IMG/VR virus record: IMGVR_UViG_2687453297_000004
Length of the DNA: 38,250 nucleotides
Source of the DNA: a virus
Lineage: Duplodnaviria > Heunggongvirae > Uroviricota > Caudoviricetes
Strand: one strand, 5' to 3'
In this document: in pieces, positions 1 through 38,250 of the stretch
How positions within the stretch are numbered: position 1 is the stretch's first letter
Layout of the letters: every line of letters begins with the position of its first letter
Translations under genes and position numbers: made by a program
Notes under the pieces: generated by a model
Seen by the model: the letters and a program-made list of their open reading frames with translations, nothing else
Told to the model about the DNA's origin: nothing
Database searches by the model: none

Positions 1-390
1 TTACTCTTTTTTCTCCGTATCTACATCGGGTTCATCAGCAAATAGCTTGCCCTGCATCCGATCCAGTTCTTCTTTTCTTACCCGCTTAACCACGCTGTAG
101 ACCCACTGAAGCGAAACACCAAATTTGCGGGCCAGTTCATGGTGGTTACGTCCGTTAAACTCCCTGAAGATTTCCCGGTCGCGCTGACTGACCTTCCATA
201 CCATGCCCATCGGGAAATAAACGTTTTGCCCGCCCCAGACCTGCATCATGCGGTTCGCGACGGCCTGACCAATCTGGTCGGCAATTGCGGGCTCAATATC
301 AATAATCTCGCGAACGGTCTCAGAGGTATGCTGTGCCAGTTCCACCAGGAGTTCCGGCCCTTTACTTCGAAACTGATTCAGGTCGCTCAT
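1..390 (-). CDS. mor: Mor/C-family transcriptional activator (middle operon regulator-like)
   Basis: 129-aa ORF; C-terminal pattern QNVYFPMG...RDREIFREFNGRN..ELARKFGVS..WVYSVVKRVRK matches the conserved HTH region of Mu Mor/C as I recall it; last gene of the leftward early operon, overlapping the upstream GemA-like gene. Confidence 0.75.
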   Translation of the reverse strand: MSDLNQFRSKGPELLVELAQHTSETVREIIDIEPAIADQIGQAVANRMMQVWGGQNVYFPMGMVWKVSQRDREIFREFNGRNHHELARKFGVSLQWVYSVVKRVRKEELDRMQGKLFADEPDVDTEKKE

Positions 391-853
391 GTTTTACTCC
401 CGCAGCTCTGCGCTGCCACTTCTTCAGTTTCTCAATAACACTGCTTGCCTGTTCAGTATTGAGCCAGCGCAGGGCGCTGATGCCCGTTTCCCGCTTGATC
501 CACCGCGCTAATGCATTTTCTGAACGGTCACGAACAATGCCGGCAGCAGCCATTTCAAGCCATAGCGCACGGATTTTCCTGGACTGCGGATGGTTATCCA
601 GCGGTAAACCGGAGCTGGCTTTTCTGGCAGGCTTAACGCGAAAGCCTTTCCTTTTCATGGATTCCAGCACGCAGTTTAGTTGTGTGGTATCCATTCCTTT
701 GGTTGAGGCTTTACCGGTCAGCCCCTGTAACATCTGGCGGTAGCTGTCTTCATCCATACCCAGTTCATTACGGGCAATATGAATGAGCTGGATAAGACGT
801 TGTTTAGTCATCATCGTTGCTCCTTCTGCCTGCATCACCGATATAATCGACAT
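362..853 (-). CDS. GemA-like early regulatory protein
   Basis: 163-aa ORF immediately upstream of mor in the early operon, the position GemA occupies in Mu; family assignment from remembered similarity only. Confidence 0.5.
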   Translation of the reverse strand: MSIISVMQAEGATMMTKQRLIQLIHIARNELGMDEDSYRQMLQGLTGKASTKGMDTTQLNCVLESMKRKGFRVKPARKASSGLPLDNHPQSRKIRALWLEMAAAGIVRDRSENALARWIKRETGISALRWLNTEQASSVIEKLKKWQRRAAGVKHERPESVSK

Positions 854-1019
854 ATAAAGGAAGTGCCACAGGCCAGCACAGGAACATCACCGACCAGCTA
901 ATCCAGTAACCGGCACCACTGTAACGTGAATAAAACCCTGAACGGCGGTGCAGTTCAGCAGTACACCAACCGACAAAACAATACCAGAACAGGGCACATA
1001 CAACAGATTCAGCCGTCAT
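804..1019 (-). CDS. Small hydrophobic (membrane) protein, unknown function
   Basis: About 72 aa from the internal ATG at 1017-1019; hydrophobic and aromatic-rich (CALFWYCFVGWC, WISWSVMFLCWPVALPLY); the longer 123-aa version would overlap the upstream ORF extensively. Confidence 0.35.
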   Translation of the reverse strand: MTAESVVCALFWYCFVGWCTAELHRRSGFYSRYSGAGYWISWSVMFLCWPVALPLYVDYIGDAGRRSNDDD

Positions 1020-1239
1020 TCTGAATATCCCCCCAACTGATATGAATATTACGGGCAGCAATGACAGGGTCTTTATTCCACCATGCACCTGACATGTATT
1101 TTTCAACCTGTTCGCGTCCGGCAATAACACCAATTGTGATCCCCGGCCTGACGTTCTTAAAAAAGGCGCGGGCAAAAAGGTATCTGGCAGATATTCGGCA
1201 GGCTTTTAATTTCCGGCTGTTACCTGATAACGTAATCAT
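1009..1239 (-). CDS. Hypothetical early protein
   Basis: 76-aa ORF whose start overlaps the stop of the upstream gene (1236..1919) in a compact operon arrangement. Confidence 0.35.
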   Translation of the reverse strand: MITLSGNSRKLKACRISARYLFARAFFKNVRPGITIGVIAGREQVEKYMSGAWWNKDPVIAARNIHISWGDIQNDG

Positions 1240-1919
1240 CTGGCCTCCAGTTTCTGCTGTTCCCGCCCACTGACCGGTCGGTGCAGTCTGACGTTCTGCC
1301 CTTCTCGAAACCCCGCATAGCGCGAGGCGTCGCCATTGCGACTTCTTCCCGGTTTACGCGCCCTGGTGGTTTGCGTCTGCGGGTATTTATGTTCCAGCCA
1401 CTGCTGCATCAGTTCACGTTCGTCATCGGTCAAGGCGAAGGACTGTATTTCACTGATAACGGCCAGCACCCAGCCTTCAGCAAACTGGTCTCCACGGCTG
1501 GTGCGGGTGGCGGTTTTTATTCTTTTGTTCTGTGCACTGATATACTGCTGACGCGCCTTTTTCAGCTGACGGGCCAGCACTTCCCAGGTGTACGCGGCCA
1601 GTGCGGCCCGTTCCCGGTTGCCGTAGAACCCCACACCCGGATATGTGCCGGGGTGAATGATGGAGTTAACACCAAATGCCTCGCGGATGATGTTCATCAG
1701 GCCCAGCATGTAGCGCGGCGGACGGAGGCTGCCTGTCGGCCAGTAGTGACTGATGGTTTCATCAATATCACTCATGGCGATGTCGGAATGTGTGATGCCG
1801 TGAACATCCATCAGTTTACGGGCGCGGCGCAGTGCCAGAGCGGCCTCGTGAGGGTTGCCGGATGCGGCCAGCGCCAGCAACTTTTTCAGTTTCTCAATGT
1901 GTTTATCCTGGTCTGTCAT
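1236..1919 (-). CDS. Early protein with DUF2786-like N-terminal motif
   Basis: 227 aa; N-terminus IEKLKKLLALAASGNPHEAALALRRARKLMDVHGIT resembles the DUF2786 signature found in Mu-like early regions; start overlaps the upstream stop. Confidence 0.5.
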   Translation of the reverse strand: MTDQDKHIEKLKKLLALAASGNPHEAALALRRARKLMDVHGITHSDIAMSDIDETISHYWPTGSLRPPRYMLGLMNIIREAFGVNSIIHPGTYPGVGFYGNRERAALAAYTWEVLARQLKKARQQYISAQNKRIKTATRTSRGDQFAEGWVLAVISEIQSFALTDDERELMQQWLEHKYPQTQTTRARKPGRSRNGDASRYAGFREGQNVRLHRPVSGREQQKLEAR

Positions 1920-2221
1920 TGTTCAGTATCTCCGGTGTACATGACGCCCAGCCGTGCGGCAAGGCGTTCCAGTTTTTTCTGTTTGTGGAAGTCAATCAGC
2001 CGGTCCATCCCCTGAAGGCGCAGCTGCTCTGTCATGATTTCCACGTCTGCCAGCTCTGCCGCGAGGTCACTTTCGCTGCCCTGTCCGTTCAGGTTGCGGG
2101 CGGCACTGGCCGCCAGTTCAGCGGCCTCTTCTGTCAGTTTCAGGGCCTGTGCATCCGGACCGAAACGCTGCAGGGCCAGACGGTAGAGGGCGGTGCGGGT
2201 GAGTTCGGTGTTCCGTGTCAT
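1916..2221 (-). CDS. Hypothetical early protein
   Basis: 101-aa ORF, co-oriented and tightly packed within the early operon. Confidence 0.4.
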   Translation of the reverse strand: MTRNTELTRTALYRLALQRFGPDAQALKLTEEAAELAASAARNLNGQGSESDLAAELADVEIMTEQLRLQGMDRLIDFHKQKKLERLAARLGVMYTGDTEQ

Positions 2222-2230
2222 GCCGCGCCC

Positions 2231-2503
2231 TCAGTGTTTCCGGTCGACGGTGATGTTCAGGCCGCCTTCTGCAGTGGTTTCCACCCGGTACGGCACCTCG
2301 TGCTCTGCCGTGTGGGTGAGTGTGTTCATCAGTACCTGCAGGGCAGCCGCCTTTCCGTTGGTTGCCACAATGGCCTGAGCGGCCATGCTGATTAACGCCG
2401 TCAGGACGTGCTTCACATCGGTGAGGTCGCGGCATTCACACTCGTTGACATAGTGTTCAACAAGGGTTCGGGTGCGCTGTCGTGCTTCCTGTGGGGTAAT
2501 CAT
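2231..2503 (-). CDS. Hypothetical early protein
   Basis: 90-aa ORF; start overlaps the stop of the upstream zinc-ribbon ORF. Confidence 0.4.
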   Translation of the reverse strand: MITPQEARQRTRTLVEHYVNECECRDLTDVKHVLTALISMAAQAIVATNGKAAALQVLMNTLTHTAEHEVPYRVETTAEGGLNITVDRKH

Positions 2504-2694
2504 TGCGCGTCCTCCCTGTCAGGGCGGGAGAATTCCATGACGGGCACGTCCGCCGAAAAATGCTGGCTGCAGTACGGACAGACCAGGGTGACGCGTACCG
2601 CAGGGATGTGGTATTTACCGGACATCACGGCGATGGCGCTGTGAAAACGCAGGGCTGTTATATCCCTCTCGCACTGAATACATTTAAATATCAT
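2500..2694 (-). CDS. Small zinc-ribbon protein
   Basis: 64 aa with two CxxC pairs (CIQCERD ... CPYCSQHF); strong SD (AGAGGAGAA) upstream of the ATG on the minus strand. Confidence 0.45.
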   Translation of the reverse strand: MIFKCIQCERDITALRFHSAIAVMSGKYHIPAVRVTLVCPYCSQHFSADVPVMEFSRPDREDAQ

Positions 2695-2791
2695 AATTTA
2701 ATTCTCCTCTGTTTCCGGCGTGCAGAAGCCCACGGCGCTGACGCCGGAATAAAAAAGAAAATGTTTTTATTAAATAATTAACGTGGTGTGT

Positions 2792-3322
2792 TTACTGCAC
2801 ATCCTGCTCAAAAGGAATTATTGAAAAATCCTCAATGTCGCTTTTAATGGAAATACCGGGAATATTTTTCACGGCCTCTTTTTCATTCAGGATAGCGTCT
2901 TTATTTATTTCCTCTTTTACACGAATAAAGCGCTCAAGCCCCAGACGTCTCAGTAATTCAATAACATTATCCGCCCCACGGATACTGACTGATGGCGGAC
3001 GGTTTCGCCACTGCACCTCGCCGGTGGTGAGGTTAGCGAACTTCACCTTCCCGTTGCCGGTCAGTTCATCACGGTGCGCCTCACACCATGTCTGGATACC
3101 GGACTGCAGTTCGGCCATGCGTTTTTTCAGGCTCTCGGTGAGCGGGGCATAACGTGCAGTGATGTCGCCAATGGTGTCATTCATTTCTGTTTCAGCCCTG
3201 ACCAGTTCACGTTGCGCGTCACCAAGCAGTCTGATTCCCTCAATGACCTCTTCGCGTGTCCCCGGCACCCAGAGTGCTGCTGCGGCTTTGATACGTTTTG
3301 CCCCTTTTGTACTTTTTGCCAT
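2792..3322 (-). CDS. gam: Gam-like host-nuclease inhibitor / DNA-end binding protein
   Basis: 176 aa, similar in size and early-region position to Mu Gam; strong SD (AGGAGGAG) before the ATG. Confidence 0.65.
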   Translation of the reverse strand: MAKSTKGAKRIKAAAALWVPGTREEVIEGIRLLGDAQRELVRAETEMNDTIGDITARYAPLTESLKKRMAELQSGIQTWCEAHRDELTGNGKVKFANLTTGEVQWRNRPPSVSIRGADNVIELLRRLGLERFIRVKEEINKDAILNEKEAVKNIPGISIKSDIEDFSIIPFEQDVQ

Positions 3323-3349
3323 ATTTTATGACTCCTCCTGTTGTGCTGA

Positions 3350-3619
3350 TTACCACAAAGATTCCGGCCACACGACGCGACAGCCGTGCAGTTCGAAAAC
3401 GCCCTGACGGAAATGTCCCCTGTGGTCATGACCGGTATACAGATAACAGGCCTTTCCCTGCTCAAGCATGCGCATGCAATGCGCACTCCGGGAAACGCGG
3501 ATGACAGGTTTGTTACCCCTGATGGTGATGCTTTGTACATCCGTGTTCGTCGCCTTAAGCGCCATAATGGCTGACTGCACTTTGCTGATTTGCTGGTTGA
3601 TACCTGTGGTGGATTTCAT
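3350..3619 (-). CDS. Hypothetical early protein
   Basis: 89-aa ORF directly downstream of the MuB-like gene with a plausible SD. Confidence 0.4.
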   Translation of the reverse strand: MKSTTGINQQISKVQSAIMALKATNTDVQSITIRGNKPVIRVSRSAHCMRMLEQGKACYLYTGHDHRGHFRQGVFELHGCRVVWPESLW

Positions 3620-3621
3620 TA

Positions 3622-4827
3622 TTAAACCCCTTTGACAACGTCAGCGTTGACCTGTGGAACCCCGATTTCAGCGGCCAGATTCATGGCGGCTATTACCAGG
3701 TTACTGACGGCCAGCGGATACAGCAGGCTGACCATATTTTTACGATGACTTCCCGGATTGCTCAGGCGGGCACGTATGGCATCCACTGCGCTGGCGTCCA
3801 TAATGTCCGTCAGTTGTTTACCGGCCCGTTGCAGTTTGAACGTCAGAAACTCTTCAAGGTTATTGTCCAGAGGCAGAAGTTCGACCACCTCACAGCGCTG
3901 AACGACTTCACGGACTTCCATATTGCGTTCAGACAGTTTTGTCGCCAGTTCCGGCTGGCCAATCAGCACGATGGACAGCAGTTTTTTGAAACCGGACTCC
4001 AGCTCAAAAAAGCGTTTGAGGTGTTTCAGTGTCGGAATGGGCAGACTGTGGGCCTCCTCAATCACCAGAACGTGGCTGAACCCCGCCTGGCTGCTGTCTT
4101 TCAGGACGCGATGCAACTGGCGAAAGCGGGCGTCCTGACTGCGTCTGATGCTTTCCAGTGGTGCGATGGTACTGATAATGGCTTCGGCAATCGCTGCTGC
4201 CTTCAGGGTTTTCCCTTTCACATCGTTGTCTTCCATAGCGATGATGTATGGCTCGATAACAATTACCGGCGCATTCTCGCGGTTGATACGTTCAGTCAGG
4301 TCGCGGCGCAGCGTGGATTTACCCGCACCGGACTCACCGATGACGGCCATAAATCCACCATGACGGGCTGTCTGGTACAGCGCCTCACGCACATAGCGGA
4401 TGTCCGGGGTGGTGAACACATCATCAGAACCCTGCATGGCTTCGTCGGCGAACGGGTCACGGAAAAGACCAAACGCTTTTTTGGTTGCTGGAAATAACAC
4501 CTGTTTTTTGAGTAACATATTCTCTTCCTCACTGAGGCTCGTTTTATCTGTGGTACCCGCTGTACGGGGCGTGGCCGCGACCTGTACAGCATCAAAACTC
4601 TTCGTTGTATCAATCCCCTGACTTTCCAGCCAGGACGCAAGACGCCGGCGCACTTCTCCGGGGCGGGTGCGGGGCCACGCGTTATGATTCACAATCTGGG
4701 CCAGCGTGGCCTCAGAAACATCGACAGCTCTCGCCACCACCGCCTGTGAGATACGGGCCTCTTTCAGTTGCTGCTTCAGTACCAGCATGTTTTCCTCCTC
4801 AGTTGCCGTTAACAATGCTGATAACAC
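3622..4827 (-). CDS. MuB-like AAA+ transposition ATPase (target DNA activator)
   Basis: 401 aa; Walker A GESGAGKST; N-terminal HTH-like segment; lies immediately downstream of and overlapping the transposase gene, as B follows A in Mu. Confidence 0.75.
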   Translation of the reverse strand: MLSALLTATEEENMLVLKQQLKEARISQAVVARAVDVSEATLAQIVNHNAWPRTRPGEVRRRLASWLESQGIDTTKSFDAVQVAATPRTAGTTDKTSLSEEENMLLKKQVLFPATKKAFGLFRDPFADEAMQGSDDVFTTPDIRYVREALYQTARHGGFMAVIGESGAGKSTLRRDLTERINRENAPVIVIEPYIIAMEDNDVKGKTLKAAAIAEAIISTIAPLESIRRSQDARFRQLHRVLKDSSQAGFSHVLVIEEAHSLPIPTLKHLKRFFELESGFKKLLSIVLIGQPELATKLSERNMEVREVVQRCEVVELLPLDNNLEEFLTFKLQRAGKQLTDIMDASAVDAIRARLSNPGSHRKNMVSLLYPLAVSNLVIAAMNLAAEIGVPQVNADVVKGV

Positions 4828-6568
4828 TGCTGCGGGCCGGCGTGGTCAGCGTGGCCATGACTTCATCCAGTGCGGCTTCCGGTACGCCGTCCGGGTACTG
4901 TGCCGTTAACTGGCGGTAATGTTCCGGCGTCCAGGTAAGGCCGTCGGCGCTGAACTTATCGCGCAGGGCTTTCGCGGCCTCCACATGAGTCATGGGACGT
5001 TGTTCAGTGCGCGGCCCGCGTACGTCAGAGGCCTGACCGCGCTTCGGCATATAGGCCGGAAGTGTGGCGTCATCAATATGTTTATACGGGTCAAGCCGCC
5101 CGCCGAACGGCAGCGCCTTCGCCTTGCGTGCGGCAGCTGCATCTGTGGCGTTGTCTGTACCGGTGACCAGTGCTTCAGTTTCTTTTGCCGCCGTCTGCGC
5201 CGGTGTTTCCGGCAGGGCTTTGTAACTTTCGCCAAATACCGCCGCGCCTTCAGCAAAGCCAAACTCGTTCTTTCTGACCTCTTCGACCAGGAAGAACGTC
5301 TCGTGGCCGTCCTCACCGGTCAGAACCACCTGTGCCACATCGCTGCGCCACGGGTTACGGGTAATCATCAGTTTTTCACCGACCAGTACGCCCGGTACCG
5401 TTGATACGTCAAATTCAGTGCCCCGGAACGAGACACGAAGTTTTGGCGTGACTTTGCGGAGTTCTGGCGCCGCCACAGCCAGTTCACGACATACCTCAAC
5501 GGAAGGCGCTTTTTTCAGCTGCTCAGCAGTAATCTTCAGCCAGATATCCGTGCGGGTTTTACCGTGGCGGCTGTGAACAGCCGTGGCGTTAAAGTGGCTG
5601 CGCCATTTCGCGGCCAGCGCGTTGAGTTCTTCCAGACTGTGAACCGGCCGGAACTTCAGACCCGGCTCCAGCTTGCGTTCGATAATGTCTCGCGCCTTTT
5701 CCACCTGTCCGGTGGCGCGGGCGTTATGCGGCTTGTGCGCTATCAGGTCAATGCCCAGTGAGCGGCACATGTTTTTCGTCATACCCGCGGTGTTTGCCGA
5801 GCCGGGGTCGAGATAGAGTATTTTTGGCACGCCGTGCAGCACGTCTGCGCCGCCACGCTCCTGCATGGCGTTGATAAGCACAGAACACAGGTTCTCACCG
5901 GATTCCGCACCCGTCACATACTCAACGTAAATCCAGCCGCTGGCATGGTCGGTAATCTCATAACTCCACACGCGGTCACTGGCGATACGGGCAAGGTTAG
6001 CGGGCTTGTTCTTGTAGAATTTCGCGCTGTCCATCACCTGCAGCCCTTTGTGTCCATTGCTCAAGTAGTAAAGCGTGCAGAGCGAGGCATCAATCTGCCA
6101 GACATGATTGGGATGCAGACTGGCCACTTCGGTATGCGGCGCAGGGGCATCCAGTTGTTCCGGGTGCAGGCCATAGTTACGCAGGGCACGGCTGATGGCA
6201 TCTTCGGACAACGGGAAAAACTCACCGGTGGTTTCATCTGTTCTGCCTGCGGAGATAAAGCCGTTAGCCCGCAGGGTTTCCACTGCATCCGCGATGGAAT
6301 AGAGACGCTTACCGTTCTTGCGGGTGGCCTCACGCAGTGTGGCAGATATCAGCGCGGCTTCGTCGCGGGTCAGGGCGCTGCGCCCGGCATCGGCGCGTTT
6401 TTTGCGTTTATCAGTCACAGAGACCTCCTTCAGCCTGCGCAGCAGAGTGGCGCGGGACATGCCAAGTTCAGCACAGGCAGCGTCGTATATTGCACCGCGT
6501 TTACCATGCCCCGCGTCACGTGCCGCGCGGGCGACATAAACCAGTCGTTCAGTCAGGGCAGCATTCAT
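4799..6568 (-). CDS. DDE transposase (Mu/rve integrase-core type)
   Basis: 589 aa; N-terminal HTH region; candidate DDE residues in HVWQIDAS, LYLDPGS and GQVEKA; position between the Ner-like and MuB-like genes. Confidence 0.85.
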   Translation of the reverse strand: MNAALTERLVYVARAARDAGHGKRGAIYDAACAELGMSRATLLRRLKEVSVTDKRKKRADAGRSALTRDEAALISATLREATRKNGKRLYSIADAVETLRANGFISAGRTDETTGEFFPLSEDAISRALRNYGLHPEQLDAPAPHTEVASLHPNHVWQIDASLCTLYYLSNGHKGLQVMDSAKFYKNKPANLARIASDRVWSYEITDHASGWIYVEYVTGAESGENLCSVLINAMQERGGADVLHGVPKILYLDPGSANTAGMTKNMCRSLGIDLIAHKPHNARATGQVEKARDIIERKLEPGLKFRPVHSLEELNALAAKWRSHFNATAVHSRHGKTRTDIWLKITAEQLKKAPSVEVCRELAVAAPELRKVTPKLRVSFRGTEFDVSTVPGVLVGEKLMITRNPWRSDVAQVVLTGEDGHETFFLVEEVRKNEFGFAEGAAVFGESYKALPETPAQTAAKETEALVTGTDNATDAAAARKAKALPFGGRLDPYKHIDDATLPAYMPKRGQASDVRGPRTEQRPMTHVEAAKALRDKFSADGLTWTPEHYRQLTAQYPDGVPEAALDEVMATLTTPARSSVISIVNGN

Positions 6569-6571
6569 TGG

Positions 6572-7483
6572 TTATGCCTCCAGCCCGTTAATCTGTGGCG
6601 TCGGCTCAGTCAGCCATGAAGGCGCTGCATTGCCTGTTGGCTCGTCCGGCAGGTCAAATGTGGAGCGCAGGCTACGCGCTGTGCTTTCCAGTTGACAGAC
6701 CAGGCCTGCCATGAAGTCTCTGGGGGTATCAATCATGTTTTCAGCACAATATGCGCACAGTGTCTCAAAAGCGCTGGACAGTCGGACGGCGATAGCAGAT
6801 TCCGCCTCAACCGCTAATGCTGTCACTTCCGCCCGCAGCTTCTTAACCTCCTCATCAGGCTCAGGCGGCTGAATACGGGATTTCTTTTCCAGTCTGGTAG
6901 AGAGAGAATCAATTTTTTCATTTTTATCGGCGAGTACGCGCTGTTGTGCTGCGTTGGTTTCGCGCGCTTCGCGCAGGGCCTGGCGAAGTTCGCGTACTGA
7001 CATGCGATCAACGTCGTCAAGCGTCAGGCCGGCAACAGTGCCACCATCAGCCAGTTCGGCAAGGTTTTCATCGTCTTCCGTCATTAACTCGAATAATTTG
7101 GCTTTTCCTAAAAGCGCAAACGTCTGCGCTTTTGACTCAAGTTGTGGTGATAAATATTTTATTGATGCCTGCATCATTACCTGTGCAGTACGCTTTGACA
7201 TTGATAATTCAGACTCGACAATATTTATGAAATCACCATGTGGTTCATTTTCTTTCAGTATTATCAGTCGTTTACCTGCCTCTAGCATGGCCTCAGCACT
7301 TTGTGCCATATAAAAGCGTGCTTCGTGAACAATGCGATCTCGTTCATAAGGCAGACCATCGCCGAACTGCTGCATGATCTCCACGCGGTGTTGTGCCATG
7401 GTATTAAGACTGATGTTGAGATCATCAGACAGCGGCACCTCAGCATTCAGATCAGTGGACATTGGTGATTTGGTACGTCCCAT
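6572..7483 (-). CDS. Hypothetical early protein (acidic, coiled-coil-rich)
   Basis: 303-aa ORF directly upstream of the transposase in the same operon; no motif recognised. Confidence 0.45.
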   Translation of the reverse strand: MGRTKSPMSTDLNAEVPLSDDLNISLNTMAQHRVEIMQQFGDGLPYERDRIVHEARFYMAQSAEAMLEAGKRLIILKENEPHGDFINIVESELSMSKRTAQVMMQASIKYLSPQLESKAQTFALLGKAKLFELMTEDDENLAELADGGTVAGLTLDDVDRMSVRELRQALREARETNAAQQRVLADKNEKIDSLSTRLEKKSRIQPPEPDEEVKKLRAEVTALAVEAESAIAVRLSSAFETLCAYCAENMIDTPRDFMAGLVCQLESTARSLRSTFDLPDEPTGNAAPSWLTEPTPQINGLEA

Positions 7484-7493
7484 TGATTACTCC

Positions 7494-7802
7494 TTATAAA
7501 CGACTACCTGAAATGACACGTTGGTTGATTTCGTTAATACGATCCTGCGCTCGTGCCATCTCGTTACTGTGAGCCATGGCGATCTGCAGTAACTGGATGC
7601 CCGGTGCAAAACGTCCATTCTCCAGTTTCAGGGCCAGCCCTTCTTCAATGAGGGTGTTGAGTGCCCGATTAATGTTTGCTGGTGACTCGTGCAGTGCTGC
7701 CGCCAGTTCACCGTTGGAGATACCGTTCAGAGCGTGGCCACGTAACGCCTTAAGAACACGCAAAATACGGGTACCTGCGCTTGATGTATTTGGTTTATTC
7801 AT
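7494..7802 (-). CDS. Putative winged-helix DNA-binding protein
   Basis: 102 aa; HTH-like segment ISNGELAAALHESPANINRALNTLIEEGLA; second gene of the early operon. Confidence 0.45.
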   Translation of the reverse strand: MNKPNTSSAGTRILRVLKALRGHALNGISNGELAAALHESPANINRALNTLIEEGLALKLENGRFAPGIQLLQIAMAHSNEMARAQDRINEINQRVISGSRL

Positions 7803-8023
7803 GACACCTCCTTAAGGATACCGGGGGTAACTTCTTTACCTATTGCAACCGATAGATCTCGCAAAATCCGATAAGTCAAACGACCACGTGGTAGTTCACT
7901 TTTACCAGCCCAGCGACTGACTGCCTGTGTGACTGTTCGTGGCTCATAGCCTGCGTTAAGCGCGAACTGGCGCAAGCTACTGCCTCGTTCAACTAGTCGT
8001 GCCCGAACTTGTTGTTTATTCAT
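7799..8023 (-). CDS. Ner/Nlp-like HTH early regulator
   Basis: 74 aa; first gene of the leftward early operon, divergent from the repressor; pattern SLRQFALNAGYEPRTVTQAVSRW resembles Ner/Nlp DNA-binding proteins. Confidence 0.5.
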   Translation of the reverse strand: MNKQQVRARLVERGSSLRQFALNAGYEPRTVTQAVSRWAGKSELPRGRLTYRILRDLSVAIGKEVTPGILKEVS

Positions 8024-8096
8024 ATGCGGATAGTTCCAGTTGGGTTATCATGTACTCAATATGAATAAATGTACTTATTCAAAATAAATAAATCAA
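8024..8096. promoter_or_regulatory. Divergent early/repressor promoter-operator region
   Basis: 73-bp AT-rich spacer between divergent ner-like and repressor genes; inverted repeat TGAATAA-N6-TTATTCA (8062..8081) and two direct ATGTACT copies (8050..8056, 8069..8075). Confidence 0.4.
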
Positions 8097-8528
8097 GTGG
8101 AATTACGCAAAATGAATAACAAAGATGTTAACGCTGTGCTTTCCCGGTTAATGTCACTATTCCAAGCAGAGAATGATAGTGAGTTGGCAAGAGCGCTTAA
8201 CGTCAATAGGCAGACACTTGCAAGTTGGAGGAAGCGTGATTCTGTGCCTTATGCAATTTGCATAAACATCGCAGAAGAAAAGGGGGTTTCTTTAGATTGG
8301 TTGCTAACAGGTAGAAAACAAGGTTTATCAAAAGAAGTAGACGTAACTCCGACGCAAGTGCAGTTTAGCCAAGCTGACCTTACTATGCTTGAGCTTTTAA
8401 AGCAGCTAGACCCCGAGGTTCGTAACGATCTTCTGCGAGGCGCTGCGGAAAAACAGCGAGTGATCGAGATGGAAAAACAACTGAAGGAATTATCCGCAAC
8501 GATTGAGCGGTTAAAAAATGTGGGTTAA
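8097..8528 (+). CDS. CI-type phage repressor (HTH)
   Basis: 143 aa (start could be GTG 8097 or ATG 8112, no obvious SD, possibly leaderless); LARALNVNRQTLASWRKRDSVPYAICINIAEEKGVSLDWLLTG matches the phage CI repressor HTH signature; divergent from the early operon. Confidence 0.7.
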   Translation: MELRKMNNKDVNAVLSRLMSLFQAENDSELARALNVNRQTLASWRKRDSVPYAICINIAEEKGVSLDWLLTGRKQGLSKEVDVTPTQVQFSQADLTMLELLKQLDPEVRNDLLRGAAEKQRVIEMEKQLKELSATIERLKNVG

Positions 8529-8650
8529 TCTATTCCCAATGAGAACAATTGACAAGGTTATCAAACCTCTTCGTTATATGCGCTGATTTAAACAGTAGGA
8601 TGTGCTGTTTGCACTAACCATCTGAACTTTCCGCGTTAAGGATTAATCGT

Positions 8651-9544
8651 ATGAGTGGTGATGTGAGAAATTATCGTATTGAGTTTCATCAGCTATCGTT
8701 TAAGGCCACAGATCAGCTGGCAAATCTCGGAGATGCTTTTCAATCTGTAATTGATAAACAGAGCCCTTCCTCTTCAAACCATGAGGGTTTTACTAGAGAA
8801 ATTTGGGGGTTGAAAAAACGCGCGGATGGTTCTTTTAGTGGAGAGTTGAGAAAATTTCGCAACTCGAACATTCCGGATAAAGGTGCACCAGGGAAACAGT
8901 CTACCCCTATTCCACTTGCCAAGGATGAAGGGATCATTGAGCGCAATTTCTTTGTATTCTATCCTCGAATCAATGTTATAGGTTGGCACTATAATCATAT
9001 GGCTTGTGGTATAAGCCGTTTTAGTGCATTTCTTTCAACTATCTTTGGTTCAAAGGTTAAGCCCGCACCTTTGCTGGAAAAAGATGCAATCGCTAGGCTT
9101 ATGAGAGGAGATGTCAAAATGAAAAAAATCCAGTTGACGATTCCTCGCCCCCGTAATCCTGAGTTTTACCCTGATACTGATTTCAGTCAAAAGACACTAC
9201 AACTGCTTGGTGATGCAGGTGCCGATACAATGCAAATTGTAATGGGGATTAATACTCGCCGTGGCGATAGTGATGGTAGGCTTAAGCAGAATATAAAATT
9301 TGCTATGCAAGAGTTAGTCGAGTTTGGGGCGAAAAAGGCTGTAATTGATGTGTTCGATGCTGATGGTGTTGTCCATCCTGTGGATTTGATTGCCGAGCGT
9401 ATTTCGTCCTATCAATCGGTAGTTACTGACGCTCGTTTCCCTCCAGCCGAAACCATGTACCGTCTAATCGATACTGCGTATGCTGAAAACCGGGAGAGTA
9501 TCAATGCATATATTGGAGAAGATGAACTCGGCCCTATTGCTTAG
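8651..9544 (+). CDS. Hypothetical 297-aa soluble protein; candidate RexA-like exclusion component
   Basis: SD AAGGA 9 nt upstream of the ATG; AT-rich composition compared with flanking prophage DNA; directly downstream of and co-oriented with the repressor; followed by an overlapping 4-TM protein gene. No motif recognised. Confidence 0.6.
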   Translation: MSGDVRNYRIEFHQLSFKATDQLANLGDAFQSVIDKQSPSSSNHEGFTREIWGLKKRADGSFSGELRKFRNSNIPDKGAPGKQSTPIPLAKDEGIIERNFFVFYPRINVIGWHYNHMACGISRFSAFLSTIFGSKVKPAPLLEKDAIARLMRGDVKMKKIQLTIPRPRNPEFYPDTDFSQKTLQLLGDAGADTMQIVMGINTRRGDSDGRLKQNIKFAMQELVEFGAKKAVIDVFDADGVVHPVDLIAERISSYQSVVTDARFPPAETMYRLIDTAYAENRESINAYIGEDELGPIA

Positions 9545-9941
9545 TTTATTGATTGGATGTGGGATTGGTTTTCTCTACTGGTTCAAGTTGCCCCATATGC
9601 CAGTAGCCGCAATCCCAAACTTCATGACTACATTGTCCAGTGTCTTTGCAACGTTGTTAGGTTTTATTATTACAGCAATTGCACTACTTGCATCATTGCT
9701 TGATAAACCGTTACTTAAAAACATGCAAAAAACCGGACATTACAAGCGTCTGATGACCGATGCATTCTACACTTGCTTAGTTTTGCTAGTGTTGGTGTTG
9801 ACATGTTTGATTGGGTTGATGCTGCAAAGTAAGCATCAAGAGATTGTAGCCGCTATCCTCATTGGGCTTGTTGTTATGTCTATGTTGTGTTTATTACAAA
9901 CAGGTAGGCGATTATTCAATATAATCAAAGTGATATCATAA
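9522..9941 (+). CDS. 139-aa four-TM membrane protein; candidate RexB-like partner
   Basis: Internal ATG at 9522 with GGAG upstream, overlapping the end of the preceding gene; four hydrophobic helices (SALLLSLLIGCGIGFLYWF, LSSVFATLLGFIITAIALLASLL, FYTCLVLLVLVLTCLIGLML, IVAAILIGLVVMSMLCLL). Confidence 0.55.
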   Translation: MNSALLLSLLIGCGIGFLYWFKLPHMPVAAIPNFMTTLSSVFATLLGFIITAIALLASLLDKPLLKNMQKTGHYKRLMTDAFYTCLVLLVLVLTCLIGLMLQSKHQEIVAAILIGLVVMSMLCLLQTGRRLFNIIKVIS

Positions 9942-9965
9942 CAATGCACCATCAGGTGCATTGTT
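9940..9965. terminator. Candidate bidirectional terminator hairpin between convergent genes
   Basis: Perfect 11-bp inverted repeat AACAATGCACC-ATCA-GGTGCATTGTT between the 4-TM gene (+) and the Dam gene (-); no clean U-tract, so it may be a processing or stability hairpin instead. Confidence 0.35.
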
Positions 9966-9993
9966 ATGCAAGACTACTTACCTCCTTCTGAGC

Positions 9994-10761
9994 CTACTCT
10001 AAATTACTTACAATAAGTTCGCGCCGTAGTGTTCCCTTTCCTGCAAGACTGTAGTTGACCTTCACACAGTGAATGTTCAGACCGTTAAAAACCTGCCGCA
10101 TTTCCGGGATATCGTTGACCGATATAATCATCTTTCCTCTGATGCAACGGGCCAGCTCTGCCAACCGCGAGTAGTTCCCTTCAGGAAAATCCACACCATA
10201 GCCTTCCGTACCCAGGTACGGTGGGTCGCAGTAGAACAGCGTGTGCGGACGGTCATAACGCTCAATGCACTGTTGCCAGTCCATGTGTTCTATCACCGTT
10301 CTGGAAAGTCGCAGGTGTGCCGCTGAGAGCTCTTCCTCAATACGCAGCAGGTTGAAGCGTGGCGGGGATGTGGTGGAGGTGCCGAAACTATGCTCTGCCA
10401 CCTTGCCACCAAACGCCTGCTTCTGGAGGTAGTAGAACCGTGCCGCACGCTGGATATCCGTCAGTGTTTCTTCCGGGGTGATCTGCAGCCATTTGTAGAT
10501 CTGACGGCTGACCAGCGCCCATTTGAACTGGCGGACAAATTCTTCCAGGTGATGCTTTACCACCCGGTACAGATTCACCAGTTCACCGTTGATATCATTG
10601 ATGACTTCGATCTTGCCGGGTGTCTTAAGAAAATAGAGCGCTGCTGCCCCACAAAACGGCTCCACATAACATTCATGCGCCGGAAACAGCGGCAGAATGT
10701 GTTTTGCAAGGCGGCGTTTGCCACCAATCCACGGCACGATGGGTAATGTCTGCATTTTCAT
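9994..10761 (-). CDS. Orphan DNA N6-adenine methyltransferase (Dam-like)
   Basis: Motif I-like PWIGGKRR and motif IV DPPY (FYCDPPYLGTEGYG); start taken at the internal ATG 10761 (MKMQTLPIVPWIGGK), although the ORF is open to 10851; no adjacent restriction endonuclease gene seen. Confidence 0.8.
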   Translation of the reverse strand: MKMQTLPIVPWIGGKRRLAKHILPLFPAHECYVEPFCGAAALYFLKTPGKIEVINDINGELVNLYRVVKHHLEEFVRQFKWALVSRQIYKWLQITPEETLTDIQRAARFYYLQKQAFGGKVAEHSFGTSTTSPPRFNLLRIEEELSAAHLRLSRTVIEHMDWQQCIERYDRPHTLFYCDPPYLGTEGYGVDFPEGNYSRLAELARCIRGKMIISVNDIPEMRQVFNGLNIHCVKVNYSLAGKGTLRRELIVSNLE

Positions 10762-10865
10762 AATCTGTAAGCCTTTTACAATTATTAAAAAATATGGCAG
10801 TCTGGTCAGGTCTCGCGAGACTGACTGAACCTTGGTCGGCTCACAGCGCATTCCTGTGGGGCGAT

Positions 10866-10897
10866 GACCAGCCCGGCTTTCGGGTGCCGGGCTGGTC
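10866..10897. repeat. 11-bp perfect inverted repeat (GACCAGCCCGG / CCGGGCTGGTC) forming a GC-rich hairpin
   Basis: Read directly from the sequence in the intergenic region between the 71-aa ORF and Dam; a 12-bp perfect palindrome GTCTCGCGAGAC lies nearby at about 10809..10820. Confidence 0.6.
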
Positions 10898-10951
10898 GTT
10901 CTTTCATGATGCGGCAGGGATGGCGGGATTTCTGTTAATGTGGTTTAGGGA

Positions 10952-11167
10952 TTATCCGGGGCGATTTTCTGACCTTATCCGGTCCAGGGCATAAGTAATA
11001 CCTTCTGCAAAAACAGAAGTATCAAACTGCTTTTGTATTCCCTGAAAATGAAAAGCGGCACGACAGACACTCAGTTCTCCGCGGTATAACCGGATAATAT
11101 CTTCCAGAACATTGTTCACTGCTTCAGCACGGCGCTGATGTTCTGTTAACGTTAATCGGGGATTCAT
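10952..11167 (-). CDS. Hypothetical small protein (71 aa)
   Basis: Strong SD AAGGAG 7 nt upstream of the ATG on the minus strand; co-oriented with the Dam and NTPase genes. Confidence 0.45.
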   Translation of the reverse strand: MNPRLTLTEHQRRAEAVNNVLEDIIRLYRGELSVCRAAFHFQGIQKQFDTSVFAEGITYALDRIRSENRPG

Positions 11168-11570
11168 GATGCACTCCTTAAATGATGATTTTTATGTACT
11201 CACCGGCAAAATATTCTGCCGATTACTGAACACGCATCCGGCACCTCAGGTTTTGATTTATTCTGGTTTTTTCGATATCCCGGACCAGGTTGATCACGAC
11301 CAGAAAAAGTGCCGGTGTTTTATTGATACGCTGATATGGCTTCGGGATAACAGCTATATTCGTTACTCTCAGTTGCTGGCTGTGGGAGCGGCTGATGTCG
11401 TCCTCACGGAAAAAACGCTCTGTCTGCTCAATGCCATGCCGACCTTTCTGCAGCCCCGGCCCGTACCATTTAAAGAGTCACTTCTGGATGCAGTAAAAAC
11501 CGGTGAAAATGCAGTCATCGCTGAATGCGTATCCCGGATTATGCGTTACGTGTTTAATGAACGTAAGTGA
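11166..11570 (+). CDS. Hypothetical protein (134 aa), uncertain
   Basis: Long open frame exactly filling the gap between two minus-strand genes; weak SD; its start codon overlaps the divergent start of the 71-aa ORF, so only one of the two may be real. Confidence 0.3.
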   Translation: MMHSLNDDFYVLTGKIFCRLLNTHPAPQVLIYSGFFDIPDQVDHDQKKCRCFIDTLIWLRDNSYIRYSQLLAVGAADVVLTEKTLCLLNAMPTFLQPRPVPFKESLLDAVKTGENAVIAECVSRIMRYVFNERK

Positions 11571-12274
11571 GGTTTATCCGCTGTCTGCATAATCCCGATA
11601 GCCAGTGCGAGGGGAAGTAATTCCGGGGAAACTCTTTCAAACAGCGATGCCCATTCTCCTCTCGCCATCACTCTGTCCAGCCCGCCCCCCAACTGCATTT
11701 CAGCAATCTTCCTGATTTCCCGGAACAACGCCGCTTTGATCTCTTCATGCTCAGCTTTATTTTCCGGTGTCAGAAGGTATTCGTCGAAGAACCGGGGAGG
11801 CTGGTTAATCGGGATGTGTTCCTGTTTGCCGTACTTCGGAGACGAACAACATTCTGTTGGCTGACCGGTGAGTTTACGTAACTCCTTCATGAGCAGCTCC
11901 TGATCGTAAACTGTCATCAGTGCCGCAATGGTGGCATGCAGTGCATCGGGCAGTATCCAGGGTTGCCGGCCCGTGGGGCATATAACATCCAGCAGCTCAT
12001 TCGTCCGACAGATACGCTCCTCGCCGTATGACAACAGGCCCTGTCCCGTGTATTCCTCCAGCCTGATCACTGTGCCACCCCGTGGCTTCTGCCAGGTCGT
12101 CAGATCTTCGCCATTCATACGGCGCTCATTCTCCACGTCAGCAGCATCGACAATGACGCTGTTTCCGAGTTCCTGTTTCACCATCTCTTCTATCCGCGCC
12201 AGTACGTAACTTTTACCGCTGCCCACAGGACCGGACACAGTGACAGTGATGACCGGATTCAGTGTGTGCGTCAT
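11546..12274 (-). CDS. P-loop NTPase of unknown function
   Basis: 242 aa; Walker A GPVGSGKSY near the N-terminus and Walker B-like VIVDAADVE; strong SD GAGGAG upstream; divergent from the late operon. Confidence 0.6.
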   Translation of the reverse strand: MTHTLNPVITVTVSGPVGSGKSYVLARIEEMVKQELGNSVIVDAADVENERRMNGEDLTTWQKPRGGTVIRLEEYTGQGLLSYGEERICRTNELLDVICPTGRQPWILPDALHATIAALMTVYDQELLMKELRKLTGQPTECCSSPKYGKQEHIPINQPPRFFDEYLLTPENKAEHEEIKAALFREIRKIAEMQLGGGLDRVMARGEWASLFERVSPELLPLALAIGIMQTADKPHLRSLNT

Positions 12275-12404
12275 ATCGTATTCTCCTCTGTGAATAATTC
12301 ATCGTTTATCCTGCACATCCCGTATCCCCGGCTCTCTTAACGCGCTTTAAAATCCTTTGCGCCCTGTATTTGTGATGCTGTCTCCACCAAACGAGGAGAC
12401 ACAC

Positions 12405-12755
12405 ATGAAAAACCTGAAAAAATTCATTCCCCCTGTTAAAAAACCTCGCCTCAGCGGCTGGCTGCTGACCTCAGTGCTGTTGCTGGGCACCATCGCTCTG
12501 GTCTCACCACAGCAGCTGCCTGTTGTGATCTACAAGCTGGCACTCATCACGCTGGCAGCAGTGCTGGGTTACTGGCTTGACCGTTCGCTCTTCCCCAAAG
12601 CCCGTCCCGGTCAGTACCTGAAACATGACGACAGGCTGATGGCTGAAGGGCGTTTCCCGGTACAGACCGGCCTTCACCTGGTGTTTTCTGCTGCGTTAAT
12701 CCGCCGTGCACTGATTGTTGCAGCGGTCTGCCTGGCTGTTGCGATGGGGCTTTAA
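12405..12755 (+). CDS. Putative holin / small membrane protein at the head of the late operon
   Basis: 116 aa from ATG 12405 (SD AGGAGA); two to three TM helices; immediately precedes the endolysin gene. The ORF track's longer start at 12357 lacks an SD. Confidence 0.5.
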   Translation: MKNLKKFIPPVKKPRLSGWLLTSVLLLGTIALVSPQQLPVVIYKLALITLAAVLGYWLDRSLFPKARPGQYLKHDDRLMAEGRFPVQTGLHLVFSAALIRRALIVAAVCLAVAMGL

Positions 12756-12757
12756 TC

Positions 12758-13498
12758 ATGAACTGGCCGCAGATCACCTGGATTGTATGCATGTCCCTGA
12801 AACTGGCTTTCGAAGCCTTTCGGGTCTTCATCAGAACCGAACGCCTGTCAGTCCGCGCCGGGACCTTTCTGGTTCATATGGCATGGGTATTCTTTGTCGC
12901 AATGTTGCTCTGGTGTGGCGGCTTTTTCAGCCAGGCATGCGCAGCACAACCTCCGCAGGCTGCGCTGCAGTATCGCGATGATGTGATCCGTAATGCCCGG
13001 CTTGAATGGGGACTGTCTGCGCCGGTGGCCGATTTCGCCGCGCAACTGCATCAGGAAAGCGGCTGGCGACCTGATGCGATCTCGCCGGCTGGCGCTCAGG
13101 GACTGGCGCAGTTCATGCCTGCCACTGCCGACTGGATAAGCCAGTTGATACCGATGCTGAGCAGTCGTGAGCCGTTTAATCCGGCATGGGCTATCCGGGC
13201 GCTGGTCAGCTATGACCGCTGGCTGTGGCAGCGTGTCAGCGCCGCCAGTGACTGCGAGCGTATGGCCATGACACTGTCGGGCTATAACGGTGGTCTGGGC
13301 TGGGTACAACGGGACAGGCGGCTTGCATCACAGAAAGGTCTGGACAGCACCCGCTGGTTCGGACATGTCGCCACGGTGAATGCCGGACGCAATGCGGCCA
13401 GCTGGCGGGAGAACCGCCATTATCCGCAGCGCATCCTGCGCGAACTGGCACCGCGATATCTCACATGGGGAGGCAGCAGTTGTGTGGCATCTGGTTAA
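12758..13498 (+). CDS. Endolysin, SLT-type lytic transglycosylase with N-terminal SAR-like hydrophobic segment
   Basis: Catalytic-domain motif LHQESGWRPDAISPAGAQGLAQFMP; N-terminal Gly/Ala/Cys-rich hydrophobic stretch MAWVFFVAMLLWCGGFFSQACAA; exact start uncertain (12758 or 12878). Confidence 0.75.
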   Translation: MNWPQITWIVCMSLKLAFEAFRVFIRTERLSVRAGTFLVHMAWVFFVAMLLWCGGFFSQACAAQPPQAALQYRDDVIRNARLEWGLSAPVADFAAQLHQESGWRPDAISPAGAQGLAQFMPATADWISQLIPMLSSREPFNPAWAIRALVSYDRWLWQRVSAASDCERMAMTLSGYNGGLGWVQRDRRLASQKGLDSTRWFGHVATVNAGRNAASWRENRHYPQRILRELAPRYLTWGGSSCVASG

Positions 13499-14132
13499 AA
13501 AGCTGCCGTGGCGCGGCATTCTGCTGGCCATTCTTATCAATGCCTTTCTGGTCGGCCTGTATGCCATGGGATACAGAAGTGGTCATGACTCTGCAAAGCG
13601 TGACGGTGATACCGCGCTCAGTCAGTTGCAGTCAGCATTTGACGCGTACAAAACGGAGCAGGCAACGCTTGAGAATGCTGCGCTGTGGGCCTGGGCCAGA
13701 CGGTATCAGGAGCAGGTGGCCGCCGGGCAGCGGGCTGAAGCCGGTTATCTTGAGCAGATTGCTCAACTGGAGAGCCGGAATAAACAACTACAGGGGCAAA
13801 TTAACGATGTCACACAGCGCTGGATTGATGAAAAAGGTAAGAGCCATCCCATTGAGTGCGTGTTTACTCGCGGTTTCGTGCGCCAGTACAACGCCGCACT
13901 CGGATATGACAACGCATCCGTCGACACCGGTCATTCAGACTCAGTTGCCGCCGCTGGCACCCGCTCTGGCACAGCGACCGGGCAACCTGAAACCGCTGAC
14001 GCCCGGTTACGCAATTCGGGTGTCTCCCAGCTTGACGTCCTTGCCAACATCATCGACAACGCAGGGCAATGTCGTCGCTGGCGAAACCAGATAAACGCGC
14101 TACTGGATGAACGGGAAGGATTACAGAAATGA
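13482..14132 (+). CDS. i-spanin (Rz-like)
   Basis: GTG start with GGAGG SD; N-terminal TM WRGILLAILINAFLVGLYAMG followed by a coiled-coil-like periplasmic domain; directly after the endolysin. Confidence 0.65.
   Translation: MWHLVKKLPWRGILLAILINAFLVGLYAMGYRSGHDSAKRDGDTALSQLQSAFDAYKTEQATLENAALWAWARRYQEQVAAGQRAEAGYLEQIAQLESRNKQLQGQINDVTQRWIDEKGKSHPIECVFTRGFVRQYNAALGYDNASVDTGHSDSVAAAGTRSGTATGQPETADARLRNSGVSQLDVLANIIDNAGQCRRWRNQINALLDEREGLQK
13828..14094 (+). CDS. o-spanin (Rz1-like lipoprotein), embedded in the i-spanin gene in an alternate frame
   Basis: 88 aa; signal peptide MKKVRAIPLSACLLAVSC with lipobox-like LSAC/AVSC; proline-rich mature region; lies entirely inside the i-spanin ORF. Confidence 0.6.
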   Translation: MKKVRAIPLSACLLAVSCASTTPHSDMTTHPSTPVIQTQLPPLAPALAQRPGNLKPLTPGYAIRVSPSLTSLPTSSTTQGNVVAGETR

Positions 14133-14455
14133 CACTGCAGGTTGAATTCTGGACGGTGGTGAGTTTTTTGCTCACCTTCATGGGGTTTGTGGGAGGGCTC
14201 GCCAAATGGTTGTTCAGTAAAACAGAAGAACGCCAGGCGGCACGATTCGCCTCCCTTGAGCAGGCCCTGCAACAGTCCGCCTCCAACTGGGGCGAACTGG
14301 AAAAAGAATTTATGCGATTTAAAGCGGATTTACCGCTGAATTATGTCCGTCGCGAGGATTATATCCGTGGCCAGACAGTCATCGAGGCCAAACTGGACGC
14401 GCTCTACAACAAACTGGAAGTGGTACAGCAGTACCGCAATACCGGAGGTCAATAA
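14129..14455 (+). CDS. Membrane-anchored protein (N-terminal TM plus coiled coil)
   Basis: 108 aa; TM WTVVSFLLTFMGFVGGLAKWLF; ATG overlaps the i-spanin stop; SD GGAAGGA. Confidence 0.5.
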   Translation: MTLQVEFWTVVSFLLTFMGFVGGLAKWLFSKTEERQAARFASLEQALQQSASNWGELEKEFMRFKADLPLNYVRREDYIRGQTVIEAKLDALYNKLEVVQQYRNTGGQ

Positions 14456-14766
14456 TGGTCGATATTACCCGGGTACGCCGAGAATCCCTGCGCTGGAGTC
14501 TGCTGGTTGCCCTGAACAAGACCCGCCCTTACACCGCCAGCGAGACGCTGCTGCTGGATGTGTCCCGTGCCATCTACCCGGACACCACACCGCTGGAACT
14601 GCGCCGCGAACTGGATTATCTGGCTGACCGTAAAATGGTTGATCTGGAGAAAAAACCTTCTGGCGACTGGTTTGCTGACCTGACCCGCCTCGGCGTAGAC
14701 CTGGTGGAATACACCGTGGAATGTGGTCCGGGTATTGCCCGCCCGGAAAAGTACTGGAGTGAATAA
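14455..14766 (+). CDS. Hypothetical late protein
   Basis: 103-aa ORF translationally coupled on both sides (TAATG overlaps). Confidence 0.45.
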   Translation: MVDITRVRRESLRWSLLVALNKTRPYTASETLLLDVSRAIYPDTTPLELRRELDYLADRKMVDLEKKPSGDWFADLTRLGVDLVEYTVECGPGIARPEKYWSE

Positions 14767-15311
14767 TGGCCAGACGCAGCACAATAGAAAAGCTGCCGGA
14801 AGACGTGCGCCGCTGGCTTGAACGGGCGCTGACTGAATCCGGCTTCAGCGGGTATAACGAGCTGGAGTCCCTGCTGCGTGAGCGGGGGTACGTCATCAGC
14901 AAATCCGCTATCCATCGCTATGGACAGAAGATTGAGCGCCGCTATGGTGCTATCCGTGCGGCAACAGAAGCGGCCCGCATGCTGACCGAAGGCGCAGCAG
15001 ACGATCAGGATGCGCGTTCGGAGGCTGTGATAGCCCTTATTCAGACCGAGCTGTTCGAGAGTATTGTCCAGTTGCAGGAGGCGGAAGAAGGCGAAGTCGA
15101 TCCTAAAGAACGCGTGGCCCTGCTGTCGAAGGTGGCGAAGAATGTGGCTACGCTGTCCCGCGCGTCCGTCAACCTCAAAAAGTTCCAGTCTGAAGTACGG
15201 GCCAGAGCGCAGCAGGCAGCCAGCAACGCCGAGAAAATTGCCCGTAAGGGGGGACTGTCAAGCGACGCAGTACAGGCGCTTCGTCGCGAGATTCTGGGGA
15301 TTGCCACATGA
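14766..15311 (+). CDS. Putative small terminase / DNA-binding packaging protein (Mu gp27-like)
   Basis: 181 aa immediately upstream of and overlapping the large terminase gene; N-terminal HTH-like region. Confidence 0.5.
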   Translation: MARRSTIEKLPEDVRRWLERALTESGFSGYNELESLLRERGYVISKSAIHRYGQKIERRYGAIRAATEAARMLTEGAADDQDARSEAVIALIQTELFESIVQLQEAEEGEVDPKERVALLSKVAKNVATLSRASVNLKKFQSEVRARAQQAASNAEKIARKGGLSSDAVQALRREILGIAT

Positions 15312-16903
15312 CAAAATCATCCGGAGTGATTTTAAACGCCGCTGGCGGCGGCCCCGAAGGGATGAGTCCCATGGACGGGAGGAATAACCTTGCTCCCGTT
15401 TTGCCTGATACCTCGGCGCTGGATGCCCCTCCCGTTCTGTTGCCTTACCAGCAGCGCTGGGTGGCAGACACCTCTCCGCTTAAGGTGATAGAAAAGAGCC
15501 GTCGTACCGGTATTACATGGGCTGAGGCATCCGATAACGTACTGACCGCCGCCTCTTCTGCGCCAGCAGGCGGGATGAATGTGTATTACATCGCTTATAA
15601 CCAGGACATGACCGTCGAATACATTCAGGCGTGTGCGATGTGGGCACGGGCATTCAACTATGCGGCCAGTGAAATTGAAGAAGGATTCTGGGAAGAGGAC
15701 GACGACGACAAACACATCAGGACTTACACCATCAAATTTCCTGACTCCGGCTTTCGTATTGTTGCGCTCTCCAGCCGCCCGTCTAACCTGCGTGGCCGTC
15801 AGGGTATTATTGTTATCGACGAAGCGGCGTTCCATGAGCAACTGGACGAACTGCTGAAAGCGGCGCTGGCGATGCTTGTCTGGGGGGGAAAGGTACGCGT
15901 TATCTCCACCCATAACGGTGACGACAATCCGTTCAATACCCTTATCGGGGATATCCGTGCCGGACGTCAGGGAGGCAGCATACATCGCATCACTTTCCGG
16001 GAAGCCGTATCTGAGGGGCTGTTCCGGCGCGTCTGTCTGCGCACCGGGAAGGAATGGTCGGAGGCATCCGAGCAGGCCTGGATGGCATCGGTGTACAAAT
16101 TCTACGGTGCCGGCGCATCCGAAGAGCTTGACTGTATTCCGGCCAACGGTGGCGGTGCCTGGCTGTCCCGTGCCCTGATAGAGTCCCGCATGTCCGCTGA
16201 TACGCCGGTATTGCGTCTGACCTGCAAGGAAGGTTATGAACTGCTGTCTGATGAGGTTCGCTTCCGCGAGACGCAGGACTGGCTTGATGAGTATCTGAAA
16301 CCCTTGCTGGAGGCACTCCCCACTGATGCCCGCTCTTTCCTGGGGCGCGACTTTGGCCGTAGCGGTGATTTGTCGGTGGACTATCCCCTGCTGCAGGAGA
16401 AGAACCTGGTACGACGCGTGCCATTCGTACTGGAGCTGCGTAACGTGCCGTTCAGACAGCAGGAGCAAATCACCTGGTATCTGATGGATGGCCTGCCCGG
16501 TCTGCTGGGTGCAGCGTTTGATGCCCGTGGTAATGGTGCCTATCTGGCTGAATACGCCATGCAGCGCTACGGCTCCAGCCGGGTTCAGCAGGTGATGCCA
16601 ACCGAAGGCTGGTACCGGGAGCATATGCCTCCGGTCAAAGCTGCACTGGAAGACGGTAACCTGGTGGACTTACCAAAGGATGAAGACACACTGGATGACC
16701 TGCGGGCCGTTCAGGTGGTGAACGGTGTCCCCCGCGTACCGGAGCAACGCTCAAAAGCAAAGGCTGACGGTGGTAAACGCCACGGGGATTCAGCCATCGC
16801 ACTGGCGCTGGCGTATTTCGCCAGCCGTGAAATTAACAAAGGGCCGGTGAAGGCAAGCTCACGCCGTCGTCGTCAGGCGGCCCGCATGCTGGAGGGGTAC
16901 TGA
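15308..16903 (+). CDS. Terminase large subunit (Mu gp28-like)
   Basis: 531 aa; position before the portal; start overlaps the upstream stop (ATGA). Confidence 0.75.
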   Translation: MTKSSGVILNAAGGGPEGMSPMDGRNNLAPVLPDTSALDAPPVLLPYQQRWVADTSPLKVIEKSRRTGITWAEASDNVLTAASSAPAGGMNVYYIAYNQDMTVEYIQACAMWARAFNYAASEIEEGFWEEDDDDKHIRTYTIKFPDSGFRIVALSSRPSNLRGRQGIIVIDEAAFHEQLDELLKAALAMLVWGGKVRVISTHNGDDNPFNTLIGDIRAGRQGGSIHRITFREAVSEGLFRRVCLRTGKEWSEASEQAWMASVYKFYGAGASEELDCIPANGGGAWLSRALIESRMSADTPVLRLTCKEGYELLSDEVRFRETQDWLDEYLKPLLEALPTDARSFLGRDFGRSGDLSVDYPLLQEKNLVRRVPFVLELRNVPFRQQEQITWYLMDGLPGLLGAAFDARGNGAYLAEYAMQRYGSSRVQQVMPTEGWYREHMPPVKAALEDGNLVDLPKDEDTLDDLRAVQVVNGVPRVPEQRSKAKADGGKRHGDSAIALALAYFASREINKGPVKASSRRRRQAARMLEGY

Positions 16904-18399
16904 TGGCTAAAGGTATCTGGGTTTCACCCGATGAATTTGTTGCTTTTTCTGAGCCTCAGAAATCACTGACCGCGCAGATTGCCTCCCGCAGCCGCGCGAT
17001 CGACTTTTACGGACTGGGCATGTATCTGCCCAATCCTGATCCCATTCTCAAGGCTCAGGGACGGGATATCCGTATCTACCGCGAACTGCGCACCGACCCG
17101 CTGGTCGGGGGCTGTATCCGCAGACGTAAAGCAGCGCTCAAATCACTGGAGCGTGGACTGGAGCGCGGTCACGCTTCTGCCCGGGTCTTCCGTTTCATCC
17201 GCGACATGCTCGACGATCTGGATCTGTCCCGCATCATCGGTGAGATGAGTGATGCCGTGCTCTACGGGTATCAGCCCTGTGAAATCATGTGGAGCCGTTC
17301 GGTCAGGGCGTGGGCAGTGACGGATATTGTCGGCAAACCGCCTGAGTGGTTTCAGTTTGATACGGACAACTGCCTGCGCTTCCGGGCGCGTGATGCGGGT
17401 GTGGAGGGTGAGCTGCTGTCACCGTCAAAATTCGTGGTGCCGGCACAGGATGCCTCGTATGACAATCCTTACGGTTTCCCGGACCTGTCCATGTGCTTCT
17501 GGCCGGTCGCCTTCAAGAAAGGCGGGATGAAATTCTGGCTCCGCTTTGCCGAAAAGTTTGGCTCCCCGTGGGTGATCGGTAAGCACCCGAGGGGTGCAAA
17601 TGATGCAGAGATTGAAAAACTGCTGGACTCCATGGAGCAGATGGTGGAGGACGCGGTGGCCGCCATCCCCGATGACAGCAGCATCGAACTCAAAGCCGCG
17701 GATGGTAAGGCGGACAGCAGCGAGGTATTCCGCGAGCTGATCACACTGTCACGCAGTGAGATCTCCATTGCATTACTTGGTCAGAATCAGACCACGGAAG
17801 CGAACAGTAACAAGGCCTCTGCACAGGCCGGGCTGGAGGTAACGGCTGATATCCGCGATGCGGATGCGGACATCATTCAGGCAGCAGTGAATCAGGTTAT
17901 CAGAACGGTGGTTACCCTGAACTTCGGCGATGTGCCGTGTCCGGTCTGGGCCATGTGGGAACAGGAGACCATTGATGACACCCGCGCCACCCGCGACGAA
18001 AAACTCACCCGGGCGGGTCTGCGTCTGACCCCGCAATACTTTAAGCGTGAGTACCAGCTGCAGGACGGCGATATTGACGAGACACCACCGTCGGAACGCC
18101 AGAATAACATGCTGCCGCTGTCATTTGCCGAGGCGATTGATGCCGATATTCAGGCTCAGCAGCAGCTTGACGACGCGCTGGACATTCTGATGAACGGAGG
18201 TGTGTTAAATGGCACGCTGGAACCCGTCCTGGCACCTCTGTTTAAGCGGGTCGAAAACGGGGTTAACCCGTCTGAGCTGCTGGGCGAACTGGCGGAGCTC
18301 TACCCTCAGATGAACACGGACGATCTGCAGGAACGGCTGGCCCGCATTCTCTTTGTGGCAAATATCTGGGGGCGTCTGCATGAGCGTGACAACGGCTGA
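16903..18399 (+). CDS. Portal protein (Mu gp29-like)
   Basis: 498 aa; between terminase and head-morphogenesis genes; start overlaps the terminase stop. Confidence 0.75.
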   Translation: MAKGIWVSPDEFVAFSEPQKSLTAQIASRSRAIDFYGLGMYLPNPDPILKAQGRDIRIYRELRTDPLVGGCIRRRKAALKSLERGLERGHASARVFRFIRDMLDDLDLSRIIGEMSDAVLYGYQPCEIMWSRSVRAWAVTDIVGKPPEWFQFDTDNCLRFRARDAGVEGELLSPSKFVVPAQDASYDNPYGFPDLSMCFWPVAFKKGGMKFWLRFAEKFGSPWVIGKHPRGANDAEIEKLLDSMEQMVEDAVAAIPDDSSIELKAADGKADSSEVFRELITLSRSEISIALLGQNQTTEANSNKASAQAGLEVTADIRDADADIIQAAVNQVIRTVVTLNFGDVPCPVWAMWEQETIDDTRATRDEKLTRAGLRLTPQYFKREYQLQDGDIDETPPSERQNNMLPLSFAEAIDADIQAQQQLDDALDILMNGGVLNGTLEPVLAPLFKRVENGVNPSELLGELAELYPQMNTDDLQERLARILFVANIWGRLHERDNG

Positions 18400-19201
18400 A
18401 CTGGCGTACTGCATGACGCTTCCCCCGAAGCGGGCAGTCAGTTACCTGAAGTCCAAAGGGTATCAGATTACCTGGGACTGGGAAGAAATGTGGCAGGAAG
18501 CCCATGCCCGCGCCTTTACCGTCGCTAAAGTGACCCGCCTGGATATTCTGGAAGATATTCGCGGGGCACTGCAGCAGGCTGTCGATGAAGGAAAAACCGA
18601 TCGCTGGTTCCGGCAGGAGCTGGAGCCGGTGCTGAAGCGTAAGGGATGGTGGGGACCACGTGACACGACTGACCCGGTAACGGGTGAGCCGGTCACCATT
18701 CAGCAGGGCAGCCCGTGGCGGCTCGACACCATCTTTCGCACCAATATGTCCGTACTCTACAGCGCCGGTCGTTGGGCGGAGCAGATGGAAAACGTCGACG
18801 ACAGGCCGTACTGGATGTATACCGGCATCAACGACAGCCATACCCGCAGGAGCCATCTGGCGCTGCATGGTCTGGTGCTGCGCTGGGATGACCCGTTCTG
18901 GCAGGCATTTTACCCGCCGAACGGCTGGCGCTGCCGCTGTAGTGTGATTGCCCTGAGTGCGGCGGATGTCCGTGCCCGTGGCCTGAAGGTTATCAGCTCC
19001 GGCTCTGCCATGGGCCAGGAACTGAAACTGGTCTCAGAGAAAACCGGCGAAATGCGGAACGTGGCCACCTTTAATACCGGCACCACGAAGGTGACCACCG
19101 ACGTCGGCTGGTCTTATGCACCGGGGGCAGCATACCGTCCCGACCTGGCCCGCTATCAGGGTACGCTTCAGCCACTGGCACAACAGGAACTGAGAGGATA
19201 A
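18380..19201 (+). CDS. Head morphogenesis protein (Mu F / SPP1 gp7 family)
   Basis: About 273 aa from the internal ATG 18380; contains the family-typical segment NDSHTRRSHLALHG. Confidence 0.75.
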   Translation: MSVTTAELAYCMTLPPKRAVSYLKSKGYQITWDWEEMWQEAHARAFTVAKVTRLDILEDIRGALQQAVDEGKTDRWFRQELEPVLKRKGWWGPRDTTDPVTGEPVTIQQGSPWRLDTIFRTNMSVLYSAGRWAEQMENVDDRPYWMYTGINDSHTRRSHLALHGLVLRWDDPFWQAFYPPNGWRCRCSVIALSAADVRARGLKVISSGSAMGQELKLVSEKTGEMRNVATFNTGTTKVTTDVGWSYAPGAAYRPDLARYQGTLQPLAQQELRG

Positions 19202-19203
19202 CA

Positions 19204-19662
19204 ATGGCTTCCGATAACCTGGTCAGTATCACCATTAACGATAAGTCCCTGCGCCGGAGCCTCCGTGCGCTGGATCTTGCTGCCACAGACCTGGAGCCCG
19301 CGATGCGCAAAATCGCCGGAACCCTGCTGGCGGAAACACAGTTTAACTTTCTTGATGAGGGGCGTCCGGGGTGGATGCCCTCGCTGGCAGCGGAAGAACG
19401 TGACGGGCAGACACTGCAGGATACCGGGCGTCTGATGGGGTCAGTATCAACCGACCATGACGACCGGCAGGCTGTTGTGGGGACCAACGTTGTTTACGGT
19501 GCCATTCACCAGTTCGGGGGTAAAACGGGGCGTAATGAGTCTGTTGAACTTCCGGCCCGCCCGTTCCTGCCGGTGACGGGGGATGGAGAACTACAGCCTG
19601 AAGTGGTAATCCCCATCCTCGATACCATTGTCCGCCATCTTGAATCAGCGGCCCGTCGCTGA
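19204..19662 (+). CDS. Virion morphogenesis protein (Mu G-like)
   Basis: 152 aa; position after the F-like gene; remembered similarity to Mu gpG. Confidence 0.6.
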   Translation: MASDNLVSITINDKSLRRSLRALDLAATDLEPAMRKIAGTLLAETQFNFLDEGRPGWMPSLAAEERDGQTLQDTGRLMGSVSTDHDDRQAVVGTNVVYGAIHQFGGKTGRNESVELPARPFLPVTGDGELQPEVVIPILDTIVRHLESAARR

Positions 19663-19704
19663 GTTTTCTCTCTTCAGGCGGGTGATTTATCATTGCCAGC
19701 GAAT

Positions 19705-19750
19705 GAGGGGCTGTATTACCTTTATAAAGGCTTTACAGCCTCTGTTTTAT
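19705..19750 (+). terminator. Candidate intrinsic terminator / regulatory hairpin
   Basis: Stem GAGGGGCTGTA ... TACAGCCTC around a loop containing the perfect palindrome CCTTTATAAAGG, followed by TGTTTTAT, in the 214-bp gap between the G-like and I-like genes. Confidence 0.4.
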
Positions 19751-19876
19751 AACCACCTCCGGTTCACCGCATTGCTTTCCCTGTCCTTCTCCCCTGATGT
19801 TTTCTAAAGCAGATTAAAATCGCCGGGCCTGCATTTCTCACAAACTGTCTCCGACAACATAACGCGGGACAGCAAA

Positions 19877-20992
19877 ATGTCAGCCATTCACATTTTTAAA
19901 GCCGGTACTCATACCGATATGCACGGCAAAAAACTGCCGTTCACGCCAGACGATCTTGCCGCCTGCGTGAAAGCCTATGACCCGTCCGTCCATGAAGCAC
20001 CACTCGTGATTGGTCATCCCAGAACGGAAGACCCGGCGTGGGGCTGGGTGAAAGCCCTGTCGCTCAGCGGCGTCGATCTGATGGCAGAGCCTGCCCAGCT
20101 GGACCCGCAGTTTGCTGAGATGGTCACCGACGGACGATTCAAAAAAGTGTCCGCCTCTTTCTACCTCCCGGATTCACCGTCCAATCCGAAGCCCGGCGTG
20201 CTCTACCTTCGCCATGTGGGCTTTCTCGGGGCACAGCCACCTTCCGTCAAGGGGCTGAAACAGGTGTCCTTCAGTGAGCAGGAAGAAGGTGTGGTGGAGT
20301 TCGCCGACTGGCAGGCCATCACGAATGCCTCCCTGTGGGGAAAGCTGCGCGATTTTCTGATCGCCCGCTTCAGTCTGGACGAGGCAGAAAAAGTCCTGCC
20401 GGAATGGCAGCTCAACAGTCTGCGCGAAGAGGCGTACCGCGACACACTGTCGCAGGATGCAGCAGGTGCACAATTCAGTGAGACAGGCCCGGGGCCGTCT
20501 TCCGCAAGTAACGAGGAATCATCGATGACAAAAGAAGAGATTGAAGCCCTTCAGGAGGAGAACCGCCGCCTGAAGCAGCAGGCTGCTGATCGCGATGCGC
20601 GTGATGCACAGGTCAGACAGGAGCAACTGCATAAGGACAATGTGGCCTTTGCAGAAAAACTGGTCGCAGAGGGCCGTCTGGCTCCCCGCGCCTCCTCCGT
20701 GGTGGTTGCCCTGCTGGATGCCGTCGCCGGTGGCGACAAGCCGGTGGAGTTTGCTGAGGGGGAAAGCCGCACACCGCTGGCCACCGCCTTTCGTTCATTG
20801 CTCTCCGACGGGGAGCCGGTGATGAATTTCGCCGAACAGGCCACAAAAGAGCGTGTCGGCGACACGGTGAAGGTGGATGTGGCAGAGTTTGCGGAAGCCG
20901 ATCCTGAGCGTCTGGCCCTGCATCAGAAAGCAGTGGCCCTGTCCAAAAAAGAAGGCATCAGCTATGAGGCTGCTGTCGCACGCTGCCTGTAA
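19877..20992 (+). CDS. Head maturation protease / scaffold (Mu I-like)
   Basis: 371 aa; position immediately upstream of the major head gene; acidic and coiled-coil C-terminal half consistent with a scaffold. Confidence 0.65.
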   Translation: MSAIHIFKAGTHTDMHGKKLPFTPDDLAACVKAYDPSVHEAPLVIGHPRTEDPAWGWVKALSLSGVDLMAEPAQLDPQFAEMVTDGRFKKVSASFYLPDSPSNPKPGVLYLRHVGFLGAQPPSVKGLKQVSFSEQEEGVVEFADWQAITNASLWGKLRDFLIARFSLDEAEKVLPEWQLNSLREEAYRDTLSQDAAGAQFSETGPGPSSASNEESSMTKEEIEALQEENRRLKQQAADRDARDAQVRQEQLHKDNVAFAEKLVAEGRLAPRASSVVVALLDAVAGGDKPVEFAEGESRTPLATAFRSLLSDGEPVMNFAEQATKERVGDTVKVDVAEFAEADPERLALHQKAVALSKKEGISYEAAVARCL

Positions 20993-21006
20993 TTTAAGGA
21001 GAGAGC

Positions 21007-21960
21007 ATGTCTGATTACTTAAAAGGTAAACGTGTCGTTGATCCGGTACTGACCAGTATCGCCCGTGGCTATAAAAATGCCGCATTCATCGGCGAACGTA
21101 TTTTCCCCGTCGTGCTGACGGACAAGGAAGGCGTGCGTGTACCGACCTTCGGGAAAACCGCCTTTGTGGAATATGACACCGAGCGTGCCGTCGGGGCGGA
21201 CAGCAATGTTCTGGTCCGTGAAAAAACAGGCACGCTGGACCTGGTGCTGGGTGAACACGATCTGGCTGCGCCGGTGGACTATCGCGAGCAGGCGGAGTCC
21301 ATGTTTAACGAAGAGAGCAAGGCCATCCGTCGCGCCACGAATGGCGTGAACCTGCGCCGTGAACTTATCGCTGCCCGTCTGGCTCAGGATGAAAAGGTCT
21401 ACCGTACCGGGCACGTCAAAAAACTGACAGCCAGTGATCGCTGGGCCGGTGGTAAGGGGGACCCCATCGGGGTGATTGAAGCCGGTATGGAAGCGGTCCG
21501 TACGGCCACGGGGCTGCGTCCTAACCTGATGACCATGGGGGCCGGCGTGATGGCGCTGCTGAAGTTCCACCCGGCGATTCAGGCCGCCATCGGAGCCAAC
21601 GAACGCAAGCGCATCACCACAGAAATCCTGCAGGACCTCTTTCAGATCGAAGAGATCGTCATCGGTGCCCCGGTCTCCCTGCCGTCCATGAAAGCGGCAA
21701 TGGATAAGAACAGCGTGCCGGCGGATATCTGGGGAGACAATCTGATGCTGCACTATGTCGGCAAACCGCAGCCGGGGGCGGACAGCGCGGACGAGAACGA
21801 GCCGTCCTTCGGCTACACCCTGCGTCGTAAGGGGATGCCTGTTGCCGACAAATACGACGGAGCCGGTGGCAAGGTGAAGTACTGCCGTTATACCGATATC
21901 TACAAAGTCGCCGTGGTTGGTGGCGATGCCGGGTATCTCATTACCGGTATCAGTAAATAA
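21007..21960 (+). CDS. Major head subunit (Mu T-like)
   Basis: 317 aa; follows the protease/scaffold gene; SD GGAGAG upstream. Confidence 0.75.
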   Translation: MSDYLKGKRVVDPVLTSIARGYKNAAFIGERIFPVVLTDKEGVRVPTFGKTAFVEYDTERAVGADSNVLVREKTGTLDLVLGEHDLAAPVDYREQAESMFNEESKAIRRATNGVNLRRELIAARLAQDEKVYRTGHVKKLTASDRWAGGKGDPIGVIEAGMEAVRTATGLRPNLMTMGAGVMALLKFHPAIQAAIGANERKRITTEILQDLFQIEEIVIGAPVSLPSMKAAMDKNSVPADIWGDNLMLHYVGKPQPGADSADENEPSFGYTLRRKGMPVADKYDGAGGKVKYCRYTDIYKVAVVGGDAGYLITGISK

Positions 21961-21969
21961 GGAGGCGTT

Positions 21970-22308
21970 ATGGGAACCACTCAGCAGGTCATTCTGATCA
22001 CAACCGTAACGGCAGGGGCAGCACTGGCACAGCAGCGTTTTGTCGGGGCAGATAATACCCCCTGTAAAGCCGGTGCCGCAGCGCTCGGGGTTGCCGAAGT
22101 GGATGCTGTTACCGGCGACAGCACGCCGGTGAGCGTTCTGGGCATTATTGCTGTCGAGGCCGGGGCCGCTGTCAGCCGTGGTGTGGCTGTTCAGTCAGAT
22201 GCTCAGGCCAGAGCCGTGCCGCAGTCCGGCGACGGTAAATCCTGTGGTATTGCACTTGATGAAGCCGGGGGTGAAGGCGACGTCATTCGTATCCTGCGCG
22301 GGGTGTGA
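21970..22308 (+). CDS. Hypothetical head-associated protein
   Basis: 112-aa Ala/Gly/Val-rich ORF directly after the major head gene with SD GGAGG. Confidence 0.45.
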   Translation: MGTTQQVILITTVTAGAALAQQRFVGADNTPCKAGAAALGVAEVDAVTGDSTPVSVLGIIAVEAGAAVSRGVAVQSDAQARAVPQSGDGKSCGIALDEAGGEGDVIRILRGV

Positions 22309-22309
22309 C

Positions 22310-22756
22310 ATGTACTGCACCCTGGAGGATTTGCTTGCGCAGGTGCCGGAGCGGACGCTTATCGAGCTCACCAGTGAAGAGATGGACTTCGACTCACCTG
22401 CAACAGTGAATACCCGTGTGGTGGACAGCTGTATCCGCTATGCCGACGAGCTGATTGATGCCCATCTGCGCGGACGCTATATCCTGCCACTGGCAGAGAT
22501 ACCGACTGTTCTGCGGGACATTGCCATCACGCTGGTCCGTTACCGGCTCTACGCCCGCCGCCCGGAAGGTGACCTCCCGGATACGGTGAAGGATGACCAC
22601 AAAGAAGCGCTGCGGCAACTCAGGGAGTTACGTGATAACAGGCTCACGCTGGGGCTGCCGTCCACTCAGAAAGATGTGCCTGAGCCTGGCGAGTTTCGTG
22701 TACGCAGTCGCCCGGCTACTTTCGGCGGTCGTGACGGTTTACTGGAGAAATACTGA
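22310..22756 (+). CDS. Head-tail connector/completion protein (Mu gp36-like)
   Basis: About 148 aa from ATG 22310, directly after the upstream stop; conserved position in Mu-like head modules. Confidence 0.5.
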   Translation: MYCTLEDLLAQVPERTLIELTSEEMDFDSPATVNTRVVDSCIRYADELIDAHLRGRYILPLAEIPTVLRDIAITLVRYRLYARRPEGDLPDTVKDDHKEALRQLRELRDNRLTLGLPSTQKDVPEPGEFRVRSRPATFGGRDGLLEKY

Positions 22757-23220
22757 TGAACGTTCTGCCCGTCCTTGATGCGGTACTGGCCCGGTTACGC
22801 GAGAAGCTGCCGCAACTGCAGGTGGAGTACTTCCCGGAGAAACCGGCTGAATATCGCCTGAACCATCCGGTTGGCGCGTTGCTGCTGAGCTATGCCGGTT
22901 CGCGCTTTGACAGGCCGGATGATACCGGTGCGGTGATCCAGTCTCAGACTATCCAGCTCTGCGTCACGGTGGTCTTCCGCCAGCTCAACGGTAAAAAAGG
23001 GGCGATTAATGTCCTGGATGCTGTCCGCCGCATTCTCGGTGGCCACACCCCGCCCGGCTGCCGCCGCCGTATCTGGCTGACCCGCGAGGTGTTTATCGGT
23101 GAAGTCAGGGGGCTGTGGCAGTACGCCCTCGACTTCGCGACTGAAAGCGTCTTTATCGAAGACAGCGATTTACCGTCCGGCCCGCTGTTAACCGAAGTGA
23201 ACTATGAGGAAAGCGAGTGA
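22756..23220 (+). CDS. Head-tail joining protein (Mu gp37-like)
   Basis: 154 aa; ATGA overlap with the upstream gene. Confidence 0.5.
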   Translation: MNVLPVLDAVLARLREKLPQLQVEYFPEKPAEYRLNHPVGALLLSYAGSRFDRPDDTGAVIQSQTIQLCVTVVFRQLNGKKGAINVLDAVRRILGGHTPPGCRRRIWLTREVFIGEVRGLWQYALDFATESVFIEDSDLPSGPLLTEVNYEESE

Positions 23221-23471
23221 TGAAAGAATACCGCTATTCCGGCCCGGCCAGCGGCGTCACGCTGTCGGACGGAACCGAAATCCTGCTCTGGCCGGGGAAG
23301 ACGGTTTCCCTGCCGGAGGAGCATGACTACGTGAAGGTACTGGTGGCGCTGAAACATCTGACGCCGGTACCTGAAGAGACTAAACCCGCCGGCACACCGG
23401 CTGTGCAGTCACCAAAGCGCAGAAGCAGCAGTGACAGCGAAGTGAAAACGGAGGACACCCATGGCAGCTAA
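23217..23471 (+). CDS. Small protein upstream of the sheath gene (Mu gp38-like)
   Basis: 84 aa; overlapping start and stop with both neighbours. Confidence 0.45.
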   Translation: MMKEYRYSGPASGVTLSDGTEILLWPGKTVSLPEEHDYVKVLVALKHLTPVPEETKPAGTPAVQSPKRRSSSDSEVKTEDTHGS

Positions 23472-24888
23472 CTATCTGCATGGTCCCGAAACCATTGAGG
23501 TGGAAAACGGTGCCCGCCCGGTTAAAACGGTGAAATCTGCCGTTATTGGCCTGATTGGTACCGCCCCGATGGGGGATGTCAATACGCTGGTACAGTGCCT
23601 GTCTGAGAAAGACGCAGCGGCATTTGGCAGCCAGTTCACCGGCTTTACCATTCCGCAGGCGCTGGATGCGATTTATGACCATGGTGCAGGTACCGTTCTG
23701 GTCATTAACGTCCTCGACCCGGCGAAACATAAAACGGCGATCGAGGATGAGGTGGTTACCTTTGACAAATCGACAGGGCAGGCCAGACTGGCGCATCCGG
23801 TTGTCGCTAATGTGGTGGTGAAAAACAGTGAAGGCAGCACCACCCACACGGCGAACACGGACTACCGTGTTGATGCGCAGGCGGGTGTGCTCACGAACCT
23901 GGGCAAGGCTATTGAGGCCGGTGGCAGCGTGAAGGTGAGCTATGAGTACGCGGACCCGTCGAAGGTGACTGCGGCGGACATCATCGGCGGGGTGAACAGC
24001 GCCGGAAACCGAACCGGCATGAAGCTGCTTAACGACAGCTTCAACCTGTACGGCTATTTCGCCAAAATTCTGATTGCGCCGGTGTTCTGCACCCAGAAGA
24101 GTGTCGCAGTTGAGCTTATCGCCATGGCAGAGAAGCTGGGCGCGGTAACCTACATTGATGCGCCTGTCGGTACCACCTTTGCACAGGCTCTGGCAGGTCG
24201 TGGCCCGGAAGGCACCATCAACTTCAATACCAGCTCCGACCGCGTCCGTCTGTGCTATCCGCATGTGAAGGTATATGACCCGGTGACAAACACAGAGCGT
24301 CTGGAGCCGCTCAGCCAGCGTGCAGCAGGTCTGCGTGCCAGAGTCGATCTGGACAAGGGCTACTGGTGGTCATCCTCCAATCAGGAGATTCTGGGGATCA
24401 CCGGCGTGGAGCGCCAGCTGTCCGCGATGATTGATGACCCGCAGAGTGAGGTGAACCTGCTTAACGAACAGGGGATCACCACGGTATTCAGCAGTTACGG
24501 CAGCGGCCTTCGTCTGTGGGGTAACCGGACGGCAGCATGGCCAACGGTCACCCATATGCGTAACTTTGAGAACGTTCGCCGCACCGGTGATGTGATCAAC
24601 GAGTCCATTCGTTATTTCAGCCAGCAGTACATCGACATGCCGATTACTCAGGCGCTGATTGATGCACTGACGGAGTCGGTCAACGCCTACGGTCGCAAAA
24701 TGACTGGTGATGGTGCGGTACTGGGCTTCCGTTGCTGGTTTGATCCGGCCCGCAATCCGGAGACGGAGCTGGCCGCCGGGCACCTGTTGCTGAGCTACAA
24801 ATATACGCCACCACCGCCGCTGGAGCGACTGACGTTTGAGACTGAGATCACCTCGGAATACCTGTTAACCCTGAAAGGGGGCAACTGA
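23461..24888 (+). CDS. Contractile tail sheath protein
   Basis: 475 aa; immediately followed by the tube gene. Confidence 0.85.
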   Translation: MAANYLHGPETIEVENGARPVKTVKSAVIGLIGTAPMGDVNTLVQCLSEKDAAAFGSQFTGFTIPQALDAIYDHGAGTVLVINVLDPAKHKTAIEDEVVTFDKSTGQARLAHPVVANVVVKNSEGSTTHTANTDYRVDAQAGVLTNLGKAIEAGGSVKVSYEYADPSKVTAADIIGGVNSAGNRTGMKLLNDSFNLYGYFAKILIAPVFCTQKSVAVELIAMAEKLGAVTYIDAPVGTTFAQALAGRGPEGTINFNTSSDRVRLCYPHVKVYDPVTNTERLEPLSQRAAGLRARVDLDKGYWWSSSNQEILGITGVERQLSAMIDDPQSEVNLLNEQGITTVFSSYGSGLRLWGNRTAAWPTVTHMRNFENVRRTGDVINESIRYFSQQYIDMPITQALIDALTESVNAYGRKMTGDGAVLGFRCWFDPARNPETELAAGHLLLSYKYTPPPPLERLTFETEITSEYLLTLKGGN

Positions 24889-25409
24889 TGTCAAAGATTG
24901 AGATAAACCGCATCACGAATGCCAACATCTATCTGGATGGTACTAACCTGCTGGGACGGGCTGAGGAAGTTAAACTCCCCGATGTCTCCATGATTATGCA
25001 GGAACACAAGGCGCTGGGGATGGTGGGTAAGGTGGAACTCCCGGCTGGTTTTGACAAACTGGAAGGCGAAATCAAATGGAACAGCTTTTACCGCGATGCG
25101 ATGCTGTCTGCCGCGAACCCGTACAGGTCGCTGGCACTGCAGTGTCGTTCCAGCGTCCAGCGCTACAGCTCGCAGGGGCTGATTGACGAAATCCCGCTGG
25201 TCACCTTCCTGACGATTATGTTCAAGAAGAACCCGCTGGGGACGTTCAAACAGCACGAGAACGCCGAGTTCTCCAGTAGCTTCACCTGCACGTATATCAG
25301 ACAGGTACTGGATGGTGAAGAGCTGCTGCAACTGGACTATCTGGCCAACATCTTCCGGGTCGGCGGTGTTGATCAACTGACTGACTACCGTATCAATATC
25401 GGGGGCTGA
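24888..25409 (+). CDS. Tail tube protein
   Basis: 173 aa; ATGA overlap with the sheath gene. Confidence 0.8.
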   Translation: MSKIEINRITNANIYLDGTNLLGRAEEVKLPDVSMIMQEHKALGMVGKVELPAGFDKLEGEIKWNSFYRDAMLSAANPYRSLALQCRSSVQRYSSQGLIDEIPLVTFLTIMFKKNPLGTFKQHENAEFSSSFTCTYIRQVLDGEELLQLDYLANIFRVGGVDQLTDYRINIGG

Positions 25410-25411
25410 CG

Positions 25412-25693
25412 GTGAGTGTTGAACTGACGGATAAAGGAGGACGATGTGCGGCACTGGGCATGTCAAATGGTACGTGGTTTACCCTCCTTGATATTCCGGG
25501 GGTGGAAACCCTTTTTAATACCCGTAAAACCAATGACCCGATTGACTGCACACGTTCAAAGGCCCGCAAACTGGCGGATTTGATTGAAGCATGGGAGCCT
25601 CCCGACCACTGGTTCTCCGGCACCGGCAAATCTGAGGGAAAGACGCTTCTCATCGCTTTCCTGCGTAACTGCAAGGGGTTTCGCACTTGCTGA
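25412..25693 (+). CDS. Hypothetical protein downstream of the tube gene
   Basis: 93-aa ORF from GTG 25412; weak start signals. Confidence 0.3.
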   Translation: MSVELTDKGGRCAALGMSNGTWFTLLDIPGVETLFNTRKTNDPIDCTRSKARKLADLIEAWEPPDHWFSGTGKSEGKTLLIAFLRNCKGFRTC

Positions 25694-25699
25694 CATCAC

Positions 25700-25722
25700 A
25701 GGGGCTCCGGCCCCTTCTTCTT
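25700..25722 (+). terminator. Candidate intrinsic terminator/attenuator after the sheath-tube genes
   Basis: AGGGGC-TCCG-GCCCCT hairpin followed by TCTTCTT. Confidence 0.35.
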
Positions 25723-25790
25723 AATCTCCTTTAATATCCGTCACGCGCTTCTCCCGACATACTGCCCTGAACTTACACAGGAGCACAATC

Positions 25791-26126
25791 ATGTCACAGA
25801 CCCCATCCGATACTTTTAAATTGTCTTATCCCTTCACCACTGCTGCAGGCACCAGAATTGAGCTGGTTGAACTGAAACGCCTGACGGTAAAAGACCTGAA
25901 GCAGGTGCGCAAAATCAGCAAAAACCCGGCAGACTGGGACGAACCGCTGATTGCCCGCAGTACTGGTCTTCTCCCGGAAGATCTCGACAATATGGATCTG
26001 GCTGATTACCTGCAGTTACAGAAACGATTTCAGCTCATCACGGGGATGGGTGAGAGCAACCAGGGCGCTGACGCAGGCGCAGGGGCTGCTGGCGAGATGG
26101 TTCCGGTTTCAGCCGGGGGAGATTGA
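25791..26126 (+). CDS. Tail assembly chaperone (short form)
   Basis: 111 aa; SD AGGAG upstream; located between tube and tape measure genes, with an overlapping ORF in another frame. Confidence 0.6.
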   Translation: MSQTPSDTFKLSYPFTTAAGTRIELVELKRLTVKDLKQVRKISKNPADWDEPLIARSTGLLPEDLDNMDLADYLQLQKRFQLITGMGESNQGADAGAGAAGEMVPVSAGGD

Positions 26127-26208
26127 TGCCCTCGATACTGACGATCTGGAGATGTGGCTGGAGCAGGCTGAAGAGCAAATCAAAAGCGAGTACGGCGACA
26201 AATCATAG
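25791..26208 (+). CDS. Tail assembly chaperone, frameshift-extended long form (predicted shift at the G5 run about 26115..26119)
   Basis: A second ORF (25951..26208) overlaps the 3' end of the chaperone ORF and lies in the +1 (equivalently -2) frame relative to it; GGGGG run sits 2 codons before the stop. Confidence 0.4.
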
Positions 26209-26283
26209 TACAGACAGCCGCCAGTAGCGGCTGTTCTGCGTTATCCCCTCACGTCTTTTCACCTTCCCCGGAGGTTAACCACT

Positions 26284-29200
26284 ATGTCGGGACAGTTTTC
26301 AGTCGGCGTTGTTATCGGCGGGATGATTGGCAGCACATTCCGTTCTGCAATGAGCGGTACCCGCCGTGCGCTTGATTCCCTGAGCGATACCTCACGCCGC
26401 CTGCAGGAACGTCAGAACGCTTTAACCCGTGCAACAGAACGTTATGGTCAACTGGGTTCTTCCCGGATGCAGCATCTCAACAGCGAGCTGCTGCGGGTAA
26501 GCCGCACCATGGAGCAAATTGAGCGCCAGCAGCGCCGTCTGTCAGCGGCATCCGCTACCAGTGATGCGCTGAAAGCTAACCGCATGGCGCTGTATGGTCA
26601 GGGGATTGAAGCGTATGGCATGGCACAGACTGTTTATCATACGGTTTCCCCTGCCGTTCAGCAGTCCATGTCTTTTCAGGACAAAATGATTGATATGTCG
26701 ATCACCGCAAAATATGACAATAAAACGCGGGATGCACTTGCCGGACAGATAAAAGGCTGGGCGCTTAAATACAATCAGTATCAGGATGAGCTGCAGGAGG
26801 CGGTGGGTTCACTCATCAGCGACAATATTGATAATGTGTCAGATATCGGTTTTCTGATGCCGGATATTGCCCGCGCGACAACGGCAACACGCACGTCTGC
26901 TCAGGACTGGGCAAAAGTGGCCGCAGTCTGGCAAAACTCCCTGAAAGGTGCGGCCAGAGATTTTGGTGCCGTTCAGAATATTATGGCTTATGCCGGTGAC
27001 CAGGGGTCATTTGAAATCCCGGATCAGGTCAAGTGGATGCAGTCCCTGGCCCCAATGATGGCGGGTATTGCCAGTGGAAAAGAGGCTGTTGCTGAAATCG
27101 GGGCCAGTCTCCAGATAGCAAAAATCGGTGCAGGTTCCACCGACGAAGCAGCCAATAATTTTAAAAACTTTCTTACCAAAATTTTTGCCCGCGATACTCA
27201 GAAACAGTTTGCTGATCTGGGTATTGATTTGCAGGGATCTATTGCGAGTTATAAGGCTGCGGGGATCTCTCCGATTGAAGGGATGTTGAGTGTTATAGAA
27301 CGTTACCTCAATGCCAAAAGCCCCGAAGCGCTGGCCGGCTTCAAATCCGCCATGAAAATAAAGAATGATACGGCAAGAGATGAGGCACTTCAGGCTCTGG
27401 CGAAAAACTTTGGTCTGGGTGATATGTTCGCGGATATGCAGGTCATGGCATTTATCCGCCCGATGCTGGCCAACATGGACAGATATCGAGAGATCCGTGC
27501 CGGTGCTCTCAGGGCTGCGGATAACGATTTGCTTGCCAGTGCTTACGATCAGCGACTGAAATCTCCCCTTGAAGCCACTAAAACACTTATGGTCAGCAGT
27601 CGCGATCTGGCAATTACGCTGGGCGATCAATTAGCTCCATCTTTTATTTCTTTGACTCAGGAACTGCTTCCACTCATTCAGGGGGCAAAACACTGGGTAG
27701 CGACTCACCCGCAATTTGTCAGTGGGGCTTTTAAGCTCATCAGTGCGCTCCTTGCGATTAAGATAGCGACTGTTGGTCTCAAACTGGGGCTGAATCTCCT
27801 TATTTCCCCCTTTGTAAGTGTCTGGAAAAATGCTGTTTTACTCCGGACCAACTGGCATCGACTGACTACCGCACTCGGAGAAGGTGGCAAATTACGCTGG
27901 CTTGTCACTGGATTCAGCCGACTGACCAGCGGAGGACTGAAACTCAGCAAAGTTCTGGCGGGCAGCCTCGTTCGCGGTTTTATGAGCGCTGCACGTGCCG
28001 TTCTCTGGATTGGGCGAGCGCTGATGATGAATCCCATCGGTCTCGTTATCACCGCTGTCGCGGCAGCAGCTTACCTTATCTACCGCAACTGGGGGCTGTC
28101 AGTGGTTGGTTTAAACAGCGCTGGGCTGACATTCAGGAAGCCTTTAACGGCGGCATTGTGGGAACTGGTAAGTTGCTGATTAACTGGTCGCCGGCAGGCC
28201 TGCTCTATAAAGCCTTTGCGGCTGCGCTGAAATATTTCGGCGTTGCTCTGCCGGCAAAGTTCACCGACTTCGGTGGCCATCTTATCGACGGTCTGATTAA
28301 CGGTATCAAAAGCAAATGGGGGTCGCTCAAATCCAGTGTAACCGGAATGGGTGACAGCATCAGTAGCTGGTTTAAACAGCGCTGGGCTGACATTCAGGAA
28401 GCCTTTAACGGCGGCATTGTGGGAACTGGTAAGTTGCTGATTAACTGGTCGCCGGCAGGCCTGCTCTATAAAGCCTTTGCGGCTGCGCTGAAATATTTCG
28501 GCGTTACTCTGCCGGCAAAGTTCACCGACTTCGGTGGCCATCTTATCGACGGTCTGATTAACGGTATCAAAAACAAATGGGGGTCGCTCAAATCCAGTGT
28601 AACCGGAATGGGTGACAGCATCAGTAGCTGGTTTAAACAGTGCTGGGCTGACATTCAGGAAGCCTTTAACGGCGGTATCGCGGGAACTGATAAGCTGCTG
28701 ATTAACTGGTCGCCGGCAGGTCTGCTCTATAAAGCCTTTGCAGCTGCGCTGAAATATCTTGGTGTTGATCTGCCGGCAAAGTTTACCGACTTCGGTGGCC
28801 ATCTTGTCGATGGTCTGATTAACGGTATCAAAAACAAATGGGAGTCGCTCAAATCCAGTGTAACCGGAATGGGCGACAGCATCAGTGGCTGGTTCAGCGA
28901 AAAGCTGGGCATTCATTCGCCGAGCCGCGTGTTTATGGGCTTTGGTGACAATATCGCGCAGGGGGCCGCCATTGGCCTGCAGCGGACCACTCCGCTTGCA
29001 GCTCTGGCCGGGCAGCGAATGGCCAGTGAACTGCTCCCCAAAATGCCCGTGAGCATTCAGGGGCCAGAAATACGGGATAACACTTCAGGTGTTCGCTTCA
29101 GTATGCCGTTGCCCGATATCAATGGGTTTATGTCGTCTGCTAAAAATGCGATCGGAGCCGTAATCAATAGTTTGTCTTCCATGCCCGCTATTCCGCTCTC

Positions 29201-29495
29201 CACCCGGGCATCGATTTTACCAGGGCAACGTCTGGCAAATGAGATGACACCGGATGTTCCCCGTATCCCCTCGCCTGAAATCCTGGCTGCCGGATATTCA
29301 GGCCGTGGTGCAGCTGCAACCGGCGGTGGAACGTCTGGTGGTATCCAGGTCAGCTTTAATCCTCAGTTTTTCCTCAATGGCAGGGAAACCACAGCGCCTG
29401 CAGGACTGACTGGTGCCCTGAATATGAGTCTGCATGAGCTGGAAAAAATGCTGGAGCGTCTGCTGGCTCAGAAACAACGTAAGGAGTACCGCTGA
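26284..29495 (+). CDS. Tail tape measure protein, interrupted by an apparent frameshift at a G5 run (28091..28095)
   Basis: ORFs 26284..28179 and 28158..29495 are in different frames; the protein-like reading switches frame at TGGGGGCTG, and one extra G would fuse them in frame; the C-terminal part contains three tandem 87-aa repeats. Confidence 0.7.
28098..28892 (+). repeat. Three tandem copies of a 261-bp (87-aa) coding repeat within the tape measure gene
   Basis: Near-identical units starting about 28110, 28371 and 28632; matching antisense ORFs at 28205, 28466 and 28727 are spaced exactly 261 bp apart. Confidence 0.9.
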
Positions 29496-30379
29496 TGTTT
29501 GCCGTACTGGGTGATATTGAGTTTGAGCTGATTACCTACTGGGACGGCTTCGAGGCCACGTTCGGCGTCGATTATGCGGAGCATGCCCGCATCGGGGGTA
29601 AGCCTGGCCTGCAGTTCGTCGGCGACAGGCTGGACGAAATCCAGATAACTCTGGTTTTCCATCAGCATTATTGTGTACCCGATGTGGAGCTGGCGAGACT
29701 GCGAACAGCCATGAAAGCCCATCAGGCACTGGCGCTGGTCTTCGGCAACGGTGACTATCGCGGCTGGTTCGTGATTACCGATGTGACTGCAACCAGCGAG
29801 CAGACTGACAGTACCGGCAACGTGCTGGCTGTCAGTGCCACCGTGTCTCTCCGGGAATACACCGGTGACCCGAAAAATCCTCTGCAACCACCGGCAATAC
29901 GCACGAAGCTCCCGGGTGTCGGGGCGGTCTCCGGTGCCATTCCTTCACCTTCCGGGGTGGCGCAGTTCATCCGCAACGGCGTCAACTATGCGAAACAGGC
30001 GCAGTCTGTACTCCAGACCACTATCAGCGCCGTTCGGGTGACACAGAAAATGAAGGATAACCCCGTTGTCGCACTGACCCGTGTGCCGGGGCTGATGAGC
30101 GGACTGGGTAATATCTCCGGGGCTCTGGGGAAAAGTGTTCCGGCGTTTAACGCACTCTCTGAATCCATGCCCGATGCCATCAGTCTGGCCAGAACAGCCA
30201 GCGAAGCAGCCACGTATGTACAGCAGGCACAGTCTGCGCTGAGTGGTGTGGACAAAAGAAATATTGCAGGTGCTCTGGATACCGTTTCCGGGCAGCTTAA
30301 CGCCGTCGGAACAGCATTCAACCGCATGTCTCCGGGATTAAGTGCAATGGCCGCCAGAATACTGACGAGGAGTGTGTGA
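29495..30379 (+). CDS. Tail protein (gpU / DNA-circulation N-terminal domain-like)
   Basis: 294 aa; ATGA overlap with the tape measure stop; assignment mainly from its position in the tail module. Confidence 0.55.
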   Translation: MFAVLGDIEFELITYWDGFEATFGVDYAEHARIGGKPGLQFVGDRLDEIQITLVFHQHYCVPDVELARLRTAMKAHQALALVFGNGDYRGWFVITDVTATSEQTDSTGNVLAVSATVSLREYTGDPKNPLQPPAIRTKLPGVGAVSGAIPSPSGVAQFIRNGVNYAKQAQSVLQTTISAVRVTQKMKDNPVVALTRVPGLMSGLGNISGALGKSVPAFNALSESMPDAISLARTASEAATYVQQAQSALSGVDKRNIAGALDTVSGQLNAVGTAFNRMSPGLSAMAARILTRSV

Positions 30380-30591
30380 TGTTTCTTGAACATGTTACCC
30401 GTGACGGAGAGCGCTGGGATTCGCTGGCATGGCAGTACTACGGTGACCCGCTGGGCTATCCCCGGATTATTGCCGCCAATCCGCACGTGGCCATCACGCC
30501 GGTGCTGCCCTCCGGGCTGTTGTTACTGATCCCGGTGATTGAGGCTGAAGAAGCCCGTACAGAAGAGGATATTGCCCCATGGCTGAGATAA
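30376..30591 (+). CDS. Tail protein X-like
   Basis: 71 aa; resembles P2 gpX-like small tail proteins; lies between the gpU-like and gpD-like genes. Confidence 0.6.
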   Translation: MMFLEHVTRDGERWDSLAWQYYGDPLGYPRIIAANPHVAITPVLPSGLLLLIPVIEAEEARTEEDIAPWLR

Positions 30592-31733
30592 ACAGCACTG
30601 CGCAAGTCACATCAGCGTTAACCGGCGTCAGCGATGTGCTGACACCGGTGTTCACTCTGTGGTATCTGCAGAAAAACATCACCTCTGATATCGCGCCTTA
30701 TGTCACCCGTGTGACCTGGAGCGATAACATCAAAAATGAGTCCGATACCATTGAGGTGGAGCTGGACGACACCGATGGCCGCTGGCTGGATAAGTGGTAT
30801 CCGGGCAAGGGTGACACGCTGACGCTGAAAATGGGCTATCAGGGCGAGAAGCTGCTGTCCTGCGGTACGTTCTCTATAGACGAGATCGAAGTGAGTTCGC
30901 CCGCTTCCGTTGTTTCTATCCGTGGGGTGGCCACCTCGGTTAACAGTGCCCTGCGGACTAAAACCAGTCGTGGTTTTGAGAACACCACGCTGGCAGCTGT
31001 TGCGGGGCGGATTGCCAGAAAGCACCGACTGAAACTGGTGGGCAGCATTGAGTCCATCAGAATCGACCGGGTGACCCAGTATGCTGAAACCGACGTGGGT
31101 TTTCTGCGCCGGCTGGCCAGCGAGTATGGTTATGCAGTGAAAGTGGTCAGTGACCAGCTGATTTTTTCTCATCTGGCCACACTGCGCAGTCAGGAGCCGG
31201 TCAGGCAGTTAAAACCGCAGGATGTGGCCCGCTTTTCCCTGCGTGACACCATCAACCGGGTCTATAAATCTGCAAAGGTAAAACACCAGAAAAGCAGCAG
31301 TAAAAAACTGATCGTCTACGAAGCTGATGGTGGTACCCGTGAAAGCGACAAAAAGCTCAAAGGTGGTAAGGTTACCAGCGCTGACTCACTTAAAGTTAAC
31401 AGCCGCGTCAGCGACCCGGACAGTGCCCGGATTAAAGCGGATTCAGCACTGGCCAGACATAACGAATACCAGCAGAACGGCTCCCTGACGCTGACGGGAA
31501 CACCTCAACTGACAGCAGGCAACAAAATTGAACTGGTGGGTTTTGGGCAGTTATCCGGGCCATGGCTCATAACCACTGCCCGCCATGCGTTTGACCGTAA
31601 CAGCGGCTACACCACAGAGCTGGAAGTGGCACGGGGGCCAGTCACAAGAGGGAAAAAACAAAAAACTCAGAAACTCACGGTTTATCACCCGGATGGCAGT
31701 ACATCGACGGTGATTAAGGAGAAGAAAAAATGA
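30579..31733 (+). CDS. Late control protein D-like tail/baseplate protein
   Basis: 384 aa; resembles the P2 gpD family; upstream of the spike gene. Confidence 0.7.
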   Translation: MAEINSTAQVTSALTGVSDVLTPVFTLWYLQKNITSDIAPYVTRVTWSDNIKNESDTIEVELDDTDGRWLDKWYPGKGDTLTLKMGYQGEKLLSCGTFSIDEIEVSSPASVVSIRGVATSVNSALRTKTSRGFENTTLAAVAGRIARKHRLKLVGSIESIRIDRVTQYAETDVGFLRRLASEYGYAVKVVSDQLIFSHLATLRSQEPVRQLKPQDVARFSLRDTINRVYKSAKVKHQKSSSKKLIVYEADGGTRESDKKLKGGKVTSADSLKVNSRVSDPDSARIKADSALARHNEYQQNGSLTLTGTPQLTAGNKIELVGFGQLSGPWLITTARHAFDRNSGYTTELEVARGPVTRGKKQKTQKLTVYHPDGSTSTVIKEKKK

Positions 31734-32326
31734 CTGGTGTCACTCGTCAGGTCGGTACGGTCAGTGCCGTTGATGCCGACAGGGTTCAGGCCCGCGTTCG
31801 TCTGCCTGAATGCGATAACCTGCGCACAAACTGGCTTAACGTGCTGCAGCGCAATACCCAGGATAACAAAGATTACTGGCTCCCTGACGTGGGGGAGCAG
31901 GTTGAGGTGCTGCTCGATGCCAACGGCGAGGATGGTGTTATTCTGGGCGCGGTGTATTCAGACGTCGATAAACCACCGTTCAGTGACAAAAATATCCGGG
32001 GAACCCGGTTTGCTGATGGTGCAGAGTACAGCTACAACCGGAAGACGCACACTCTGACCATCCGGGGCGGCATTGAGCATATTGTCATTGAGTGTGGTGC
32101 TGATGTGGTATTGAAAACACAGAAAGCCACGATTGACGCACCGGAAACCGAACTTACCGGAGATCTGCGTGTCAGGGGTAAGCTGATTTACGAAGGAGGC
32201 ATGGCGGGTTCTGGTGGTGAAGGTGTTACCGCGACCATCCATGGCAATATCGAGATTAAAGGGAATGCCCATGCCACGGGCAGTATGTTGTCTGATGGCG
32301 AAAACTCCAGCCACCACTCCCACTGA
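31730..32326 (+). CDS. Baseplate spike protein (gpV-like)
   Basis: 198 aa; N-terminal region and position consistent with a P2 gpV-type baseplate spike. Confidence 0.7.
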   Translation: MTGVTRQVGTVSAVDADRVQARVRLPECDNLRTNWLNVLQRNTQDNKDYWLPDVGEQVEVLLDANGEDGVILGAVYSDVDKPPFSDKNIRGTRFADGAEYSYNRKTHTLTIRGGIEHIVIECGADVVLKTQKATIDAPETELTGDLRVRGKLIYEGGMAGSGGEGVTATIHGNIEIKGNAHATGSMLSDGENSSHHSH

Positions 32327-32380
32327 GCTTTTTAAACGCCTTTAATATCAGCGTTCCCGCACGGGGGCAATACTGCCCCC

Positions 32381-32728
32381 ATGAAAACAACCTCAGTATT
32401 CTGGCAACCAGCCCTGCAGGCTCCCGGCGAAATTGTCCGGGGGCTGGATGATATCCGGCAGGCGATTCAAATTATCCTGCGGACTCCCCGCGGCAGCGAC
32501 CCGCATCGCCCGGAGTTCGGCAGCAATCTGCATCTTTATATCGACTGGCCTGTAGACCGGGCCATTCCGCATGTGGTGCGCGAATCCGTCGATGCCATCC
32601 GGCGCTGGGAGCCCCGCTGCCAGCTTATGTCAGTTAAACCCGCCGTCGACGGCGAACATCTTACGCTCCGGGTGAGCTGGAAAGGCTCAGACGGACAGAC
32701 CCGGACTCAGGAGCTGCTATGGCGCTGA
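32381..32728 (+). CDS. Baseplate wedge protein (gpW / T4 gp25-like)
   Basis: 115 aa; pattern IRQAIQIILRTPRGSDPHRPEFGSNLH typical of the gpW/gp25 family. Confidence 0.7.
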   Translation: MKTTSVFWQPALQAPGEIVRGLDDIRQAIQIILRTPRGSDPHRPEFGSNLHLYIDWPVDRAIPHVVRESVDAIRRWEPRCQLMSVKPAVDGEHLTLRVSWKGSDGQTRTQELLWR

Positions 32729-33822
32729 CAGAACCCGATTTTATTGAACGCGATGCCGACAAAATTACGGCAGAAATGATTGCGAAGTATGAAGCGGATA
32801 CCGGCAAAACGCTGTACCCGGCACAGGCAGAACGTCTGCTGATTGATCTGTGGGCCTATCGCGAAATGCTGGTCAGGGTTGCGGTACAGGAGGCAGCAAA
32901 GCAGAATCTGGTCGCCTTTGCCCGTGAGCCGATGATTGATTACCTCGGTGAACTGGTTGGTGTATACCGTCTTGCCGCGCAGCCTGCCACCACCACGCTC
33001 CAGTTCTCCGTAGATGAGGCACTGGCCATTGATGTGCTGATCCCGGCAGGCACCCGCGTCAGCGCTTCCGACAGCGTTATTTTTGCCACCGATACAGATG
33101 TGGTACTGAAGGCCGGATTGCTGCTGGTCAATGTCACGTCCACCTGTACCGAACCCGGTACCGCTGGTAACGGCTGGCAACCTGCGCAGGTCAGTCAGTT
33201 ACTCGATGAGATTGATAACGTCGACCTGCTGGTGAGCAATCTGACGGCCAGTTCCGGCGGTTCAGAACAGGAAGACGATGACAGGCTCCGGGAGCGTATC
33301 AGGCTGGCCCCGGAGTCATTCACCAATGCCGGAAGCCGTGGCGCATACCGCTTTCATGCCATGCAGGCCCATCCCAACATTGTCGATGTTGCTGTGCTTT
33401 CCCCGGTTCCCGGGACCGTAGATCTGTATCCGCTGCTCAGTACCGGTCTGCCGGACGGCGGTGTTCTCACGCTGGTAGAGAGTTTCTGCTCTGATGAGAA
33501 AGTCAGGCCACTCACTGATACAGTGCGGGCTAAAACACCAGTGAAGGTGGATTACACCATTGAAGCCAGGATTACGATCTATCGTGATCAGGATGCCAGG
33601 TCTGTAAAAGATGCCGCTAACAGCGCCATACAGAACTGGGTGGCATCACGTGCCGCCACGCTGGGGCGCGATATTGTCCCCAGCCAGATTATCAGTGCAT
33701 TGTCCGTTTCCGGGGTGTACCAGGTTGAACTGGTGACACCGGCACTGCGGGTGGTGGCAGAAAACGAATGGGCAAACTGTACGGCAATCACTCTTAACAT
33801 GACTGGAGTGTCTGATGACTGA
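32719..33822 (+). CDS. Baseplate J-like protein
   Basis: 367 aa; follows the gpW-like gene with overlapping start. Confidence 0.7.
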   Translation: MALTEPDFIERDADKITAEMIAKYEADTGKTLYPAQAERLLIDLWAYREMLVRVAVQEAAKQNLVAFAREPMIDYLGELVGVYRLAAQPATTTLQFSVDEALAIDVLIPAGTRVSASDSVIFATDTDVVLKAGLLLVNVTSTCTEPGTAGNGWQPAQVSQLLDEIDNVDLLVSNLTASSGGSEQEDDDRLRERIRLAPESFTNAGSRGAYRFHAMQAHPNIVDVAVLSPVPGTVDLYPLLSTGLPDGGVLTLVESFCSDEKVRPLTDTVRAKTPVKVDYTIEARITIYRDQDARSVKDAANSAIQNWVASRAATLGRDIVPSQIISALSVSGVYQVELVTPALRVVAENEWANCTAITLNMTGVSDD

Positions 33823-34393
33823 GCCATTACAACTCCCGCCACCGCTTGAGGGTGATATCAGTCTCAGGACGCTGGGAAGACTGGCAGGACGGCTGGATAA
33901 CATCGACCTGAGCGTACTGATGGTCTTTCTCGTCGATATCGTCGACAGTTCCGCGCTGCCATGGCTGGGCGAGCAGTTCTCACTGTCTGGCGATGGCTGG
34001 GAGCTGGCGGAATCGGACGGTGTTCGCCGCATGCTTATAAAAGCAGCCATCGAACTGCACCGGTATAAAGGGACGCCGTGGTCAATCCGGGAAGTTATCC
34101 GCCGTTTTGGCTTTGGTGAAGTGGATCTGATTGAAGGCACAGGTCGTCTCAGTTACGACGGCAATCGCAGCTATAACGGACTGTTTGTTCATGGAGATGC
34201 AGCCGCCTGGGCAGTTTATCGCGTTATTCTGAAACAGCCCATTACTAACGATCAGGCCGCGATGCTGCGTCAGACGCTGGCTGCATTTGCACCGGCCCGC
34301 TGCCATCTGGCCAGCCTGGAGTATCAGTCTGTGGCCATTCGCTATAACAATACAGCCATCCATGATGGCAGTTATAACCACGGGAGCAGTTGA
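33815..34393 (+). CDS. Tail protein (P2 gpI-like baseplate component)
   Basis: 192 aa between the J-like and tail fiber genes. Confidence 0.6.
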   Translation: MTEPLQLPPPLEGDISLRTLGRLAGRLDNIDLSVLMVFLVDIVDSSALPWLGEQFSLSGDGWELAESDGVRRMLIKAAIELHRYKGTPWSIREVIRRFGFGEVDLIEGTGRLSYDGNRSYNGLFVHGDAAAWAVYRVILKQPITNDQAAMLRQTLAAFAPARCHLASLEYQSVAIRYNNTAIHDGSYNHGSS

Positions 34394-35991
34394 TTATGGG
34401 AAACCTGAATGAAACAGAAAAGTGGGAAGAAAATATCTATCAACTGGAGACATCAGATCCGGTTCTGGGTGGTGCAGACGGGATATCAAATCGAGCCCCC
34501 CGGCAACTGGCAAACAGGACGAAATGGCTGAAGAAGAAAACGGAGGAAGCCGCACAGTCACTGGCTGAACACGTACGTTCCCGTAACCACCCGGACGCGA
34601 CACTGACAGCTAAGGGGTTCACCCAACTGAGCAGTGCCACCAACAGCACCTCTGAAACGCTGGCCGCCACACCAAAAGCGGTCAAGGCTGCATACGACCT
34701 GGCAGCCGGCAAGGCGCCTGCCAGCCACACTCACCCGTGGAGTCAGATAACGGGAGTGCCTGCGGCTTCACTGACGGCAAAAGGCACCGTACAACTGAGC
34801 AGCGCCACGGACAGTCAATCAGAAACTGAGGCTGCCACGCCGAAGGCTGTGAAAATCGCGTATGATCTGGCCCGGGGAAAATACACAGCCCAGGATGCAA
34901 CAACGACCCGTAAAGGGATCGTACAACTGAGCAGTGCCATCAACAGCACGTCTGAAACGCTGGCCGCCACACCAAAAGCGGTCAAGGCTGCATACGACCT
35001 GGCAGCCGGCAAGGCGCCTGCCAGCCACACTCACCCGTGGAGTCAGATAACGGGAGTGCCTGCGGCTTCACTGACGGCAAAAGGCACCGTACAACTGAGC
35101 AGCGCCACGGACAGTCAATCAGAAACTGAGGCTGCCACGCCGAAGGCGGTCAAGGCTGCATACGACCTTGCAGCCGGCAAGGCGCCCGTCAGCCACACTC
35201 ACCCGTGGAGTCAGATAACGGGAGTGCCTGCTGCCTCGCTGACGGCAAAAGGCACCGTACAACTGAGCAGTGCCATCAACAGCACGTCTGAAATACTGGC
35301 CGCCACACCGAAAGCGGTCAAGGCTGCATACGATCTGGCAAACGGAAAACAACCGGCAGATGCCACGCTCACTGCTCTGGCAGGACTTGCCACTGCAGCA
35401 GATCGGTTGCCTTATTTTACCGGAGCAGACCGCGCAGCGCTGGCAACCCTTACAGCTATTGGTCGCGCTATTATCGCTAAGGGCAGTATAAAAGATGTCC
35501 TCAATTACCTTGGTTTGGGGGAAGGCTCGGCGCTGCCCGTTGGTGTACCTGTTCCGTGGCCCACTGCCACACCGCCAGCAGGCTGGTTACAGTGCAACGG
35601 AGCTACGTTCACCAAAGAACAATATCCTGTTCTGGCCAGAGTCTACCCGACCCTCCGTCTTCCCGATTTGCGCGGTGAGTTTATCCGTGGATGGGATGAC
35701 GGACGAAAGATTGACACCGGGCGTGCCCTGCTAAGCAGCCAGAGCGGAATGATTGAGAAACACCGTCATATTGTTGTTGCCAATGATGGTTACGACACAA
35801 AAGATGAATGGGAACTGGCTGCGATTTTCAAAAAAACATACACACAAGGACGAGGACTTGATGCCACAAATACAGGAGGGAGTCTGACCCCATCACCAAC
35901 ACTTCATTCGCGAGGGAGTATCGGTAATACTGGCGGGAGGGAAACCCGTCCACGAAATATTGCCTTTAACTACATTGTCAGGGCGGCCTAA
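34390..35991 (+). CDS. Tail fiber protein (constant N-terminal part, internal fiber repeats, currently fused to C-terminal cassette 1)
   Basis: 533 aa; five copies of the motif VQLSSAxxSxSETxAATPKAVKxAYDLA; C-terminus PRNIAFNYIVRAA; a conserved linker (VPVPWPTATPPAGWL...) recurs in two downstream cassettes. Confidence 0.8.
   Translation: MIMGNLNETEKWEENIYQLETSDPVLGGADGISNRAPRQLANRTKWLKKKTEEAAQSLAEHVRSRNHPDATLTAKGFTQLSSATNSTSETLAATPKAVKAAYDLAAGKAPASHTHPWSQITGVPAASLTAKGTVQLSSATDSQSETEAATPKAVKIAYDLARGKYTAQDATTTRKGIVQLSSAINSTSETLAATPKAVKAAYDLAAGKAPASHTHPWSQITGVPAASLTAKGTVQLSSATDSQSETEAATPKAVKAAYDLAAGKAPVSHTHPWSQITGVPAASLTAKGTVQLSSAINSTSEILAATPKAVKAAYDLANGKQPADATLTALAGLATAADRLPYFTGADRAALATLTAIGRAIIAKGSIKDVLNYLGLGEGSALPVGVPVPWPTATPPAGWLQCNGATFTKEQYPVLARVYPTLRLPDLRGEFIRGWDDGRKIDTGRALLSSQSGMIEKHRHIVVANDGYDTKDEWELAAIFKKTYTQGRGLDATNTGGSLTPSPTLHSRGSIGNTGGRETRPRNIAFNYIVRAA
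34621..35340 (+). repeat. Near-identical 300-bp tandem duplication inside the tail fiber gene
   Basis: 34621..34856 and 34921..35156 are almost identical by direct comparison; a partial third unit follows to about 35340. Confidence 0.85.
35498..35523 (+). other. Candidate serine-invertase crossover site (gix/hix-like), site a, inside the tail fiber gene
   Basis: ...ACC TT GGTTTGGGGGAA at the 5' boundary of a homology block of about 190 bp shared with the inverted cassette at 37410..37606. Confidence 0.45.
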
Positions 35992-36008
35992 ACGTTGGTT
36001 TAGGAGAA
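35983..36008 (+). other. Candidate crossover site b (direct orientation relative to site a)
   Basis: CCTAAACG TT GGTTTAGGAGAA with imperfect dyad CCTAAAC/GTTTAGG, overlapping the tail fiber stop, at the 5' edge of cassette 2. Confidence 0.4.
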
Positions 36009-36029
36009 GGCTCGGCGCTACCCGTTGGT

Positions 36030-36512
36030 GTGCCTGTTCCGTGGCCCACCGCCACACCGCCAGCAGGCTGGTTAAAGTGCGACGGGCGCGCCTTTACAAA
36101 AGAACAATATCCTGTTCTGGCCAGAGCCTACCCGACCCTCCGTCTTCCCGATTTACGCGGTGAGTTTATCCGTGGATGGGACGACGGGCGCAAAGTTGAT
36201 ACAGGACGTAAGTTGCTGTCCGCACAAGGGGCAACGCTGTTAAGAACAGCAATGCTGGATTATTATAACCAGGACACTACGGGAACCTCGGGGATAGTCG
36301 GCATGGGATTCAACAATGAAGATTCCATTACAGACCTTCGTGAGGGCAGCTTTAAAATGCCGGACGGGACAACATTCAGCGATCCTGTCGTGGCAATGTC
36401 AGACAATGGTATGCAGGCTACTATTCTGACCTCTATCAGAAGCGGGTATGCGAAGGGTATCACTGTCAGACCCCGTAGCATTGCACTTAATTACATTGTG
36501 AGGGCAGTTTAA
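36030..36512 (+). CDS. Alternative tail fiber C-terminal cassette 2 (no independent start; frame open from about 35970)
   Basis: Begins with the conserved linker VPVPWPTATPPAGWLKCDG...LRGEFIRGWDDGRK, then a divergent distal domain ending SIALNYIVRAV; its stop overlaps the start of the tail fiber assembly gene. Confidence 0.6.
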   Translation: MPVPWPTATPPAGWLKCDGRAFTKEQYPVLARAYPTLRLPDLRGEFIRGWDDGRKVDTGRKLLSAQGATLLRTAMLDYYNQDTTGTSGIVGMGFNNEDSITDLREGSFKMPDGTTFSDPVVAMSDNGMQATILTSIRSGYAKGITVRPRSIALNYIVRAV

Positions 36513-37126
36513 TGAGTAACACTGCAGTTCTGGATGAAAACGGTATCGCCACTGTAGCGGGCGATATCACTGTATATCACTATGACGAGGAAACCCGGGA
36601 ATACACCTCATCCTCTGTGGAGTATCTCGCCCTTGGGGTGGGTACTCCGGCACATTCGTGCGCCGATGCACCGCCGGAGGCAATTTCGGGTTACGTGGTT
36701 TGCCGGACTGCCACGCTGAACGGGTGGGAGCATGTGCCTGATCACCGCGGCGAGACGGTATACAGCACGGAGAACGGTAACCCCGTTCTGATTACCCAAC
36801 CGGGTGATTACCCGGCGGACACCACCACAAAACAGCCAGCCACGCCATGGGATACCTGGAACGGTGAGGCGTGGGTAACCGATACTGAACGGCAGCGAGC
36901 CGCAGAACTGGAGGTTGCCAGACAACAACGCCAGCAACGGGTGAAACAGGCGATGGCGTCCGTCGATCTTATCAACCTCAAACTGCGTGCTGGTCGCAGT
37001 CTGACACCAGAAGAAACGGCAAAACTGAACGCCGTGCTGGATTATATCGACGAGCTGAACGCACTGGATATCAGCACGGCACCTGAAATCAGCTGGCCGG
37101 AAGCGCCACTGGCACTTGCCAGTTGA
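36512..37126 (+). CDS. Tail fiber assembly protein (Tfa/U-like chaperone)
   Basis: 204 aa; TAATG coupling to cassette 2; sequence character typical of tail fiber assembly proteins. Confidence 0.7.
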   Translation: MSNTAVLDENGIATVAGDITVYHYDEETREYTSSSVEYLALGVGTPAHSCADAPPEAISGYVVCRTATLNGWEHVPDHRGETVYSTENGNPVLITQPGDYPADTTTKQPATPWDTWNGEAWVTDTERQRAAELEVARQQRQQRVKQAMASVDLINLKLRAGRSLTPEETAKLNAVLDYIDELNALDISTAPEISWPEAPLALAS

Positions 37127-37132
37127 ACGGTA

Positions 37133-37606
37133 TCACGCCGCCCTCACGATATAGTTAAACGCGATATTGCGGGGGCGGGTTATGTTAAAGAATGCTCCGT
37201 TTAATTCGGCTTTTGCGCGACTGTTTGTTCCACCCAGCACTGCGTACCACAAATAATCGCTACGGTAATTCCCCGCAAACACCTTATCGCCGCCATAGTC
37301 AATATTATTTCCGTTACTCATGTACGAGATATCAAGCGAAGAATCGTTATCGTCATGACCGCCGACCAGTGTACCTTTCTGCCATGAAAGCAACTTACGC
37401 CCCTCGTCAATCTTGCGCCCGTCGTCCCATCCACGGATAAACTCACCGCGTAAATCGGGAAGACGGAGGGTCGGGTAGACTCTGGCCAGAACAGGATATT
37501 GTTCTTTGGTGAACGTAGCTCCGTTGCACTGTAACCAGCCTGCTGGCGGTGTGGCGGTGGGCCACGGAACAGGTACACCAACGGGCAGCGCCGAGCCTTC
37601 CCCCAA
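37133..37606 (-). CDS. Alternative tail fiber C-terminal cassette 3 (inverted, no independent start)
   Basis: Minus-strand ORF encoding the same linker followed by a third distinct distal domain ending PRNIAFNYIVRAA; the first 190 bp or so are nearly identical to 35511..35700 in inverted orientation. Confidence 0.6.
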   Translation of the reverse strand: MGEGSALPVGVPVPWPTATPPAGWLQCNGATFTKEQYPVLARVYPTLRLPDLRGEFIRGWDDGRKIDEGRKLLSWQKGTLVGGHDDNDSSLDISYMSNGNNIDYGGDKVFAGNYRSDYLWYAVLGGTNSRAKAELNGAFFNITRPRNIAFNYIVRAA

Positions 37607-37623
37607 ACCAACGTTTATCTCTC
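37598..37623 (-). other. Candidate crossover site c (inverted relative to sites a and b)
   Basis: Reverse complement reads AGATAAACG TT GGTTTGGGGGAA, at the boundary of the inverted homology block and 55 bp upstream of the invertase gene. Confidence 0.45.
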
Positions 37624-37677
37624 AAATCCTCCCCACATTATCTCAGTACTTTAACCACTCAAAAGGGAGTATTTTTA

Positions 37678-38250
37678 ATGCTGATTGGCTACATACGTGT
37701 GTCAACAAATGACCAAAACACAGATTTGCAACGCAATGCATTAATGTGCGCAGGATGTGAACAGATTTTTGAGGACAAAATGAGCGGAACCAAGTCGGAA
37801 CGACCAGGCCTGAAACGCGCTTTAAAGTGCCTTAAAAGAGGGGATACATTGGTGGTCTGGAAGCTGGATCGGTTGGGTAGAAGAATGAAACACCTCATTG
37901 CTCTCACAGAAGAGCTACGCGCAAAAGGTGTCAATTTTCGCAGTCTGACGGATTCAATCGATACCAGCACTCCGATGGGAAGGTTCTTTTTTCATATGAT
38001 GGGTGCACTGGCAGAAATGGAGCGTGAACTGATAGTTGAGCGCACGCTGGCTGGACTGGCTGCTGCGCGAGCACAAGGAAGAGTTGGAGGACGTCGCCCG
38101 AAACTGACGAAGGAGCAGCATGAGCAGATCGCAAGATTGCTCCAGAAAGGGTATGACAGAAAGCGGCTGGCAATTATCTATGATATTGGACTGTCAACGA
38201 TCTACCGCTATCACCCTGTTGGGACTGTCATAACGCAACCTGAAATGTAA
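37678..38250 (+). CDS. gin: Serine recombinase, DNA invertase (Gin/Hin/Cin/Pin family)
   Basis: 190 aa; N-terminus MLIGYIRVSTNDQNTDLQ with catalytic-serine context; near-colinear with Mu Gin as I recall it; SD AAGGGAG upstream. Confidence 0.9.
   Translation: MLIGYIRVSTNDQNTDLQRNALMCAGCEQIFEDKMSGTKSERPGLKRALKCLKRGDTLVVWKLDRLGRRMKHLIALTEELRAKGVNFRSLTDSIDTSTPMGRFFFHMMGALAEMERELIVERTLAGLAAARAQGRVGGRRPKLTKEQHEQIARLLQKGYDRKRLAIIYDIGLSTIYRYHPVGTVITQPEM

What the first reader, a model, noticed from the sequence alone, without database searches (positions are those of the whole stretch)
1..38250. Mosaic transposable phage: Mu-type early region and head, P2-type tail, with the early operon inverted relative to Mu
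Early genes (ner-like through mor) run leftward and the late genes run rightward from a divergent control region, unlike Mu where both run rightward. The tail module is P2-like (X, D, V, W, J, I, H/Tfa). This resembles the organisation I recall for the BcepMu group of transposable phages, but I cannot confirm that here. The window starts exactly at the mor stop and ends at the gin stop, so the transposon ends and host junctions cannot be assessed.
Basis: partly seen in the sequence, partly recalled or inferred. Interest (0 to 1): 0.4.

Follow-up and report, generated by a model that had tools for sequence, protein, structure and literature searches.

The report
BcepMu-type transposable prophage in E. 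coli
This is an ordinary, already catalogued E. coli prophage: a relative of Burkholderia phage BcepMu that multiplies by transposition, has partly Mu-like head genes and a P2-like tail, and sits in about one in eight complete E. coli genomes.

Summary
Early genes (window 1-8023) run leftward and end at mor. Lysis, head and tail genes (12405-35991) run rightward. The window starts at the mor stop codon and ends at the gin stop codon.

The window is gene-for-gene collinear with Burkholderia phage BcepMu, at 31-76% amino-acid identity from mor to gpI. Its transposase is 69% identical to BcepMu gp09, and the adjacent ATPase is 59% identical to gp08. Neither resembles MuA or MuB. The terminase, portal, F, G and gp36 proteins are Mu-type. 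The tail is P2-type.

Gam (61%) and the Gin invertase (77%) match Mu and are absent from BcepMu.

Near-identical prophages supply the missing ends, 162 bp to the left and 78 bp to the right. They read 5'-TG...CA-3', and five independent insertion sites each carry a 6-bp target duplication, not Mu's 5 bp. No integrase is present.

The backbone occurs in 643 of 5426 complete E. coli genomes. GenBank phage PhiKM (97.6% identical) is already filed under Bcepmuvirus. The kind is therefore already known and interest is low.

One side lead: downstream of the repressor lies an unannotated RexAB-like two-gene cassette.

The parts
1..390 (-). mor: Mor/C-family late transcription activator, the last gene of the early operon and nearest the phage left end
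   Evidence: Pfam Mor E=1.3e-43. 54% aa identity to BcepMu gp01 and 31% to Mu Mor.
362..811 (-). gemA (Mu gp16 family)
   Evidence: Pfam GemA E=1.4e-40. 45% identity to BcepMu gp02 and 36% to Mu gp16.
804..2694 (-). Six small early genes: two hypotheticals, a DUF2786/DUF7168 protein, an NTP pyrophosphohydrolase-like protein and two PHROG families of unknown function
   Evidence: No BcepMu, Mu or P2 hit.
2792..3322 (-). gam: host-nuclease inhibitor, Mu-type
   Evidence: Pfam Phage_Mu_Gam E=1.9e-40. 61% identity to Mu Gam and no BcepMu hit. Found in only 12 of 80 family loci.
3350..3619 (-). HI_1482-family small protein
   Evidence: PGAP name. phrog_2041.
3622..4788 (-). AAA+ ATPase ('ExeA-like'), the inferred transposition/target-selection partner that plays the MuB role
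   Evidence: Pfam AAA_22 E=4e-20. 59% identity to BcepMu gp08 and no Mu hit. Lies directly downstream of the transposase in 71 of 80 family loci.
4799..6568 (-). DDE (rve) transposase of the BcepMu lineage
   Evidence: The only Pfam hit is rve; none of the MuA-specific domains appear. 69% identity to BcepMu gp09 and no Mu hit. Best NCBIfam hit is the IS481 family, below its cut-off. Plasmid relatives are IS481-type at about 25% identity.
6572..7483 (-). DUF3102 protein (BcepMu gp10 equivalent)
7494..8023 (-). Two small HTH regulators at the head of the early operon, in the Ner/Cro-like position
   Evidence: HTH_IclR for 7494-7802. A weak HTH_35 (Ner family) hit, E=0.007, plus PHROG repressor families for 7799-8023.
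8024..8111 (.). Divergent control region between the early operon and the repressor gene
   Evidence: AT-rich intergenic stretch read directly from the sequence. Operator and promoter roles are inferred from position.
8112..8528 (+). cI-type repressor
   Evidence: Pfam Phage_CI_repr E=1.2e-17.
8651..9941 (+). RexAB-like accessory cassette: a 297-aa RexA-fold protein (8651-9544) and an overlapping 145-aa protein with four predicted transmembrane helices (9504-9941)
9994..12274 (.). Accessory block: Dam-type N6-adenine methyltransferase (9994-10761, -) and three PHROG families of unknown function (10952-11167 -, 11166-11570 +, 11546-12274 -)
12405..14766 (+). Lysis cassette: holin, SLT transglycosylase and spanin, followed by two small conserved genes
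   Evidence: Pfam Holin_2-3 and SLT. 50-61% identity to BcepMu gp21-26.
14766..19662 (+). Mu-type packaging and head-completion genes: TerS (Mu gp27), TerL, portal, F and G
   Evidence: Pfam Phage_Mu_Gp27, Portal_Mu, Phage_Mu_F and Phage_tail_S. TerL is 49%, F 48%, portal 27% and G 29% identical to Mu; all are 44-67% identical to BcepMu.
19877..23471 (+). Head protease/scaffold, major capsid, DUF2190, the Mu gp36-like adaptor, Gp37 and a small protein
   Evidence: 44-53% identity to BcepMu gp32-38. No tblastn hit to Mu for the protease or capsid. Pfam Phage_Mu_Gp36 and Gp37.
23461..26126 (+). P2-type tail sheath (FI), tube (FII), a small ORF and the E-type tail assembly chaperone
   Evidence: Pfam Phage_sheath_1, Phage_tube and Phage_TAC_7. 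33% and 29% identity to P2 FI and FII; 76% and 67% to BcepMu.
26284..29495 (+). Tape measure gene, containing a 3 x 261-bp in-frame tandem repeat (28099-28894). In this copy it is split by a 1-bp deletion in a G run (28091-28095).
   Evidence: E8 and OZ040963 have six Gs where the window has five.
29495..34393 (+). P2-type tail/baseplate genes U, X, D, V, W, J and I
   Evidence: Pfam Phage_P2_GpU, Phage_tail_X, Phage_GPD, Phage_base_V, GPW_gp25, Baseplate_J and Tail_P2_I. 26-39% identity to P2 and 46-63% to BcepMu.
34396..37626 (.). Tail fibre and invertible host-range region. It holds the fibre (34396-35991, +), a silent tip cassette (36030-36512, +), Tfa (36512-37126, +), an inverted silent tip cassette (37133-37606, -), and three gix-like crossover sites at about 35500-35525, 35985-36010 and 37600-37626.
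   Evidence: Repeats and inverted repeats of 218-232 nt. AAACCAACGTTT core sites. Collar and Caudo_TAP domains. The 35989-37614 segment is found inverted in E8 and OZ040963.
37678..38250 (+). gin: serine DNA invertase
   Evidence: Pfam Resolvase plus HTH_7. 77% identity to Mu Gin and absent from BcepMu.
12337..12354 (+). Candidate late promoter element (TTAA-N5-CTTTAAWATC) upstream of the lysis genes. Sister copies lie at 25721-25738 and 32332-32349, with a variant near 19803-19820.
   Evidence: Three exact matches against 0.10 expected, all on the + strand in gaps before late gene blocks. Related elements sit at the equivalent BcepMu positions. The promoter function is inferred.

Best explanation
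The window is the coding body of a BcepMu-family transposable myovirus prophage of E. coli, trimmed of its terminal 162 bp on the left and 78 bp on the right.

Shown by the analysis:
- It is collinear with BcepMu.
- It carries a BcepMu-lineage DDE (rve) transposase and an adjacent AAA+ ATPase in place of MuA and MuB.
- Near-identical copies end 5'-TG...CA-3' and carry two conserved GAGATAAAT-like repeats at each end.
- Those copies sit at different chromosomal loci (one place in the survey is on a plasmid), and all five junction pairs examined have a 6-bp target duplication.

Inferred from homology and from what is published for BcepMu and Mu:
- A cI-type repressor holds the leftward early operon off.
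- On induction, the early operon expresses Ner/Cro-like regulators, the transposase, the ATPase, Gam, GemA and finally Mor.
- The genome replicates by replicative transposition.
- Mor switches on about four rightward late promoters that share a conserved motif.
- A Mu-type terminase and portal package integrated copies by headful, carrying host DNA at both ends.
- Virions have a P2-type contractile tail.
- Gin inversion shuffles three alternative fibre tips to change host range.

Relative to BcepMu, this enterobacterial lineage has gained Mu-like gam and gin modules and variable immunity and accessory genes.
For: - Collinearity and identity to BcepMu: 35 ORFs at 31-76% aa, with transposase 69% and ATPase 59%. 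The gene map of NC_005882 is.
- Transposase type: no MuA or MuB hit by tblastn, only an rve domain, and IS481 as the best NCBIfam family.
- Modules: Mu-type TerS, TerL, portal, F, G and gp36. P2-type sheath, tube, E, U, X, D, V, W, J and I.
- Ends and duplications: defined by break-points of alignment in other genomes and read at five independent sites, giving GCTGCA, TTCTTC, TCCTAA, TCGAGA and ACATAC.
- End architecture: shared with BcepMu and conserved in 22 relatives from many genera. The end motif is absent inside the window.
- No integrase is annotated in or beside the element.
- Family survey of the best 80 loci: mor lies downstream on the same strand in 66 of 67, and late genes lie upstream on the opposite strand in 65 of 67.
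- Prevalence: 643 of 5426 E. coli genomes, up to 3 places per genome, one place on a plasmid.
- Literature: the BcepMu-like organisation (PMC2771037); TG...CA termini as typical of BcepMu relatives (PMC2628397); most IS481-family elements make 6-bp duplications (PMC10045372).
- PhiKM is filed under Bcepmuvirus.
Against: - The window itself contains neither end, so its own junctions are inferred from 99.8%-identical copies.
- Replicative transposition, headful packaging with host flanks, Mor-dependent late promoters and transposase binding to the terminal repeats are inferred, not shown for this phage.
- The tape measure gene of this copy is frameshifted. This particular prophage may therefore be defective, or the sequence may contain a homopolymer error.
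- Nucleotide similarity to BcepMu is only about 20%, so same-genus membership is doubtful even though GenBank places PhiKM there.
Confidence: 0.93

Rival explanations
1. It is a true Mu-type phage (Muvirus) whose left arm has simply been inverted by a rearrangement.
For: Mor, GemA, Gam (61%), TerL (49%), F (48%) and Gin (77%) all match Mu proteins.
Against: There is no detectable MuA, MuB, c or Ner homologue at E<=1e-3, and no MuA-specific Pfam domain. Nucleotide similarity to Mu is 2.4%. The target duplication is 6 bp rather than 5 bp. The tail is P2-type and hits Mu only weakly at J. The inverted layout is shared by 65-66 of 67 relatives across two proteobacterial classes, so it is ancestral to the family and not a local rearrangement.
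Confidence: 0.02
2. It is a P2-like (Peduoviridae) prophage that integrates site-specifically, or two adjacent prophage remnants (Mu-like plus P2-like) read as one element.
For: Nine tail and baseplate genes are P2-type, and the fibre is 50% identical to P2 H over 258 aa.
Against: There is no integrase, cos site or P2 capsid/terminase gene set (Q, P, O, N, M, L). Nucleotide similarity to P2 is 1.0%. A single pair of TG...CA ends brackets the whole 38.5 kb, with matching 6-bp duplications at five different loci. The same composite exists as one unit in 606 E. coli genomes, in BcepMu, and in the deposited PhiKM and KP12 phage records.
Confidence: 0.01
3. This particular copy is a defective, non-inducible prophage remnant rather than a functional phage.
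For: The tape measure gene is split by a 1-bp deletion in a G run at 28091-28095, relative to two near-identical copies.
Against: Every other gene is full length compared with E8 and BcepMu. A single-base change in a homopolymer is a common sequencing error. Close relatives have been deposited as phage records (PhiKM, KP12).
Confidence: 0.25

Closest known systems
Burkholderia phage BcepMu (NC_005882; Bcepmuvirus) and its described prophage relatives
   Same: - The gene order and strand layout match from mor to gpI.
- It shares the transposase (69%) and ExeA-like ATPase (59%) lineages.
- It shares the Mu-like terminase and portal and the P2-like tail.
- It has TG...CA termini with two repeats per end in the same register.
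   Different: - Nucleotide similarity is only about 20%.
- This phage has Mu-type gam and a Gin invertase with an invertible fibre region, which BcepMu lacks.
- It lacks BcepMu's acyltransferase gp53, its SSB/HU-like genes and DUF3164.
- The immunity and accessory block is different.
Escherichia phage PhiKM (PQ738613), Klebsiella phage KP12 (OM835952), Escherichia phage Phi06_2974 B
   Same: PhiKM is 97.6-99% identical over most of the window. KP12 and Phi06_2974 B are about 86% identical. They belong to the same phage lineage.
   Different: PhiKM is a partial, permuted record that lacks the window's repressor and RexAB-like module and the gin region.
Escherichia phage Mu (NC_000929)
   Same: - Both are temperate myoviruses; Mu replicates by transposition, a lifestyle inferred here.
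- Homologous genes: Mor/C, GemA, Gam, TerS, TerL, portal, F, G and gp36.
- Both have Gin-mediated tail-fibre inversion.
- Both have TG...CA ends.
   Different: - The transposase and ATPase are unrelated at sequence level.
- The early operon is inverted, so mor rather than c/ner abuts the left end.
- The duplication is 6 bp rather than 5 bp.
- The tail is P2-type.
- There is a single Mor/C homologue and no com/mom.
- The invertible region has three tip cassettes with one Tfa, whereas Mu has two of each.
Enterobacteria phage P2 (NC_001895)
   Same: The tail genes FI, FII, E, T, U, X, D, V, W, J, I and H are homologous.
   Different: There is no P2 head, integrase, cos or replication genes. The tail genes form one contiguous block (FI...D then V...H) instead of P2's separated operons.
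Lambda RexAB and Pseudomonas putida RexABpp exclusion systems (for the 8651-9941 cassette only)
   Different: There is no sequence-level similarity to lambda RexA or RexB. PADLOC models do not recognise it. Its function is untested.

Membership tests
BcepMu-like transposable phages (family-level group) | Early/regulatory/transposition genes lie on one strand with the Mor-type activator at the left terminus, and lysis, head and tail genes lie on the other strand | tested here: met
   The layout is conserved in 65-66 of 67 relatives. Described in PMC2771037.
BcepMu-like transposable phages (family-level group) | An rve-type transposase of the Tn552/IS1604 (IS481-like) lineage, unrelated to MuA, with an adjacent ExeA-like AAA ATPase | tested here: met
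   69% and 59% identity to BcepMu gp09 and gp08. The only Pfam hits are rve and AAA_22. The best NCBIfam hit is IS481.
BcepMu-like transposable phages (family-level group) | Mu-related terminase and portal combined with a P2-related tail cassette | tested here: met
BcepMu-like transposable phages (family-level group) | 5'-TG...CA-3' termini and insertion at many sites | tested here: met
   Read in 99.8%-identical copies, not in the window itself. Five loci were examined, each with a 6-bp duplication. The end repeats align with BcepMu's.
BcepMu-like transposable phages (family-level group) | Virion DNA flanked by variable host sequence (replicative transposition and headful packaging) | not testable with these tools
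   This needs virion DNA sequencing. Multiple copies per genome and one place on a plasmid are consistent with it.
Genus Bcepmuvirus in the strict sense (genus-level nucleotide criterion of about 70% similarity, cited from my own knowledge of ICTV practice) | High genome-wide nucleotide similarity to BcepMu | tested here: not met
   blastn covers 29% of the window, equivalent to about 20% similarity. GenBank nonetheless lists PhiKM under Bcepmuvirus.
Muvirus (phage Mu proper) | MuA transposase and MuB ATPase, the c-ner-A-B left end in the same orientation as the late genes, and a 5-bp target duplication | tested here: not met
   No MuA or MuB hit, an inverted early operon and 6-bp duplications.
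Peduoviridae (P2-like phages) | Tyrosine integrase with attP, cos ends and the P2 head gene set (Q, P, O, N, M, L) | tested here: not met
   No tblastn hit to any of these P2 genes. No integrase is annotated. The junctions are of transposon type.
RexAB-type exclusion systems (8651-9941 cassette only) | A RexA-fold DNA-binding protein and a four-TM membrane partner, expressed from the prophage immunity region | tested here: met
   [not shown]
RexAB-type exclusion systems (8651-9941 cassette only) | Exclusion of superinfecting phage by membrane damage | not testable with these tools
   This needs experiments. No sequence similarity to lambda RexA or RexB and no PADLOC hit.

The most novel reading that the evidence does not exclude
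The low-GC two-gene cassette downstream of the repressor may be an unrecognised RexAB-type abortive-infection module. It comprises a 297-aa RexA-fold protein (8651-9544), whose relatives carry DUF6731, and a 145-aa four-TM protein (9504-9941). If so, DUF6731 proteins would be RexA homologues. They would travel as a mobile pair between unrelated temperate phages: here a transposable BcepMu-type phage, elsewhere a lambdoid prophage. Current defence-system models miss the cassette.
Probability: 0.5. Interest if true: 0.4.

Novelty: already known. Interest (0 to 1): 0.15.

Why it matters
As a finding it matters little. The BcepMu family and its inverted left arm, non-MuA transposase and P2-like tail were described in 2004, and this exact lineage is already in GenBank.

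Three practical points remain.
- It is a very common E. coli prophage, present in about 12% of complete genomes.
- It inserts by transposition and interrupts genes, for example ssuB.
- Its ends and 6-bp duplication, measured here, allow clean annotation of its boundaries.

The RexAB-like cassette would add a sequence-divergent branch to a classic phage-exclusion system, if it is confirmed.

Tried and rejected
- **Strong gyrase site:** The conserved palindrome in the G-I gap (about 19705-19745) lies where Mu has its strong gyrase site. It folds as a GC-stem hairpin followed by a U tract, so I read it as the terminator of the lysis/packaging operon. It is not evidence for a gyrase site.
- **PDB sequence searches:** The transposase and ATPase gave no meaningful hit, so no solved homologue could anchor the mechanism.
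- **Sequence comparisons to lambda Rex proteins:** hhalign of the DUF6731 alignment against lambda RexA gave probability 3%. BLASTP of the membrane partner against RexB gave E=0.4. Only fold and gene context support the Rex-like reading.
- **PADLOC:** It found no defence-system hit for the accessory genes other than methyltransferase models for the methyltransferase gene.
- **RNA genes:** Rfam and tRNA scans of the window were empty.
- **Tail chaperone frameshift:** I looked for a canonical -1 slippery heptamer for the E/E' tail chaperone. There was no convincing site, and the overlapping open frame is +1. This is unresolved.
- **Internal end motifs:** None were found in the window, so there is no evidence for an internal enhancer of that sequence.
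- **Literature:** The original BcepMu paper (PubMed 15184022) is not in the library. I could not check whether a 6-bp duplication was reported there. No paper mentions DUF6731.
- **Staphylococcus/Tn552 link:** A tblastn search of the plasmid collection did not list a Staphylococcus/Tn552 hit among the rows shown. The 'Tn552-like' label therefore rests on the literature, and my own result points to IS481-type.

Full report
**What is in the window.** The ORF map and the RefSeq annotation of a 99.8%-identical copy in E. coli E8 show an unbroken leftward block from 8023 down to 1. It runs in this order:
- two small HTH regulators;
- a DUF3102 protein;
- a 589-aa rve transposase;
- an AAA+ 'ExeA-family' ATPase;
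- a small HI_1482-family gene;
- Gam;
- six small genes;
- GemA;
- Mor.

A cI-type repressor gene (8112-8528) diverges from this block. Next comes a low-GC accessory block of mixed orientation (8529-12274; GC about 0.41-0.49 against 0.55-0.60 elsewhere). From 12405 onward there is an unbroken rightward block. It holds holin, SLT endolysin, spanin, TerS, TerL, portal, F, G, protease/scaffold, capsid, connector proteins, sheath, tube, chaperone, tape measure, U, X, D, V, W, J, I, fibre and Tfa. The Gin invertase ends it. Position 1 is the mor stop codon and 38250 is the gin stop codon. One refinement applies: the late genes start about 4 kb to the right of the divergent control region, not at it.

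**Comparison with Mu, BcepMu and P2.** I fetched all three genomes and ran every window protein against them.
- **BcepMu:** it matches 35 ORFs in the same order and orientation, at 31-76% amino-acid identity. The transposase is 69% identical to gp09 and the ATPase 59% to gp08.
- **Mu:** it matches only mor, gemA, gam (61%), TerL (49%), portal (27%), F (48%), G (29%), weakly J, a short stretch of the fibre, and gin (77%). There is no hit to MuA, MuB, c or Ner.
- **P2:** it matches sheath, tube, D, V, W, J, I and the fibre, at 26-50%.

Pfam agrees. The transposase shows only the rve core and none of the MuA-specific domains. The packaging and connector genes fall in the Mu families Gp27, Portal_Mu, Mu_F and Gp36. 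The tail genes fall in the P2 families: tube FII, TAC_7, GpU, tail X, GPD, V, gp25/W, Baseplate_J and Tail_P2_I. The capsid and protease/scaffold are recognisably BcepMu-like but show no detectable similarity to Mu, so 'Mu-type head' is only partly true. Genome-wide nucleotide similarity is about 20% to BcepMu, 2.4% to Mu, 1.0% to P2 and 85% to the partial PhiKM record.

**Ends and integration mode.** Junction queries against 5426 complete E. coli genomes break at fixed points 162 bp left of window position 1 and 78 bp right of 38250. I read both junctions at five independent loci:

| Strain | Insertion locus | 6-bp duplication |
|---|---|---|
| E8 | upstream of a CP4-44 DUF932 gene | GCTGCA |
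| FDAARGOS_1264 and U14A | ycaL/aroA | TTCTTC |
| p11A | ydiV/selO | TCCTAA |
| OZ040963 | ssuB | TCGAGA |
| 736 | between partial patatin-like phospholipase and ferredoxin reductase genes | ACATAC |

In every case the element starts 5'-TG and ends CA-3' and is bracketed by an identical 6-mer. The duplication is therefore 6 bp, not Mu's 5 bp. No integrase lies in or beside the element.

Each end carries two GAGATAAAT-like repeats about 22 bp apart, in the same register as at the BcepMu ends. The motif does not occur anywhere inside the window. Most IS481-family elements also make 6-bp duplications (PMC10045372). That fits the transposase's best, sub-threshold family match to IS481 and its roughly 25%-identical IS481-type relatives on plasmids.

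**Distribution.** The backbone is present in 643 of 5426 complete E. coli genomes. Coverage is at least 80% in 606 of them. There are up to three places per genome and one place on a plasmid. Phage-database relatives are Escherichia phage PhiKM (97.6-99% identical; GenBank taxonomy Bcepmuvirus), Klebsiella phage KP12 and Phi06_2974 B.

A scan of one genome per species found transposase relatives in 246 stretches across Gamma- and Betaproteobacteria. Among the best 80 loci:
- the ATPase lies directly downstream in 71;
- mor lies downstream on the same strand in 66 of the 67 loci with enough flank;
- late genes lie upstream on the opposite strand in 65 of 67;
- 22 loci from many genera show the same paired terminal repeats ending ...TCA next to unrelated host DNA;
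- Gam is present in only 12, so it is an addition of the enterobacterial branch.

**Literature.** Lavigne et al. 2009 (PMC2771037) describe BcepMu-like viruses with these features:
- replication by transposition;
- terminal CA dinucleotides;
- a transposase unrelated to MuA and distantly related to Tn552/IS1604;
- genes 1-13 on the bottom strand and 17-52 on the top strand;
- a lysis cassette after the lysogeny control region;
- a tail cassette related in sequence and order to P2;
- related prophages in other bacteria.

The KS10 paper (PMC2628397) states that TG...CA termini characterise BcepMu-related elements with an rve core. The original 2004 paper was not available.

**How it most likely works.**

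Shown:
- the gene content and layout;
- the transposon-type junctions, with 6-bp duplications at many sites;
- the conserved terminal repeats;
- inversion of the fibre segment between genomes.

Inferred from homology and from Mu and BcepMu biology:
- The cI-type repressor silences the leftward early operon.
- After induction, the transposase and the AAA+ ATPase (playing the MuB role) carry out replicative transposition from the TG...CA ends.
- Gam protects DNA ends.
- Mor, the last early gene and the only Mor/C homologue, activates the late promoters.
- Mu-type terminase packages integrated copies by headful.
- P2-type tails are assembled.

A motif, TTAA-N5-CTTTAAWATC, occurs three times against 0.10 expected. 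All three copies are on the plus strand, in the gaps before the lysis genes, the tail chaperone and gene W. A variant lies before the protease gene. Related elements sit at the equivalent BcepMu positions despite the different GC content. I read these as about four late promoters. Hairpin terminators precede two of them.

**Verdict.** Three corrections apply: a 6-bp rather than 5-bp duplication, a transposase and ATPase that are not MuA/MuB-type, and gam and gin as Mu-like additions. Membership of the BcepMu-like group passes every sequence-testable criterion. Strict same-genus status with BcepMu by nucleotide identity is not met. Mu and P2 membership both fail on defining features. The kind is already known and the lineage already deposited, so interest is low.

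**Side observations.**

2. **Tape measure gene.** It has a 3 x 261-bp tandem repeat and, in this copy, a 1-bp deletion in a G run that splits it.
3. **Invertible fibre region.** It has three gix-like sites and three tip cassettes but one Tfa. The window, E8 and OZ040963 represent different inversion or cassette states.
4. **Left-end variant.** Some copies carry two extra genes between mor and the left end.

Noticed in passing
[not shown]
   Followed up: yes
window 8030-10000: This repressor plus Rex-like immunity module is found in only 22 of 5426 complete E. coli genomes, whereas the phage backbone is in 643. PhiKM carries a different immunity region. The lineage therefore appears to have several interchangeable immunity modules.
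   Followed up: partly
window 26284-29495 (repeat 28099-28894; G run 28091-28095): The tape measure gene contains three in-frame 261-bp tandem copies, whereas E8 has two. In this copy it is split into two ORFs by a missing G in a homopolymer. That is either a real inactivating frameshift or a sequencing error.
   Followed up: yes
window 35500-37626: The invertible host-range region has three gix-like sites (two direct, one inverted), three alternative fibre-tip cassettes with Collar domains, and only one Tfa gene. Mu has two tips and two Tfa genes. The 35989-37614 segment is inverted in E8 and OZ040963. E8 lacks one cassette and OZ040963 has a different third tip.
   Followed up: partly
window 12337-12354, 25721-25738, 32332-32349 (variant about 19803-19820): The motif TTAA-N5-CTTTAAWATC recurs only on the + strand, in gaps ahead of late gene blocks (3 exact matches against 0.10 expected). 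Related elements sit at the equivalent BcepMu positions. These are candidate Mor-dependent late promoters.
   Followed up: partly
window 19705-19745; BcepMu L006 about 18735-18770: A conserved hairpin with the loop TTTATAAAGG lies in the G-I intergenic gap, the position of Mu's strong gyrase site. It folds as a stem plus U tract, so it is more simply a terminator.
   Followed up: partly
L010 1366-2472 and L012 565-1700 (outside the window, left of mor): Some copies (OZ040963, strain 736) carry two extra genes (633 bp and 162 bp) between mor and a variant left end (TGATCAGACATGAGATAAATG...). The window starts at the mor stop codon, so which variant it belongs to cannot be seen. Its 390-bp mor matches the short E8 type.
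   Followed up: partly
window 9994-10761 (-): An orphan Dam-type N6-adenine methyltransferase is conserved in PhiKM. It is possibly the functional counterpart of Mu's anti-restriction DNA modification. No com/mom genes are present, because the element ends 78 bp after gin.
   Followed up: no
window 25791-26208: The frame that overlaps the end of the tail chaperone gene is +1, not -1, and no canonical slippery heptamer was found. How the E/E'-type frameshift product is made here is unclear.
   Followed up: partly
L001 4514-4838 and 42620 onward; L009/L010: Insertions disrupt host or island genes. In E8 the phage sits inside the CP4-44-type island, upstream of a DUF932 gene. In OZ040963 it splits ssuB.
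   Followed up: no

Follow-up and report, generated by a model that had tools for sequence, protein, structure and literature searches.

The 38,250 nucleotides of DNA analysed in this work (the window) carry, from 804 to 3619, a block of small minus-strand genes which is very probably the semi-essential early (SEE) region of a BcepMu-type transposable E. coli prophage, lying within one leftward early operon. By its sequence the element is a BcepMu-like, Mu-type transposable prophage of E. coli, which shares 97% DNA identity with Escherichia phage PhiKM (Bcepmuvirus) and agrees with BcepMu in gene order and orientation; the block was found in 639 of 5426 complete E. coli genomes (about 1 in 8). 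The initial annotation had proposed an analogue of the Mu semi-essential region, and this is borne out by the location in the same slot and on the same strand, the tight operon, the presence of gam, a remote kil after B, and an interior which is mosaic across 52 loci. It had also put forward the members without an assignment as candidates for new host-interaction factors, which is a reasonable but unproven expectation; none of the eight proteins matched any PADLOC defence or NCBIfam model.

Gene content and layout of the early operon

The genes of the block, its boundaries and its single sizeable gap are as follows:

1..390, minus strand: Mor middle-operon activator, last gene of the early arm (PF08765, 1.3e-43)
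362..811 (362-811/853), minus strand: GemA (Mu gp16 family), downstream boundary (PF06252, 1.4e-40)
804..1019, minus strand: 71-aa Trp/Cys-rich protein (TM71), PGAP CDS (phrog_6436, 2e-15)
1009..1239, minus strand: 76-aa basic protein (p76), PGAP CDS (phrog_3681, 1.9e-53)
1236..1919, minus strand: 227-aa DUF2786 + DUF7168 protein, pI 10.1 (phrog_421; PF10979, 4.4e-11; PF23771, 5.5e-26)
1916..2221, minus strand: putative 101-aa MazG-like (all-alpha) NTP pyrophosphohydrolase, short single-domain form (phrog_2245, PGAP)
2231..2503, minus strand: 90-aa helical protein (p90) (phrog_3691, 3.3e-54)
2500..2694, minus strand: predicted 64-aa zinc-ribbon protein, C5xxC8 ... C40xxC43 (phrog_3401, 1.2e-40)
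2695..2791, minus strand: intergenic gap of 97 nt
2792..3322, minus strand: Gam, Ku-like DNA-end-binding host-nuclease inhibitor, 176 aa (PF07352, 1.9e-40)
3350..3619, minus strand: 89-aa Kil-like protein ('HI_1482 family', phrog_2041), starting 2 nt past the B stop
3622..4788, minus strand: MuB-like transposition ATPase, ExeA/AAA_22 type, upstream boundary

Comparison with the RefSeq/PGAP annotation, made on an identical E. coli prophage with the same coordinates, gave exactly eight CDS in 804-3619, in agreement with the eight small early ORFs that had been described on the minus strand between the MuB-like gene and Mor. The number of genes in the block stands, but GemA, which had been counted among them, lies almost entirely outside 804-3619; there are therefore nine genes from B to Mor, eight of which are within 804-3619. 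The ORF list likewise holds except for a 123-aa ORF at 804-1175, which is in fact two genes, TM71 and p76, the latter having been missed. In the interval 1020-1175 the frame of 1009-1239 had a pN/pS of 0.15-0.27 versus 1.2-3.9 for the 123-aa frame, and a single gene starting at the TTG was rejected since its frame is without purifying selection in this interval. Homologues of TM71 start at ATG, and its true start is the ATG at 1019 and does not lie at 1175, where the TTG is. Of the boundary genes, the ATPase matched Pfam AAA_22 (4e-20), is named 'ExeA family protein' by PGAP and is 59% identical to BcepMu gp08; at the other side the prophage ends approximately 160 bp past Mor, as given by the host junction of an identical prophage (L002).

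The eight genes would form the distal part of a single leftward early operon with the order HTH regulator, DUF3102, transposase, B ATPase, the eight genes, GemA and Mor, and their expression would come only upon induction or infection, alongside the transposition proteins. Repressor and regulator genes are located upstream of the block, and the operon would start at an early promoter beside the CI-type repressor, at about 7.8-8.1 kb. A consensus scan of 1-8200 gave zero minus-strand promoter sites, and promoter-like and terminator-like sites were not above their frequency in shuffled sequence. The junctions comprise three ATGA start/stop overlaps, two longer overlaps (11 and 8 nt), three short gaps (2, 9 and 27 nt) and the one gap of 97 nt. 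Shine-Dalgarno sequences were recognisable for six of the eight genes; inspection of the upstream sequence showed no clear one for the DUF2786 or the Kil-like gene, the starts of which abut or overlap the preceding stop.

It is extremely improbable that several of these short ORFs are not genes but frames left open by chance in an operon of high GC content. Both strands of the region do hold numerous alternative ORFs of 60-240 aa, and the GenBank record of PhiKM has a plus-strand ORF annotated opposite the zinc-ribbon gene, but purifying selection acts on all eight ORFs, with dN/dS values of 0.08-0.34 with respect to diverged relatives whose synonymous sites are mostly saturated. Moreover, each of the eight proteins falls in an existing PHROG family, the frame test of the overlapping pair selected the annotated frames, and the start codons, Shine-Dalgarno sites and start/stop overlaps are consistent with genes, so that the reading of the ORFs as chance frames is refuted as far as sequence analysis reaches. 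The description of most members as unassigned short proteins was thus too pessimistic, given the eight PHROG families, one Kil-like and one MazG-like protein, although most of them carry no functional assignment.

Gam, the Kil-like gene and the element following gam

The Gam-like candidate of the initial annotation was confirmed. The PF07352 match (138.7 bits versus a cut-off of 28.3) aligns residues 23-169 with positions 1-148 of the 149 in the model, phrog_491 was matched at 6.7e-73, and the protein is 61% identical to Mu Gam with a dN/dS of 0.13. It is the only one of the eight proteins in the PHROG category 'host takeover', and from its homology it would bind linear DNA ends and protect them against RecBCD. 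Gam and DUF3164 were strictly alternative.

The protein encoded at 3350-3619 is, at profile level only, a remote homologue of Mu Kil. A deep profile of its family matches full-length Mu Kil (residues 1-74) with 23.3 bits (E 3.6e-6 in a set of about 1160 ORFs) and BcepMu gp07 with 19.1 bits, while in 20000 shuffles the score did not exceed 15.4 bits for Kil or 8.4 bits for gp07. Members of the family also match the Kil PHROGs 2743 and 6381 (best 2.7e-7), and the family and Mu Kil have a C-terminal motif G-C-(R/Q)-(I/V)-(I/V)-W in common. The position directly after B is identical in Mu (kil at 4315, end of B at 4296), BcepMu and this prophage. It should be noted that an hhalign comparison of the family with the Mu Kil alignment gave an E of 9e-5 but a probability of only 59%, that a profile built from the close Enterobacterales set alone scored just 8.7 bits against Mu Kil, and that direct comparison of the window protein with Mu Kil by HMM and pairwise BLAST was not significant. 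The gene has a dN/dS of about 0.08. Structure prediction, which had been suggested as a check, was run for this protein and for 1236-1919; the AF2 models reached a pLDDT of 91 and 85.9, respectively, but comparison with the PDB gave no informative match for either. The model of 3350-3619 has an alpha-beta-beta-alpha-beta-beta-beta fold. Going by the homology, this small and basic protein would block host division or change the shape of the cell and be toxic if expressed alone, and yet the toxicity of Kil may not carry over to it.

A conserved non-coding element occupies the gap directly after gam. It runs from an AT-rich part through a U-run to a GC-rich sequence which is conserved and forms a hairpin, followed by AAACAG and the Shine-Dalgarno sequence of the next gene, and the RNA fold of 2695-2791 has an energy of -31.3 kcal/mol (z -3.55). 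The DNA of this gap is near-identical in relatives despite different flanking genes, and Mu has a matching architecture of hairpin and AAACAG 3' of gam; covariation is thin and no match was present in Rfam. This element could mean that the operon is not one simple unit but is divided up, whether through processing, through attenuation or through an internal start.

Interior genes and their possible roles

The claim of a DUF2786-like protein proved correct and could be extended, since 1236-1919 carries, from N to C terminus, DUF2786 (43.0 bits versus a gathering score of 23.9) and DUF7168 (91.3 bits versus 25.5), with a dN/dS of 0.12-0.15. Its AF2 model has 30 BFVD matches at E<1e-3 from many phage types, every one uncharacterised, and no significant PDB fold match, the best being weakly KH-like at E 0.18. 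A 35%-identical relative also sits in a semi-essential region. Considering the many virulent phages which encode this protein, a general phage function is no worse a fit than a host-specific one.

For 1916-2221, phrog_2245 'NTP pyrophosphohydrolase' was matched at 3.8e-34 over the C-terminal half of the profile, PGAP gives the same name, and dN/dS is 0.12-0.22. Pfam models remained under their gathering scores, with PRA-PH at 14.9 bits versus a cut-off of 21.3; sub-threshold matches within the family were to PRA-PH in five of six members (best E 0.0013) and to MazG in three of six (best E 0.018). As a motif reading only, the metal-binding motif E31-E32-x-x-E35 ... E56-x-x-D59 is present, and in the alignment (A6) E31, E35, E56 and D59 are invariant and E32 is replaced by Lys in one member. 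The PDB holds no sequence relative. Judging by homology, the enzyme would hydrolyse a nucleotide, be it a non-canonical (d)NTP, an alarmone or one produced by a defence system. A possible precedent is Atd1 of Pectobacterium phage PcCB7V, likewise a short single-domain MazG-like phage enzyme, which is reported to deplete (p)ppGpp and to blunt TIR-based defence (bioRxiv 10.1101/2022.06.09.495361); the two are likened by description and not by sequence, and the analogy may serve as a lead.

The zinc ribbon that had been noted also holds up as a prediction: C5, C8, C40 and C43, which form both CxxC knuckles, are retained in all true members of the family alignment, three rows of the cluster having been set aside as non-members (two chimeric neighbour ORFs and one fusion). 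No Pfam family, zinc-ribbon models included, scored above cut-off, and dN/dS is 0.2-0.3. This is the commonest interior gene (29 of 52 loci), and p90 is the rarest member of the block (3 of 52). The latter is 40% identical to a copy in Apirhabdus (dN/dS 0.34) and has no sequence relative in the PDB. p76, which overlaps its two neighbours by 4 and 11 nt, has a dN/dS of 0.12-0.29. TM71 is probably a small membrane protein, as had been claimed, having two hydrophobic segments with a borderline maximum Kyte-Doolittle value of 1.51 over 19 residues.

The zinc ribbon, p90, p76, DUF2786/DUF7168 and small membrane proteins would be accessory factors. It is possible, but in our opinion unlikely, that the members without an assignment serve mainly in phage DNA transactions such as transposition, replication and nucleotide-pool hygiene, and are not directed at host targets or defences. 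Under such a scenario the DUF2786/DUF7168 protein would bind nucleic acids, the zinc ribbon would bind DNA or RNA, and the MazG-like protein would possibly be a house-cleaning enzyme. The DUF2786/DUF7168 protein is indeed basic, its fold turns up in many unrelated phages, both virulent and temperate, as well as in distant semi-essential regions, and its sole resemblances in the PDB, weak as they are, are to KH-type nucleic-acid-binding domains. In addition, the genes are placed between the transposition genes and Gam/GemA, and the zinc ribbon is so widespread. The KH-like matches are, however, not significant (E >= 0.18), and all of these genes are absent from many related and presumably functional prophages, so that none of them is a core replication function. 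Furthermore, the corresponding region of Mu is, by textbook knowledge, dispensable for growth.

A rather improbable alternative is that the prophage expresses some members as lysogenic-conversion or exclusion genes, to the advantage of the lysogen, with TM71 for instance acting as a superinfection-exclusion factor. TM71 is small, hydrophobic and Trp/Cys-rich, and the allele carried by PhiKM is only 40% identical to it, against 95-98% for the neighbouring genes, a pattern typical of genes in inter-phage conflict; the gem genes of Mu, at the corresponding end of the operon, have also been reported to escape repression. On the other hand, the TM71 gene shares 11 nt with its upstream neighbour and 8 nt with GemA, its strand yielded no promoter-like site, and the protein matches no PADLOC defence model.

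We tentatively suggest, while regarding it as doubtful, that at least one member without an assignment represents a host-takeover or anti-defence factor of a new kind, and that the hairpin following gam is perhaps a control point which partitions the early operon. The best candidates for a new factor are the DUF2786/DUF7168 protein, the rare p90 and the fast-diverging membrane protein; the first has a confident fold without a PDB relative, and is seen again in many virulent phages and in distant transposable phages, in the latter within their semi-essential regions. If true, the hairpin, the architecture of which is common to Mu, would be a control point so far undescribed.

Mosaic interior and comparison with Mu, BcepMu and PhiKM

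SEE regions are described as long, little conserved and made up of small uncharacterised proteins (PMC8705779). Across the 52 related loci B was present in 52, Mor in 51 and GemA in 46, versus 3-29 for the interior genes. With respect to KP12-like relatives, B and Mor are 93-95% identical with a dS of about 0.4-0.5, and the interior genes only 51-69% identical with a dS mostly above 1 and saturated in places. The frame of B and GemA-Mor is thus shown to be fixed and the interior to be a mosaic of cassettes exchanged among phage lineages, partly at conserved intergenic junctions. Extra genes are inserted at the junction between the DUF2786 and MazG-like genes in PhiKM and in strain MS20655.

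The SEE region of Mu (kil, gp6-9, gam, gp11-15, gemA, mor) has the same slot from B to gemA-mor, the same strand logic and a comparable run of small genes, and has in common with our block the kil-type gene directly after B, gam, and the hairpin with AAACAG after gam. The shared genes are only Kil (remotely), Gam, GemA and Mor; for the other six genes of the block no Mu counterpart was detected, even with family profiles. The whole early arm is directed outward, towards the end of the prophage, both here and in BcepMu, whereas that of Mu is directed inward, and, unlike in Mu, the transposase is of the Tn552/rve type and B of the ExeA type. Genes 01-08 of BcepMu have the same layout, with Mor-GemA at the left end and the B ATPase and transposase on the leftward arm; B and Mor are 59% and 54% identical, respectively, and gp07, which directly follows B, is likewise a member of the Kil-like superfamily. 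BcepMu differs in having DUF3164 (gp05) in place of Gam, in encoding an HU-like protein, and in its pyrophosphatase (gp06), which is a different and longer one that escapes the MazG-like profile, and it is without the zinc ribbon, DUF2786, p90, p76 and TM71. PhiKM (PQ738613) and RefSeq E. coli prophages are the closest, with 97-100% DNA identity over the block and identical gene order; PhiKM differs by the diverged membrane-protein allele and by one additional 71-aa gene between the DUF2786 and MazG-like genes, a junction at which strain MS20655 carries two.

Early arm and gene content of the block

The first 7 kb of the window are 97% identical to PhiKM, an Escherichia phage of the genus Bcepmuvirus, and ~88% identical to BcepMu-like sequences of Klebsiella and E. 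coli. Among 5426 complete E. coli genomes, 639 (~12%) carry the block (800-3620), almost always on the chromosome, and in 618 of the 639 at least 80% of its length is covered. Since this prophage type is present in ~12% of complete E. coli genomes, its early genes are expected to be expressed in many strains upon induction. In NZ_CP015074, which carries an identical prophage, the junction with host DNA lies ~160 bp past Mor and the early arm thus runs leftward to the prophage end. Gene content was compared across 52 loci, composed of 48 loci fetched via the B protein together with the window, PhiKM, KP12 and BcepMu, in which the same-strand ORFs were clustered.

Features of the early arm in the order of the arm, with the number of the 52 loci carrying the gene in brackets
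8097-8528, divergent from the early arm: CI-type repressor
7494-7802, minus strand: HTH regulator, first in the order of the early arm
Between HTH regulator and transposase, minus strand: DUF3102 protein
4799-6568, minus strand: rve-type transposase
3622-4788, minus strand: ExeA/AAA_22-type B ATPase, directly before the block (52)
3350-3619, minus strand: Kil-like protein, 89 aa; PGAP "HI_1482 family", phrog_2041 of unknown function (28)
2792-3322, minus strand: Gam; PF07352 at 1.9e-40, 61% identical to Mu Gam (13)
2695-2791, minus strand: non-coding gap, the only sizeable one of the block
2500-2694, minus strand: zinc ribbon, 64 aa, with four Cys that all true members in the family alignment retain (29, the most widespread interior gene)
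2231-2503, minus strand: p90, 90 aa (3)
1916-2221, minus strand: predicted short MazG-like NTP pyrophosphohydrolase; phrog_2245 at 3.8e-34, same name in PGAP (20)
1236-1919, minus strand: DUF2786 and DUF7168 protein by Pfam (22)
1009-1239, minus strand: p76, basic, 76 aa, phrog_3681 (6)
804-1019, minus strand: membrane protein, 71 aa, two hydrophobic segments, phrog_6436 (17)
362-811, minus strand: GemA, directly after the block (46)
1-390, minus strand: Mor, last of the early arm (51)

The block of small genes between B and Mor described in the initial annotation is real, as PGAP places eight CDS in 804-3619 and each of these is supported independently. GemA, which had been placed inside these coordinates, lies outside them and brings the number of genes between B and Mor to nine. 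In pairwise comparison with diverged relatives dN/dS was 0.08-0.34 for all eight genes and 0.05-0.08 for the flanking B and Mor. A recognisable Shine-Dalgarno sequence is found at six of the eight starts; the DUF2786 and Kil-like starts are without one, and both abut or overlap the preceding stop. The packing is operon-like: three junctions are ATGA overlaps, two more overlap by 11 and 8 nt, and the gaps measure 2, 9 and 27 nt, with a single larger one of 97 nt. Promoter-like and terminator-like matches within the operon were not enriched over shuffled sequence, and internal promoters or terminators were dropped for this reason; an early promoter would drive the block together with A and B. 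A 123-aa ORF with a TTG start, proposed for 804-1175, proved to be an artefact of two overlapping genes: over 1020-1175 pN/pS was 0.15-0.27 in the frame of 1009-1239 versus 1.2-3.9 in the 123-aa frame, and homologues of the membrane protein begin at the ATG at 1019. Taken together, dN/dS, the frame test and the compact junctions rule out, as far as sequence analysis can reach, that these are not genes. Gene picking across the loci was weighted by family size, and a 105-aa ORF at 2118-2435 was judged spurious.

Some observations concern the records themselves. The left edge of the window is exactly the stop codon of Mor, with ~160 bp missing compared with the left end in NZ_CP015074, and the window is cut within the prophage on both sides, the right edge truncating an ORF at 37549-38250. 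The GenBank record of PhiKM carries a plus-strand hypothetical gene (L001:5281-5502, corresponding to approximately 2500-2720 of the window) opposite the zinc-ribbon gene and omits the conserved minus-strand gene itself; the plus-strand gene is probably a mis-annotation. OM835952, deposited as "Klebsiella phage KP12 clone KP12_2" and classified in Vequintavirinae, yet carries a BcepMu-like early arm (transposase, B, Kil-like, DUF3164, GemA and Mor) and has the appearance of a co-induced prophage or of a mislabelled contig. Adjoining the CI repressor there is a plus-strand stretch of low GC (8651-9941; ~41% versus ~55% elsewhere) with two ORFs of 297 and 153 aa, neither of which has a Pfam match, followed on the opposite strand by a Dam-type D12 methyltransferase (9994-10851). 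Such a position beside the repressor is a typical site of prophage-expressed cargo or defence genes.

The Kil-like gene and the other small proteins

From sequence comparison, the product of 3350-3619 is remotely homologous to Mu Kil. Its family comprised 197 clusters at E<=1e-3 in a search of 1.84 billion representatives, and nearly all members among the 150 of 197 clusters listed are ~80-125 aa long. When the family profile was searched against ~1160 ORFs of the related loci and all early proteins of Mu and BcepMu, the best match outside the family was Mu Kil over its full length (1-74; 23.3 bits, E 3.6e-6), followed by BcepMu gp07 (19.1 bits, E 7.3e-5), with the next match at E 0.048. In a control with 20000 shuffled sequences, none scored above 15.4 bits for Kil or 8.4 bits for gp07. 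As an independent check, family members gave full-length matches to the PHROGs annotated "Kil protein for bacterial septation inhibition" (P0227 2.7e-7, P0199 7.4e-6, P0230 4.5e-5), and for the window protein itself a Kil family was second best among 38880 PHROGs (E 0.023). Aligning the Enterobacterales alignment with Mu Kil and its one diverged phage homologue in hhalign gave E 9e-5 and a probability of 59%. The family and Mu Kil have in common an N-terminal helix, an R-P-x-(I/L) strand and a C-terminal G-C-(R/Q)-(I/V)-(I/V)-W motif, and Mu kil, BcepMu gp07 and 3350-3619 alike are the first gene after B. Pfam holds neither Kil nor this family. The AF2 model (pLDDT 91) has the order alpha-beta-beta-alpha-beta-beta-beta and only weak resemblances in a Foldseek search of the PDB; a match to the N-terminal alpha/beta domain of NuoC of complex I (E ~0.008, TM ~0.5) was judged generic fold similarity. 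According to the literature on Mu, and in keeping with its RefSeq product name, Mu Kil kills the host and alters cell shape, and the Kil-like product would be expected to be toxic and to block division. This link brings Mu kil, BcepMu gp07, the "HI_1482 family" and phrog_2041 together under a single prediction, namely toxicity with a division or shape phenotype.

The product of 1916-2221 probably works like a member of the MazG superfamily, or belongs to it, although it is not a certified member. The motif E-x-x-E ... E-x-x-D (E31, E35, E56 and D59) is invariant across the family alignment, Pfam matches to PRA-PH and MazG are consistent across the family but all below threshold, and PDB searches with single sequence and profile returned nothing meaningful. 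The protein would be a candidate for nucleotide hydrolysis. A functional precedent, which is not evidence on this protein, may be seen in Atd1, a phage MazG-like enzyme reported to deplete (p)ppGpp and to blunt TIR-type defence (bioRxiv 10.1101/2022.06.09.495361).

For the DUF2786/DUF7168 protein an AF2 model built with 26 homologues reached a pLDDT of 85.9. Foldseek found no significant match in the PDB (best E 0.18), and KH-like and LAGLIDADG resemblances of this weakness were rejected as evidence; among predicted viral structures there were 30 matches at E<1e-3, all uncharacterised, from phages of Sinorhizobium, Serratia, Delftia, Mycobacterium, Gordonia, Bacillus and others. A 35%-identical relative sits in another transposable element between DUF3164 and RdgC/GemA/Mor. 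That the widespread uncharacterised members of the block take part in the phage's DNA transactions and not in host interaction is the main competing explanation, one that we regard as possible if rather unlikely. The literature held nothing functional for DUF2786, DUF7168 or DUF3164, and the RefSeq accessions appeared in no paper. PDB sequence searches with the DUF2786 protein and p90 gave nothing meaningful, NCBIfam and PADLOC had no match for any of the eight proteins, and family profiles of the six genes other than Kil-like and Gam matched none of the early proteins of Mu and BcepMu. The membrane protein of PhiKM is an allele 40% identical to the product of 804-1019, its neighbours being 95-98% identical; a minor rival reading, in which this protein is an exclusion factor expressed from the prophage, is improbable.

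A mosaic interior, the gam slot and the gap element

Comparison of the 52 loci bears out the general interpretation of the block as an analogue of the Mu semi-essential region: the outer frame is kept and the interior is mosaic. B and Mor share 93-95% identity with their counterparts in KP12-like relatives, at dS of ~0.4-0.5, whereas identity falls to 51-69% in the interior genes, where dS is mostly >1 and saturated in places. Interior dS so far above that of B and Mor indicates that the interior has been exchanged and is not merely fast-evolving. The widespread interior genes are Kil-like, zinc ribbon, DUF2786, MazG-like, and Gam or DUF3164; rare cargo is represented by p90, p76 and inserts at the DUF2786|MazG junction. 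Within E. coli this junction (~1916-1919) is a hot spot for insertions, where PhiKM (L001:4416-4631) carries one extra 71-aa gene (phrog_3958, function unknown) and MS20655 (L054:2617-3208) carries the phrog_3958 gene together with a 127-aa gene (phrog_18739, function unknown).

Gam (13 loci) and DUF3164 (25 loci) occupy the same slot and co-occur in none of the 52 loci. Homology between them was dropped, as hhalign detected no similarity (probability 0.75%). Gam would protect DNA ends, and DUF3164 may replace it in function without being homologous to it.

The 97-nt gap after gam is composed of an AT-rich part, a U-run, the GC-rich, hairpin-forming CCGGCGUCAGCGCCGUGGGCUUCUGCACGCCGG, AAACAG and the Shine-Dalgarno sequence of the next gene, and its RNA folds at -31.3 kcal/mol (z -3.55). 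About 45 nt are nearly identical in relatives which have DUF3164 and not Gam upstream and a zinc ribbon only ~51% identical downstream; the element was also found in L003, L006-L016, L021, L022, L025, L026, L043, L047 and L051. Covariation provides thin data for structure, with the short hairpin 98% paired and changing by wobble only, and the long stem holding one compensatory pair, probably from a single event. Rfam had no match. An intrinsic terminator was rejected because the U-run precedes the hairpin on the sense strand, with an A-run on the antisense strand, a transposase-binding site because the element is unlike the ATGGGAAGAA repeats of the prophage end, and a micro-ORF because a start codon is lacking and the only open frame would carry non-synonymous substitutions. 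Possibly the element acts in mRNA processing or stability or governs how the distal genes are translated, or is a recombination junction. Mu shows the same architecture after gam (L005:6326-6423) but with a different stem sequence.

Relation to Mu and BcepMu

To our knowledge little has been established since the 1980s on what the semi-essential-region genes of transposable phages do. The analysis adds the corrected gene boundaries, the support for eight genes as real, the Kil superfamily link and the ranking into widespread and rare genes, which gives a rational order for wet-lab screening; the gap element and the Gam/DUF3164 relationship are two side observations of additional value. The block belongs to a known phage type, of which it is an ordinary part, widely distributed and annotated before, and its analysis does not overturn current understanding. 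The same kind of mosaic behaviour is on record for the semi-essential regions of other transposable phages (PMC8705779). As in BcepMu, the early arm is directed to the prophage end, whereas the orientation of the early arm in Mu differs from the leftward one found here.

Follow-up and report, generated by a model that had tools for sequence, protein, structure and literature searches.

A candidate four-operator repressor switch in a BcepMu-type transposable prophage, with one operator inside the repressor gene

The early region and its divergent regulators

The stretch of DNA analysed here (the window, 38,250 nt) is a BcepMu-type transposable E. coli prophage, in which the early operon is inverted relative to Mu. 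The leftward early operon starts with a ner-like gene, and a repressor gene is read divergently from it:

8112-8528, plus strand: repressor gene (138 aa), divergent from the ner-like gene
7799-8023, minus strand: ner-like gene (74 aa), first gene of the leftward early operon
7494-7802, minus strand: gene for an IclR-like helix-turn-helix protein, after the ner-like gene in the early operon
minus strand, between the IclR-like gene and the transposase gene: DUF3102 gene, early operon
4799-6568, minus strand: DDE transposase gene, early operon
minus strand: further early genes, the last of which is Mor

On the plus strand the repressor gene is followed by a few cargo genes and then by lysis, head and tail genes. 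Of 5426 complete E. coli genomes, 22 carry the DNA of the window at an identity of at least 99% and represent the same immunity type, and 603 have related early regions.

A mechanical reading-frame call starts the repressor gene at GTG 8097. We found that relatives conserve ATGAATAA(A/C) at the repressor start and carry 1-2-nt indels just upstream of it, that the frame from the GTG meets a stop (TGA) in one aligned relative (L026), and that RefSeq also starts the gene at ATG 8112. These observations indicate that ATG 8112 is the true start and that the intergenic spacer is 88 bp long (8024-8111). The original prediction described this spacer as AT-rich and 73 bp long; its composition was described correctly (27% G+C in 8024-8096 vs 54.5% across the window), while the length had been counted from the GTG.

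[quoted passage not shown] This helix-turn-helix domain was the only one found in a Pfam scan of the whole 143-aa reading frame, which gave no match past residue 74 and detected neither an S24 (self-cleavage peptidase) domain nor a C-terminal domain of the 186 CI type. Residues 9-72 weakly resembled the N-terminal domain of 186 CI (2fjr, E=0.03). A low-confidence single-sequence model (pLDDT 56) predicted that five helices at the N-terminus and two at the C-terminus are joined by a disordered linker (residues 67-86), a layout that would fit a dimer or higher oligomer formed through the C-terminal part that is shared among the relatives described below.

The Ner-like protein is of the BcepMu gp16 family (phrog_8503, E=1e-34). 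The corresponding model TIGR04111 (BcepMu_gp16) scored 29 bits, below its cut-off of 34, and HTH_35 matched with E=0.007, likewise below its cut-off. Similarity to Mu Ner is distant (33% identity over 42 aa, pairwise E=5e-4). Relatives at 58-99% identity were found in 21 species.

Repeats between the divergent genes

The original prediction placed in the spacer an inverted repeat, TGAATAA-N6-TTATTCA (8062-8081), and two direct copies of ATGTACT, and proposed them as binding sites for the CI-type repressor, the Ner-like protein or both, controlling the lysis-lysogeny switch. Read directly from the letters, both features are present exactly as described. TGAATAA (8062-8068) and TTATTCA (8075-8081) form a perfect 7+7 inverted repeat with a 6-nt spacer, and ATGTACT occurs at 8050-8056 and 8069-8075. 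Judged from the window alone, these repeats are weak evidence and not clearly beyond chance, exceeding it only marginally: when the 73 bp were shuffled with dinucleotide counts preserved, 7.4% of shuffles contained a perfect 7+7 inverted repeat whose loop was no longer than 12 nt, 25% a 7-mer direct repeat, and 1.9% both.

A repeat search returned an 18-nt direct repeat family with copies at 8053, 8076 and 8104, each of which is a 17-bp palindrome of the form TTATTCA-N3-TGAATAA. Allowing up to 3 mismatches, this form had 7 matches in the whole window against 0.75 expected, a number reached by none of 100 shuffles. The pattern TTAYKCANNNTGMRTAA, allowing up to 2 mismatches, had exactly 4 matches in 38 kb (0.93 expected; 0 of 100 shuffles reached 4), and all four fall inside 214 bp (8052-8265):

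8052-8068: Oa, GTACTCA-ATA-TGAATAA (GTACTCAATATGAATAA), 1 mismatch to TTAYKCANNNTGMRTAA
8075-8091: Ob, TTATTCA-AAA-TAAATAA (TTATTCAAAATAAATAA), 1 mismatch
8103-8119: Oc, TTACGCA-AAA-TGAATAA (TTACGCAAAATGAATAA), 0 mismatches
8249-8265: Od, TTATGCA-ATT-TGCATAA (TTATGCAATTTGCATAA), 0 mismatches, a perfect palindrome

A search for the predicted 20-bp motif gave 2 matches at up to 3 mismatches (0.85 expected); it is the 17-bp unit that recurs, four times within 8052-8265. By this pattern the putative binding unit is the palindrome TTAYKCA-N3-TGMRTAA, with half-site centres 10 bp apart, since Oc and Od match as 17-bp palindromes and no half-site partner in the N6 arrangement was seen when the flanks of Od were read by eye. 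Half-site centres about 10 bp apart are the usual geometry of a helix-turn-helix dimer.

Oa, Ob and Oc (centres 8060, 8083 and 8111) are three tandem pseudo-palindromes of about 17 bp between the divergent genes, and Od lies inside the repressor gene (codons 46-52, PYAICIN), its centre 146 bp from that of Oc. The inverted repeat at 8062-8081 consists of the right half of Oa and the left half of Ob, i.e. it is the junction of two adjacent operators. Its arms are very probably both contact sites of the CI-type repressor, as had been suggested, with the binding unit in the opposite arrangement.

Promoters

The promoter scan detected only one strong sigma-70 promoter here in relatives, which occupies the homologous position and reads towards the ner-like gene. 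It is TTGACA-16-TACAAT in the phage record KP12 (11/12 consensus positions), TTGACG-16-TATACT in L014 and TTGACC-16-TAAAAT in L010. Alignment with these strong promoters placed a predicted early promoter, Pe, in the window:

8068-8096, minus strand: predicted early promoter Pe, -35 TTGATT (8096-8091), 17-nt spacer, -10 TACATT (8073-8068)

A promoter scan of the window made no call at this place, Pe having 8 of 12 consensus positions and the tool a threshold of 9. Relatives with a repressor like that of the window keep TTGA(T/G)T and TA(C)nnT at the hexamer positions, and the exact position of Pe is inferred from this alignment. Transcription would be expected to start near 8061 and to run leftward into the ner-like gene.

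The proposed operators are closely interleaved with Pe. Oa covers the predicted start and touches the end of the -10 hexamer, and Ob fills 16 of the 17 spacer bases between -10 and -35 and overlaps the -35 by one base. Five of the six bases of the -10 hexamer lie in the 6-nt spacer between the arms of the inverted repeat, and they are also part of the second ATGTACT copy. In relatives this hexamer (TACATT on the minus strand) reads TACACT, TACGCT, TACGAT or TACAAT, and the first copy lies within a conserved block described below. ATGTACT is thus not kept as a repeat and is not a site in its own right, and its proposed role as a repeated operator is not upheld.

A promoter for the repressor gene was not located by the scan or by inspection of the region by eye. 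Two candidates were rejected as having no convincing -35 or consistent conservation: a -10-like TGGAAT (8098-8103), which would give a leaderless mRNA from ATG 8112, and a conserved TAnnAT (TATCAT, 8046-8051) facing Pe. No Shine-Dalgarno sequence was seen at a normal distance from ATG 8112, so the repressor mRNA is possibly leaderless or poorly translated.

The sites change with the DNA-binding domain of the repressor

Relatives were gathered with the Ner-like protein and the repressor as queries (21 genome loci, 19 viral-contig loci and the phage record KP12), and the comparison took in about 35 related prophages. We distinguished two types: type I has a repressor like that of the window (PF07022), and type II has a KP12-like repressor with another N-terminal DNA-binding domain, for which only weak, below-cutoff matches to the RstR and DicA models were found. 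The two types share the C-terminal helical half of the repressor (62% identical between the window and KP12).

The window and KP12 provide a direct comparison. Their Ner-like proteins are 99% identical, and their repressor N-terminal domains are unrelated. The IclR-like protein is 90% identical between these heteroimmune phages and was rejected as a reader of the repeats. Their intergenic sequences match between the ner-like start codon and about 8060 and show no relationship past that point, and among 61 E. coli genome records matching 7990-8330, 39 cover 7990-8060 only. From these two boundaries, the immunity module starts at about 8060, inside Oa.

Fifteen distinct type I sequences, from several enterobacterial genera, keep the half-sites; variation is seen in the flanks and in the 6 nt that separate Oa from Ob. 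The arms of the inverted repeat are conserved in 14 further distinct relatives with the same repressor DNA-binding domain. The right half of Oa is (T/C)GA(A/T)TAA in all 15, and type II has TGGGTCT instead. In the window Ob has a degenerate right half (TAAATAA). L030-L033 and L007 have a perfect TTATTCAAAATGAATAA at Ob, and in L009 it is Oc that reads as a perfect TTATTCAAAATGAATAA. In every relative there is a palindrome at the position of Ob, and its sequence differs with the repressor. Where the repressor is another one, palindromes of other sequence stand at three or four of the corresponding positions. Examples with other sequences are:

KP12: Ob GCACCCAAACGGGTAT; Oc not clear; Od with a weak right half
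L019: Ob ATTCCCAAATGGGATT; Oc TTCCCATATGGGAA, over ATG GGA ATT; Od TCCCAATTGGGA
L018: Ob GCACCAAAATAGGTGC; Oc not listed; Od GCACCAATTTAGGTGT
L011/L012 (Azotobacter, type I): Ob degenerate (CGCATAT); Oc right half TGCGTAA; Od right half TGCGTAG
L005 and L014 (type II): Od equivalent GCACTCATTTGGGTAT

L019 has TCCCA..TGGGA at Ob, Oc and Od alike. TAGGTG was found in L018 alone among the loci, and there at both Ob and Od. In Azotobacter the repressor starts MRK, encoded by ATGCGTAAG (ATG CGT AAG), in place of ATG AAT AAA. [quoted passage not shown] That different arms stand at the same position where this domain differs also ties them to the lysis-lysogeny switch, in agreement with the original prediction. 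The relatives share ancestry and the conservation counts are therefore non-independent, a dependence that leaves the co-variation across types, and the synonymous-site contrast given below, unaffected. Heteroimmunity in the group would then reside in the repressor N-terminal domain together with about 60 bp of operator DNA.

We also considered that the operator is the 20-bp inverted repeat (8062-8081) as such, with a single repressor dimer sitting directly over the -10 and the other matches being secondary or accidental. Its two arms are perfect in the window and kept in type I relatives, enterobacterial type II phages have an equivalent TTGGGT-N11-ACCCAA around the -10, and the predicted flexible linker (residues 67-86) could in principle allow an unusual half-site spacing. 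However, the distance between the arms differs (6 nt in type I vs 11 nt in type II), whereas the half-site centres of the palindromes are 9-10 bp apart in both repressor types. Type II phages of Pseudomonas have no recognisable outer half-site at Oa and still have the palindrome in the promoter spacer. Together with the opposite arrangement of Oc and Od, this makes the 20-bp unit unlikely, and we retain the 17-bp palindrome as the probable unit.

A conserved block linked to the Ner-like protein

A second conserved element lies in the early leader, at about +4 to +30 from the predicted start:

8032-8057, minus strand: Ner-linked block, 26 bp, GAGTACATGATAACCCAACTGGAACT, consensus GTACAT-N2-TAACCnA-N3-GGAAC

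The block is kept in 16 loci, from Enterobacterales to Pseudomonas and Azotobacter, with either repressor type, and its consensus occurs once in the window against 0.06 expected. It holds the first ATGTACT copy and overlaps the left half of Oa, GTACTCA, which is conserved in relatives of either type; conservation of that half-site may be owed to the block and not to the repressor.

The Ner-like protein has been put forward as a possible reader of the repeats, and it might bind them in the manner of lambda Cro and so switch the promoters. The ner-like gene is the first early gene and adjoins the repeats, and lambda and P22 offer a precedent, Cro and the repressor sharing operators in both. Against this, the protein is unchanged (99% identical) in phages whose arms are entirely different, indicating that it does not read the arms; the block at 8032-8057 is conserved with it instead, and in Mu the Ner and repressor sites are separate. 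We therefore consider shared operators very unlikely and discard that part of the original prediction. Among candidate binding sites for the Ner-like protein, this block ranks first. Separate sites for repressor and Ner-like protein would be a Mu-like feature, unlike the shared sites of lambda, and the Ner-like regulator and its candidate site would be common to the immunity types.

Two further kinds of repeat were set aside. Half-site copies at the starts of the ner-like gene (8016-8022) and the IclR-like gene (7795-7801) are attributed to chance, since relatives have ATGAACAAA at the ner-like start and KP12 has MSK at the IclR-like start. For the same reason, a perfect inverted repeat of 11 nt (8015-8025 / 8059-8069) is taken to be peculiar to the window.

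Oc and Od are constrained as DNA within coding sequence

Oc overlies the repressor start codon; its right half begins with the TG of ATG 8112, continues through codon 2 and ends two bases into codon 3. Both Oc and Od were examined at synonymous positions. In the 15 distinct type I genes we took codons at which the amino acid is invariant and more than one codon is possible. All five such codons inside Oc and Od were invariant as codons, vs none of 29 elsewhere in the repressor gene (Fisher p=3.6e-6). In the same genes, more than half of the codons for shared amino acids differ between the window and each relative.

At Od, codons 46, 47, 49 and 50 (CCT TAT ... ATT TGC) are identical in 15/15 type I genes, and codon 48 is TCA in all 14 genes that encode Ser. 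At Oc, codon 2 (AAT), which is the Oc codon in the Fisher test, is invariant and codon 3 is AAA wherever Lys is encoded, codons 1-3 being identical in each relative that shares the residue. A corresponding stretch is seen in type II, where CAT TTG GGT ATA within codons 51-56 is nearly invariant, Pseudomonas included, and adjacent codons are highly variable; at the place equivalent to Od, an operator sequence of their own is found in type II repressor genes. Taken together, these patterns indicate that Od is constrained as DNA and follows the specificity of its own gene product. It offers a clean example of a regulatory site hidden in coding sequence and detectable by its frozen synonymous positions. 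In the window, a Ser48Ala change (TCA to GCA) has made Od perfectly symmetric.

An origin of the repeats in the AT-rich promoter region, for instance from A/T tracts or from codon usage at MNK-type starts, with no protein reading them, is strongly disfavoured by these data. The shuffle frequencies of 7.4% and 25% given above would be compatible with it, as would the fact that 3 of the 4 ATGAATAA copies in the window are start codons. Such an origin does not account for the clustering of four 17-bp sites or for synonymous positions frozen inside Oc and Od only, and the co-variation extends to Pseudomonas and Azotobacter relatives, which are GC-rich and have sites that are not rich in A+T.

Another suggestion would be that the inverted repeats act as RNA hairpins in the repressor or early leader, affecting stability or translation. 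The arms at 8062-8081 do pair as a 7-bp hairpin in the minimum-energy fold, but the fold is no better than those of shuffles (z=-0.18; early leader z=+0.79) and no Rfam match was obtained. The Od of most relatives combines two valid half-sites into a palindrome that is not perfect, which points to a protein site and not a stem, and we give an RNA role next to no weight.

A model for the switch

The preferred reading, to which we assign a probability of roughly 0.7, is a repressor switch with four sites, Oa-Od, around Pe and in the repressor gene. The repressor would bind as a dimer to the 17-bp palindromes TTAYKCA-N3-TGMRTAA. Oa and Ob flank the predicted -10 and Ob fills the space between -10 and -35, and their occupancy would keep RNA polymerase off Pe. 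With Pe blocked, the transposase and replication genes would be silent, maintaining lysogeny and immunity. Oc lies over the repressor start codon and in all likelihood over the transcription start, and repressor bound there would exert negative autoregulation. Od might form a small DNA loop with the promoter-proximal sites through repressor oligomers, or act as a roadblock, in either case tightening repression or autoregulation. The Ner-like protein would act elsewhere, most likely at the block at 8032-8057.

A more far-reaching version concerns Oc and Od. The repressor gene would hold a site for its own DNA-binding domain within the codons of that domain's helix 4, and a second one made of the start codon and first two codons, and repressor bridging the two would close the first 146-159 bp of the gene into a loop. 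This proposal is tentative, and we think it somewhat more apt to fail than to hold. The distance from Oc to Od is 146 bp in type I vs 159 bp in type II, and we make no firm claim from helical phasing as an argument for looping. If the proposal is true, protein and operator sequence co-evolve in the same nucleotides, and the arrangement has outlived one or more swaps of the DNA-binding domain, along with several shifts in specificity, across lineages that span Enterobacterales and Pseudomonas.

Within the literature that could be searched, we found no published operator or switch study of this phage or its close relatives, and no footprint, binding or transcript data on them. For this widespread group of transposable prophages, for which we found no such map in print, the present comparison supplies operator and promoter positions that can be tested.

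Comparison with known switches

The switch is of an ordinary, known kind of phage regulatory region, mapped here in a family for which we found it described in no publication; the feature of some wider interest is the self-encoded intragenic operator Od. As in lambda OR, three tandem 17-bp pseudo-palindromes, with centres 23-28 bp apart, lie between the divergent genes for repressor and early regulator, the sites extend over the lytic promoter, and the one closest to the repressor gene reaches its start. The repressor mRNA may lack a leader, as at lambda PRM. Unlike lambda, the repressor has no S24 domain in the Pfam scan, the early regulator appears from the comparison of heteroimmune phages not to share the operators, a fourth site lies within the repressor gene, and replication is by transposition. 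Because the lytic promoter here adjoins the repressor gene, the two promoters have to overlap or be convergent.

The CI repressor of the lactococcal phage TP901-1 has palindromic operators OR, OL and OD, with OD in the mor coding sequence, and among its relatives operator topology is conserved while operator sequences differ (PMC7250872). Palindromic operators including a distal intragenic one, and a non-cleavable helical repressor, are common to TP901-1 and the phage studied here. The distal site is in the early gene mor in TP901-1 but in the repressor's own gene here, and MOR is an antirepressor that is bound to CI, whereas the Ner-like protein has a candidate DNA block of its own.

Phage 186 CI binds several inverted repeats at pR, with cooperating distal flanking sites. 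Its N-terminal domain is of the same family (PF07022), the direct match to 2fjr being the weak one noted above. In contrast to 186 CI (192 residues), the repressor here has 138 residues and no 186-type C-terminal (wheel of dimers) domain was found in it; flanking sites about 300 bp off on both sides and promoters that face each other are features of 186.

DicA of the E. coli Qin prophage is similar in length and layout, and the NCBIfam DicA model (PRK09706) aligns with residues 22-134. The scores, 21.6 bits for the window protein and 40.8 for that of KP12 vs a cut-off of 101, show that the repressor is not a member of this family.

Mu is likewise a transposable phage in which the repressor gene is divergent from an operon that starts with ner followed by the transposase gene, and its Ner, to which the Ner-like protein is distantly similar, has its own site, distinct from the repressor operators. 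Unlike the CI/Xre-type repressor described here, the Mu repressor is related to the N-terminal part of MuA, and its operators also serve as the transposition enhancer. Sharing of operators with the transposase in this fashion was rejected for the present phage, as repressor and transposase showed no similarity in BLASTP (E=7.1). The sites here are palindromes, vs a repeated 11-bp consensus in Mu, and the layout is that of BcepMu.

Annotation of the region is mended at two points by this analysis, namely the start codon of the repressor and the ner-like gene, which is missing from the RefSeq annotation. In strain Ecol_745 the prophage is inserted within a DUF2300 gene.

Mosaic joints in the immunity region

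Genome matches and comparison of the repressors located two mosaic joints:
about 8060: joint within Oa, a predicted 17-bp repressor operator
8280-8528: joint within the repressor gene

The immunity module begins inside Oa, as 39 E. coli genomes match the window up to 8060 only. The C-terminal half of the repressor (62% identity) was found to be common to repressors with unrelated N-terminal domains, a combination that points to domain exchange. Within the repressor gene, codon 48 (within 8249-8255) is Ala (GCA) in the window, whereas all 14 of the other type I genes (those with the window-like N-terminal domain) carry Ser (TCA). It is due to this replacement that Od, the predicted operator inside the gene, forms a perfect palindrome in the window, TTATGCA-ATT-TGCATAA.

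The Ner-like gene and its upstream block

The early side of the region contains two features:
7799-8023, minus strand: Ner-like gene, 74 aa, matching phrog_8503 (E=1e-34)
8032-8057: 26-bp block, reading GTACAT-N2-TAACCnA-N3-GGAAC on the early strand

Relatives of the Ner-like gene were found in 21 species at 58-99% identity. It is omitted from the RefSeq annotation of NZ_CP015074.2, and this omission accounts for an apparent 309-bp gap there. The block is kept together with the Ner-like gene and is conserved from Enterobacterales to Pseudomonas independently of repressor type; its pattern occurs once in the window. We regard it as a candidate binding site for the Ner-like protein, or as another candidate early-leader element.

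We also found four copies of ATGAATAA in the 38-kb window, all inside 325 nt (7795-8119), three of them being the start codons of the ner-like, IclR-like and repressor genes. Among these copies, only that of the repressor is conserved in relatives, and the ner-like start in relatives reads ATGAACAAA.

Downstream of the repressor gene

Beyond the repressor stop codon lie the following:
8527-8555, minus strand: promoter-like site TTGTCA-17-TAGATT (9/12), just beyond the stop codon
8651-12274: cargo region, separating the repressor gene from the lysis genes
9994-10851: Dam-type methylase, in the cargo region

Transcription from the promoter-like site would run antisense into the repressor gene; the site does not exceed chance expectation (0.6 per region). 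The cargo region also encodes a 297-aa ORF, a small membrane protein (neither with an informative family) and three further ORFs. When four cargo ORFs were scanned, three had no PADLOC match and the fourth (11546-12274) matched only SngB, weakly (E=0.009).

The genes at the cargo position of KP12 differ from those of the window. The KP12 record, OM835952.1, is titled 'Klebsiella phage KP12 clone KP12_2, partial sequence' and classified in Vequintavirinae; its content is that of a BcepMu-like transposable phage with transposase, Ner-like gene and repressor. The entry probably represents a co-induced prophage deposited under an incorrect name.

Follow-up and report, generated by a model that had tools for sequence, protein, structure and literature searches.

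A Probable Rex-Type Exclusion Module Behind the Repressor of a BcepMu-Like Transposable Prophage

Results

The Locus

The host element is a BcepMu-like (Mu-type) transposable prophage of E. coli, and in the window (by which we mean the whole stretch of 38,250 nucleotides that was analyzed) two overlapping genes follow the repressor gene on the same strand. The features that matter here are the following:

7799..8023, minus strand: Ner/Cro-like helix-turn-helix (HTH) gene, 74 aa (an ORF with a weak winged-HTH match to PF13693, E 0.007), divergent from the repressor gene
8053, 8076 and 8104 (span 8053..8121), no strand: three 18-nt direct repeats, TAYTCAAWATRAATAAAT (repeat search, family D1)
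8060..10037, no strand: variable low-GC cargo slot (immunity-region allele plus the two-gene module), set by homology breaks against related prophages L013 and L014; GC 0.41 vs 0.55
8112..8528, plus strand: CI-type HTH prophage repressor, 138 aa from ATG 8112 (PF07022 Phage_CI_repr, E 1.2e-17; PHROG transcriptional repressor families)
8529..8650, plus strand: intergenic spacer from the repressor gene to the rexA-like gene, holding a Shine-Dalgarno sequence; fold z-score -0.57, structure not unusual
8651..9544, plus strand: rexA-like gene for a soluble DUF6731-family protein, 297 aa, with a predicted RexA/RdgC fold
9504..9941, plus strand: rexB-like gene for a four-helix membrane protein, 145 aa from the favored start (139 aa from 9522), overlapping the rexA-like gene by 41 nt
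9937..9968, no strand: perfect 14-bp hairpin that separates two convergent genes (membrane gene and dam-like methylase gene) and begins with the TAA stop codon of the former; T-tract absent

An initial annotation of this DNA had pointed to two overlapping ORFs co-oriented with the repressor, one of 297 aa and one of 139 aa with four transmembrane (TM) segments, and the ORFs themselves and a hydrophobicity scan bear this out. The first runs from an ATG at 8651 to 9544 on the plus strand, with the Shine-Dalgarno sequence AAGGA ahead of it at 8638-8642; the second, also on the plus strand, stops at 9941. Against a 94%-identical homologue, dN/dS is 0.09 for the 297-aa gene and 0.04 for the membrane gene. 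This is purifying selection on both, so they are real genes; together with conservation down to 27% identity, these ratios rule out a reading of the pair as chance ORFs. The AT-rich island that had been proposed at about 8030-9990 is there as well: GC is 0.412 in 8030-9990 vs 0.552 in the remainder of the window, the lowest value of any 1961-nt segment (mean 0.546, sd 0.039).

Where does the membrane gene begin? Its candidate starts lie at 9480 (153 aa), 9504 (145 aa) and 9522 (139 aa). The initial annotation chose 9522, and so does RefSeq/PGAP. The comparative evidence favors 9504: the Met at this position is the invariant first column of the homologue alignment, homologues down to 33% identity lack a Met at the 9522 position, and a GGAG stands 7 nt 5' of 9504 and only 3 nt 5' of 9522. 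A start at 9504 would make the overlap with the rexA-like gene 41 nt rather than 23 nt.

On the other side of the repressor, the 74-aa Ner/Cro-like gene opens the leftward early operon, and it is kept in related prophages L013, L014 and L016. The repressor itself starts at 8112 in RefSeq (at GTG 8097 in the ORF list), and the homologue in L016 begins at the equivalent Met. Within the divergent control region, the 18-nt repeats are 78-100% identical to one another, with spacings of 23 and 28 nt; they are operator-like and could serve as operators. A terminator scan of 7700-10200 returned zero sites, hence none between repressor and module, and a promoter consensus scan of the plus strand gave no sigma-70-like promoter. 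Because these plus-strand scans gave nothing, cotranscription of repressor and module is something that we infer. The terminator scan passed over the hairpin at 9937..9968 for want of a T run; the RNA fold of this hairpin reaches -21.5 kcal/mol (z -5.6), a stability that none of 200 shuffled sequences equals, and it is possibly a bidirectional terminator or stabilizer.

The Soluble Protein

Searches of Pfam, NCBIfam and PADLOC with the 297-aa protein itself gave no match, and only PHROGs (phrog_7651) and homologue searches gave leads. The protein is 73-76% identical to relatives P0004/P0005 and 40-47% identical to relatives P0007-P0017, which carry PF20505. It thus belongs to DUF6731 (PF20505) by direct sequence homology, though it lies below Pfam detection itself. 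The PF20505 model is matched by 44 of 48 aligned family members, and a profile built from DUF6731 members finds 1,541 clusters at 50% identity. In the literature, we found no mention of DUF6731, no phenotype reported for any member and nothing relevant under the RefSeq accessions.

What sort of protein is it? The AlphaFold2 (AF2) model (pLDDT 81.7, pTM 0.75) places seven strands in the first part of the chain (residues 4-140), then an inserted domain of alpha/beta type (156-245; low confidence, pLDDT 53-78) and, last, C-terminal helices (266-288). That is, the predicted structure has the layout of the RexA fold: a split globular domain built on a seven-stranded antiparallel sheet, an inserted alpha/beta dimerization domain, and a C-terminal helix that returns to the first domain. 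The structure of lambda RexA is PDB 8TWQ, and identity in the structural alignment with RexA is 12-14%. The fold is also common to RdgC and to kinetochore DNA-binding proteins, and a BFVD fold search returned unnamed phage proteins and RdgC-like ones, some of them named "recombination-associated protein," and no named RexA.

Sequence methods stop short of RexA. The RexA models (PF15969, PADLOC PDLC02339) match neither the window protein nor, even at E<=10, any of the 48 family members; lambda RexA scores 1e-96 and 1e-108 against them. A profile HMM run against PDB sequences gave nothing significant (best E 0.5, eIF2-alpha), which puts RexA out of HMMER's reach. Profile-profile comparison by hhalign of the family (48 or 181 sequences) with lambda RexA is nonsignificant, at probabilities of 1.7-10%; the RexA target was either lambda RexA alone or a four-sequence RexA alignment from phage records. 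The alignments that result are weak but collinear, and they lean toward RexA as the fold does: residues 88-152 of the family with RexA 80-147 (E 0.003) and, with the deeper profile, 88-257 with RexA 81-238. Two of the 48 relatives match DUF4747 (PF15931) below threshold (E 0.028-0.042; 13.7-14.3 bits against a cut-off of 27), again collinearly (101-238 with 95-235), and the window protein itself has no match. Given silent sequence models and low profile-profile probabilities, the kinship of the 297-aa protein with RexA rests on predicted structure.

Many basic residues are conserved across the family (R49, R67-K68-F69-R70, R149, K158, R166, R203-R204, K216, R250), and the confidence of the monomer model is low in the putative dimerization domain. 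Both are indirect signs that the protein, like RexA, may be a homodimer with nonspecific DNA binding, and a DNA-binding dimer is what it probably is.

The Membrane Protein

A Kyte-Doolittle scan finds four hydrophobic segments in the second protein, and its AF2 model, of low confidence (pLDDT 58), consists of four long helices and a short loop helix. The most conserved part is the cytoplasmic loop, in which a central motif, D-x2-L-x2-NM-x-KTGHY, forms invariant columns of the homologue alignment. The protein matches phrog_8552 (E 3.8e-7). RexB models (PF15968, PADLOC PDLC02340), which find lambda RexB at 8e-92 and 9e-61, match neither it nor any of the 13 partners scanned, and hhalign against RexB gives a probability of 1.4-3.4%, with an alignment that is collinear across TM2, loop and TM3 (24-109 with 25-116). 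As far as these comparisons go, the membrane protein resembles RexB in architecture only. The comparison with Rex that the initial annotation had proposed has divided in two: by its AF2 model, the larger protein adopts the fold of RexA, and for its partner, at an hhalign probability of 1-3%, homology to RexB is at most tentative.

Pairing and Placement

The two genes keep company. At all 29 related loci (27-100% identity), a multi-TM ORF of 142-157 aa comes after the DUF6731 gene and overlaps it, and the loop motif (K/R)TGH of the partner is conserved in every one. The divergences of the soluble and membrane proteins correlate with r 0.96.

The places in which the pair is found are also telling. 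It lies directly 3' of a CI-type repressor, and co-oriented with it, in the window, in P. putida prophages (L009/L010), in L030 (where the repressor consists of HTH_3 and Peptidase_S24) and in the P. aeruginosa phage AUS531phi; XRE repressors precede it in L018 and L031. This position and orientation are thus common to the window and four independent prophage types. The RexAB-like order that had been noted behind the repressor is no accident of a single element, for the two-gene arrangement recurs behind the CI-like repressors of unrelated Pseudomonas prophages. In lambdoid prophages, the pair is found antisense in the moron site between Q and the lysis genes. From its position and orientation, one would expect the pair to be active in the lysogen.

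The suggestion that the module is a horizontally acquired moron gains support from a variable slot at about 8060-10037 that is empty or otherwise filled in relatives. Homology to related prophages L013 and L014 ends at 7802/8060 and returns at 10037/10070; the slot is empty in an ST131-type relative (L013), and in another strain (L014) its cargo is a different pair of genes. The slot can also hold a homologue of the NA37 nucleoid protein and, after it, a protein whose membrane domain is KwaA-like. Related BcepMu-like prophages are present in 635 of 5,426 complete E. coli genomes, ST131-lineage strains among them, and in only 23 of these 635 does the slot carry the two-gene module.

Relation to Known Systems

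Five Rex-like systems have already been described (PMC12894663). Lambda offers a close likeness: a repressor gene, then a soluble protein of about 280-300 aa, then a four-helix membrane protein of about 144 aa, all co-oriented. RexA and the 297-aa protein (as modeled) share fold and domain order; RexB and the window membrane protein share size, helix number and a basic central loop. The differences are just as plain. The window proteins match no RexA or RexB HMM (and identity in the structural alignment is low, as given above), the lambda genes are separated by a 15-nt gap where those in the window overlap by 41 nt, and the window pair sits in a transposable BcepMu-like phage. RexA sensu stricto is also rare (19 phage records), whereas DUF6731 is large.

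The actinobacteriophage systems (Sbash gp30/gp31, CarolAnn gp44/gp43 and Butters gp30/gp31) likewise consist of a soluble RexA-like protein and an adjacent four-TM protein expressed in lysogens. The Sbash system cannot function without the central cytoplasmic loop of its four-TM protein (PMC6426596), and the CarolAnn pair is coexpressed with the repressor (PMC6426606); the RexA-like proteins Sbash gp30 and CarolAnn gp44 have the DUF4747 domain in common (PMC6426596, PMC6426606). Unlike the window pair, these systems serve hosts of another phylum, and in some, the gene order is inverted. Their link to the window family consists of the two sub-threshold DUF4747 matches (E about 0.03) among its 48 members. 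Butters departs from the lambda type in that its effector is the soluble protein.

RexABpp (PP_5643/PP_5644, from P. putida prophage P1) may be a separate branch. Its protein termini, deduced from published primers (PP_5643, ..HRTATFV.. and ..NKQSRLMV; PP_5644, ..LIGQLANP.. and ..LYYLGYKLQE; PMC12894663), occur in none of the 210 proteins that we retrieved, and primer-derived 20-22-mers of PP_5643, the native start codon of which is GTG (primer P1del5643), gave no match in viral, genome and metagenome collections.

Kiwa resembles the pair in being a two-gene defense made of a small multi-TM protein (KwaA) and a soluble DNA-binding protein of about 300 aa (KwaB). It is not the same family: the gene order is opposite to that of the window pair, and the PADLOC KwaA and KwaB models match neither window protein at E<=1. 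We have rejected Kiwa identity on these two grounds; a literature search on KwaB with RdgC gave nothing relevant. The bins into which the window proteins do fall (DUF6731, PHROG 7651 and PHROG 8552) are uncharacterized, with no function or Rex link attached to them.

Discussion

What, then, is this pair of genes for? We think it probable (we would put it at roughly 0.65) that they form a Rex-type two-gene phage-exclusion module, abortive-infection-like and expressed in the lysogen, which a BcepMu-like transposable prophage carries as cargo. Most likely, the pair is a divergent, unannotated version of the classic RexAB.

Such a module might work as follows, from expression through sensing, A-B interaction and membrane damage to phage exclusion, with each step modeled on lambda RexAB, Sbash gp30/31, CarolAnn gp44/43 and P. 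putida RexABpp. The lysogen would transcribe the pair together with, or just 3' of, the repressor gene, and the 41-nt overlap would couple their translation and thereby fix the ratio of the two products. The 297-aa protein, with its predicted RexA/RdgC fold and as a probable DNA-binding dimer, would sense an infecting phage in the cytosol, triggered perhaps by replication or recombination intermediates or by a phage protein. Once activated, it would engage the membrane protein at its conserved KTGHY loop, which is basic and cytoplasmic; the membrane protein would then oligomerize or open, leaving the membrane depolarized or leaky, stopping growth and aborting the superinfecting phage.

Proteins with the RdgC/RexA fold also have nondefense roles, such as controlling recombination or modulating the lambda switch, and this counts against the exclusion reading. 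Two alternatives seem to us equally improbable, each at perhaps one chance in ten. The first turns the logic around, as described for Butters gp30/gp31 (summarized in PMC12894663): the soluble RexA-like protein would be the toxic or antiviral effector, and the membrane protein would sequester and silence it until infection. Strict pairing, gene overlap and coevolution would suit such a toxin/antitoxin-like couple equally well, and the conserved cytoplasmic loop would suit a docking site. However, of the other four systems on record (lambda, Sbash, CarolAnn and RexABpp), three have the membrane protein for an effector (PMC12894663), and the 297-aa sequence has no sign of an enzymatic toxin and no Pfam domain besides the DUF.

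The second holds that the pair mainly regulates the lysis-lysogeny switch of its own phage, through DNA and repressor binding that locks the lytic state, and has little or no role in exclusion. Lambda RexA does bias a bistable switch without RexB, and its DNA binding tracks the switch role and not exclusion (PMC11077077); in several prophages, moreover, the module travels with the immunity region, right behind the repressor. A dedicated switch function is hard to reconcile with the many members that lie far from repressors, antisense between Q and lysis genes. The membrane partner is kept at every one of the 29 loci, yet the lambda switch function needs no RexB, and absence of the module from most related E. 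coli prophages makes it dispensable for their switch.

Somewhat less likely still is an accessory role in DNA metabolism, in which an RdgC-like DNA-binding protein, anchored at the membrane through its partner, would influence how the Mu-type phage recombines or transposes. The fold shared with RdgC and the kinetochore proteins would fit, as would the BFVD matches with recombination-associated names and the fact that the element is a transposable phage. Least likely of all, and very improbable, is simple envelope superinfection exclusion or a lysis-related (holin-like) function residing in the membrane protein, to which the soluble one would be an accessory: the membrane protein is small and multi-pass, the pair adjoins the lysis cassette in some lambdoid prophages, and 3 of 13 partners match a holin family very weakly (E 0.05), but pair and lysis genes lie on opposite strands there, the window prophage has its own separate holin/SLT lysis cassette from 12357 onward, and known Sie and holin systems have no obligatory RexA-fold cytosolic partner. 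As a holin or lysis gene, we have rejected it on the first two of these objections.

Returning to the Rex-type module, how much of it is new? The initial annotation had wondered whether this might be an undescribed system. For the sequence family, the description stands, with no paper on DUF6731; for the kind of system, it does not, given the five Rex-like systems in print (PMC12894663). What is new is the link of this sequence family to the RexA fold, and it counts for less as a conceptual advance, since such systems and the way they work were known before.

A larger proposal can be put forward only tentatively, and we regard it as rather less likely than its negation. DUF6731 with its KTGH-loop partner could be an unrecognized and indeed the largest branch of a Rex superfamily (about 1,500 clusters at 50% identity, in prophages of Enterobacterales, Pseudomonas and beyond), invisible to current defense-finder models. 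Together with Kiwa and the NA37/KwaA-like cargo, it might belong to a general class that couples an RdgC/RexA-like DNA-binding sensor with a small membrane effector, and the conserved loop might be the long-sought contact site between RexA and RexB.

RexAB is the oldest known abortive-infection system, and its activation mechanism is, to our knowledge, still unsolved. The DUF6731 pairs supply many natural variants in which the A-B interface can be compared, with the KTGHY loop and the obligatory gene overlap as handles. The repressor-adjacent slot of this BcepMu-like prophage family is a cargo site for such modules, and through the link to the RexA fold, about 1,500 clusters (PF20505), entered in Pfam as a family of unknown function and matched by none of the PADLOC v2 models, acquire a function that can be tested.

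The prophage and its immunity region

The window is a BcepMu-like transposable prophage of E. coli, and the 2-kb segment around the module is 100% identical to chromosomal DNA in 23 complete E. coli genomes. In the RefSeq annotation of L001, one of these genomes, Mor, gp16, Gam, an ExeA-like ATPase and a DDE transposase lie leftward from the immunity region, and lysis and head genes lie rightward. The early operon is inverted relative to Mu, and in strain S21EC the insertion site is next to yaaU/fixX. The genes that matter here are these:

7799-8023, minus strand: Ner/Cro-like gene, 74 aa
8112-8528, plus strand: CI-type repressor, divergent from the Ner/Cro-like gene (PF07022, E 1e-17)
8651-9544, plus strand: 297-aa ORF
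ending at 9941, plus strand: membrane ORF overlapping the 297-aa ORF
9994-10851, minus strand: Dam-like N6-adenine methyltransferase gene, convergent with the module (PF02086, E 1e-29; PADLOC MTase_II, E 1e-112)
within 10952-12274, minus strand: 71-aa gene
within 10952-12274, plus strand: 134-aa gene (phrog_2266)
within 10952-12274, minus strand: 242-aa gene (phrog_3787; weak P-loop/AAA hints)

Both ORFs of the module are labelled "hypothetical protein" in RefSeq, and both are real genes, because their dN/dS against a 94%-identical copy is 0.09 for the 297-aa gene and 0.04 for the membrane gene. Three 18-nt direct repeats (TAYTCAAWATRAATAAAT; 8053-8121, spacing 23 and 28 nt) are found between the Ner-like gene and the divergent repressor gene. 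An imperfect inverted repeat overlaps with them, and they probably serve as operators for the immunity switch. No terminator-like site was found between repressor and pair, nor a sigma-70 consensus promoter on the plus strand, which makes it plausible that the pair is transcribed together with the repressor. A strong 14-bp hairpin (-21.5 kcal/mol, z -5.6) begins at the membrane-gene stop codon and faces the convergent methylase gene; no restriction partner is evident for this methylase, so it looks like an orphan phage enzyme.

A variable slot of low GC

The two ORFs had initially been described as lying in an AT-rich segment, and this is correct: GC is 0.412 over 8030-9990 against 0.552 in the remaining window, the lowest of all 1961-nt windows (mean 0.546, sd 0.039). 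Homology with relatives ends at about 7802/8060 and restarts at about 10037/10070, breakpoints that coincide with the low-GC island; the right-hand one falls within the 3' end of the methylase gene. A related prophage is present in 635 of 5,426 complete E. coli genomes, the module in only 23 of these. ST131 strains such as EC958 are among the 635 carriers, and the immunity regions of the related prophages differ. In the ST131-type relative the methylase follows directly after the repressor; the three small genes between methylase and lysis cassette, of unknown function and on alternating strands, are conserved there and thus lie outside the variable cargo.

In strain AHB24 the same slot is filled by a different two-gene cargo (L014:2491-4706, NZ_OZ546956.1; equivalent to about 8550-10000 of the window, behind the repressor). 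Its first gene encodes a 335-aa homologue of the NA37 nucleoid-associated protein (PF04245, E 1e-80), its second a 401-aa protein with a weak match, in the C-terminal part, to KwaA, the membrane protein of Kiwa (PADLOC, E 8e-5). Since this is another pairing of a DNA-binding with a membrane protein, the slot may be a hotspot for modules of that kind.

A RexA-like fold in an unassigned family

The 297-aa protein matches phrog_7651, of unknown function (E 1.5e-19), and nothing in Pfam, NCBIfam or PADLOC. Homologues that are 40-76% identical carry the annotation DUF6731 (PF20505), whose model is matched by 44 of 48 aligned family members, and the protein belongs to this family, to which no function is assigned and of which our literature search found no mention. 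A family profile recovered 1,541 clusters (50% identity) at E<=1e-3, 617 of them reaching 1e-10; the best 150 matches are mostly 280-310 aa long.

What, then, is this protein? Judged by its predicted model, it is a structural homologue of RexA. Published RexA consists of a globular domain in two parts (residues 1-139 and 248-279) containing a seven-stranded antiparallel sheet, an alpha/beta dimerisation domain inserted between them (143-234) and a C-terminal helix running back to the globular domain; in the model the order is the same, with seven strands in 4-140, then an inserted alpha/beta unit (156-245), then helices (266-288). The pLDDT is lower (53-78) in the inserted unit, as would be expected if that unit were stabilised only in a dimer. 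The hits make a consistent set, since in the literature RdgC is the structural relative of RexA (PMC11077077).

Sequence-level signals are weak and point the same way. By hhalign, residues 88-152 align with RexA 80-147 (E 0.003, probability 10%), and a deeper 181-sequence profile is collinear from 88-257 with RexA 81-238, but at a probability of 1.7%. Two family members give sub-threshold, collinear matches (E about 0.03) to DUF4747, a domain reported in lambda RexA and in two Rex-like proteins, Sbash gp30 and CarolAnn gp44 (PMC6426596, PMC6426606). Lambda RexA is recognised by the RexA models of both Pfam and PADLOC (1e-96 and 1e-108), which matched no DUF6731 protein, and RexB HMMs did not match the membrane protein, so that by these definitions the module's proteins are not members of the RexA and RexB sequence families.

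The membrane partner

We compared 29 DUF6731 loci, 23 from IMG/VR (27-100% identity) and six from genome or metagenome assemblies. In all 29 the next same-strand gene overlaps the DUF6731 gene and encodes a multi-TM protein of 142-157 aa; the overlap is 17-143 nt as listed, the largest values stemming from upstream alternative start codons, and 38 nt in 15 loci. The Scandinavium partner ORF carries no annotation (L002:6848-7282). Callers disagree on the start in the window: RefSeq places it at 9522 for a protein of 139 aa and most metagenome callers at 9504 for one of 145 aa, while the longest ORF opens at 9480 (153 aa). The initial annotation was right about the overlap, but its start at 9522 is the less likely one. 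We favour 9504, with a 41-nt overlap, because its Met is the invariant first alignment column in homologues down to 33% identity, distant ones lacking a Met at the 9522 position, and because GGAG precedes 9504 by 7 nt and 9522 by only 3 nt.

In the 145-aa protein four segments are hydrophobic, and its AF2 model, poor as it is (pLDDT 58), shows four long helices and a short one in the central loop. Conservation peaks not in a helix but in the loop joining helices 2 and 3, with the consensus D-x2-L-x2-NM-x-KTGHY-x2-L in a 13-sequence alignment and a (K/R)TGH core in all 29 partners. Basic residues abound in this loop and in a C-terminal GRR; by the positive-inside rule we infer that both, and the two termini, are probably cytoplasmic, the same topology as is reported for RexB-like proteins. 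Against RexB, hhalign gives a probability of 1.4-3.4%, which does not establish homology, although the alignment is collinear over helix 2, loop and helix 3. The divergences of the two module proteins correlate (r 0.96, pairwise over 18 loci), which is consistent with the two being inherited together, though adjacency and common phylogeny would by themselves suffice to produce it.

A mobile cassette at sites typical of lysogen expression

This two-gene unit is a mobile cassette and turns up in unrelated prophages at sites typical of lysogen-expressed cargo. It lies directly downstream of a co-oriented CI-type repressor in the window, in P. aeruginosa phage AUS531phi, in the P. putida lambdoid prophages L009 and L010, where it comes after an HTH_3 + Peptidase_S24 repressor and an 85-aa gene, and at locus L030, where the repressor is again of the HTH_3 + Peptidase_S24 type and a Cro-like gene diverges from it. 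At L018 and L031 it stands behind XRE-type repressors with one or two genes between. Lambdoid prophages of Scandinavium, Pantoea and others carry it in antisense between antiterminator Q and the lysis cassette, and a Pseudomonas moorei transposable prophage has it, as in the window, between early and late regions.

In lambdoid prophages with the pair near the Q/lysis region, the DUF6731 gene has a recurrent neighbour just upstream and on the other strand, a small zinc-ribbon-like ORF of 81-110 aa (CxxC...CPKCSADAGxHVFY...WCxxC):

L022:4531-4863, minus strand
L023:3041-3286, minus strand
L025:4530-4817, minus strand
L033:4531-4863, minus strand

Among 50,697 phage records, the only full-length tblastn match was AUS531phi (L041, MN585195.1, 3501-4785); a Vibrio phage record matched 55% of the 297-aa protein weakly (E 5e-5). 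The DUF6731 gene of AUS531phi (28% identity) comes immediately after a 285-aa Cro/CI regulator and is followed by a gene annotated as only 118 aa.

A probable Rex-type module

Because this anatomy corresponds to the Rex paradigm in each of its parts, we propose a Rex-like mechanism. A soluble protein of predicted RexA fold is present, as is the obligatory small four-helix membrane partner (29 of 29 loci), and prophages carry both at sites typical of lysogen expression, often the repressor operon. The RexAB-like interpretation first offered for the pair is supported, and we put the probability that it comprises an infection sensor and a membrane effector at roughly two in three. The 297-aa protein would sense infection and, once activated, switch on the membrane protein by way of the latter's conserved loop on the cytoplasmic side; membrane integrity would be lost and the infected cell arrested. 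Sbash gp31 cannot defend without its central cytoplasmic loop (PMC6426596). Translational coupling through the 41-nt overlap would keep the two proteins in a set ratio, and this ratio is critical for lambda Rex and for RexABpp, the validated P. putida pair (PMC12894663).

Other readings deserve a hearing. The roles of the two proteins might be reversed, as in the actinobacteriophage Butters system, which we consider improbable; a primary role in the prophage's own switch, of the kind shown for lambda RexA, seems to us equally so. That the 297-aa protein acts in DNA metabolism, as its likeness to RdgC might suggest, is less probable still, and a role of the membrane protein in envelope exclusion or lysis is the least probable of all.

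The sensor-effector reading introduces no new principle, since five Rex-like systems are already listed (PMC12894663) and the module is of that known kind. The termini of PP_5643/PP_5644 (RexABpp), deduced from published primers, matched none of 210 retrieved proteins, and a primer-derived pattern did not find the RexABpp gene in the collections searched. What it adds is that DUF6731, a large, unannotated family, is tied to the Rex fold. AUS531phi could serve as an experimentally tractable model, and the functional assignment is a solid one that can be put to the test and usefully enlarges the Rex superfamily.

What the first reader, a model, noticed from the sequence alone, without database searches (positions are those of the whole stretch)
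9994..12274. Leftward accessory operon: P-loop NTPase, small ORF and orphan Dam methyltransferase wedged between the immunity region and the lysis genes
These genes are on the strand opposite to the late operon and separate from the early operon, which is typical of accessory or moron cargo. The Dam-like methyltransferase has no cognate endonuclease here, consistent with an anti-restriction or epigenetic role. The 242-aa Walker A/B protein has no obvious family and could be a kinase-like toxin, defence or anti-defence factor.
Basis: partly seen in the sequence, partly recalled or inferred. Interest (0 to 1): 0.45.

Follow-up and report, generated by a model that had tools for sequence, protein, structure and literature searches.

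The report
Phage methylase module with hidden antisense RNA
The interval is the accessory segment of a Mu-like (BcepMu-type) E. coli prophage: an ordinary orphan DNA adenine methylase, a chimeric mini-P-loop protein and a small gene.

Summary
The three leftward ORFs exist at the stated coordinates, in a BcepMu-like transposable prophage. It is 100% identical to E. coli AR_0067 and lies between a CI-type repressor and the holin/SLT lysis genes.

1. A real 134-aa gene (11166-11570). Its ATG overlaps the ATG of the 71-aa gene in a CATG palindrome, an arrangement kept in 58/58 loci, including P2-like phages.

2. A ~116-nt structured RNA ending in a terminator (10793-10908, + strand), just upstream of Dam and opposite to it.
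   - It shows strong covariation and a clear strand asymmetry.
   - A model built from enteric copies finds it next to Dam homologs in B3, VP882, phi1026b and a Shewanella Mu-like phage.
   - In IMG/VR it sits next to a Dam homolog in 68/70 contigs.
   - The phi1026b copy scores 44.4 against the Rfam ctRNA_pGA1 threshold of 45. The window copy is not detected by Rfam.

Dam is an intact D12 orphan methylase of a widespread phage clade; its target site is unproven.

The "NTPase" is a chimera. A 158-aa protein carrying a 75-aa mini-P-loop domain is fused to a homolog of an 89-aa Serratia phage protein. It matches no known fold or family.

Best model: a leftward unit ending in Dam, with Dam held down by a countertranscript RNA. 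Functions of the protein genes remain inferred.

The parts
9994..10761 (-). Orphan D12-class (Dam-family) N6-adenine DNA methyltransferase, 255 aa. The ORF extends to 10851, but the upstream 30 codons are probably not translated.
   Evidence: PF02086 E=1.2e-29. PADLOC MTase_II E=1.4e-112. TIGR00571 116.5 bits against cutoff 114.85. DPPY and EPFCGAA motifs present. 60-67% identical to the methylases of phi1026b, VP882 and B3. Closest solved structures are DpnM and E. coli Dam.
10793..10908 (+). Conserved structured RNA: a 5' hairpin, a closing helix, hairpin 2, then hairpin 3, which is an intrinsic terminator with a U-run. It is encoded opposite to Dam, about 31 nt from the Dam start codon. It is probably a countertranscript (cis-antisense) regulator of Dam.
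   Evidence: RNAalifold and covariation: 95.8% of cells paired, 10 pairs with double changes, 0/500 shuffles reach the observed value. Strand test: 95.8% paired on the plus strand against 81.7% on the minus strand, and the plus strand folds 5-19 kcal/mol better in all 10 sequences. Model R1 scores 121 bits here and 43-67 bits in unrelated phages. 68/70 IMG/VR copies have an adjacent divergent Dam. The phi1026b copy scores 44.4 against 45 for RF00236.
10866..10900 (+). Terminator stem-loop of the RNA (GACCAGCCCGGC...GCCGGGCUGGUC) followed by GUUCUUUC.
   Evidence: -34.2 kcal/mol on the plus strand, z=-4.4. The stem covaries across phages. G-U pairs occur only in the plus orientation.
10952..11167 (-). 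71-aa protein gene (phrog_4490) with a strong AAGGAG Shine-Dalgarno that lies inside codons 2-5 of the 134-aa gene.
   Evidence: phrog_4490 E=7e-53. A 73-aa Serratia homolog sits in the same position. Intact in all E. coli-type loci examined.
11166..11570 (+). A winged-helix-like sequence pattern is inferred. Its ATG shares the CATG at 11165-11168 with the 71-aa gene.
   Evidence: phrog_2266 E=2.6e-44. PGAP annotates it as WP_000972294.1. Homologs and full-length alignment. CATG overlap with a small minus-strand ORF in 58/58 loci. No Pfam, PADLOC or PDB match.
11546..12274 (-). 242-aa chimeric protein (phrog_3787). Residues 1-75 are a mini-P-loop domain (12050-12274). Residues 76-152 are a middle module. 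Residues 153-242 (11546-11818) are homologous to a stand-alone 89-aa Serratia phage protein.
   Evidence: AF3's 158-aa protein is identical over residues 1-152. The C-terminal part is 45% identical to the Serratia 89-aa protein. The N domain recurs with many different C-termini and as stand-alone proteins of about 72-90 aa. AF2 model of the N domain has pLDDT 88 but no fold match.
12275..12404 (.). Divergent control region between the 242-aa gene and the holin. It holds a conserved block, TTTAAAGCGCGTTAAGAG read on the minus strand (its complement on the plus strand carries a possible TAAAAT -10 hexamer for the late operon), and a stem-loop over the holin Shine-Dalgarno.
   Evidence: Sequence. 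My own by-eye comparison with Serratia L013. The same block is retained in AHB24. No consensus sigma-70 promoter was found. The stem folds at -13.3 kcal/mol.

Best explanation
The interval is the variable accessory segment of a BcepMu-like transposable prophage.

Its backbone is a leftward transcription unit. It starts in the control region shared, divergently, with the holin/late promoter. It runs through the mini-P-loop gene and ends in an orphan Dam-family methyltransferase.

Dam belongs to a widespread phage clade whose gene is almost always preceded by a ~116-nt structured, terminator-ended RNA on the opposite strand. I infer that this RNA is a countertranscript. Dam-sense transcripts coming from upstream must carry its exact complement just before the Dam ribosome-binding site. 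Pairing would then block translation or trigger cleavage. Methylase would be made only when strong upstream (lytic) transcription outruns the RNA. In purpose this parallels Com control of mom in Mu and of Dam in phage B3.

Between the P-loop gene and Dam, the E. coli and Serratia lineages carry an inserted cassette:
- a 71/73-aa gene (leftward);
- a 134/139-aa winged-helix-like gene (rightward);
- an 89-aa gene (leftward).

The start codons of the first two overlap in a CATG, so their 5' mRNA regions or promoters necessarily overlap. That forces mutually exclusive or mutually antisense expression. In E. coli the 89-aa gene has fused in frame to the resident 158-aa P-loop gene, giving the 242-aa protein.

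Shown: the gene and RNA anatomy, conservation, covariation, RNA strand, linkage to Dam, and the chimeric origin.

Inferred: transcription start sites, the antisense mechanism, the timing of expression, the methylase target site, and all biochemical functions of the 71-, 134- and 242-aa proteins.
For: Identity and context:
- 100% match to the AR_0067 chromosome and 97% to phage PhiKM (Bcepmuvirus).

RNA:
- The predicted structure is well supported. 95.8% of cells are paired, 10 pairs show double changes and 0/500 shuffles reach the observed values; slid controls pair at 32-54%.
- G-U pairs and folding energies favour the strand opposite Dam in all 10 sequences.
- Model R1 finds full-length copies on the strand opposite Dam in B3, VP882, phi1026b and Shewanella MuM16-1 (43-61 bits).
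- With those phages included, 25 of 34 pairs show compensatory changes.
- In IMG/VR, 71/80 seeded loci match. 68/70 have a divergent Dam homolog 10-43 nt (median 31) from the RNA's 5' end.
- Across 58 distinct sequences, 94% of cells are paired.
- In phi1026b, VP882, B3 and the Shewanella phage, Dam is co-oriented with the late genes just upstream and the element fills the gap. Read-through mRNA must therefore contain its complement.
- The phi1026b copy matches the antisense family RF00236 end to end, at 44.4 bits against a threshold of 45.
- B3 has a Com-like translational regulator before Dam, showing that this clade is post-transcriptionally controlled.

Leftward unit:
- The P-loop gene is always divergent from and adjacent to the holin.
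- In L079 the P-loop gene is followed directly by Dam.
- L072/L073 lack the 134-aa gene, leaving the 242-aa and 71-aa genes about 57 bp apart.

Cassette:
- The Serratia trio has the same overlaps.
- The CATG overlap is present in 58/58 loci.

Chimera.
Against: - No transcription start site is mapped. The consensus scans give only weak promoters (9/12 matches), no more than expected by chance.
- If Dam uses only the weak promoter next to its start (about 10781-10809), the two RNAs would not overlap. Control would then be by promoter competition, not pairing.
- A conserved RNA structure could also serve a trans-acting or protein-binding role.
- The phi1026b Dam homolog is moderately expressed in a lysogen (RPKM 21,563; PMC2920897), so repression in lysogeny is not absolute.
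- Two IMG/VR copies and L077 keep the RNA without Dam.
- The IMG/VR set was seeded with a hairpin-2 pattern, so the invariance of that stem is an ascertainment effect.
- Alignments made by the model lean towards its structure.
- For the protein genes there is no functional evidence at all.
Confidence: 0.55

Rival explanations
1. One reading: a single leftward moron operon of three cargo genes. The P-loop protein would be a kinase-like toxin or a defence/anti-defence factor. Dam would be an anti-restriction or epigenetic methylase expressed from the prophage.
For: The segment is mosaic cargo. Dam is an orphan. The mini-P-loop domain is joined to many different C-terminal modules and occurs as a small early-region phage protein, a pattern typical of conflict proteins. 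The phi1026b Dam homolog is expressed in a lysogen (PMC2920897).
Against: The picture ignores the embedded rightward gene and the RNA. No PADLOC defence model, toxin, kinase or nuclease domain is hit. The P-loop module is only about 75 aa, and some family members replace the Walker Ser/Thr by Asn. The P-loop gene is a fixed-position gene next to the holin, not swapped cargo.
Confidence: 0.2
2. The 71-aa and 134-aa pair, with the 89-aa/C-terminal module, is a self-contained conflict cassette: toxin-antitoxin-like, abortive infection or superinfection exclusion. It would move between phage accessory hotspots and be regulated by mutual antisense.
For: The same pair architecture occurs in the region of P2-like phages between replication gene A and cos. 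From my own knowledge, that region is the old/tin defence hotspot. The pair also occurs in the BcepMu-like cargo slot. The large protein is conserved while the small partner is non-homologous between lineages, as with swapped cognate partners. Rare natural variants lose the 134-aa gene but keep the 71-aa gene: two deletions and one nonsense mutation.
Against: No PADLOC, Pfam or PDB match. The head-to-head layout is unlike known toxin-antitoxin operons. The 134-aa gene is retained in about 98% of E. coli copies, 519 against 528 places, so there is no sign of strong counter-selection. A stand-alone homolog in phage NrS-1 has no partner.
Confidence: 0.2
3. The structured element is not a regulator of Dam. 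It would be a rightward leader plus terminator, like lambda 6S RNA and tR', that insulates or attenuates transcription into the lysis/late operon.
For: In the window and in AHB24 it points the same way as the holin. In AHB24 it lies directly between Dam and the holin control region.
Against: In phi1026b, VP882, B3 and Shewanella MuM16-1 the element is antisense to the surrounding late genes and points away from any gene it could lead into. It travels with Dam, not with the holin.
Confidence: 0.07
4. The conserved inverted repeats act at the DNA level, as a protein-binding operator or recombination site upstream of Dam, not as RNA.
For: The region overlaps the presumed Dam promoter. Hairpin 1 is a near-perfect palindrome (GTCTCGCGAGAC) of the kind bound by dimeric regulators.
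Against: 55 G-U pairs on one strand become 66 mismatches on the other. Stems covary while loops drift. A U-run follows the last stem on that strand only.
Confidence: 0.05

Closest known systems
Rfam RF00236 ctRNA_pGA1 (plasmid countertranscript antisense RNA)
   Same: Two consecutive hairpins followed by a U-rich tail, typed by Rfam as an antisense gene. The phi1026b member of the family found here aligns end to end with the model at 44.4 bits, E=5e-8.
   Different: The score is just under the gathering threshold of 45. The window copy gives no RF00236 hit even at E<=10. The phage RNA has an extra 5' hairpin and a closing helix. It is linked to a methyltransferase gene, not a plasmid rep gene.
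Mu com-mom, and the com-like gene before Dam in Pseudomonas phage B3
   Same: A DNA-modification gene of a transposable phage, placed in or after late genes, with a dedicated post-transcriptional control element just upstream. B3's Dam is 64% identical to this one and carries both Com and the RNA element.
   Different: Here no Com-like zinc-finger gene is present. The 71-aa protein has a single Cys, and the control element is an RNA on the opposite strand. Mom is not a methyltransferase (Mu biology is from my own knowledge).
E. coli Dam, DpnM and T4 Dam (D12 class, GATC)
   Same: The same Pfam and TIGR family, DPPY catalytic motif, orphan status. These are the best solved-structure matches, E=1e-17 to 1e-16.
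   Different: The match is weak (63-67 bits over about 245 aligned residues). In the HMMER alignment the positions of the GATC-contacting hairpin residues of E. coli Dam (L122, R124, N126, from my own knowledge of the 2G1P structure) read K, A and H. GATC specificity is therefore unproven.
Face-to-face promoter switches of P2 and 186 (C/Cox, CI/Apl)
   Same: Divergent small regulator-type genes whose transcripts or promoters overlap, so that expression of one interferes with the other (my own knowledge). The 134-aa protein has a winged-helix-like sequence pattern.
   Different: Here there is no intergenic region at all: the two start codons share a CATG. There is no sequence similarity to C, Cox, CI or Apl. 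DNA binding is untested.
ABC-type and other P-loop NTPases
   Same: A canonical GxxGxGKS Walker A. The following helix and strand resemble ABC nucleotide-binding domains (best PDB sequence hits E about 2e-5 over about 35 residues).

Membership tests
D12-class (Dam family) N6-adenine DNA methyltransferase | Match to PF02086 / TIGR00571 above the curated cutoffs | tested here: met
   PF02086 104.3 bits (cutoff 22). TIGR00571 116.5 bits (cutoff 114.85, only just)..
D12-class (Dam family) N6-adenine DNA methyltransferase | Catalytic DPPY motif and AdoMet-binding motif I | tested here: met
   FYCDPPYLG and EPFCGAAALYF are read directly from the translation. They align with the motifs of DpnM and E. 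coli Dam.
D12-class (Dam family) N6-adenine DNA methyltransferase | GATC target specificity | tested here: inconclusive
   The positions aligned with the E. coli Dam residues L122, R124 and N126 differ, but the alignment in that hairpin is uncertain. GATC is depleted in the prophage, 96 observed against 182 expected, which does not settle the matter. Methylome data are needed.
Orphan (solitary) methyltransferase | No cognate restriction endonuclease adjacent | tested here: met
   Neighbours hit no nuclease or restriction-enzyme model in Pfam, PADLOC or NCBIfam. The same Dam sits beside unrelated genes in relatives.
P-loop NTPase (any established family: kinase, AAA+, ABC, KAP, packaging or replication ATPase) | Walker A motif | tested here: met
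   GPVGSGKS at residues 15-22. G15, G20 and K21 are invariant; G18 and S22 are nearly invariant across the family.
P-loop NTPase (any established family: kinase, AAA+, ABC, KAP, packaging or replication ATPase) | Conserved Walker B and a complete alpha/beta core, with a family-model match | tested here: not met
Rfam RF00236 ctRNA_pGA1 | Score at or above the gathering threshold (45 bits) | tested here: not met
   Window copy: no hit at E<=10. The related phi1026b copy scores 44.4 bits. The link between the two copies rests on my own model R1.
Cis-antisense (countertranscript) RNA regulators | A transcript made from the strand opposite an mRNA leader and overlapping it | not testable with these tools
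   Strand, structure and terminator are shown. The start sites of the RNA and of the Dam mRNA are not known. Overlap follows only if Dam is read from upstream, which the gene order in phi1026b, VP882, B3 and the Shewanella phage implies.
Known anti-phage defence systems (PADLOC-DB 2.0) | Any component model hit for the 71-, 134- or 242-aa proteins or their P2-like homologs | tested here: not met
   Only the generic MTase_II model hits, on Dam. The others give nothing, or P-loop noise at E>0.009.
Type II toxin-antitoxin modules | Co-directional two-gene operon with a recognisable toxin or antitoxin domain | tested here: not met
   The genes are head-to-head with overlapping start codons. No toxin or antitoxin Pfam domain is found.
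DUF2513 (a UniRef name for the Serratia homolog of the 134-aa protein) | Pfam PF10711 match | tested here: not met
   No DUF2513 hit for the window protein, P0080, the P2-like homologs, the L025 paralog or the NrS-1 homolog, even at E<=1.

The most novel reading that the evidence does not exclude
Two readings remain open.

1. The Dam-linked RNA is a previously unrecognised, widespread phage riboregulator family, at most a remote cousin of the plasmid ctRNAs. It would time or limit orphan-methylase expression in Mu-like, lambdoid, telomere-type and other phages.

2. Separately, the CATG-overlapping 71/134 gene pair is a new kind of mutually antisense two-gene switch or conflict module shared by P2-like and BcepMu-like phages.
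Probability: 0.35. Interest if true: 0.65.

Novelty: new variant of a known kind. Interest (0 to 1): 0.5.

Why it matters
Orphan Dam-type methylases are among the commonest accessory genes of temperate phages. How their expression is restrained is known only for a few cases, such as Mu mom and Com.

A conserved, strand-specific structured RNA sits beside this methylase clade in at least 57 distinct IMG/VR sequence variants and in the model phages B3, VP882 and phi1026b. That gives a concrete, easily tested regulatory hypothesis. It also gives a candidate RNA family that Rfam 15 detects only marginally, if at all.

The element occurs in about 9% of complete E. coli genomes, many of them ST131. 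This bears on why a prophage methylase in ST131 (M.EcoMIV in EC958) was found transcriptionally low with no assignable motif (PMC4659465). Identity of that enzyme with this one was not verified.

The start-codon-overlapping gene pair and the modular mini-P-loop proteins are additional uncharacterised phage building blocks worth a bench test.

Tried and rejected
- Full-length AF2 model of the 242-aa protein: pLDDT 42, unusable.
- T7 gp5.5/5.7 similarity, claimed in the phage Midge annotation for the 143-aa homolog: hhalign probability below 2%. Rejected.
- DUF2513 membership: no Pfam hit.
- Homology between the 71/73-aa and 63/64-aa partner families: none by BLASTP or hhalign.
- PDB sequence searches for the 71-, 63- and 134-aa families: nothing.
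- Tum antirepressor idea for the P2-like 143-aa protein: no match in phage 186 or P2 records.
- Lambda-6S-like leader model for the RNA: contradicted by its orientation in phi1026b, VP882, B3 and the Shewanella phage.
- Attempt to locate EC958 M.EcoMIV/Phi2 to tie the published RT-PCR data to this Dam: two 50-kb windows held no prophage. The link is left unverified.
- The phiE125 methylase paper could not be retrieved.
- Literature searches for the protein accessions, DUF2513 and ctRNA_pGA1 biology gave nothing relevant.
- By-eye and consensus promoter searches for the 71-, 134- and 242-aa genes gave no convincing sigma-70 sites.
- The idea that the 134-aa gene is often inactivated, as for a toxic effector: only about 2% of E. 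coli copies lack it.
Full report
**What the window is.** The region 9500-12800 is 100% identical to the chromosome of E. coli AR_0067. It is 97% identical to Escherichia phage PhiKM, classified as Bcepmuvirus. The flanking genes fit a BcepMu-like transposable prophage:
- a transposase, a DUF3102 protein and an IclR-like HTH protein on the left;
- holin (Holin_2-3), SLT endolysin, spanin, a Mu gp27-like protein, terminase, Mu portal and Mu F on the right.

About 9% of complete E. coli genomes (491-498 of 5426) carry the central cassette, and many of the strains listed among the matches are ST131.

**Check of the observation.** The three minus-strand ORFs are at the coordinates given. The finding needs five corrections.
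1. Dam almost certainly starts at 10761 (255 aa), not 10851.
2. A plus-strand gene of 134 aa (11166-11570) lies between the 71-aa and 242-aa genes and overlaps both. It is real. It matches phrog_2266 at E=2.6e-44, PGAP annotates it, and homologs at 82%, 53% and about 31% identity align over the full length.
3. A structured RNA lies between Dam and the 71-aa gene (described below).
4. Walker A is real, but a conserved Walker B is not.
5. Two more plus-strand genes of low GC follow the repressor.

**The segment is a cargo hotspot.** The gene content between the repressor and the holin differs between relatives.

| Relative | Content between repressor and holin |
|---|---|
| PhiKM | Same set as the window |
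| KP12 | Dam plus an unrelated 188-aa gene |
| AF3 | Only a 158-aa 'ABC transporter ATPase' and other cargo; no Dam |
| AHB24 | Dam only, plus an NA37 nucleoid protein and a 401-aa protein |
| Serratia prophages | Dam, 73-aa, 139-aa and 89-aa genes |
| L078, L079 (unnamed IMG/VR contigs) | A P-loop gene with a different C-terminus, then Dam |

Two positions are fixed. A mini-P-loop gene sits divergent from and adjacent to the holin. Dam sits at the far end, co-oriented with it.

**Dam.**
- It is a D12-class enzyme with intact DPPY and motif I.
- It is 60-67% identical to the methylases of Burkholderia phi1026b and KS9, Vibrio VP882, Halomonas phiHAP-1, Pseudomonas B3 and a Shewanella Mu-like phage.
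- Its nearest solved relatives are DpnM and E. coli Dam, at low similarity. The residues aligned with the GATC-reading hairpin of E. coli Dam differ, so the target site is open.
- No endonuclease is adjacent.
- GATC is depleted about two-fold in the prophage, with a 5.9-kb GATC-free stretch over the early operon.
- Published data: a D12 prophage methylase of ST131 strain EC958 (M.EcoMIV) is weakly transcribed and has no assignable motif (PMC4659465). I could not verify that it is this enzyme.
- The phi1026b homolog is moderately expressed in a lysogen (PMC2920897).

**The RNA.** About 150 bp upstream of Dam is conserved in every Dam-carrying relative, whatever lies beyond it.
- *Structure.* RNAalifold on ten sequences predicts a 5' hairpin, then a four-pair closing helix around a second hairpin, then a third hairpin followed by a U-run.
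- *Pair counts.* 95.8% of cells are paired, ten pairs carry changes on both sides, and none of 500 shuffles reaches the observed values. Slid controls pair at 32-54%.
- *Strand.* The structure belongs to the plus strand, opposite to Dam. The 55 G-U pairs there would be mismatches on the other strand (81.7% paired). Every sequence folds 5-19 kcal/mol better on that strand.
- *Reach of the model.* A covariance model built only from enteric copies (R1) scores 121 bits in the window (10793-10908). It finds full-length copies, again opposite to Dam and 21-33 nt from its start codon, in B3 (there upstream of com-Dam), VP882, phi1026b and Shewanella MuM16-1.
- *Covariation with distant members.* With these included, 25 of 34 pairs show compensatory changes.
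- *IMG/VR survey.* A pattern scan seeded on hairpin 2 gave 80 loci, of which 71 match the model. 68 of 70 have a divergent Dam homolog (55-95% identity) 10-43 nt away. Across 58 distinct sequences, 94% of cells pair and 19 pairs change on both sides.
- *Rfam.* Rfam 15 finds nothing in the window at the gathering threshold or at E<=1. RF00236 does not appear even at E<=10. The phi1026b copy aligns end to end with RF00236 ctRNA_pGA1 at 44.4 bits, against a threshold of 45.
- *Extra repeat.* A further A/U-rich inverted repeat abuts the Dam Shine-Dalgarno.

**How the RNA most likely works.** In phi1026b, VP882, B3 and the Shewanella phage, Dam follows late genes on the same strand, and the element fills the gap between them. 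Any read-through Dam mRNA therefore carries the exact complement of the RNA just before the Dam ribosome-binding site.
- That is the geometry of a countertranscript regulator, and it agrees with the near-match to an antisense RNA family.
- It also agrees with B3 having a Com-like translational regulator at the same place.
- In the window, the same logic makes Dam the last gene of a leftward unit that starts next to the holin promoter. The stem-loop at 10866-10900 has no U-run on the minus strand, so it should not stop leftward transcription.
- The start sites are not mapped. Promoter competition with a Dam-proximal promoter, or a trans-acting role, cannot be excluded.
- A lambda-6S-like leader for the late operon is contradicted by the orientation in the four distant phages.

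**The 71/134 pair.** The two start codons share the palindrome CATG at 11165-11168. Each Shine-Dalgarno lies within the first codons of the partner.
- The same arrangement holds in 58 of 58 loci. These are E. coli and Serratia BcepMu-like prophages, and P2-like prophages of Escherichia, Klebsiella, Salmonella, Citrobacter and others. In the P2-like phages the pair lies between replication gene A (or DinI-like genes) and cos.
- Both partners evolve as proteins, with 37 and 40 distinct sequences.
- The small partners of the two lineages (71/73 aa against 63/64 aa) show no detectable homology.
- With overlapping starts, the 5' regions of the two mRNAs, or their promoters, must overlap. Simultaneous expression is therefore constrained. 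This follows directly from the sequence.
- The 134-aa protein has a winged-helix-like sequence pattern (my inference). It has no Pfam, PADLOC or PDB match.
- Rare natural variants delete the 134-aa gene (L072, L073) or truncate it (L028) while keeping the 71-aa gene. About 98% of E. coli copies retain it.

**The 242-aa protein.** It is a chimera.
- Residues 1-152 are identical to the complete 158-aa protein of strain AF3.
- The C-terminal part is homologous to the stand-alone 89-aa Serratia protein, which occupies the same place and also overlaps the 139-aa gene tail to tail.
- The first 75 residues form a mini-P-loop domain. This domain recurs with many unrelated, shuffled C-terminal modules. 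It also occurs as stand-alone proteins of about 72-90 aa in the early regions of unrelated phages.
- Some family members have Asn in place of the Walker Ser/Thr.
- The domain models confidently (pLDDT 88). It has no fold match and no family match above a cutoff.
- Sequence similarity to ABC nucleotide-binding domains covers only Walker A and the next strand.
- Its function is unknown. A nucleotide- or phosphate-binding adaptor is the most that can be inferred.

**Verdict.**
- The finding is real but was mis-drawn.
- The methylase is an ordinary member of a known phage clade.
- The 'NTPase' is not a routine ATPase, nor demonstrably an enzyme.
- I rate the whole as a new variant of a known kind: a phage accessory module with an antisense-controlled orphan methylase. 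Interest is about 0.5.

Noticed in passing
window 8651-9941 (+): Two overlapping plus-strand genes directly downstream of the CI-type repressor. One is 297 aa (phrog_7651, function unknown). The other is a multi-pass membrane protein of 114-153 aa. GC is about 0.41 against 0.55-0.59 for the phage. They are absent from most relatives. They are a candidate cargo pair expressed in lysogeny (exclusion or defence?), with no Pfam, PADLOC or NCBIfam hit.
   Followed up: partly
window 1138-7006 and 7336-7581: GATC is depleted about two-fold in the prophage (96 observed, 182 expected). There is a 5.9-kb GATC-free stretch over the early/transposase operon. Six GATC sites then cluster within about 250 bp, in the 5' end of the DUF3102 gene and the adjacent IclR-like gene.
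   Followed up: no
window 9942-9967: A perfect 14-bp stem-loop (-21 to -23 kcal/mol on either strand) lies between the convergent 153-aa gene and Dam. It has no U-run on either side.
   Followed up: partly
window 12370-12405: A stem-loop (GUCUCC...GGAGAC, -13.3 kcal/mol) covers the holin Shine-Dalgarno. The same sequence is kept in AHB24.
   Followed up: no
L025:2993-3560 (IMG/VR UViG_2737471845_000031): This variant has a second copy of the Dam-upstream RNA and a stand-alone paralog (about 126 aa, 27% identity) of the 134-aa protein inserted next to Dam. Both elements therefore appear to be mobile units.
   Followed up: partly
L077:4390-4503 (-); L171; L131: These are copies of the structured RNA with no Dam homolog beside them. 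In L077 a 225-aa lipoprotein-like ORF follows instead. The RNA can therefore persist without the methylase.
   Followed up: no
NZ_CP032261.1 about 2,904,447-2,905,042: Strain AR_0067 carries a second copy of the 71/134 cassette. It therefore probably has two BcepMu-like prophages.
   Followed up: no
L005:1717-3932 (E. coli AHB24): In this relative the cargo slot after the repressor holds an NA37 nucleoid-associated protein and a 401-aa protein. The latter has a weak KwaA (Kiwa) match, E=8e-5.
   Followed up: no
L008:503-2108 (Salmonella phage FSL SP-004): In this P2-like phage the 143-aa homolog is followed, on the same strand, by a Fic-family gene. In Klebsiella phage ST147-VIM1phi7.1 a gene annotated 'polymerase' and an HTH gene lie next to it on the opposite strand, convergent with it.
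   Followed up: no
L002 (OM835952.1): The GenBank record 'Klebsiella phage KP12 clone KP12_2' is filed under Vequintavirinae. Its 35-kb sequence is a BcepMu-like transposable phage with transposase, Dam, holin, SLT and a Mu-type terminase.
   Followed up: no

Follow-up and report, generated by a model that had tools for sequence, protein, structure and literature searches.

A probable embedded two-component spanin in the lysis cassette of a BcepMu-like prophage of Escherichia coli

Can one stretch of phage DNA encode both subunits of a spanin, each in its own reading frame, in the BcepMu-like prophages of E. coli? The question is raised by a locus within 38,250 nucleotides of viral DNA (IMG/VR record IMGVR_UViG_2687453297_000004; hereafter the window), in which an open reading frame (ORF) resembling that of a small lipoprotein lies inside the gene of an inner-membrane spanin subunit (i-spanin). 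The window is an E. coli prophage of the BcepMu-like, Mu-type transposable kind. It comprises a full-length genome colinear with BcepMu-like genomes, with ORFs for transposase, terminase, portal, head and tail proteins. The family occurs in 637 of 5,426 complete E. coli genomes (~12%). Escherichia phage PhiKM, deposited as a phage, has a lysis cassette 98.7% identical to the one analysed here, and KP12, another record deposited as a phage, also carries the cassette. A literature search returned no paper on the spanins of E. coli BcepMu-like prophages, and Rfam and tRNA scans of the window gave no match.

Table 1. Positions of lysis cassette features in the window
Feature	Position	Strand	Size or part	Basis and remarks
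Holin	12405..12755	+	116 aa	PF13272 Holin_2-3, E=1.1e-41; phrog_1528 holin, E=5.5e-55
SLT-domain endolysin	12758..13498	+	246 aa	PF01464, E=1.8e-14; phrog_669 endolysin, E=8.8e-69
Endolysin N-terminal membrane module	12758..12931	+	residues 1-58	phrog_5479 match; hydropathy
Shine-Dalgarno GGAGG of i-spanin	13469..13473	+		8 nt before GTG; read from sequence
i-spanin	13482..14132	+	216 aa	GTG start; phrog_1403 Rz-like spanin, E=2.1e-89
Embedded o-spanin	13828..14094 (incl. TAA)	+	88-aa precursor	ORF and translation; predicted 70-aa mature lipoprotein
Lipobox Cys codon TGC (Cys18)	13879..13881	+		predicted lipidation site; TGC in 56/56 distinct full-length relatives
Membrane-tethered coiled-coil protein	14129..14455	+	108 aa	phrog_462, E=1.6e-36; 49% identity to BcepMu gp25

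The genes listed in Table 1 abut or overlap. The holin (PF13272) and SLT endolysin (PF01464) genes lie directly upstream of the spanin pair, the endolysin ATG following the holin stop by 2 nt (TAATCATG); the start of the coiled-coil protein gene overlaps the i-spanin stop (ATGA), and a Mu Gp27-type small terminase, identified by Pfam search, is encoded directly downstream of the cassette. No sigma-70-like promoters were found in 12150-14600, so that the embedded gene is without a promoter-like site of its own, and the four terminator-like sites in the same interval are not clearly above the shuffled expectation. The absence of internal promoters and a terminator count near expectation fit a single polycistronic late unit.

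The longer of the two overlapping frames carries the name 'lysis system spanin subunit' in RefSeq. Its product is 29% identical to the BcepMu Rz protein gp23 (blastp, E=3e-14) and 30-33% identical, over more than 90% of its length, to the Rz proteins of B3 and JBD25-type phages (tblastn). The start codon is GTG in 55 of the 56 distinct relatives and ATG in the remaining one. Hydropathy indicates one hydrophobic segment (residues 13-31), and a single-sequence AlphaFold2 model of moderate confidence (mean pLDDT 62.7) predicts helices at residues ~10-32 (transmembrane), 36-118 and 183-215, joined by a low-confidence linker at 119-182. Two periplasmic cysteines, Cys126 and Cys197, are both kept in 56/56 distinct relatives. 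A periplasmic cysteine for an intermolecular disulfide is present in 507 of 528 spanin systems (PMC6139136), and Cys126 and Cys197 provide at least one here. The same work reports a pattern of cysteine compensation between subunits, which fits the presence of two cysteines in this i-spanin and of none in the mature product of the embedded frame.

The sequence-only reading of this DNA had proposed that an 88-aa ORF with a lipobox-containing signal peptide and a proline-rich mature part is fully embedded in the i-spanin gene in an alternate frame, and on these points it proved accurate. The ORF lies at exactly the positions proposed, is offset by 346 nt and hence in the +1 frame, and spans 0.53-0.94 of the i-spanin length. 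The predicted precursor reads MKKVRAIPLSACLLAVSC|ASTTPHSD..., and its signal divides into MKKVR, AIPLSACLLAVS and Cys18. Three basic residues (K2, K3, R5) make up the charge of the n-region, the h-region is uncharged, and L-A-V-S precedes the cysteine. This arrangement satisfies a PROSITE-type lipoprotein rule (a rule-based call). Position +2 is Ala and there is therefore no inner-membrane retention signal. The mature part is rich in Pro, Ser and Thr, with 11 Pro among 70 residues. Since position -3 of the lipobox is the non-canonical Ala rather than Leu, Val or Ile, a strict lipobox pattern would overlook this protein; the catalogued B3 o-spanin also has Ala at -3. Starting from a second in-frame ATG, at 13807, would lengthen the signal peptide by seven residues and leave the mature product unchanged. 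The Shine-Dalgarno sequence of the ATG at 13828 is weak (tGGAt) and that at 13807 has AGGGG 9 nt upstream, so translation could start at either.

Pfam, PHROG and NCBIfam searches with the embedded product gave no match, as expected for short, Pro-rich, embedded genes, and a homologue search of protein databases gave only six matches, none of them full-length. A rival reading is that the frame is a chance opening in a GC-rich gene, untranslated and functionless, with selection confined to the i-spanin frame. In 20,000 synonymous-codon permutations of the i-spanin gene, an ATG-initiated ORF of at least 88 aa appeared in an alternate sense frame in 28.5%; an open alternate frame alone is thus unremarkable, and frame openness was dropped as evidence for a gene after this test. 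The +1 frame in the window is in addition open for 209 codons, far past the proposed o-spanin gene, the ORF has never been called by a gene caller, and its exact translation is absent from 15 billion proteins, all of which speaks for a chance frame. What such a frame explains poorly is its content, since an ORF with a lipoprotein-type signal arose in only 0.385% of the permutations, and its conservation and homology, described below. Taken with these, we regard a chance origin as very improbable.

The sequence-only reading had named two outcomes that would refute it, lack of a predicted lipoprotein signal and lack of conservation of the embedded frame in relatives, and neither was seen, the signal being judged by rule. 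An ORF occupies the same place in the same frame at all 83 of the 83 related loci, which come from at least 11 enterobacterial genera, and in 81 of them it is 88 aa long. The two exceptions are decayed copies in Mixta mediterraneensis, where the ORF is 108 aa, Cys18 is replaced by Tyr (the sole change of this residue seen) and the i-spanin is truncated too. Among the 56 distinct genes, both ATGs (13807 and 13828), the TAA stop and the Cys codon are kept in all, without a single internal stop, whereas the same +1 frame just upstream of the o-spanin start is broken by stops in 46 of the 56. The +2 frame, taken as a control, contains 7-8 stops per half.

The variability of codon positions flips inside the overlap. 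At the i-frame wobble position, entropy is 0.73 ahead of the overlap and drops to 0.24 within it (Mann-Whitney p=7e-12), and along o-spanin residues 19-65 it is the o-frame wobble that is most variable (0.44 vs 0.21, p=0.005), as expected from selection on the +1 frame and not from a chance opening. Changes altering both proteins are depleted (26% vs 44% expected, p=7e-6) and i-frame-silent changes dominate over o-spanin residues 66-88 (p=0.0015); the excess of o-frame-silent, i-frame-altering changes over residues 19-65 is marginal when taken alone (p=0.08). Purifying selection acts on both frames. A mosaic history, rather than dual constraint, could nevertheless account for part of the lower divergence seen in the 3' half of the gene, and the 39 nt past the o-spanin stop are also rather conserved. 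The conserved core of the o-spanin (residues 19-65) lies over the disordered i-spanin linker, and the C-terminal i-spanin helix lies over the variable tail of the o-spanin, whose C-terminal third exists as two allelic types. The DNA is nearly invariant where the conserved i-spanin motif PIECVFTRGFVRQY and the o-spanin signal peptide share it.

Conservation of this kind might also be seen if the pair were a decaying, functionless remnant in a cryptic prophage, preserved only through recent insertion. Decay does occur in the family: besides the Mixta mediterraneensis copies, Candidatus Erwinia dacicola has a truncated i-spanin, and a Salmonella (Infantis) Mu-like remnant has kept holin, SLT and gp25-like genes and lost its spanins, and is for that reason uninformative on the embedded frame. 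The copy in the window, however, sits in a full-length colinear BcepMu-like genome, both frames remain intact in relatives whose nucleotide identity falls to 66-70% in the non-overlapping part of the gene, and PhiKM and KP12 carry the cassette in records deposited as phages. We therefore give little credence to the remnant explanation.

The closest described counterpart is found in BcepMu (NC_005882), with whose gp21-gp27 the cassette is colinear gene by gene. The order in both is holin, SLT endolysin, i-spanin with an o-spanin embedded in the +1 frame, the transmembrane/coiled-coil protein gp25, gp26 and the small terminase. BcepMu gp24 is annotated 'Rz1, out of frame, embedded proline-rich protein' and occupies 0.51-0.94 of the i-spanin length, compared with 0.53-0.94 here. 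All six proteins have detectable homologues in BcepMu, with identities of 52, 61, 29, 36, 49 and 57%, and the spanins reach only 29% (i-spanin) and 36% (o-spanin). They differ in detail as well: the lipobox of the BcepMu o-spanin is canonical (L-S-A-C) and the protein carries an additional periplasmic Cys, whereas the prophage protein has L-A-V-S-C and no periplasmic Cys, and the BcepMu i-spanin has one periplasmic Cys where the prophage i-spanin has two.

A similar arrangement is found in Pseudomonas phages of the B3 and JBD25/JBD67 type, where a lipoprotein ORF in the +1 frame begins at a matching relative position and the holin and SLT endolysin are homologous to those described here. Aligned to the mature prophage o-spanin, BcepMu gp24 and the o-spanins of B3 and TAB03 score z = 8.0, 9.8 and 8.9 respectively, relative to composition-preserving shuffles of which 0 of 2000 reached the observed score. 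A core LPPxLxxRPGxxxxLTPxY is common to these o-spanins, the mature proteins of the B3/JBD25 type sharing it with the prophage o-spanin at z = 9-10, although their LAAGC lipobox and extra periplasmic Cys are unlike the prophage form. That embedded o-spanins of BcepMu, B3 and JBD25 type are homologous to the prophage product, despite an i-spanin identity of only ~30%, is again difficult to reconcile with a chance frame. The spanins of BcepMu and of B3/JBD25 are catalogued as embedded two-component spanins, with B3, JBD25, JBD18 and JBD67 forming one group (PMC6139136). Judged from sequence, both prophage subunits belong to this BcepMu/B3-type family (phrog_1403; gp23/gp24).

The likeness to lambda Rz/Rz1, which the sequence-only reading had stressed, is one of architecture. 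In lambda too a Pro-rich lipoprotein serves as o-spanin, its gene lying entirely inside that of the i-spanin in the +1 frame, and Rz has the same succession of transmembrane helix, helix, linker and helix, with periplasmic Cys for homotypic disulfides. The comparison holds for architecture and presumed mechanism only, and no kinship in sequence is detectable: neither PF03245 (Rz) nor PF06085 (Rz1) gave a Pfam match at E up to 0.1, and lambda Rz1 aligned to the mature o-spanin no better than shuffles (z = 0.3). Mature Rz1 has 40 residues compared with 70 here, the prophage protein has no penta-proline run, and in lambda the spanins go together with a cytoplasmic endolysin and a large-hole holin.

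Small prophage-encoded lipoproteins that act in exclusion exist, and the product of the embedded gene could be a genuine outer-membrane lipoprotein that acts not as a spanin but, for example, in superinfection exclusion or receptor masking in the manner of Cor and Llp. A mature length of 70 aa, greater than the 40 aa of lambda Rz1, and a variable C-terminal third with two tail types would be compatible with such a role. The location of the gene is less so, as it is inside the i-spanin gene at a position (0.53-0.94 L) typical of embedded o-spanins (0.4-0.5 to 0.9-1 L; PMC6139136), has no promoter-like site of its own, and has been inherited together with the i-spanin in the BcepMu, B3 and enterobacterial lineages. 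The cassette contains no other lipoprotein gene, and the i-spanin would otherwise be without an outer-membrane partner. We consider a non-spanin lipoprotein improbable, if marginally less so than the chance frame or the remnant. The reading that we favour, and hold to be very probably correct, is that the two overlapping genes specify a two-component embedded spanin, the outer-membrane-disruption module of the lysis cassette; it is supported by the family matches, the homology to BcepMu gp23/gp24 and the dual-coding signature.

Beyond the ORF anatomy, homology, synteny and two-frame selection described above, we infer lipidation, complex formation, membrane fusion and a requirement for lysis along the following lines. 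One DNA stretch would encode both spanin subunits, the two frames sharing it by partitioning constraint. The i-spanin would be an inner-membrane protein of type II whose periplasmic domain has a helix-linker-helix layout, and the o-spanin would be exported, receive its lipid on Cys18 from the host lipoprotein pathway and, with Ala at +2, be sent on to the outer membrane. On the model of lambda Rz/Rz1, the subunits would bind through their C-terminal parts and bridge the periplasm through the murein meshwork, in a complex to which homotypic disulfides at i-spanin Cys126 and Cys197 probably lend covalent stability. After murein degradation by the SLT endolysin, the spanins would fuse the inner and outer membranes and so complete lysis.

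The proteins expected to act before the spanins were examined as well. A pinholin of the phage 21 S68 type has ~70 aa and two transmembrane domains, the first a SAR domain, and forms small heptameric holes. The upstream membrane protein, earlier taken for a possible pinholin, does not fit this description in size or segment number: it has 116 aa and three hydrophobic segments (residues 16-34, 40-58 and 92-110), matches the holin families PF13272 and phrog_1528, is 52% identical to BcepMu gp21 and is named 'putative holin' in RefSeq. In functional terms, depolarisation alone would suffice if Sec exports the endolysin. The endolysin has its SLT domain at residues 97-193 (13046-13336), with a catalytic-type Glu100 in LHQES at 13055-13057, and is 61% identical to BcepMu gp22 over residues 62-238.

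The SLT domain and the hydrophobic N-terminus noted in the sequence-only reading are both present, but the N-terminus is not the classic single SAR helix. It is a module in which a positively charged loop connects two hydrophobic segments (residues 6-24 and 35-59) and which ends in a conserved LLWCGGFFSQA; a conserved AXA motif (ACA|A), possibly a site for signal peptidase I, follows. The module matches phrog_5479, a family of stand-alone 53-aa proteins, over the whole 53-position profile (E=5e-4 for the prophage allele, 4.6e-15 for KP12 and 8.7e-9 for B3), and three divergent alleles keep the layout. It is fused to the endolysin here, encoded by a separate gene in JBD25-like phages and, with 52 aa, in Pseudomonas phage TAB03, and absent in BcepMu, whose endolysin has a short, signal-peptide-like N-terminus. 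In the JBD25-type cassette, a DUF2730 gene follows the spanins and the separate SLT protein has a lipoprotein-type signal; in this split form the SLT enzyme would be lipid-anchored. Cleavage at the AXA motif would convert the fused form into a membrane peptide of ~58 aa and a periplasmic SLT enzyme, the same kinds of product as from the split form. Homologous SLT endolysins of Pseudomonas Mu-like siphophages have been classed as SAR by bioinformatics (PMC9239132). Simple hydrophobicity sums gave no separation between the SAR domains of P1 Lyz and phage 21 R and the second segment here; the module may act by SAR release, as a cleaved signal peptide or as a permanent anchor.

In the transposable phage Mu, gp22 is a SAR endolysin, gp23/gp23.1 are the spanins and gp25 is a releasin with DUF2730 (PMC9239132). 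Mu resembles the prophage in having an endolysin with a hydrophobic N-terminus, spanins, a small N-out membrane-tethered coiled-coil protein, and gp26-like and gp27-like genes, in that order. Mu has no holin, and its endolysin, a muramidase, carries a single SAR helix, whereas the prophage combines an SLT enzyme, a two-segment module and a holin. The coiled-coil protein encoded after the i-spanin, which may be part of the lysis cassette, has an N-terminal hydrophobic segment (residues 7-25), and its gene sits where JBD25-like phages carry the DUF2730 protein. A releasin/DUF2730 identity, which this topology and position would fit, found no support in Pfam or hhalign: PF10805 (DUF2730) matched neither this protein nor 24 homologues at E up to 1, Pfam DUF2730 was not matched by BcepMu gp25 or B3 ORF28 either, and hhalign to Mu gp25 gave a probability of 0.5%. 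Two ~60% identical homologues are named DUF2730 in UniRef. As the Pfam and hhalign tests were negative, we keep the releasin as a positional analogy only.

A speculative and rather unlikely possibility is that the fused module, the holin and the gp25-like protein together constitute an undescribed way to export and restrain an endolysin, which, if true, would be distinct from classic SAR release and from a cytoplasmic endolysin with a large-hole holin. Under this equally doubtful view the unusual element of the cassette would be the endolysin and not the spanin. The embedded o-spanin itself is of a known kind, the expected and unannotated counterpart of the BcepMu embedded Rz1, and is an ordinary finding because the latter has already been described; the understanding of spanins is unchanged by it. 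Its value is mainly for annotation, in a family found in so many E. coli genomes: none of the RefSeq and GenBank records inspected annotates the o-spanin, and the i-spanin often carries the name 'hypothetical protein' or, in error, 'lipoprotein'. The locus also joins two separately catalogued spanin groups, BcepMu/phiE255 and B3/JBD25, and offers a clean natural case in which the conserved part of each protein lies over the tolerant part of the other.

The window is a transposable prophage of Escherichia coli, Mu-type and BcepMu-like. Several complete E. coli chromosomes carry the 2.2 kb round the o-spanin locus at 100% identity; this stretch is present in 637 of 5,426 complete genomes, and matches Escherichia phage PhiKM, placed by GenBank in Bcepmuvirus, at 98.7% identity. 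The cassette genes, all on the + strand, abut or overlap each other: the holin/endolysin junction is TAATCATG, the endolysin and i-spanin genes overlap by 17 nt, and the i-spanin stop shares ATGA with the start of the next gene. No sigma-70-like promoter was found in window 12150-14600, and the four terminator-like sites there are within shuffled expectation. Together with the tight junctions, this agrees with a single late transcript, translationally coupled and depending on a phage activator.

Genes of the lysis cassette, in window positions
Feature	Position	Strand	Match or remark
Holin, 116 aa	12405..12755	+	PF13272 Holin_2-3, E=1e-41; phrog_1528
SLT-domain endolysin, 246 aa	12758..13498	+	PF01464; phrog_669
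i-spanin, 216 aa	13482..14132	+	phrog_1403 'Rz-like spanin', E=2e-89
o-spanin, 88 aa	13828..14094	+	embedded ORF, +1 frame of i-spanin gene
Membrane-tethered protein, 108 aa	14129..14455	+	phrog_462; homologue of BcepMu gp25
gp26-like gene, then Mu Gp27-type small terminase	downstream in cassette	+	

The o-spanin ORF lies wholly inside the i-spanin gene at exactly the coordinates that the sequence-only reading had proposed, at an offset of 346 nt and covering 0.53-0.94 of the gene length. Its product begins MKKVRAIPLSACLLAVSC, in which three basic residues and an uncharged hydrophobic stretch precede L-A-V-S and Cys18. This signal, recognised by rule, and a mature part of 70 residues rich in Pro, Ser and Thr (11 Pro) bear out the lipoprotein nature claimed for the embedded ORF; Ala at +2 predicts sorting to the outer membrane. 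Besides the ATG at 13828-13830 there is an in-frame ATG at 13807 (13807-13809), whose Shine-Dalgarno-like sequence (AGGGG, 9 nt upstream) is the better of the two. The two ATGs are equally conserved, and a start at 13807 would only extend the signal peptide, the mature lipoprotein being identical from either.

By permuting synonymous codons of the i-spanin gene 20,000 times, we found alternate-frame ATG-ORFs of 88 aa or longer in 28.5% of permuted genes, so that openness of the frame is no evidence for an o-spanin gene; an ORF with a lipoprotein-type signal appeared in only 0.385%. The comparison drew 83 related loci, their i-spanins 71-99% identical, out of viral contigs and the genera Pantoea, Buttiauxella, Pseudocitrobacter, Erwinia, Mixta, Trabulsiella, Limnobaculum, Symbiopectobacterium, Apirhabdus, Klebsiella and E. 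coli. All 83 have an ORF in the same frame and position, of 88 aa except in two decayed Mixta copies. Of the 56 distinct full-length genes none departs from either ATG, the TAA stop or the TGC Cys codon, and none has a stop within the 88 codons, which answers the question of whether relatives keep the embedded frame. Upstream of the o-spanin start the same +1 frame is interrupted in 46 of the 56; in the +2 frame there are 7-8 stops in each half. We regard these comparative sequence data as decisive evidence that the ORF exceeds chance, and a merely fortuitous open frame, common as such frames are in the permutations, is very improbable. Decay does occur among the relatives. In Mixta mediterraneensis, the only source of a damaged lipobox among the 83 loci, Cys is replaced by Tyr and the o-frame extends to 108 aa; the i-spanin is also truncated (594 nt), so these copies are decaying. 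The decayed copy of Candidatus Erwinia dacicola has an i-spanin truncated at 603 nt and an intact o-spanin. The likelihood that the window's own pair is a decayed remnant is slight.

Column entropy argues for selection on both frames. Before the overlap, i-frame codon positions 1, 2 and 3 show the usual pattern (0.42, 0.28 and 0.73), whereas inside it wobble entropy is 0.24, down from 0.73 (Mann-Whitney p=7e-12), and the ratio of position 3 to position 1 goes from 1.75 to 0.87. Constraint differs along the overlap. Residues 1-18 of the o-spanin, its signal peptide and lipobox, overlie EKGKSHPIECVFTRGFVRQY, the i-spanin motif best conserved with BcepMu and B3, and the DNA is almost invariant. 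Over residues 19-65, which overlie i-spanin residues ~119-182, of low confidence in the AlphaFold2 model, the o-frame wobble is most variable (0.44 vs 0.21, p=0.005); mean identity over the first 65 overlap codons is 92% for the o-spanin and 87% for the i-spanin. Over residues 66-88, facing the i-spanin C-terminal helix (183-215), i-frame-silent changes predominate (21 vs 7, p=0.0015). Changes altering both proteins are rarer overall than expected (26% vs 44%, p=7e-6). Mosaic history may contribute to the lower overall divergence of the 3' part of the i-spanin gene, and the altered pattern among codon positions argues more strongly for dual selection. Residues 1-32 of the i-spanin (13482-13580; cytoplasmic tail and transmembrane region) fall into at least four allelic types, and relatives differing there are far more alike in the C-terminal two-thirds; nucleotide identity rises from 66-83% before the overlap to 82-99% within it. 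The allele types suggest mosaic exchange on top of dual-coding constraint.

The gene order is that of BcepMu (NC_005882): gp21 holin, gp22 SLT endolysin, gp23 'Rz', gp24, gp25, gp26 and gp27 TerS, with six BcepMu proteins 52, 61, 29, 36, 49 and 57% identical to window homologues. BcepMu gp24, annotated 'Rz1, out of frame, embedded proline-rich protein', occupies the +1 frame over 0.51-0.94 of gp23. Rz of Pseudomonas phages B3 and JBD25/JBD67 is 30-33% identical to the i-spanin over >90% of its length, and B3 and the JBD25-like phage TAB03 have a +1-frame lipoprotein ORF in the Rz gene at the corresponding relative position. The mature o-spanin aligns with gp24, the B3 ORF and the TAB03 ORF at z=8.0, 9.8 and 8.9, scores reached by none of 2000 composition-preserving shuffles, and all four share the core LPPxLxxRPGxxxxLTPxY. 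Set against this homology and synteny, a lipoprotein with some role other than spanin is very improbable. The B3 ORF (1766-2074 in locus L085) runs 7 nt past the annotated Rz stop (CDS 1456-2067) and would thus be 'overlapped', not strictly 'embedded'; B3 is counted among embedded spanins in PMC6139136. The likeness to lambda Rz/Rz1 that had been proposed holds for the embedded architecture but not for sequence kinship, similarity to lambda Rz1 being no higher than to shuffles (z=0.3).

Kongari et al. 2018 (PMC6139136) place (BcepMu, phiE255) and (B3, JBD25, JBD18, JBD67) in separate embedded-spanin groups; the enterobacterial lineage resembles both. They report that embedded o-spanins usually span about 0.4-0.5 L to 0.9-1 L, that nearly all spanin systems have a periplasmic Cys, and that more Cys in the i-spanin means fewer needed in the o-spanin. 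The window locus fits these generalisations, with two invariant periplasmic Cys in the i-spanin (126, 197) and none in the o-spanin; BcepMu and B3 have one in each. The feature is a further, unannotated BcepMu/B3-type embedded two-component spanin, and its existence would not surprise a phage-lysis specialist.

The anatomy, homology, synteny and dual selection of the pair are established, and the last three uphold the core of the sequence-only reading, an embedded spanin pair in a lysis cassette. Hydropathy and AlphaFold2 give the i-spanin a transmembrane helix, long helix, linker and C-terminal helix. Following the lambda paradigm (PMC6139136), the o-spanin would receive its lipid on Cys18 and be sorted to the outer membrane, i-spanin and o-spanin would join via their C-terminal regions to bridge the periplasm and, once the SLT enzyme had destroyed the murein, the complex would fuse the inner and outer membranes. 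By analogy, the pair very probably acts by this lambda-type mechanism.

The endolysin N-terminus had been called SAR-like. It is indeed hydrophobic, but residues 1-58 (window 12758-12931) form not one helix but two segments (6-24 and 35-59) with a positively charged loop between, ending in conserved LLWCGGFFSQA and then an AXA motif (ACA|A in the window, ARA|A in most relatives, AKA|D in B3). Three highly divergent enterobacterial alleles share this layout. The region's match to phrog_5479, a family of small phage proteins that stand alone and have no function assigned, covers all 53 positions of the profile (window allele E=5e-4, KP12 allele E=4.6e-15, B3 E=8.7e-9). In TAB03 the module is a separate 52-aa gene, ending ...WWGGFFG, between the holin and an SLT endolysin that has a lipoprotein-type signal of its own (MKRLLTLGLLGLLSAC), and stand-alone 52-aa copies of the module are common in P. 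aeruginosa; in B3 it is fused to the endolysin, as in enterobacterial prophages, whereas BcepMu lacks it and its SLT has a plain signal-peptide-like N-terminus. Since the bioinformatics of Chamblee et al. 2022 (PMC9239132) put the SLT endolysins of Pseudomonas Mu-like siphophages, JBD25 among them, in the SAR class, 'SAR-like' describes the family fairly. The window's own endolysin may be released, cleaved or permanently anchored. The possible pinholin upstream proves to be a Holin_2-3 protein with three hydrophobic segments and no pinholin feature seen; if Sec exports the endolysin, a holin that only depolarises the membrane would be enough.

The 108-aa protein encoded after the spanins has a hydrophobic N-terminal segment and is otherwise coiled-coil-like. 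At exactly this position Mu has gp25, a DUF2730 'releasin' required to free the Mu SAR endolysin (PMC9239132), and TAB03, like other JBD25-like phages, a bona fide DUF2730 protein (PF10805, 36.7 bits). Two homologues of the window protein (~60% identity) are called DUF2730 in UniRef; PF10805 matched neither it nor any of 24 homologues, and an hhalign comparison with Mu gp25 was negative. The resemblance to releasin is a positional analogy only. In Salmonella Infantis SARB27, a Mu-like remnant beside lysC (genes equivalent to STM4213-STM4219) retains genes for a small membrane protein, an SLT protein of 190 aa and a gp25-like protein of 104 aa, the latter two genes still adjacent; spanin genes are absent from this remnant.

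RefSeq names the 216-aa i-spanin gene variously 'lysis system spanin subunit', 'hypothetical protein' or 'lipoprotein'; 'lipoprotein' or 'putative lipoprotein' is wrong for an i-spanin. No record inspected, RefSeq included, annotates an o-spanin inside the gene. Among 15 billion collected proteins the exact o-spanin sequence was absent, and searching for homologues gave only six matches, none full-length. The fused phrog_5479 module and the gp25-like protein, taken as a pair, are the only lead toward something less ordinary. The value of the locus is that it corrects how a very common E. coli prophage is annotated and shows neatly how overlapping genes partition constraint.
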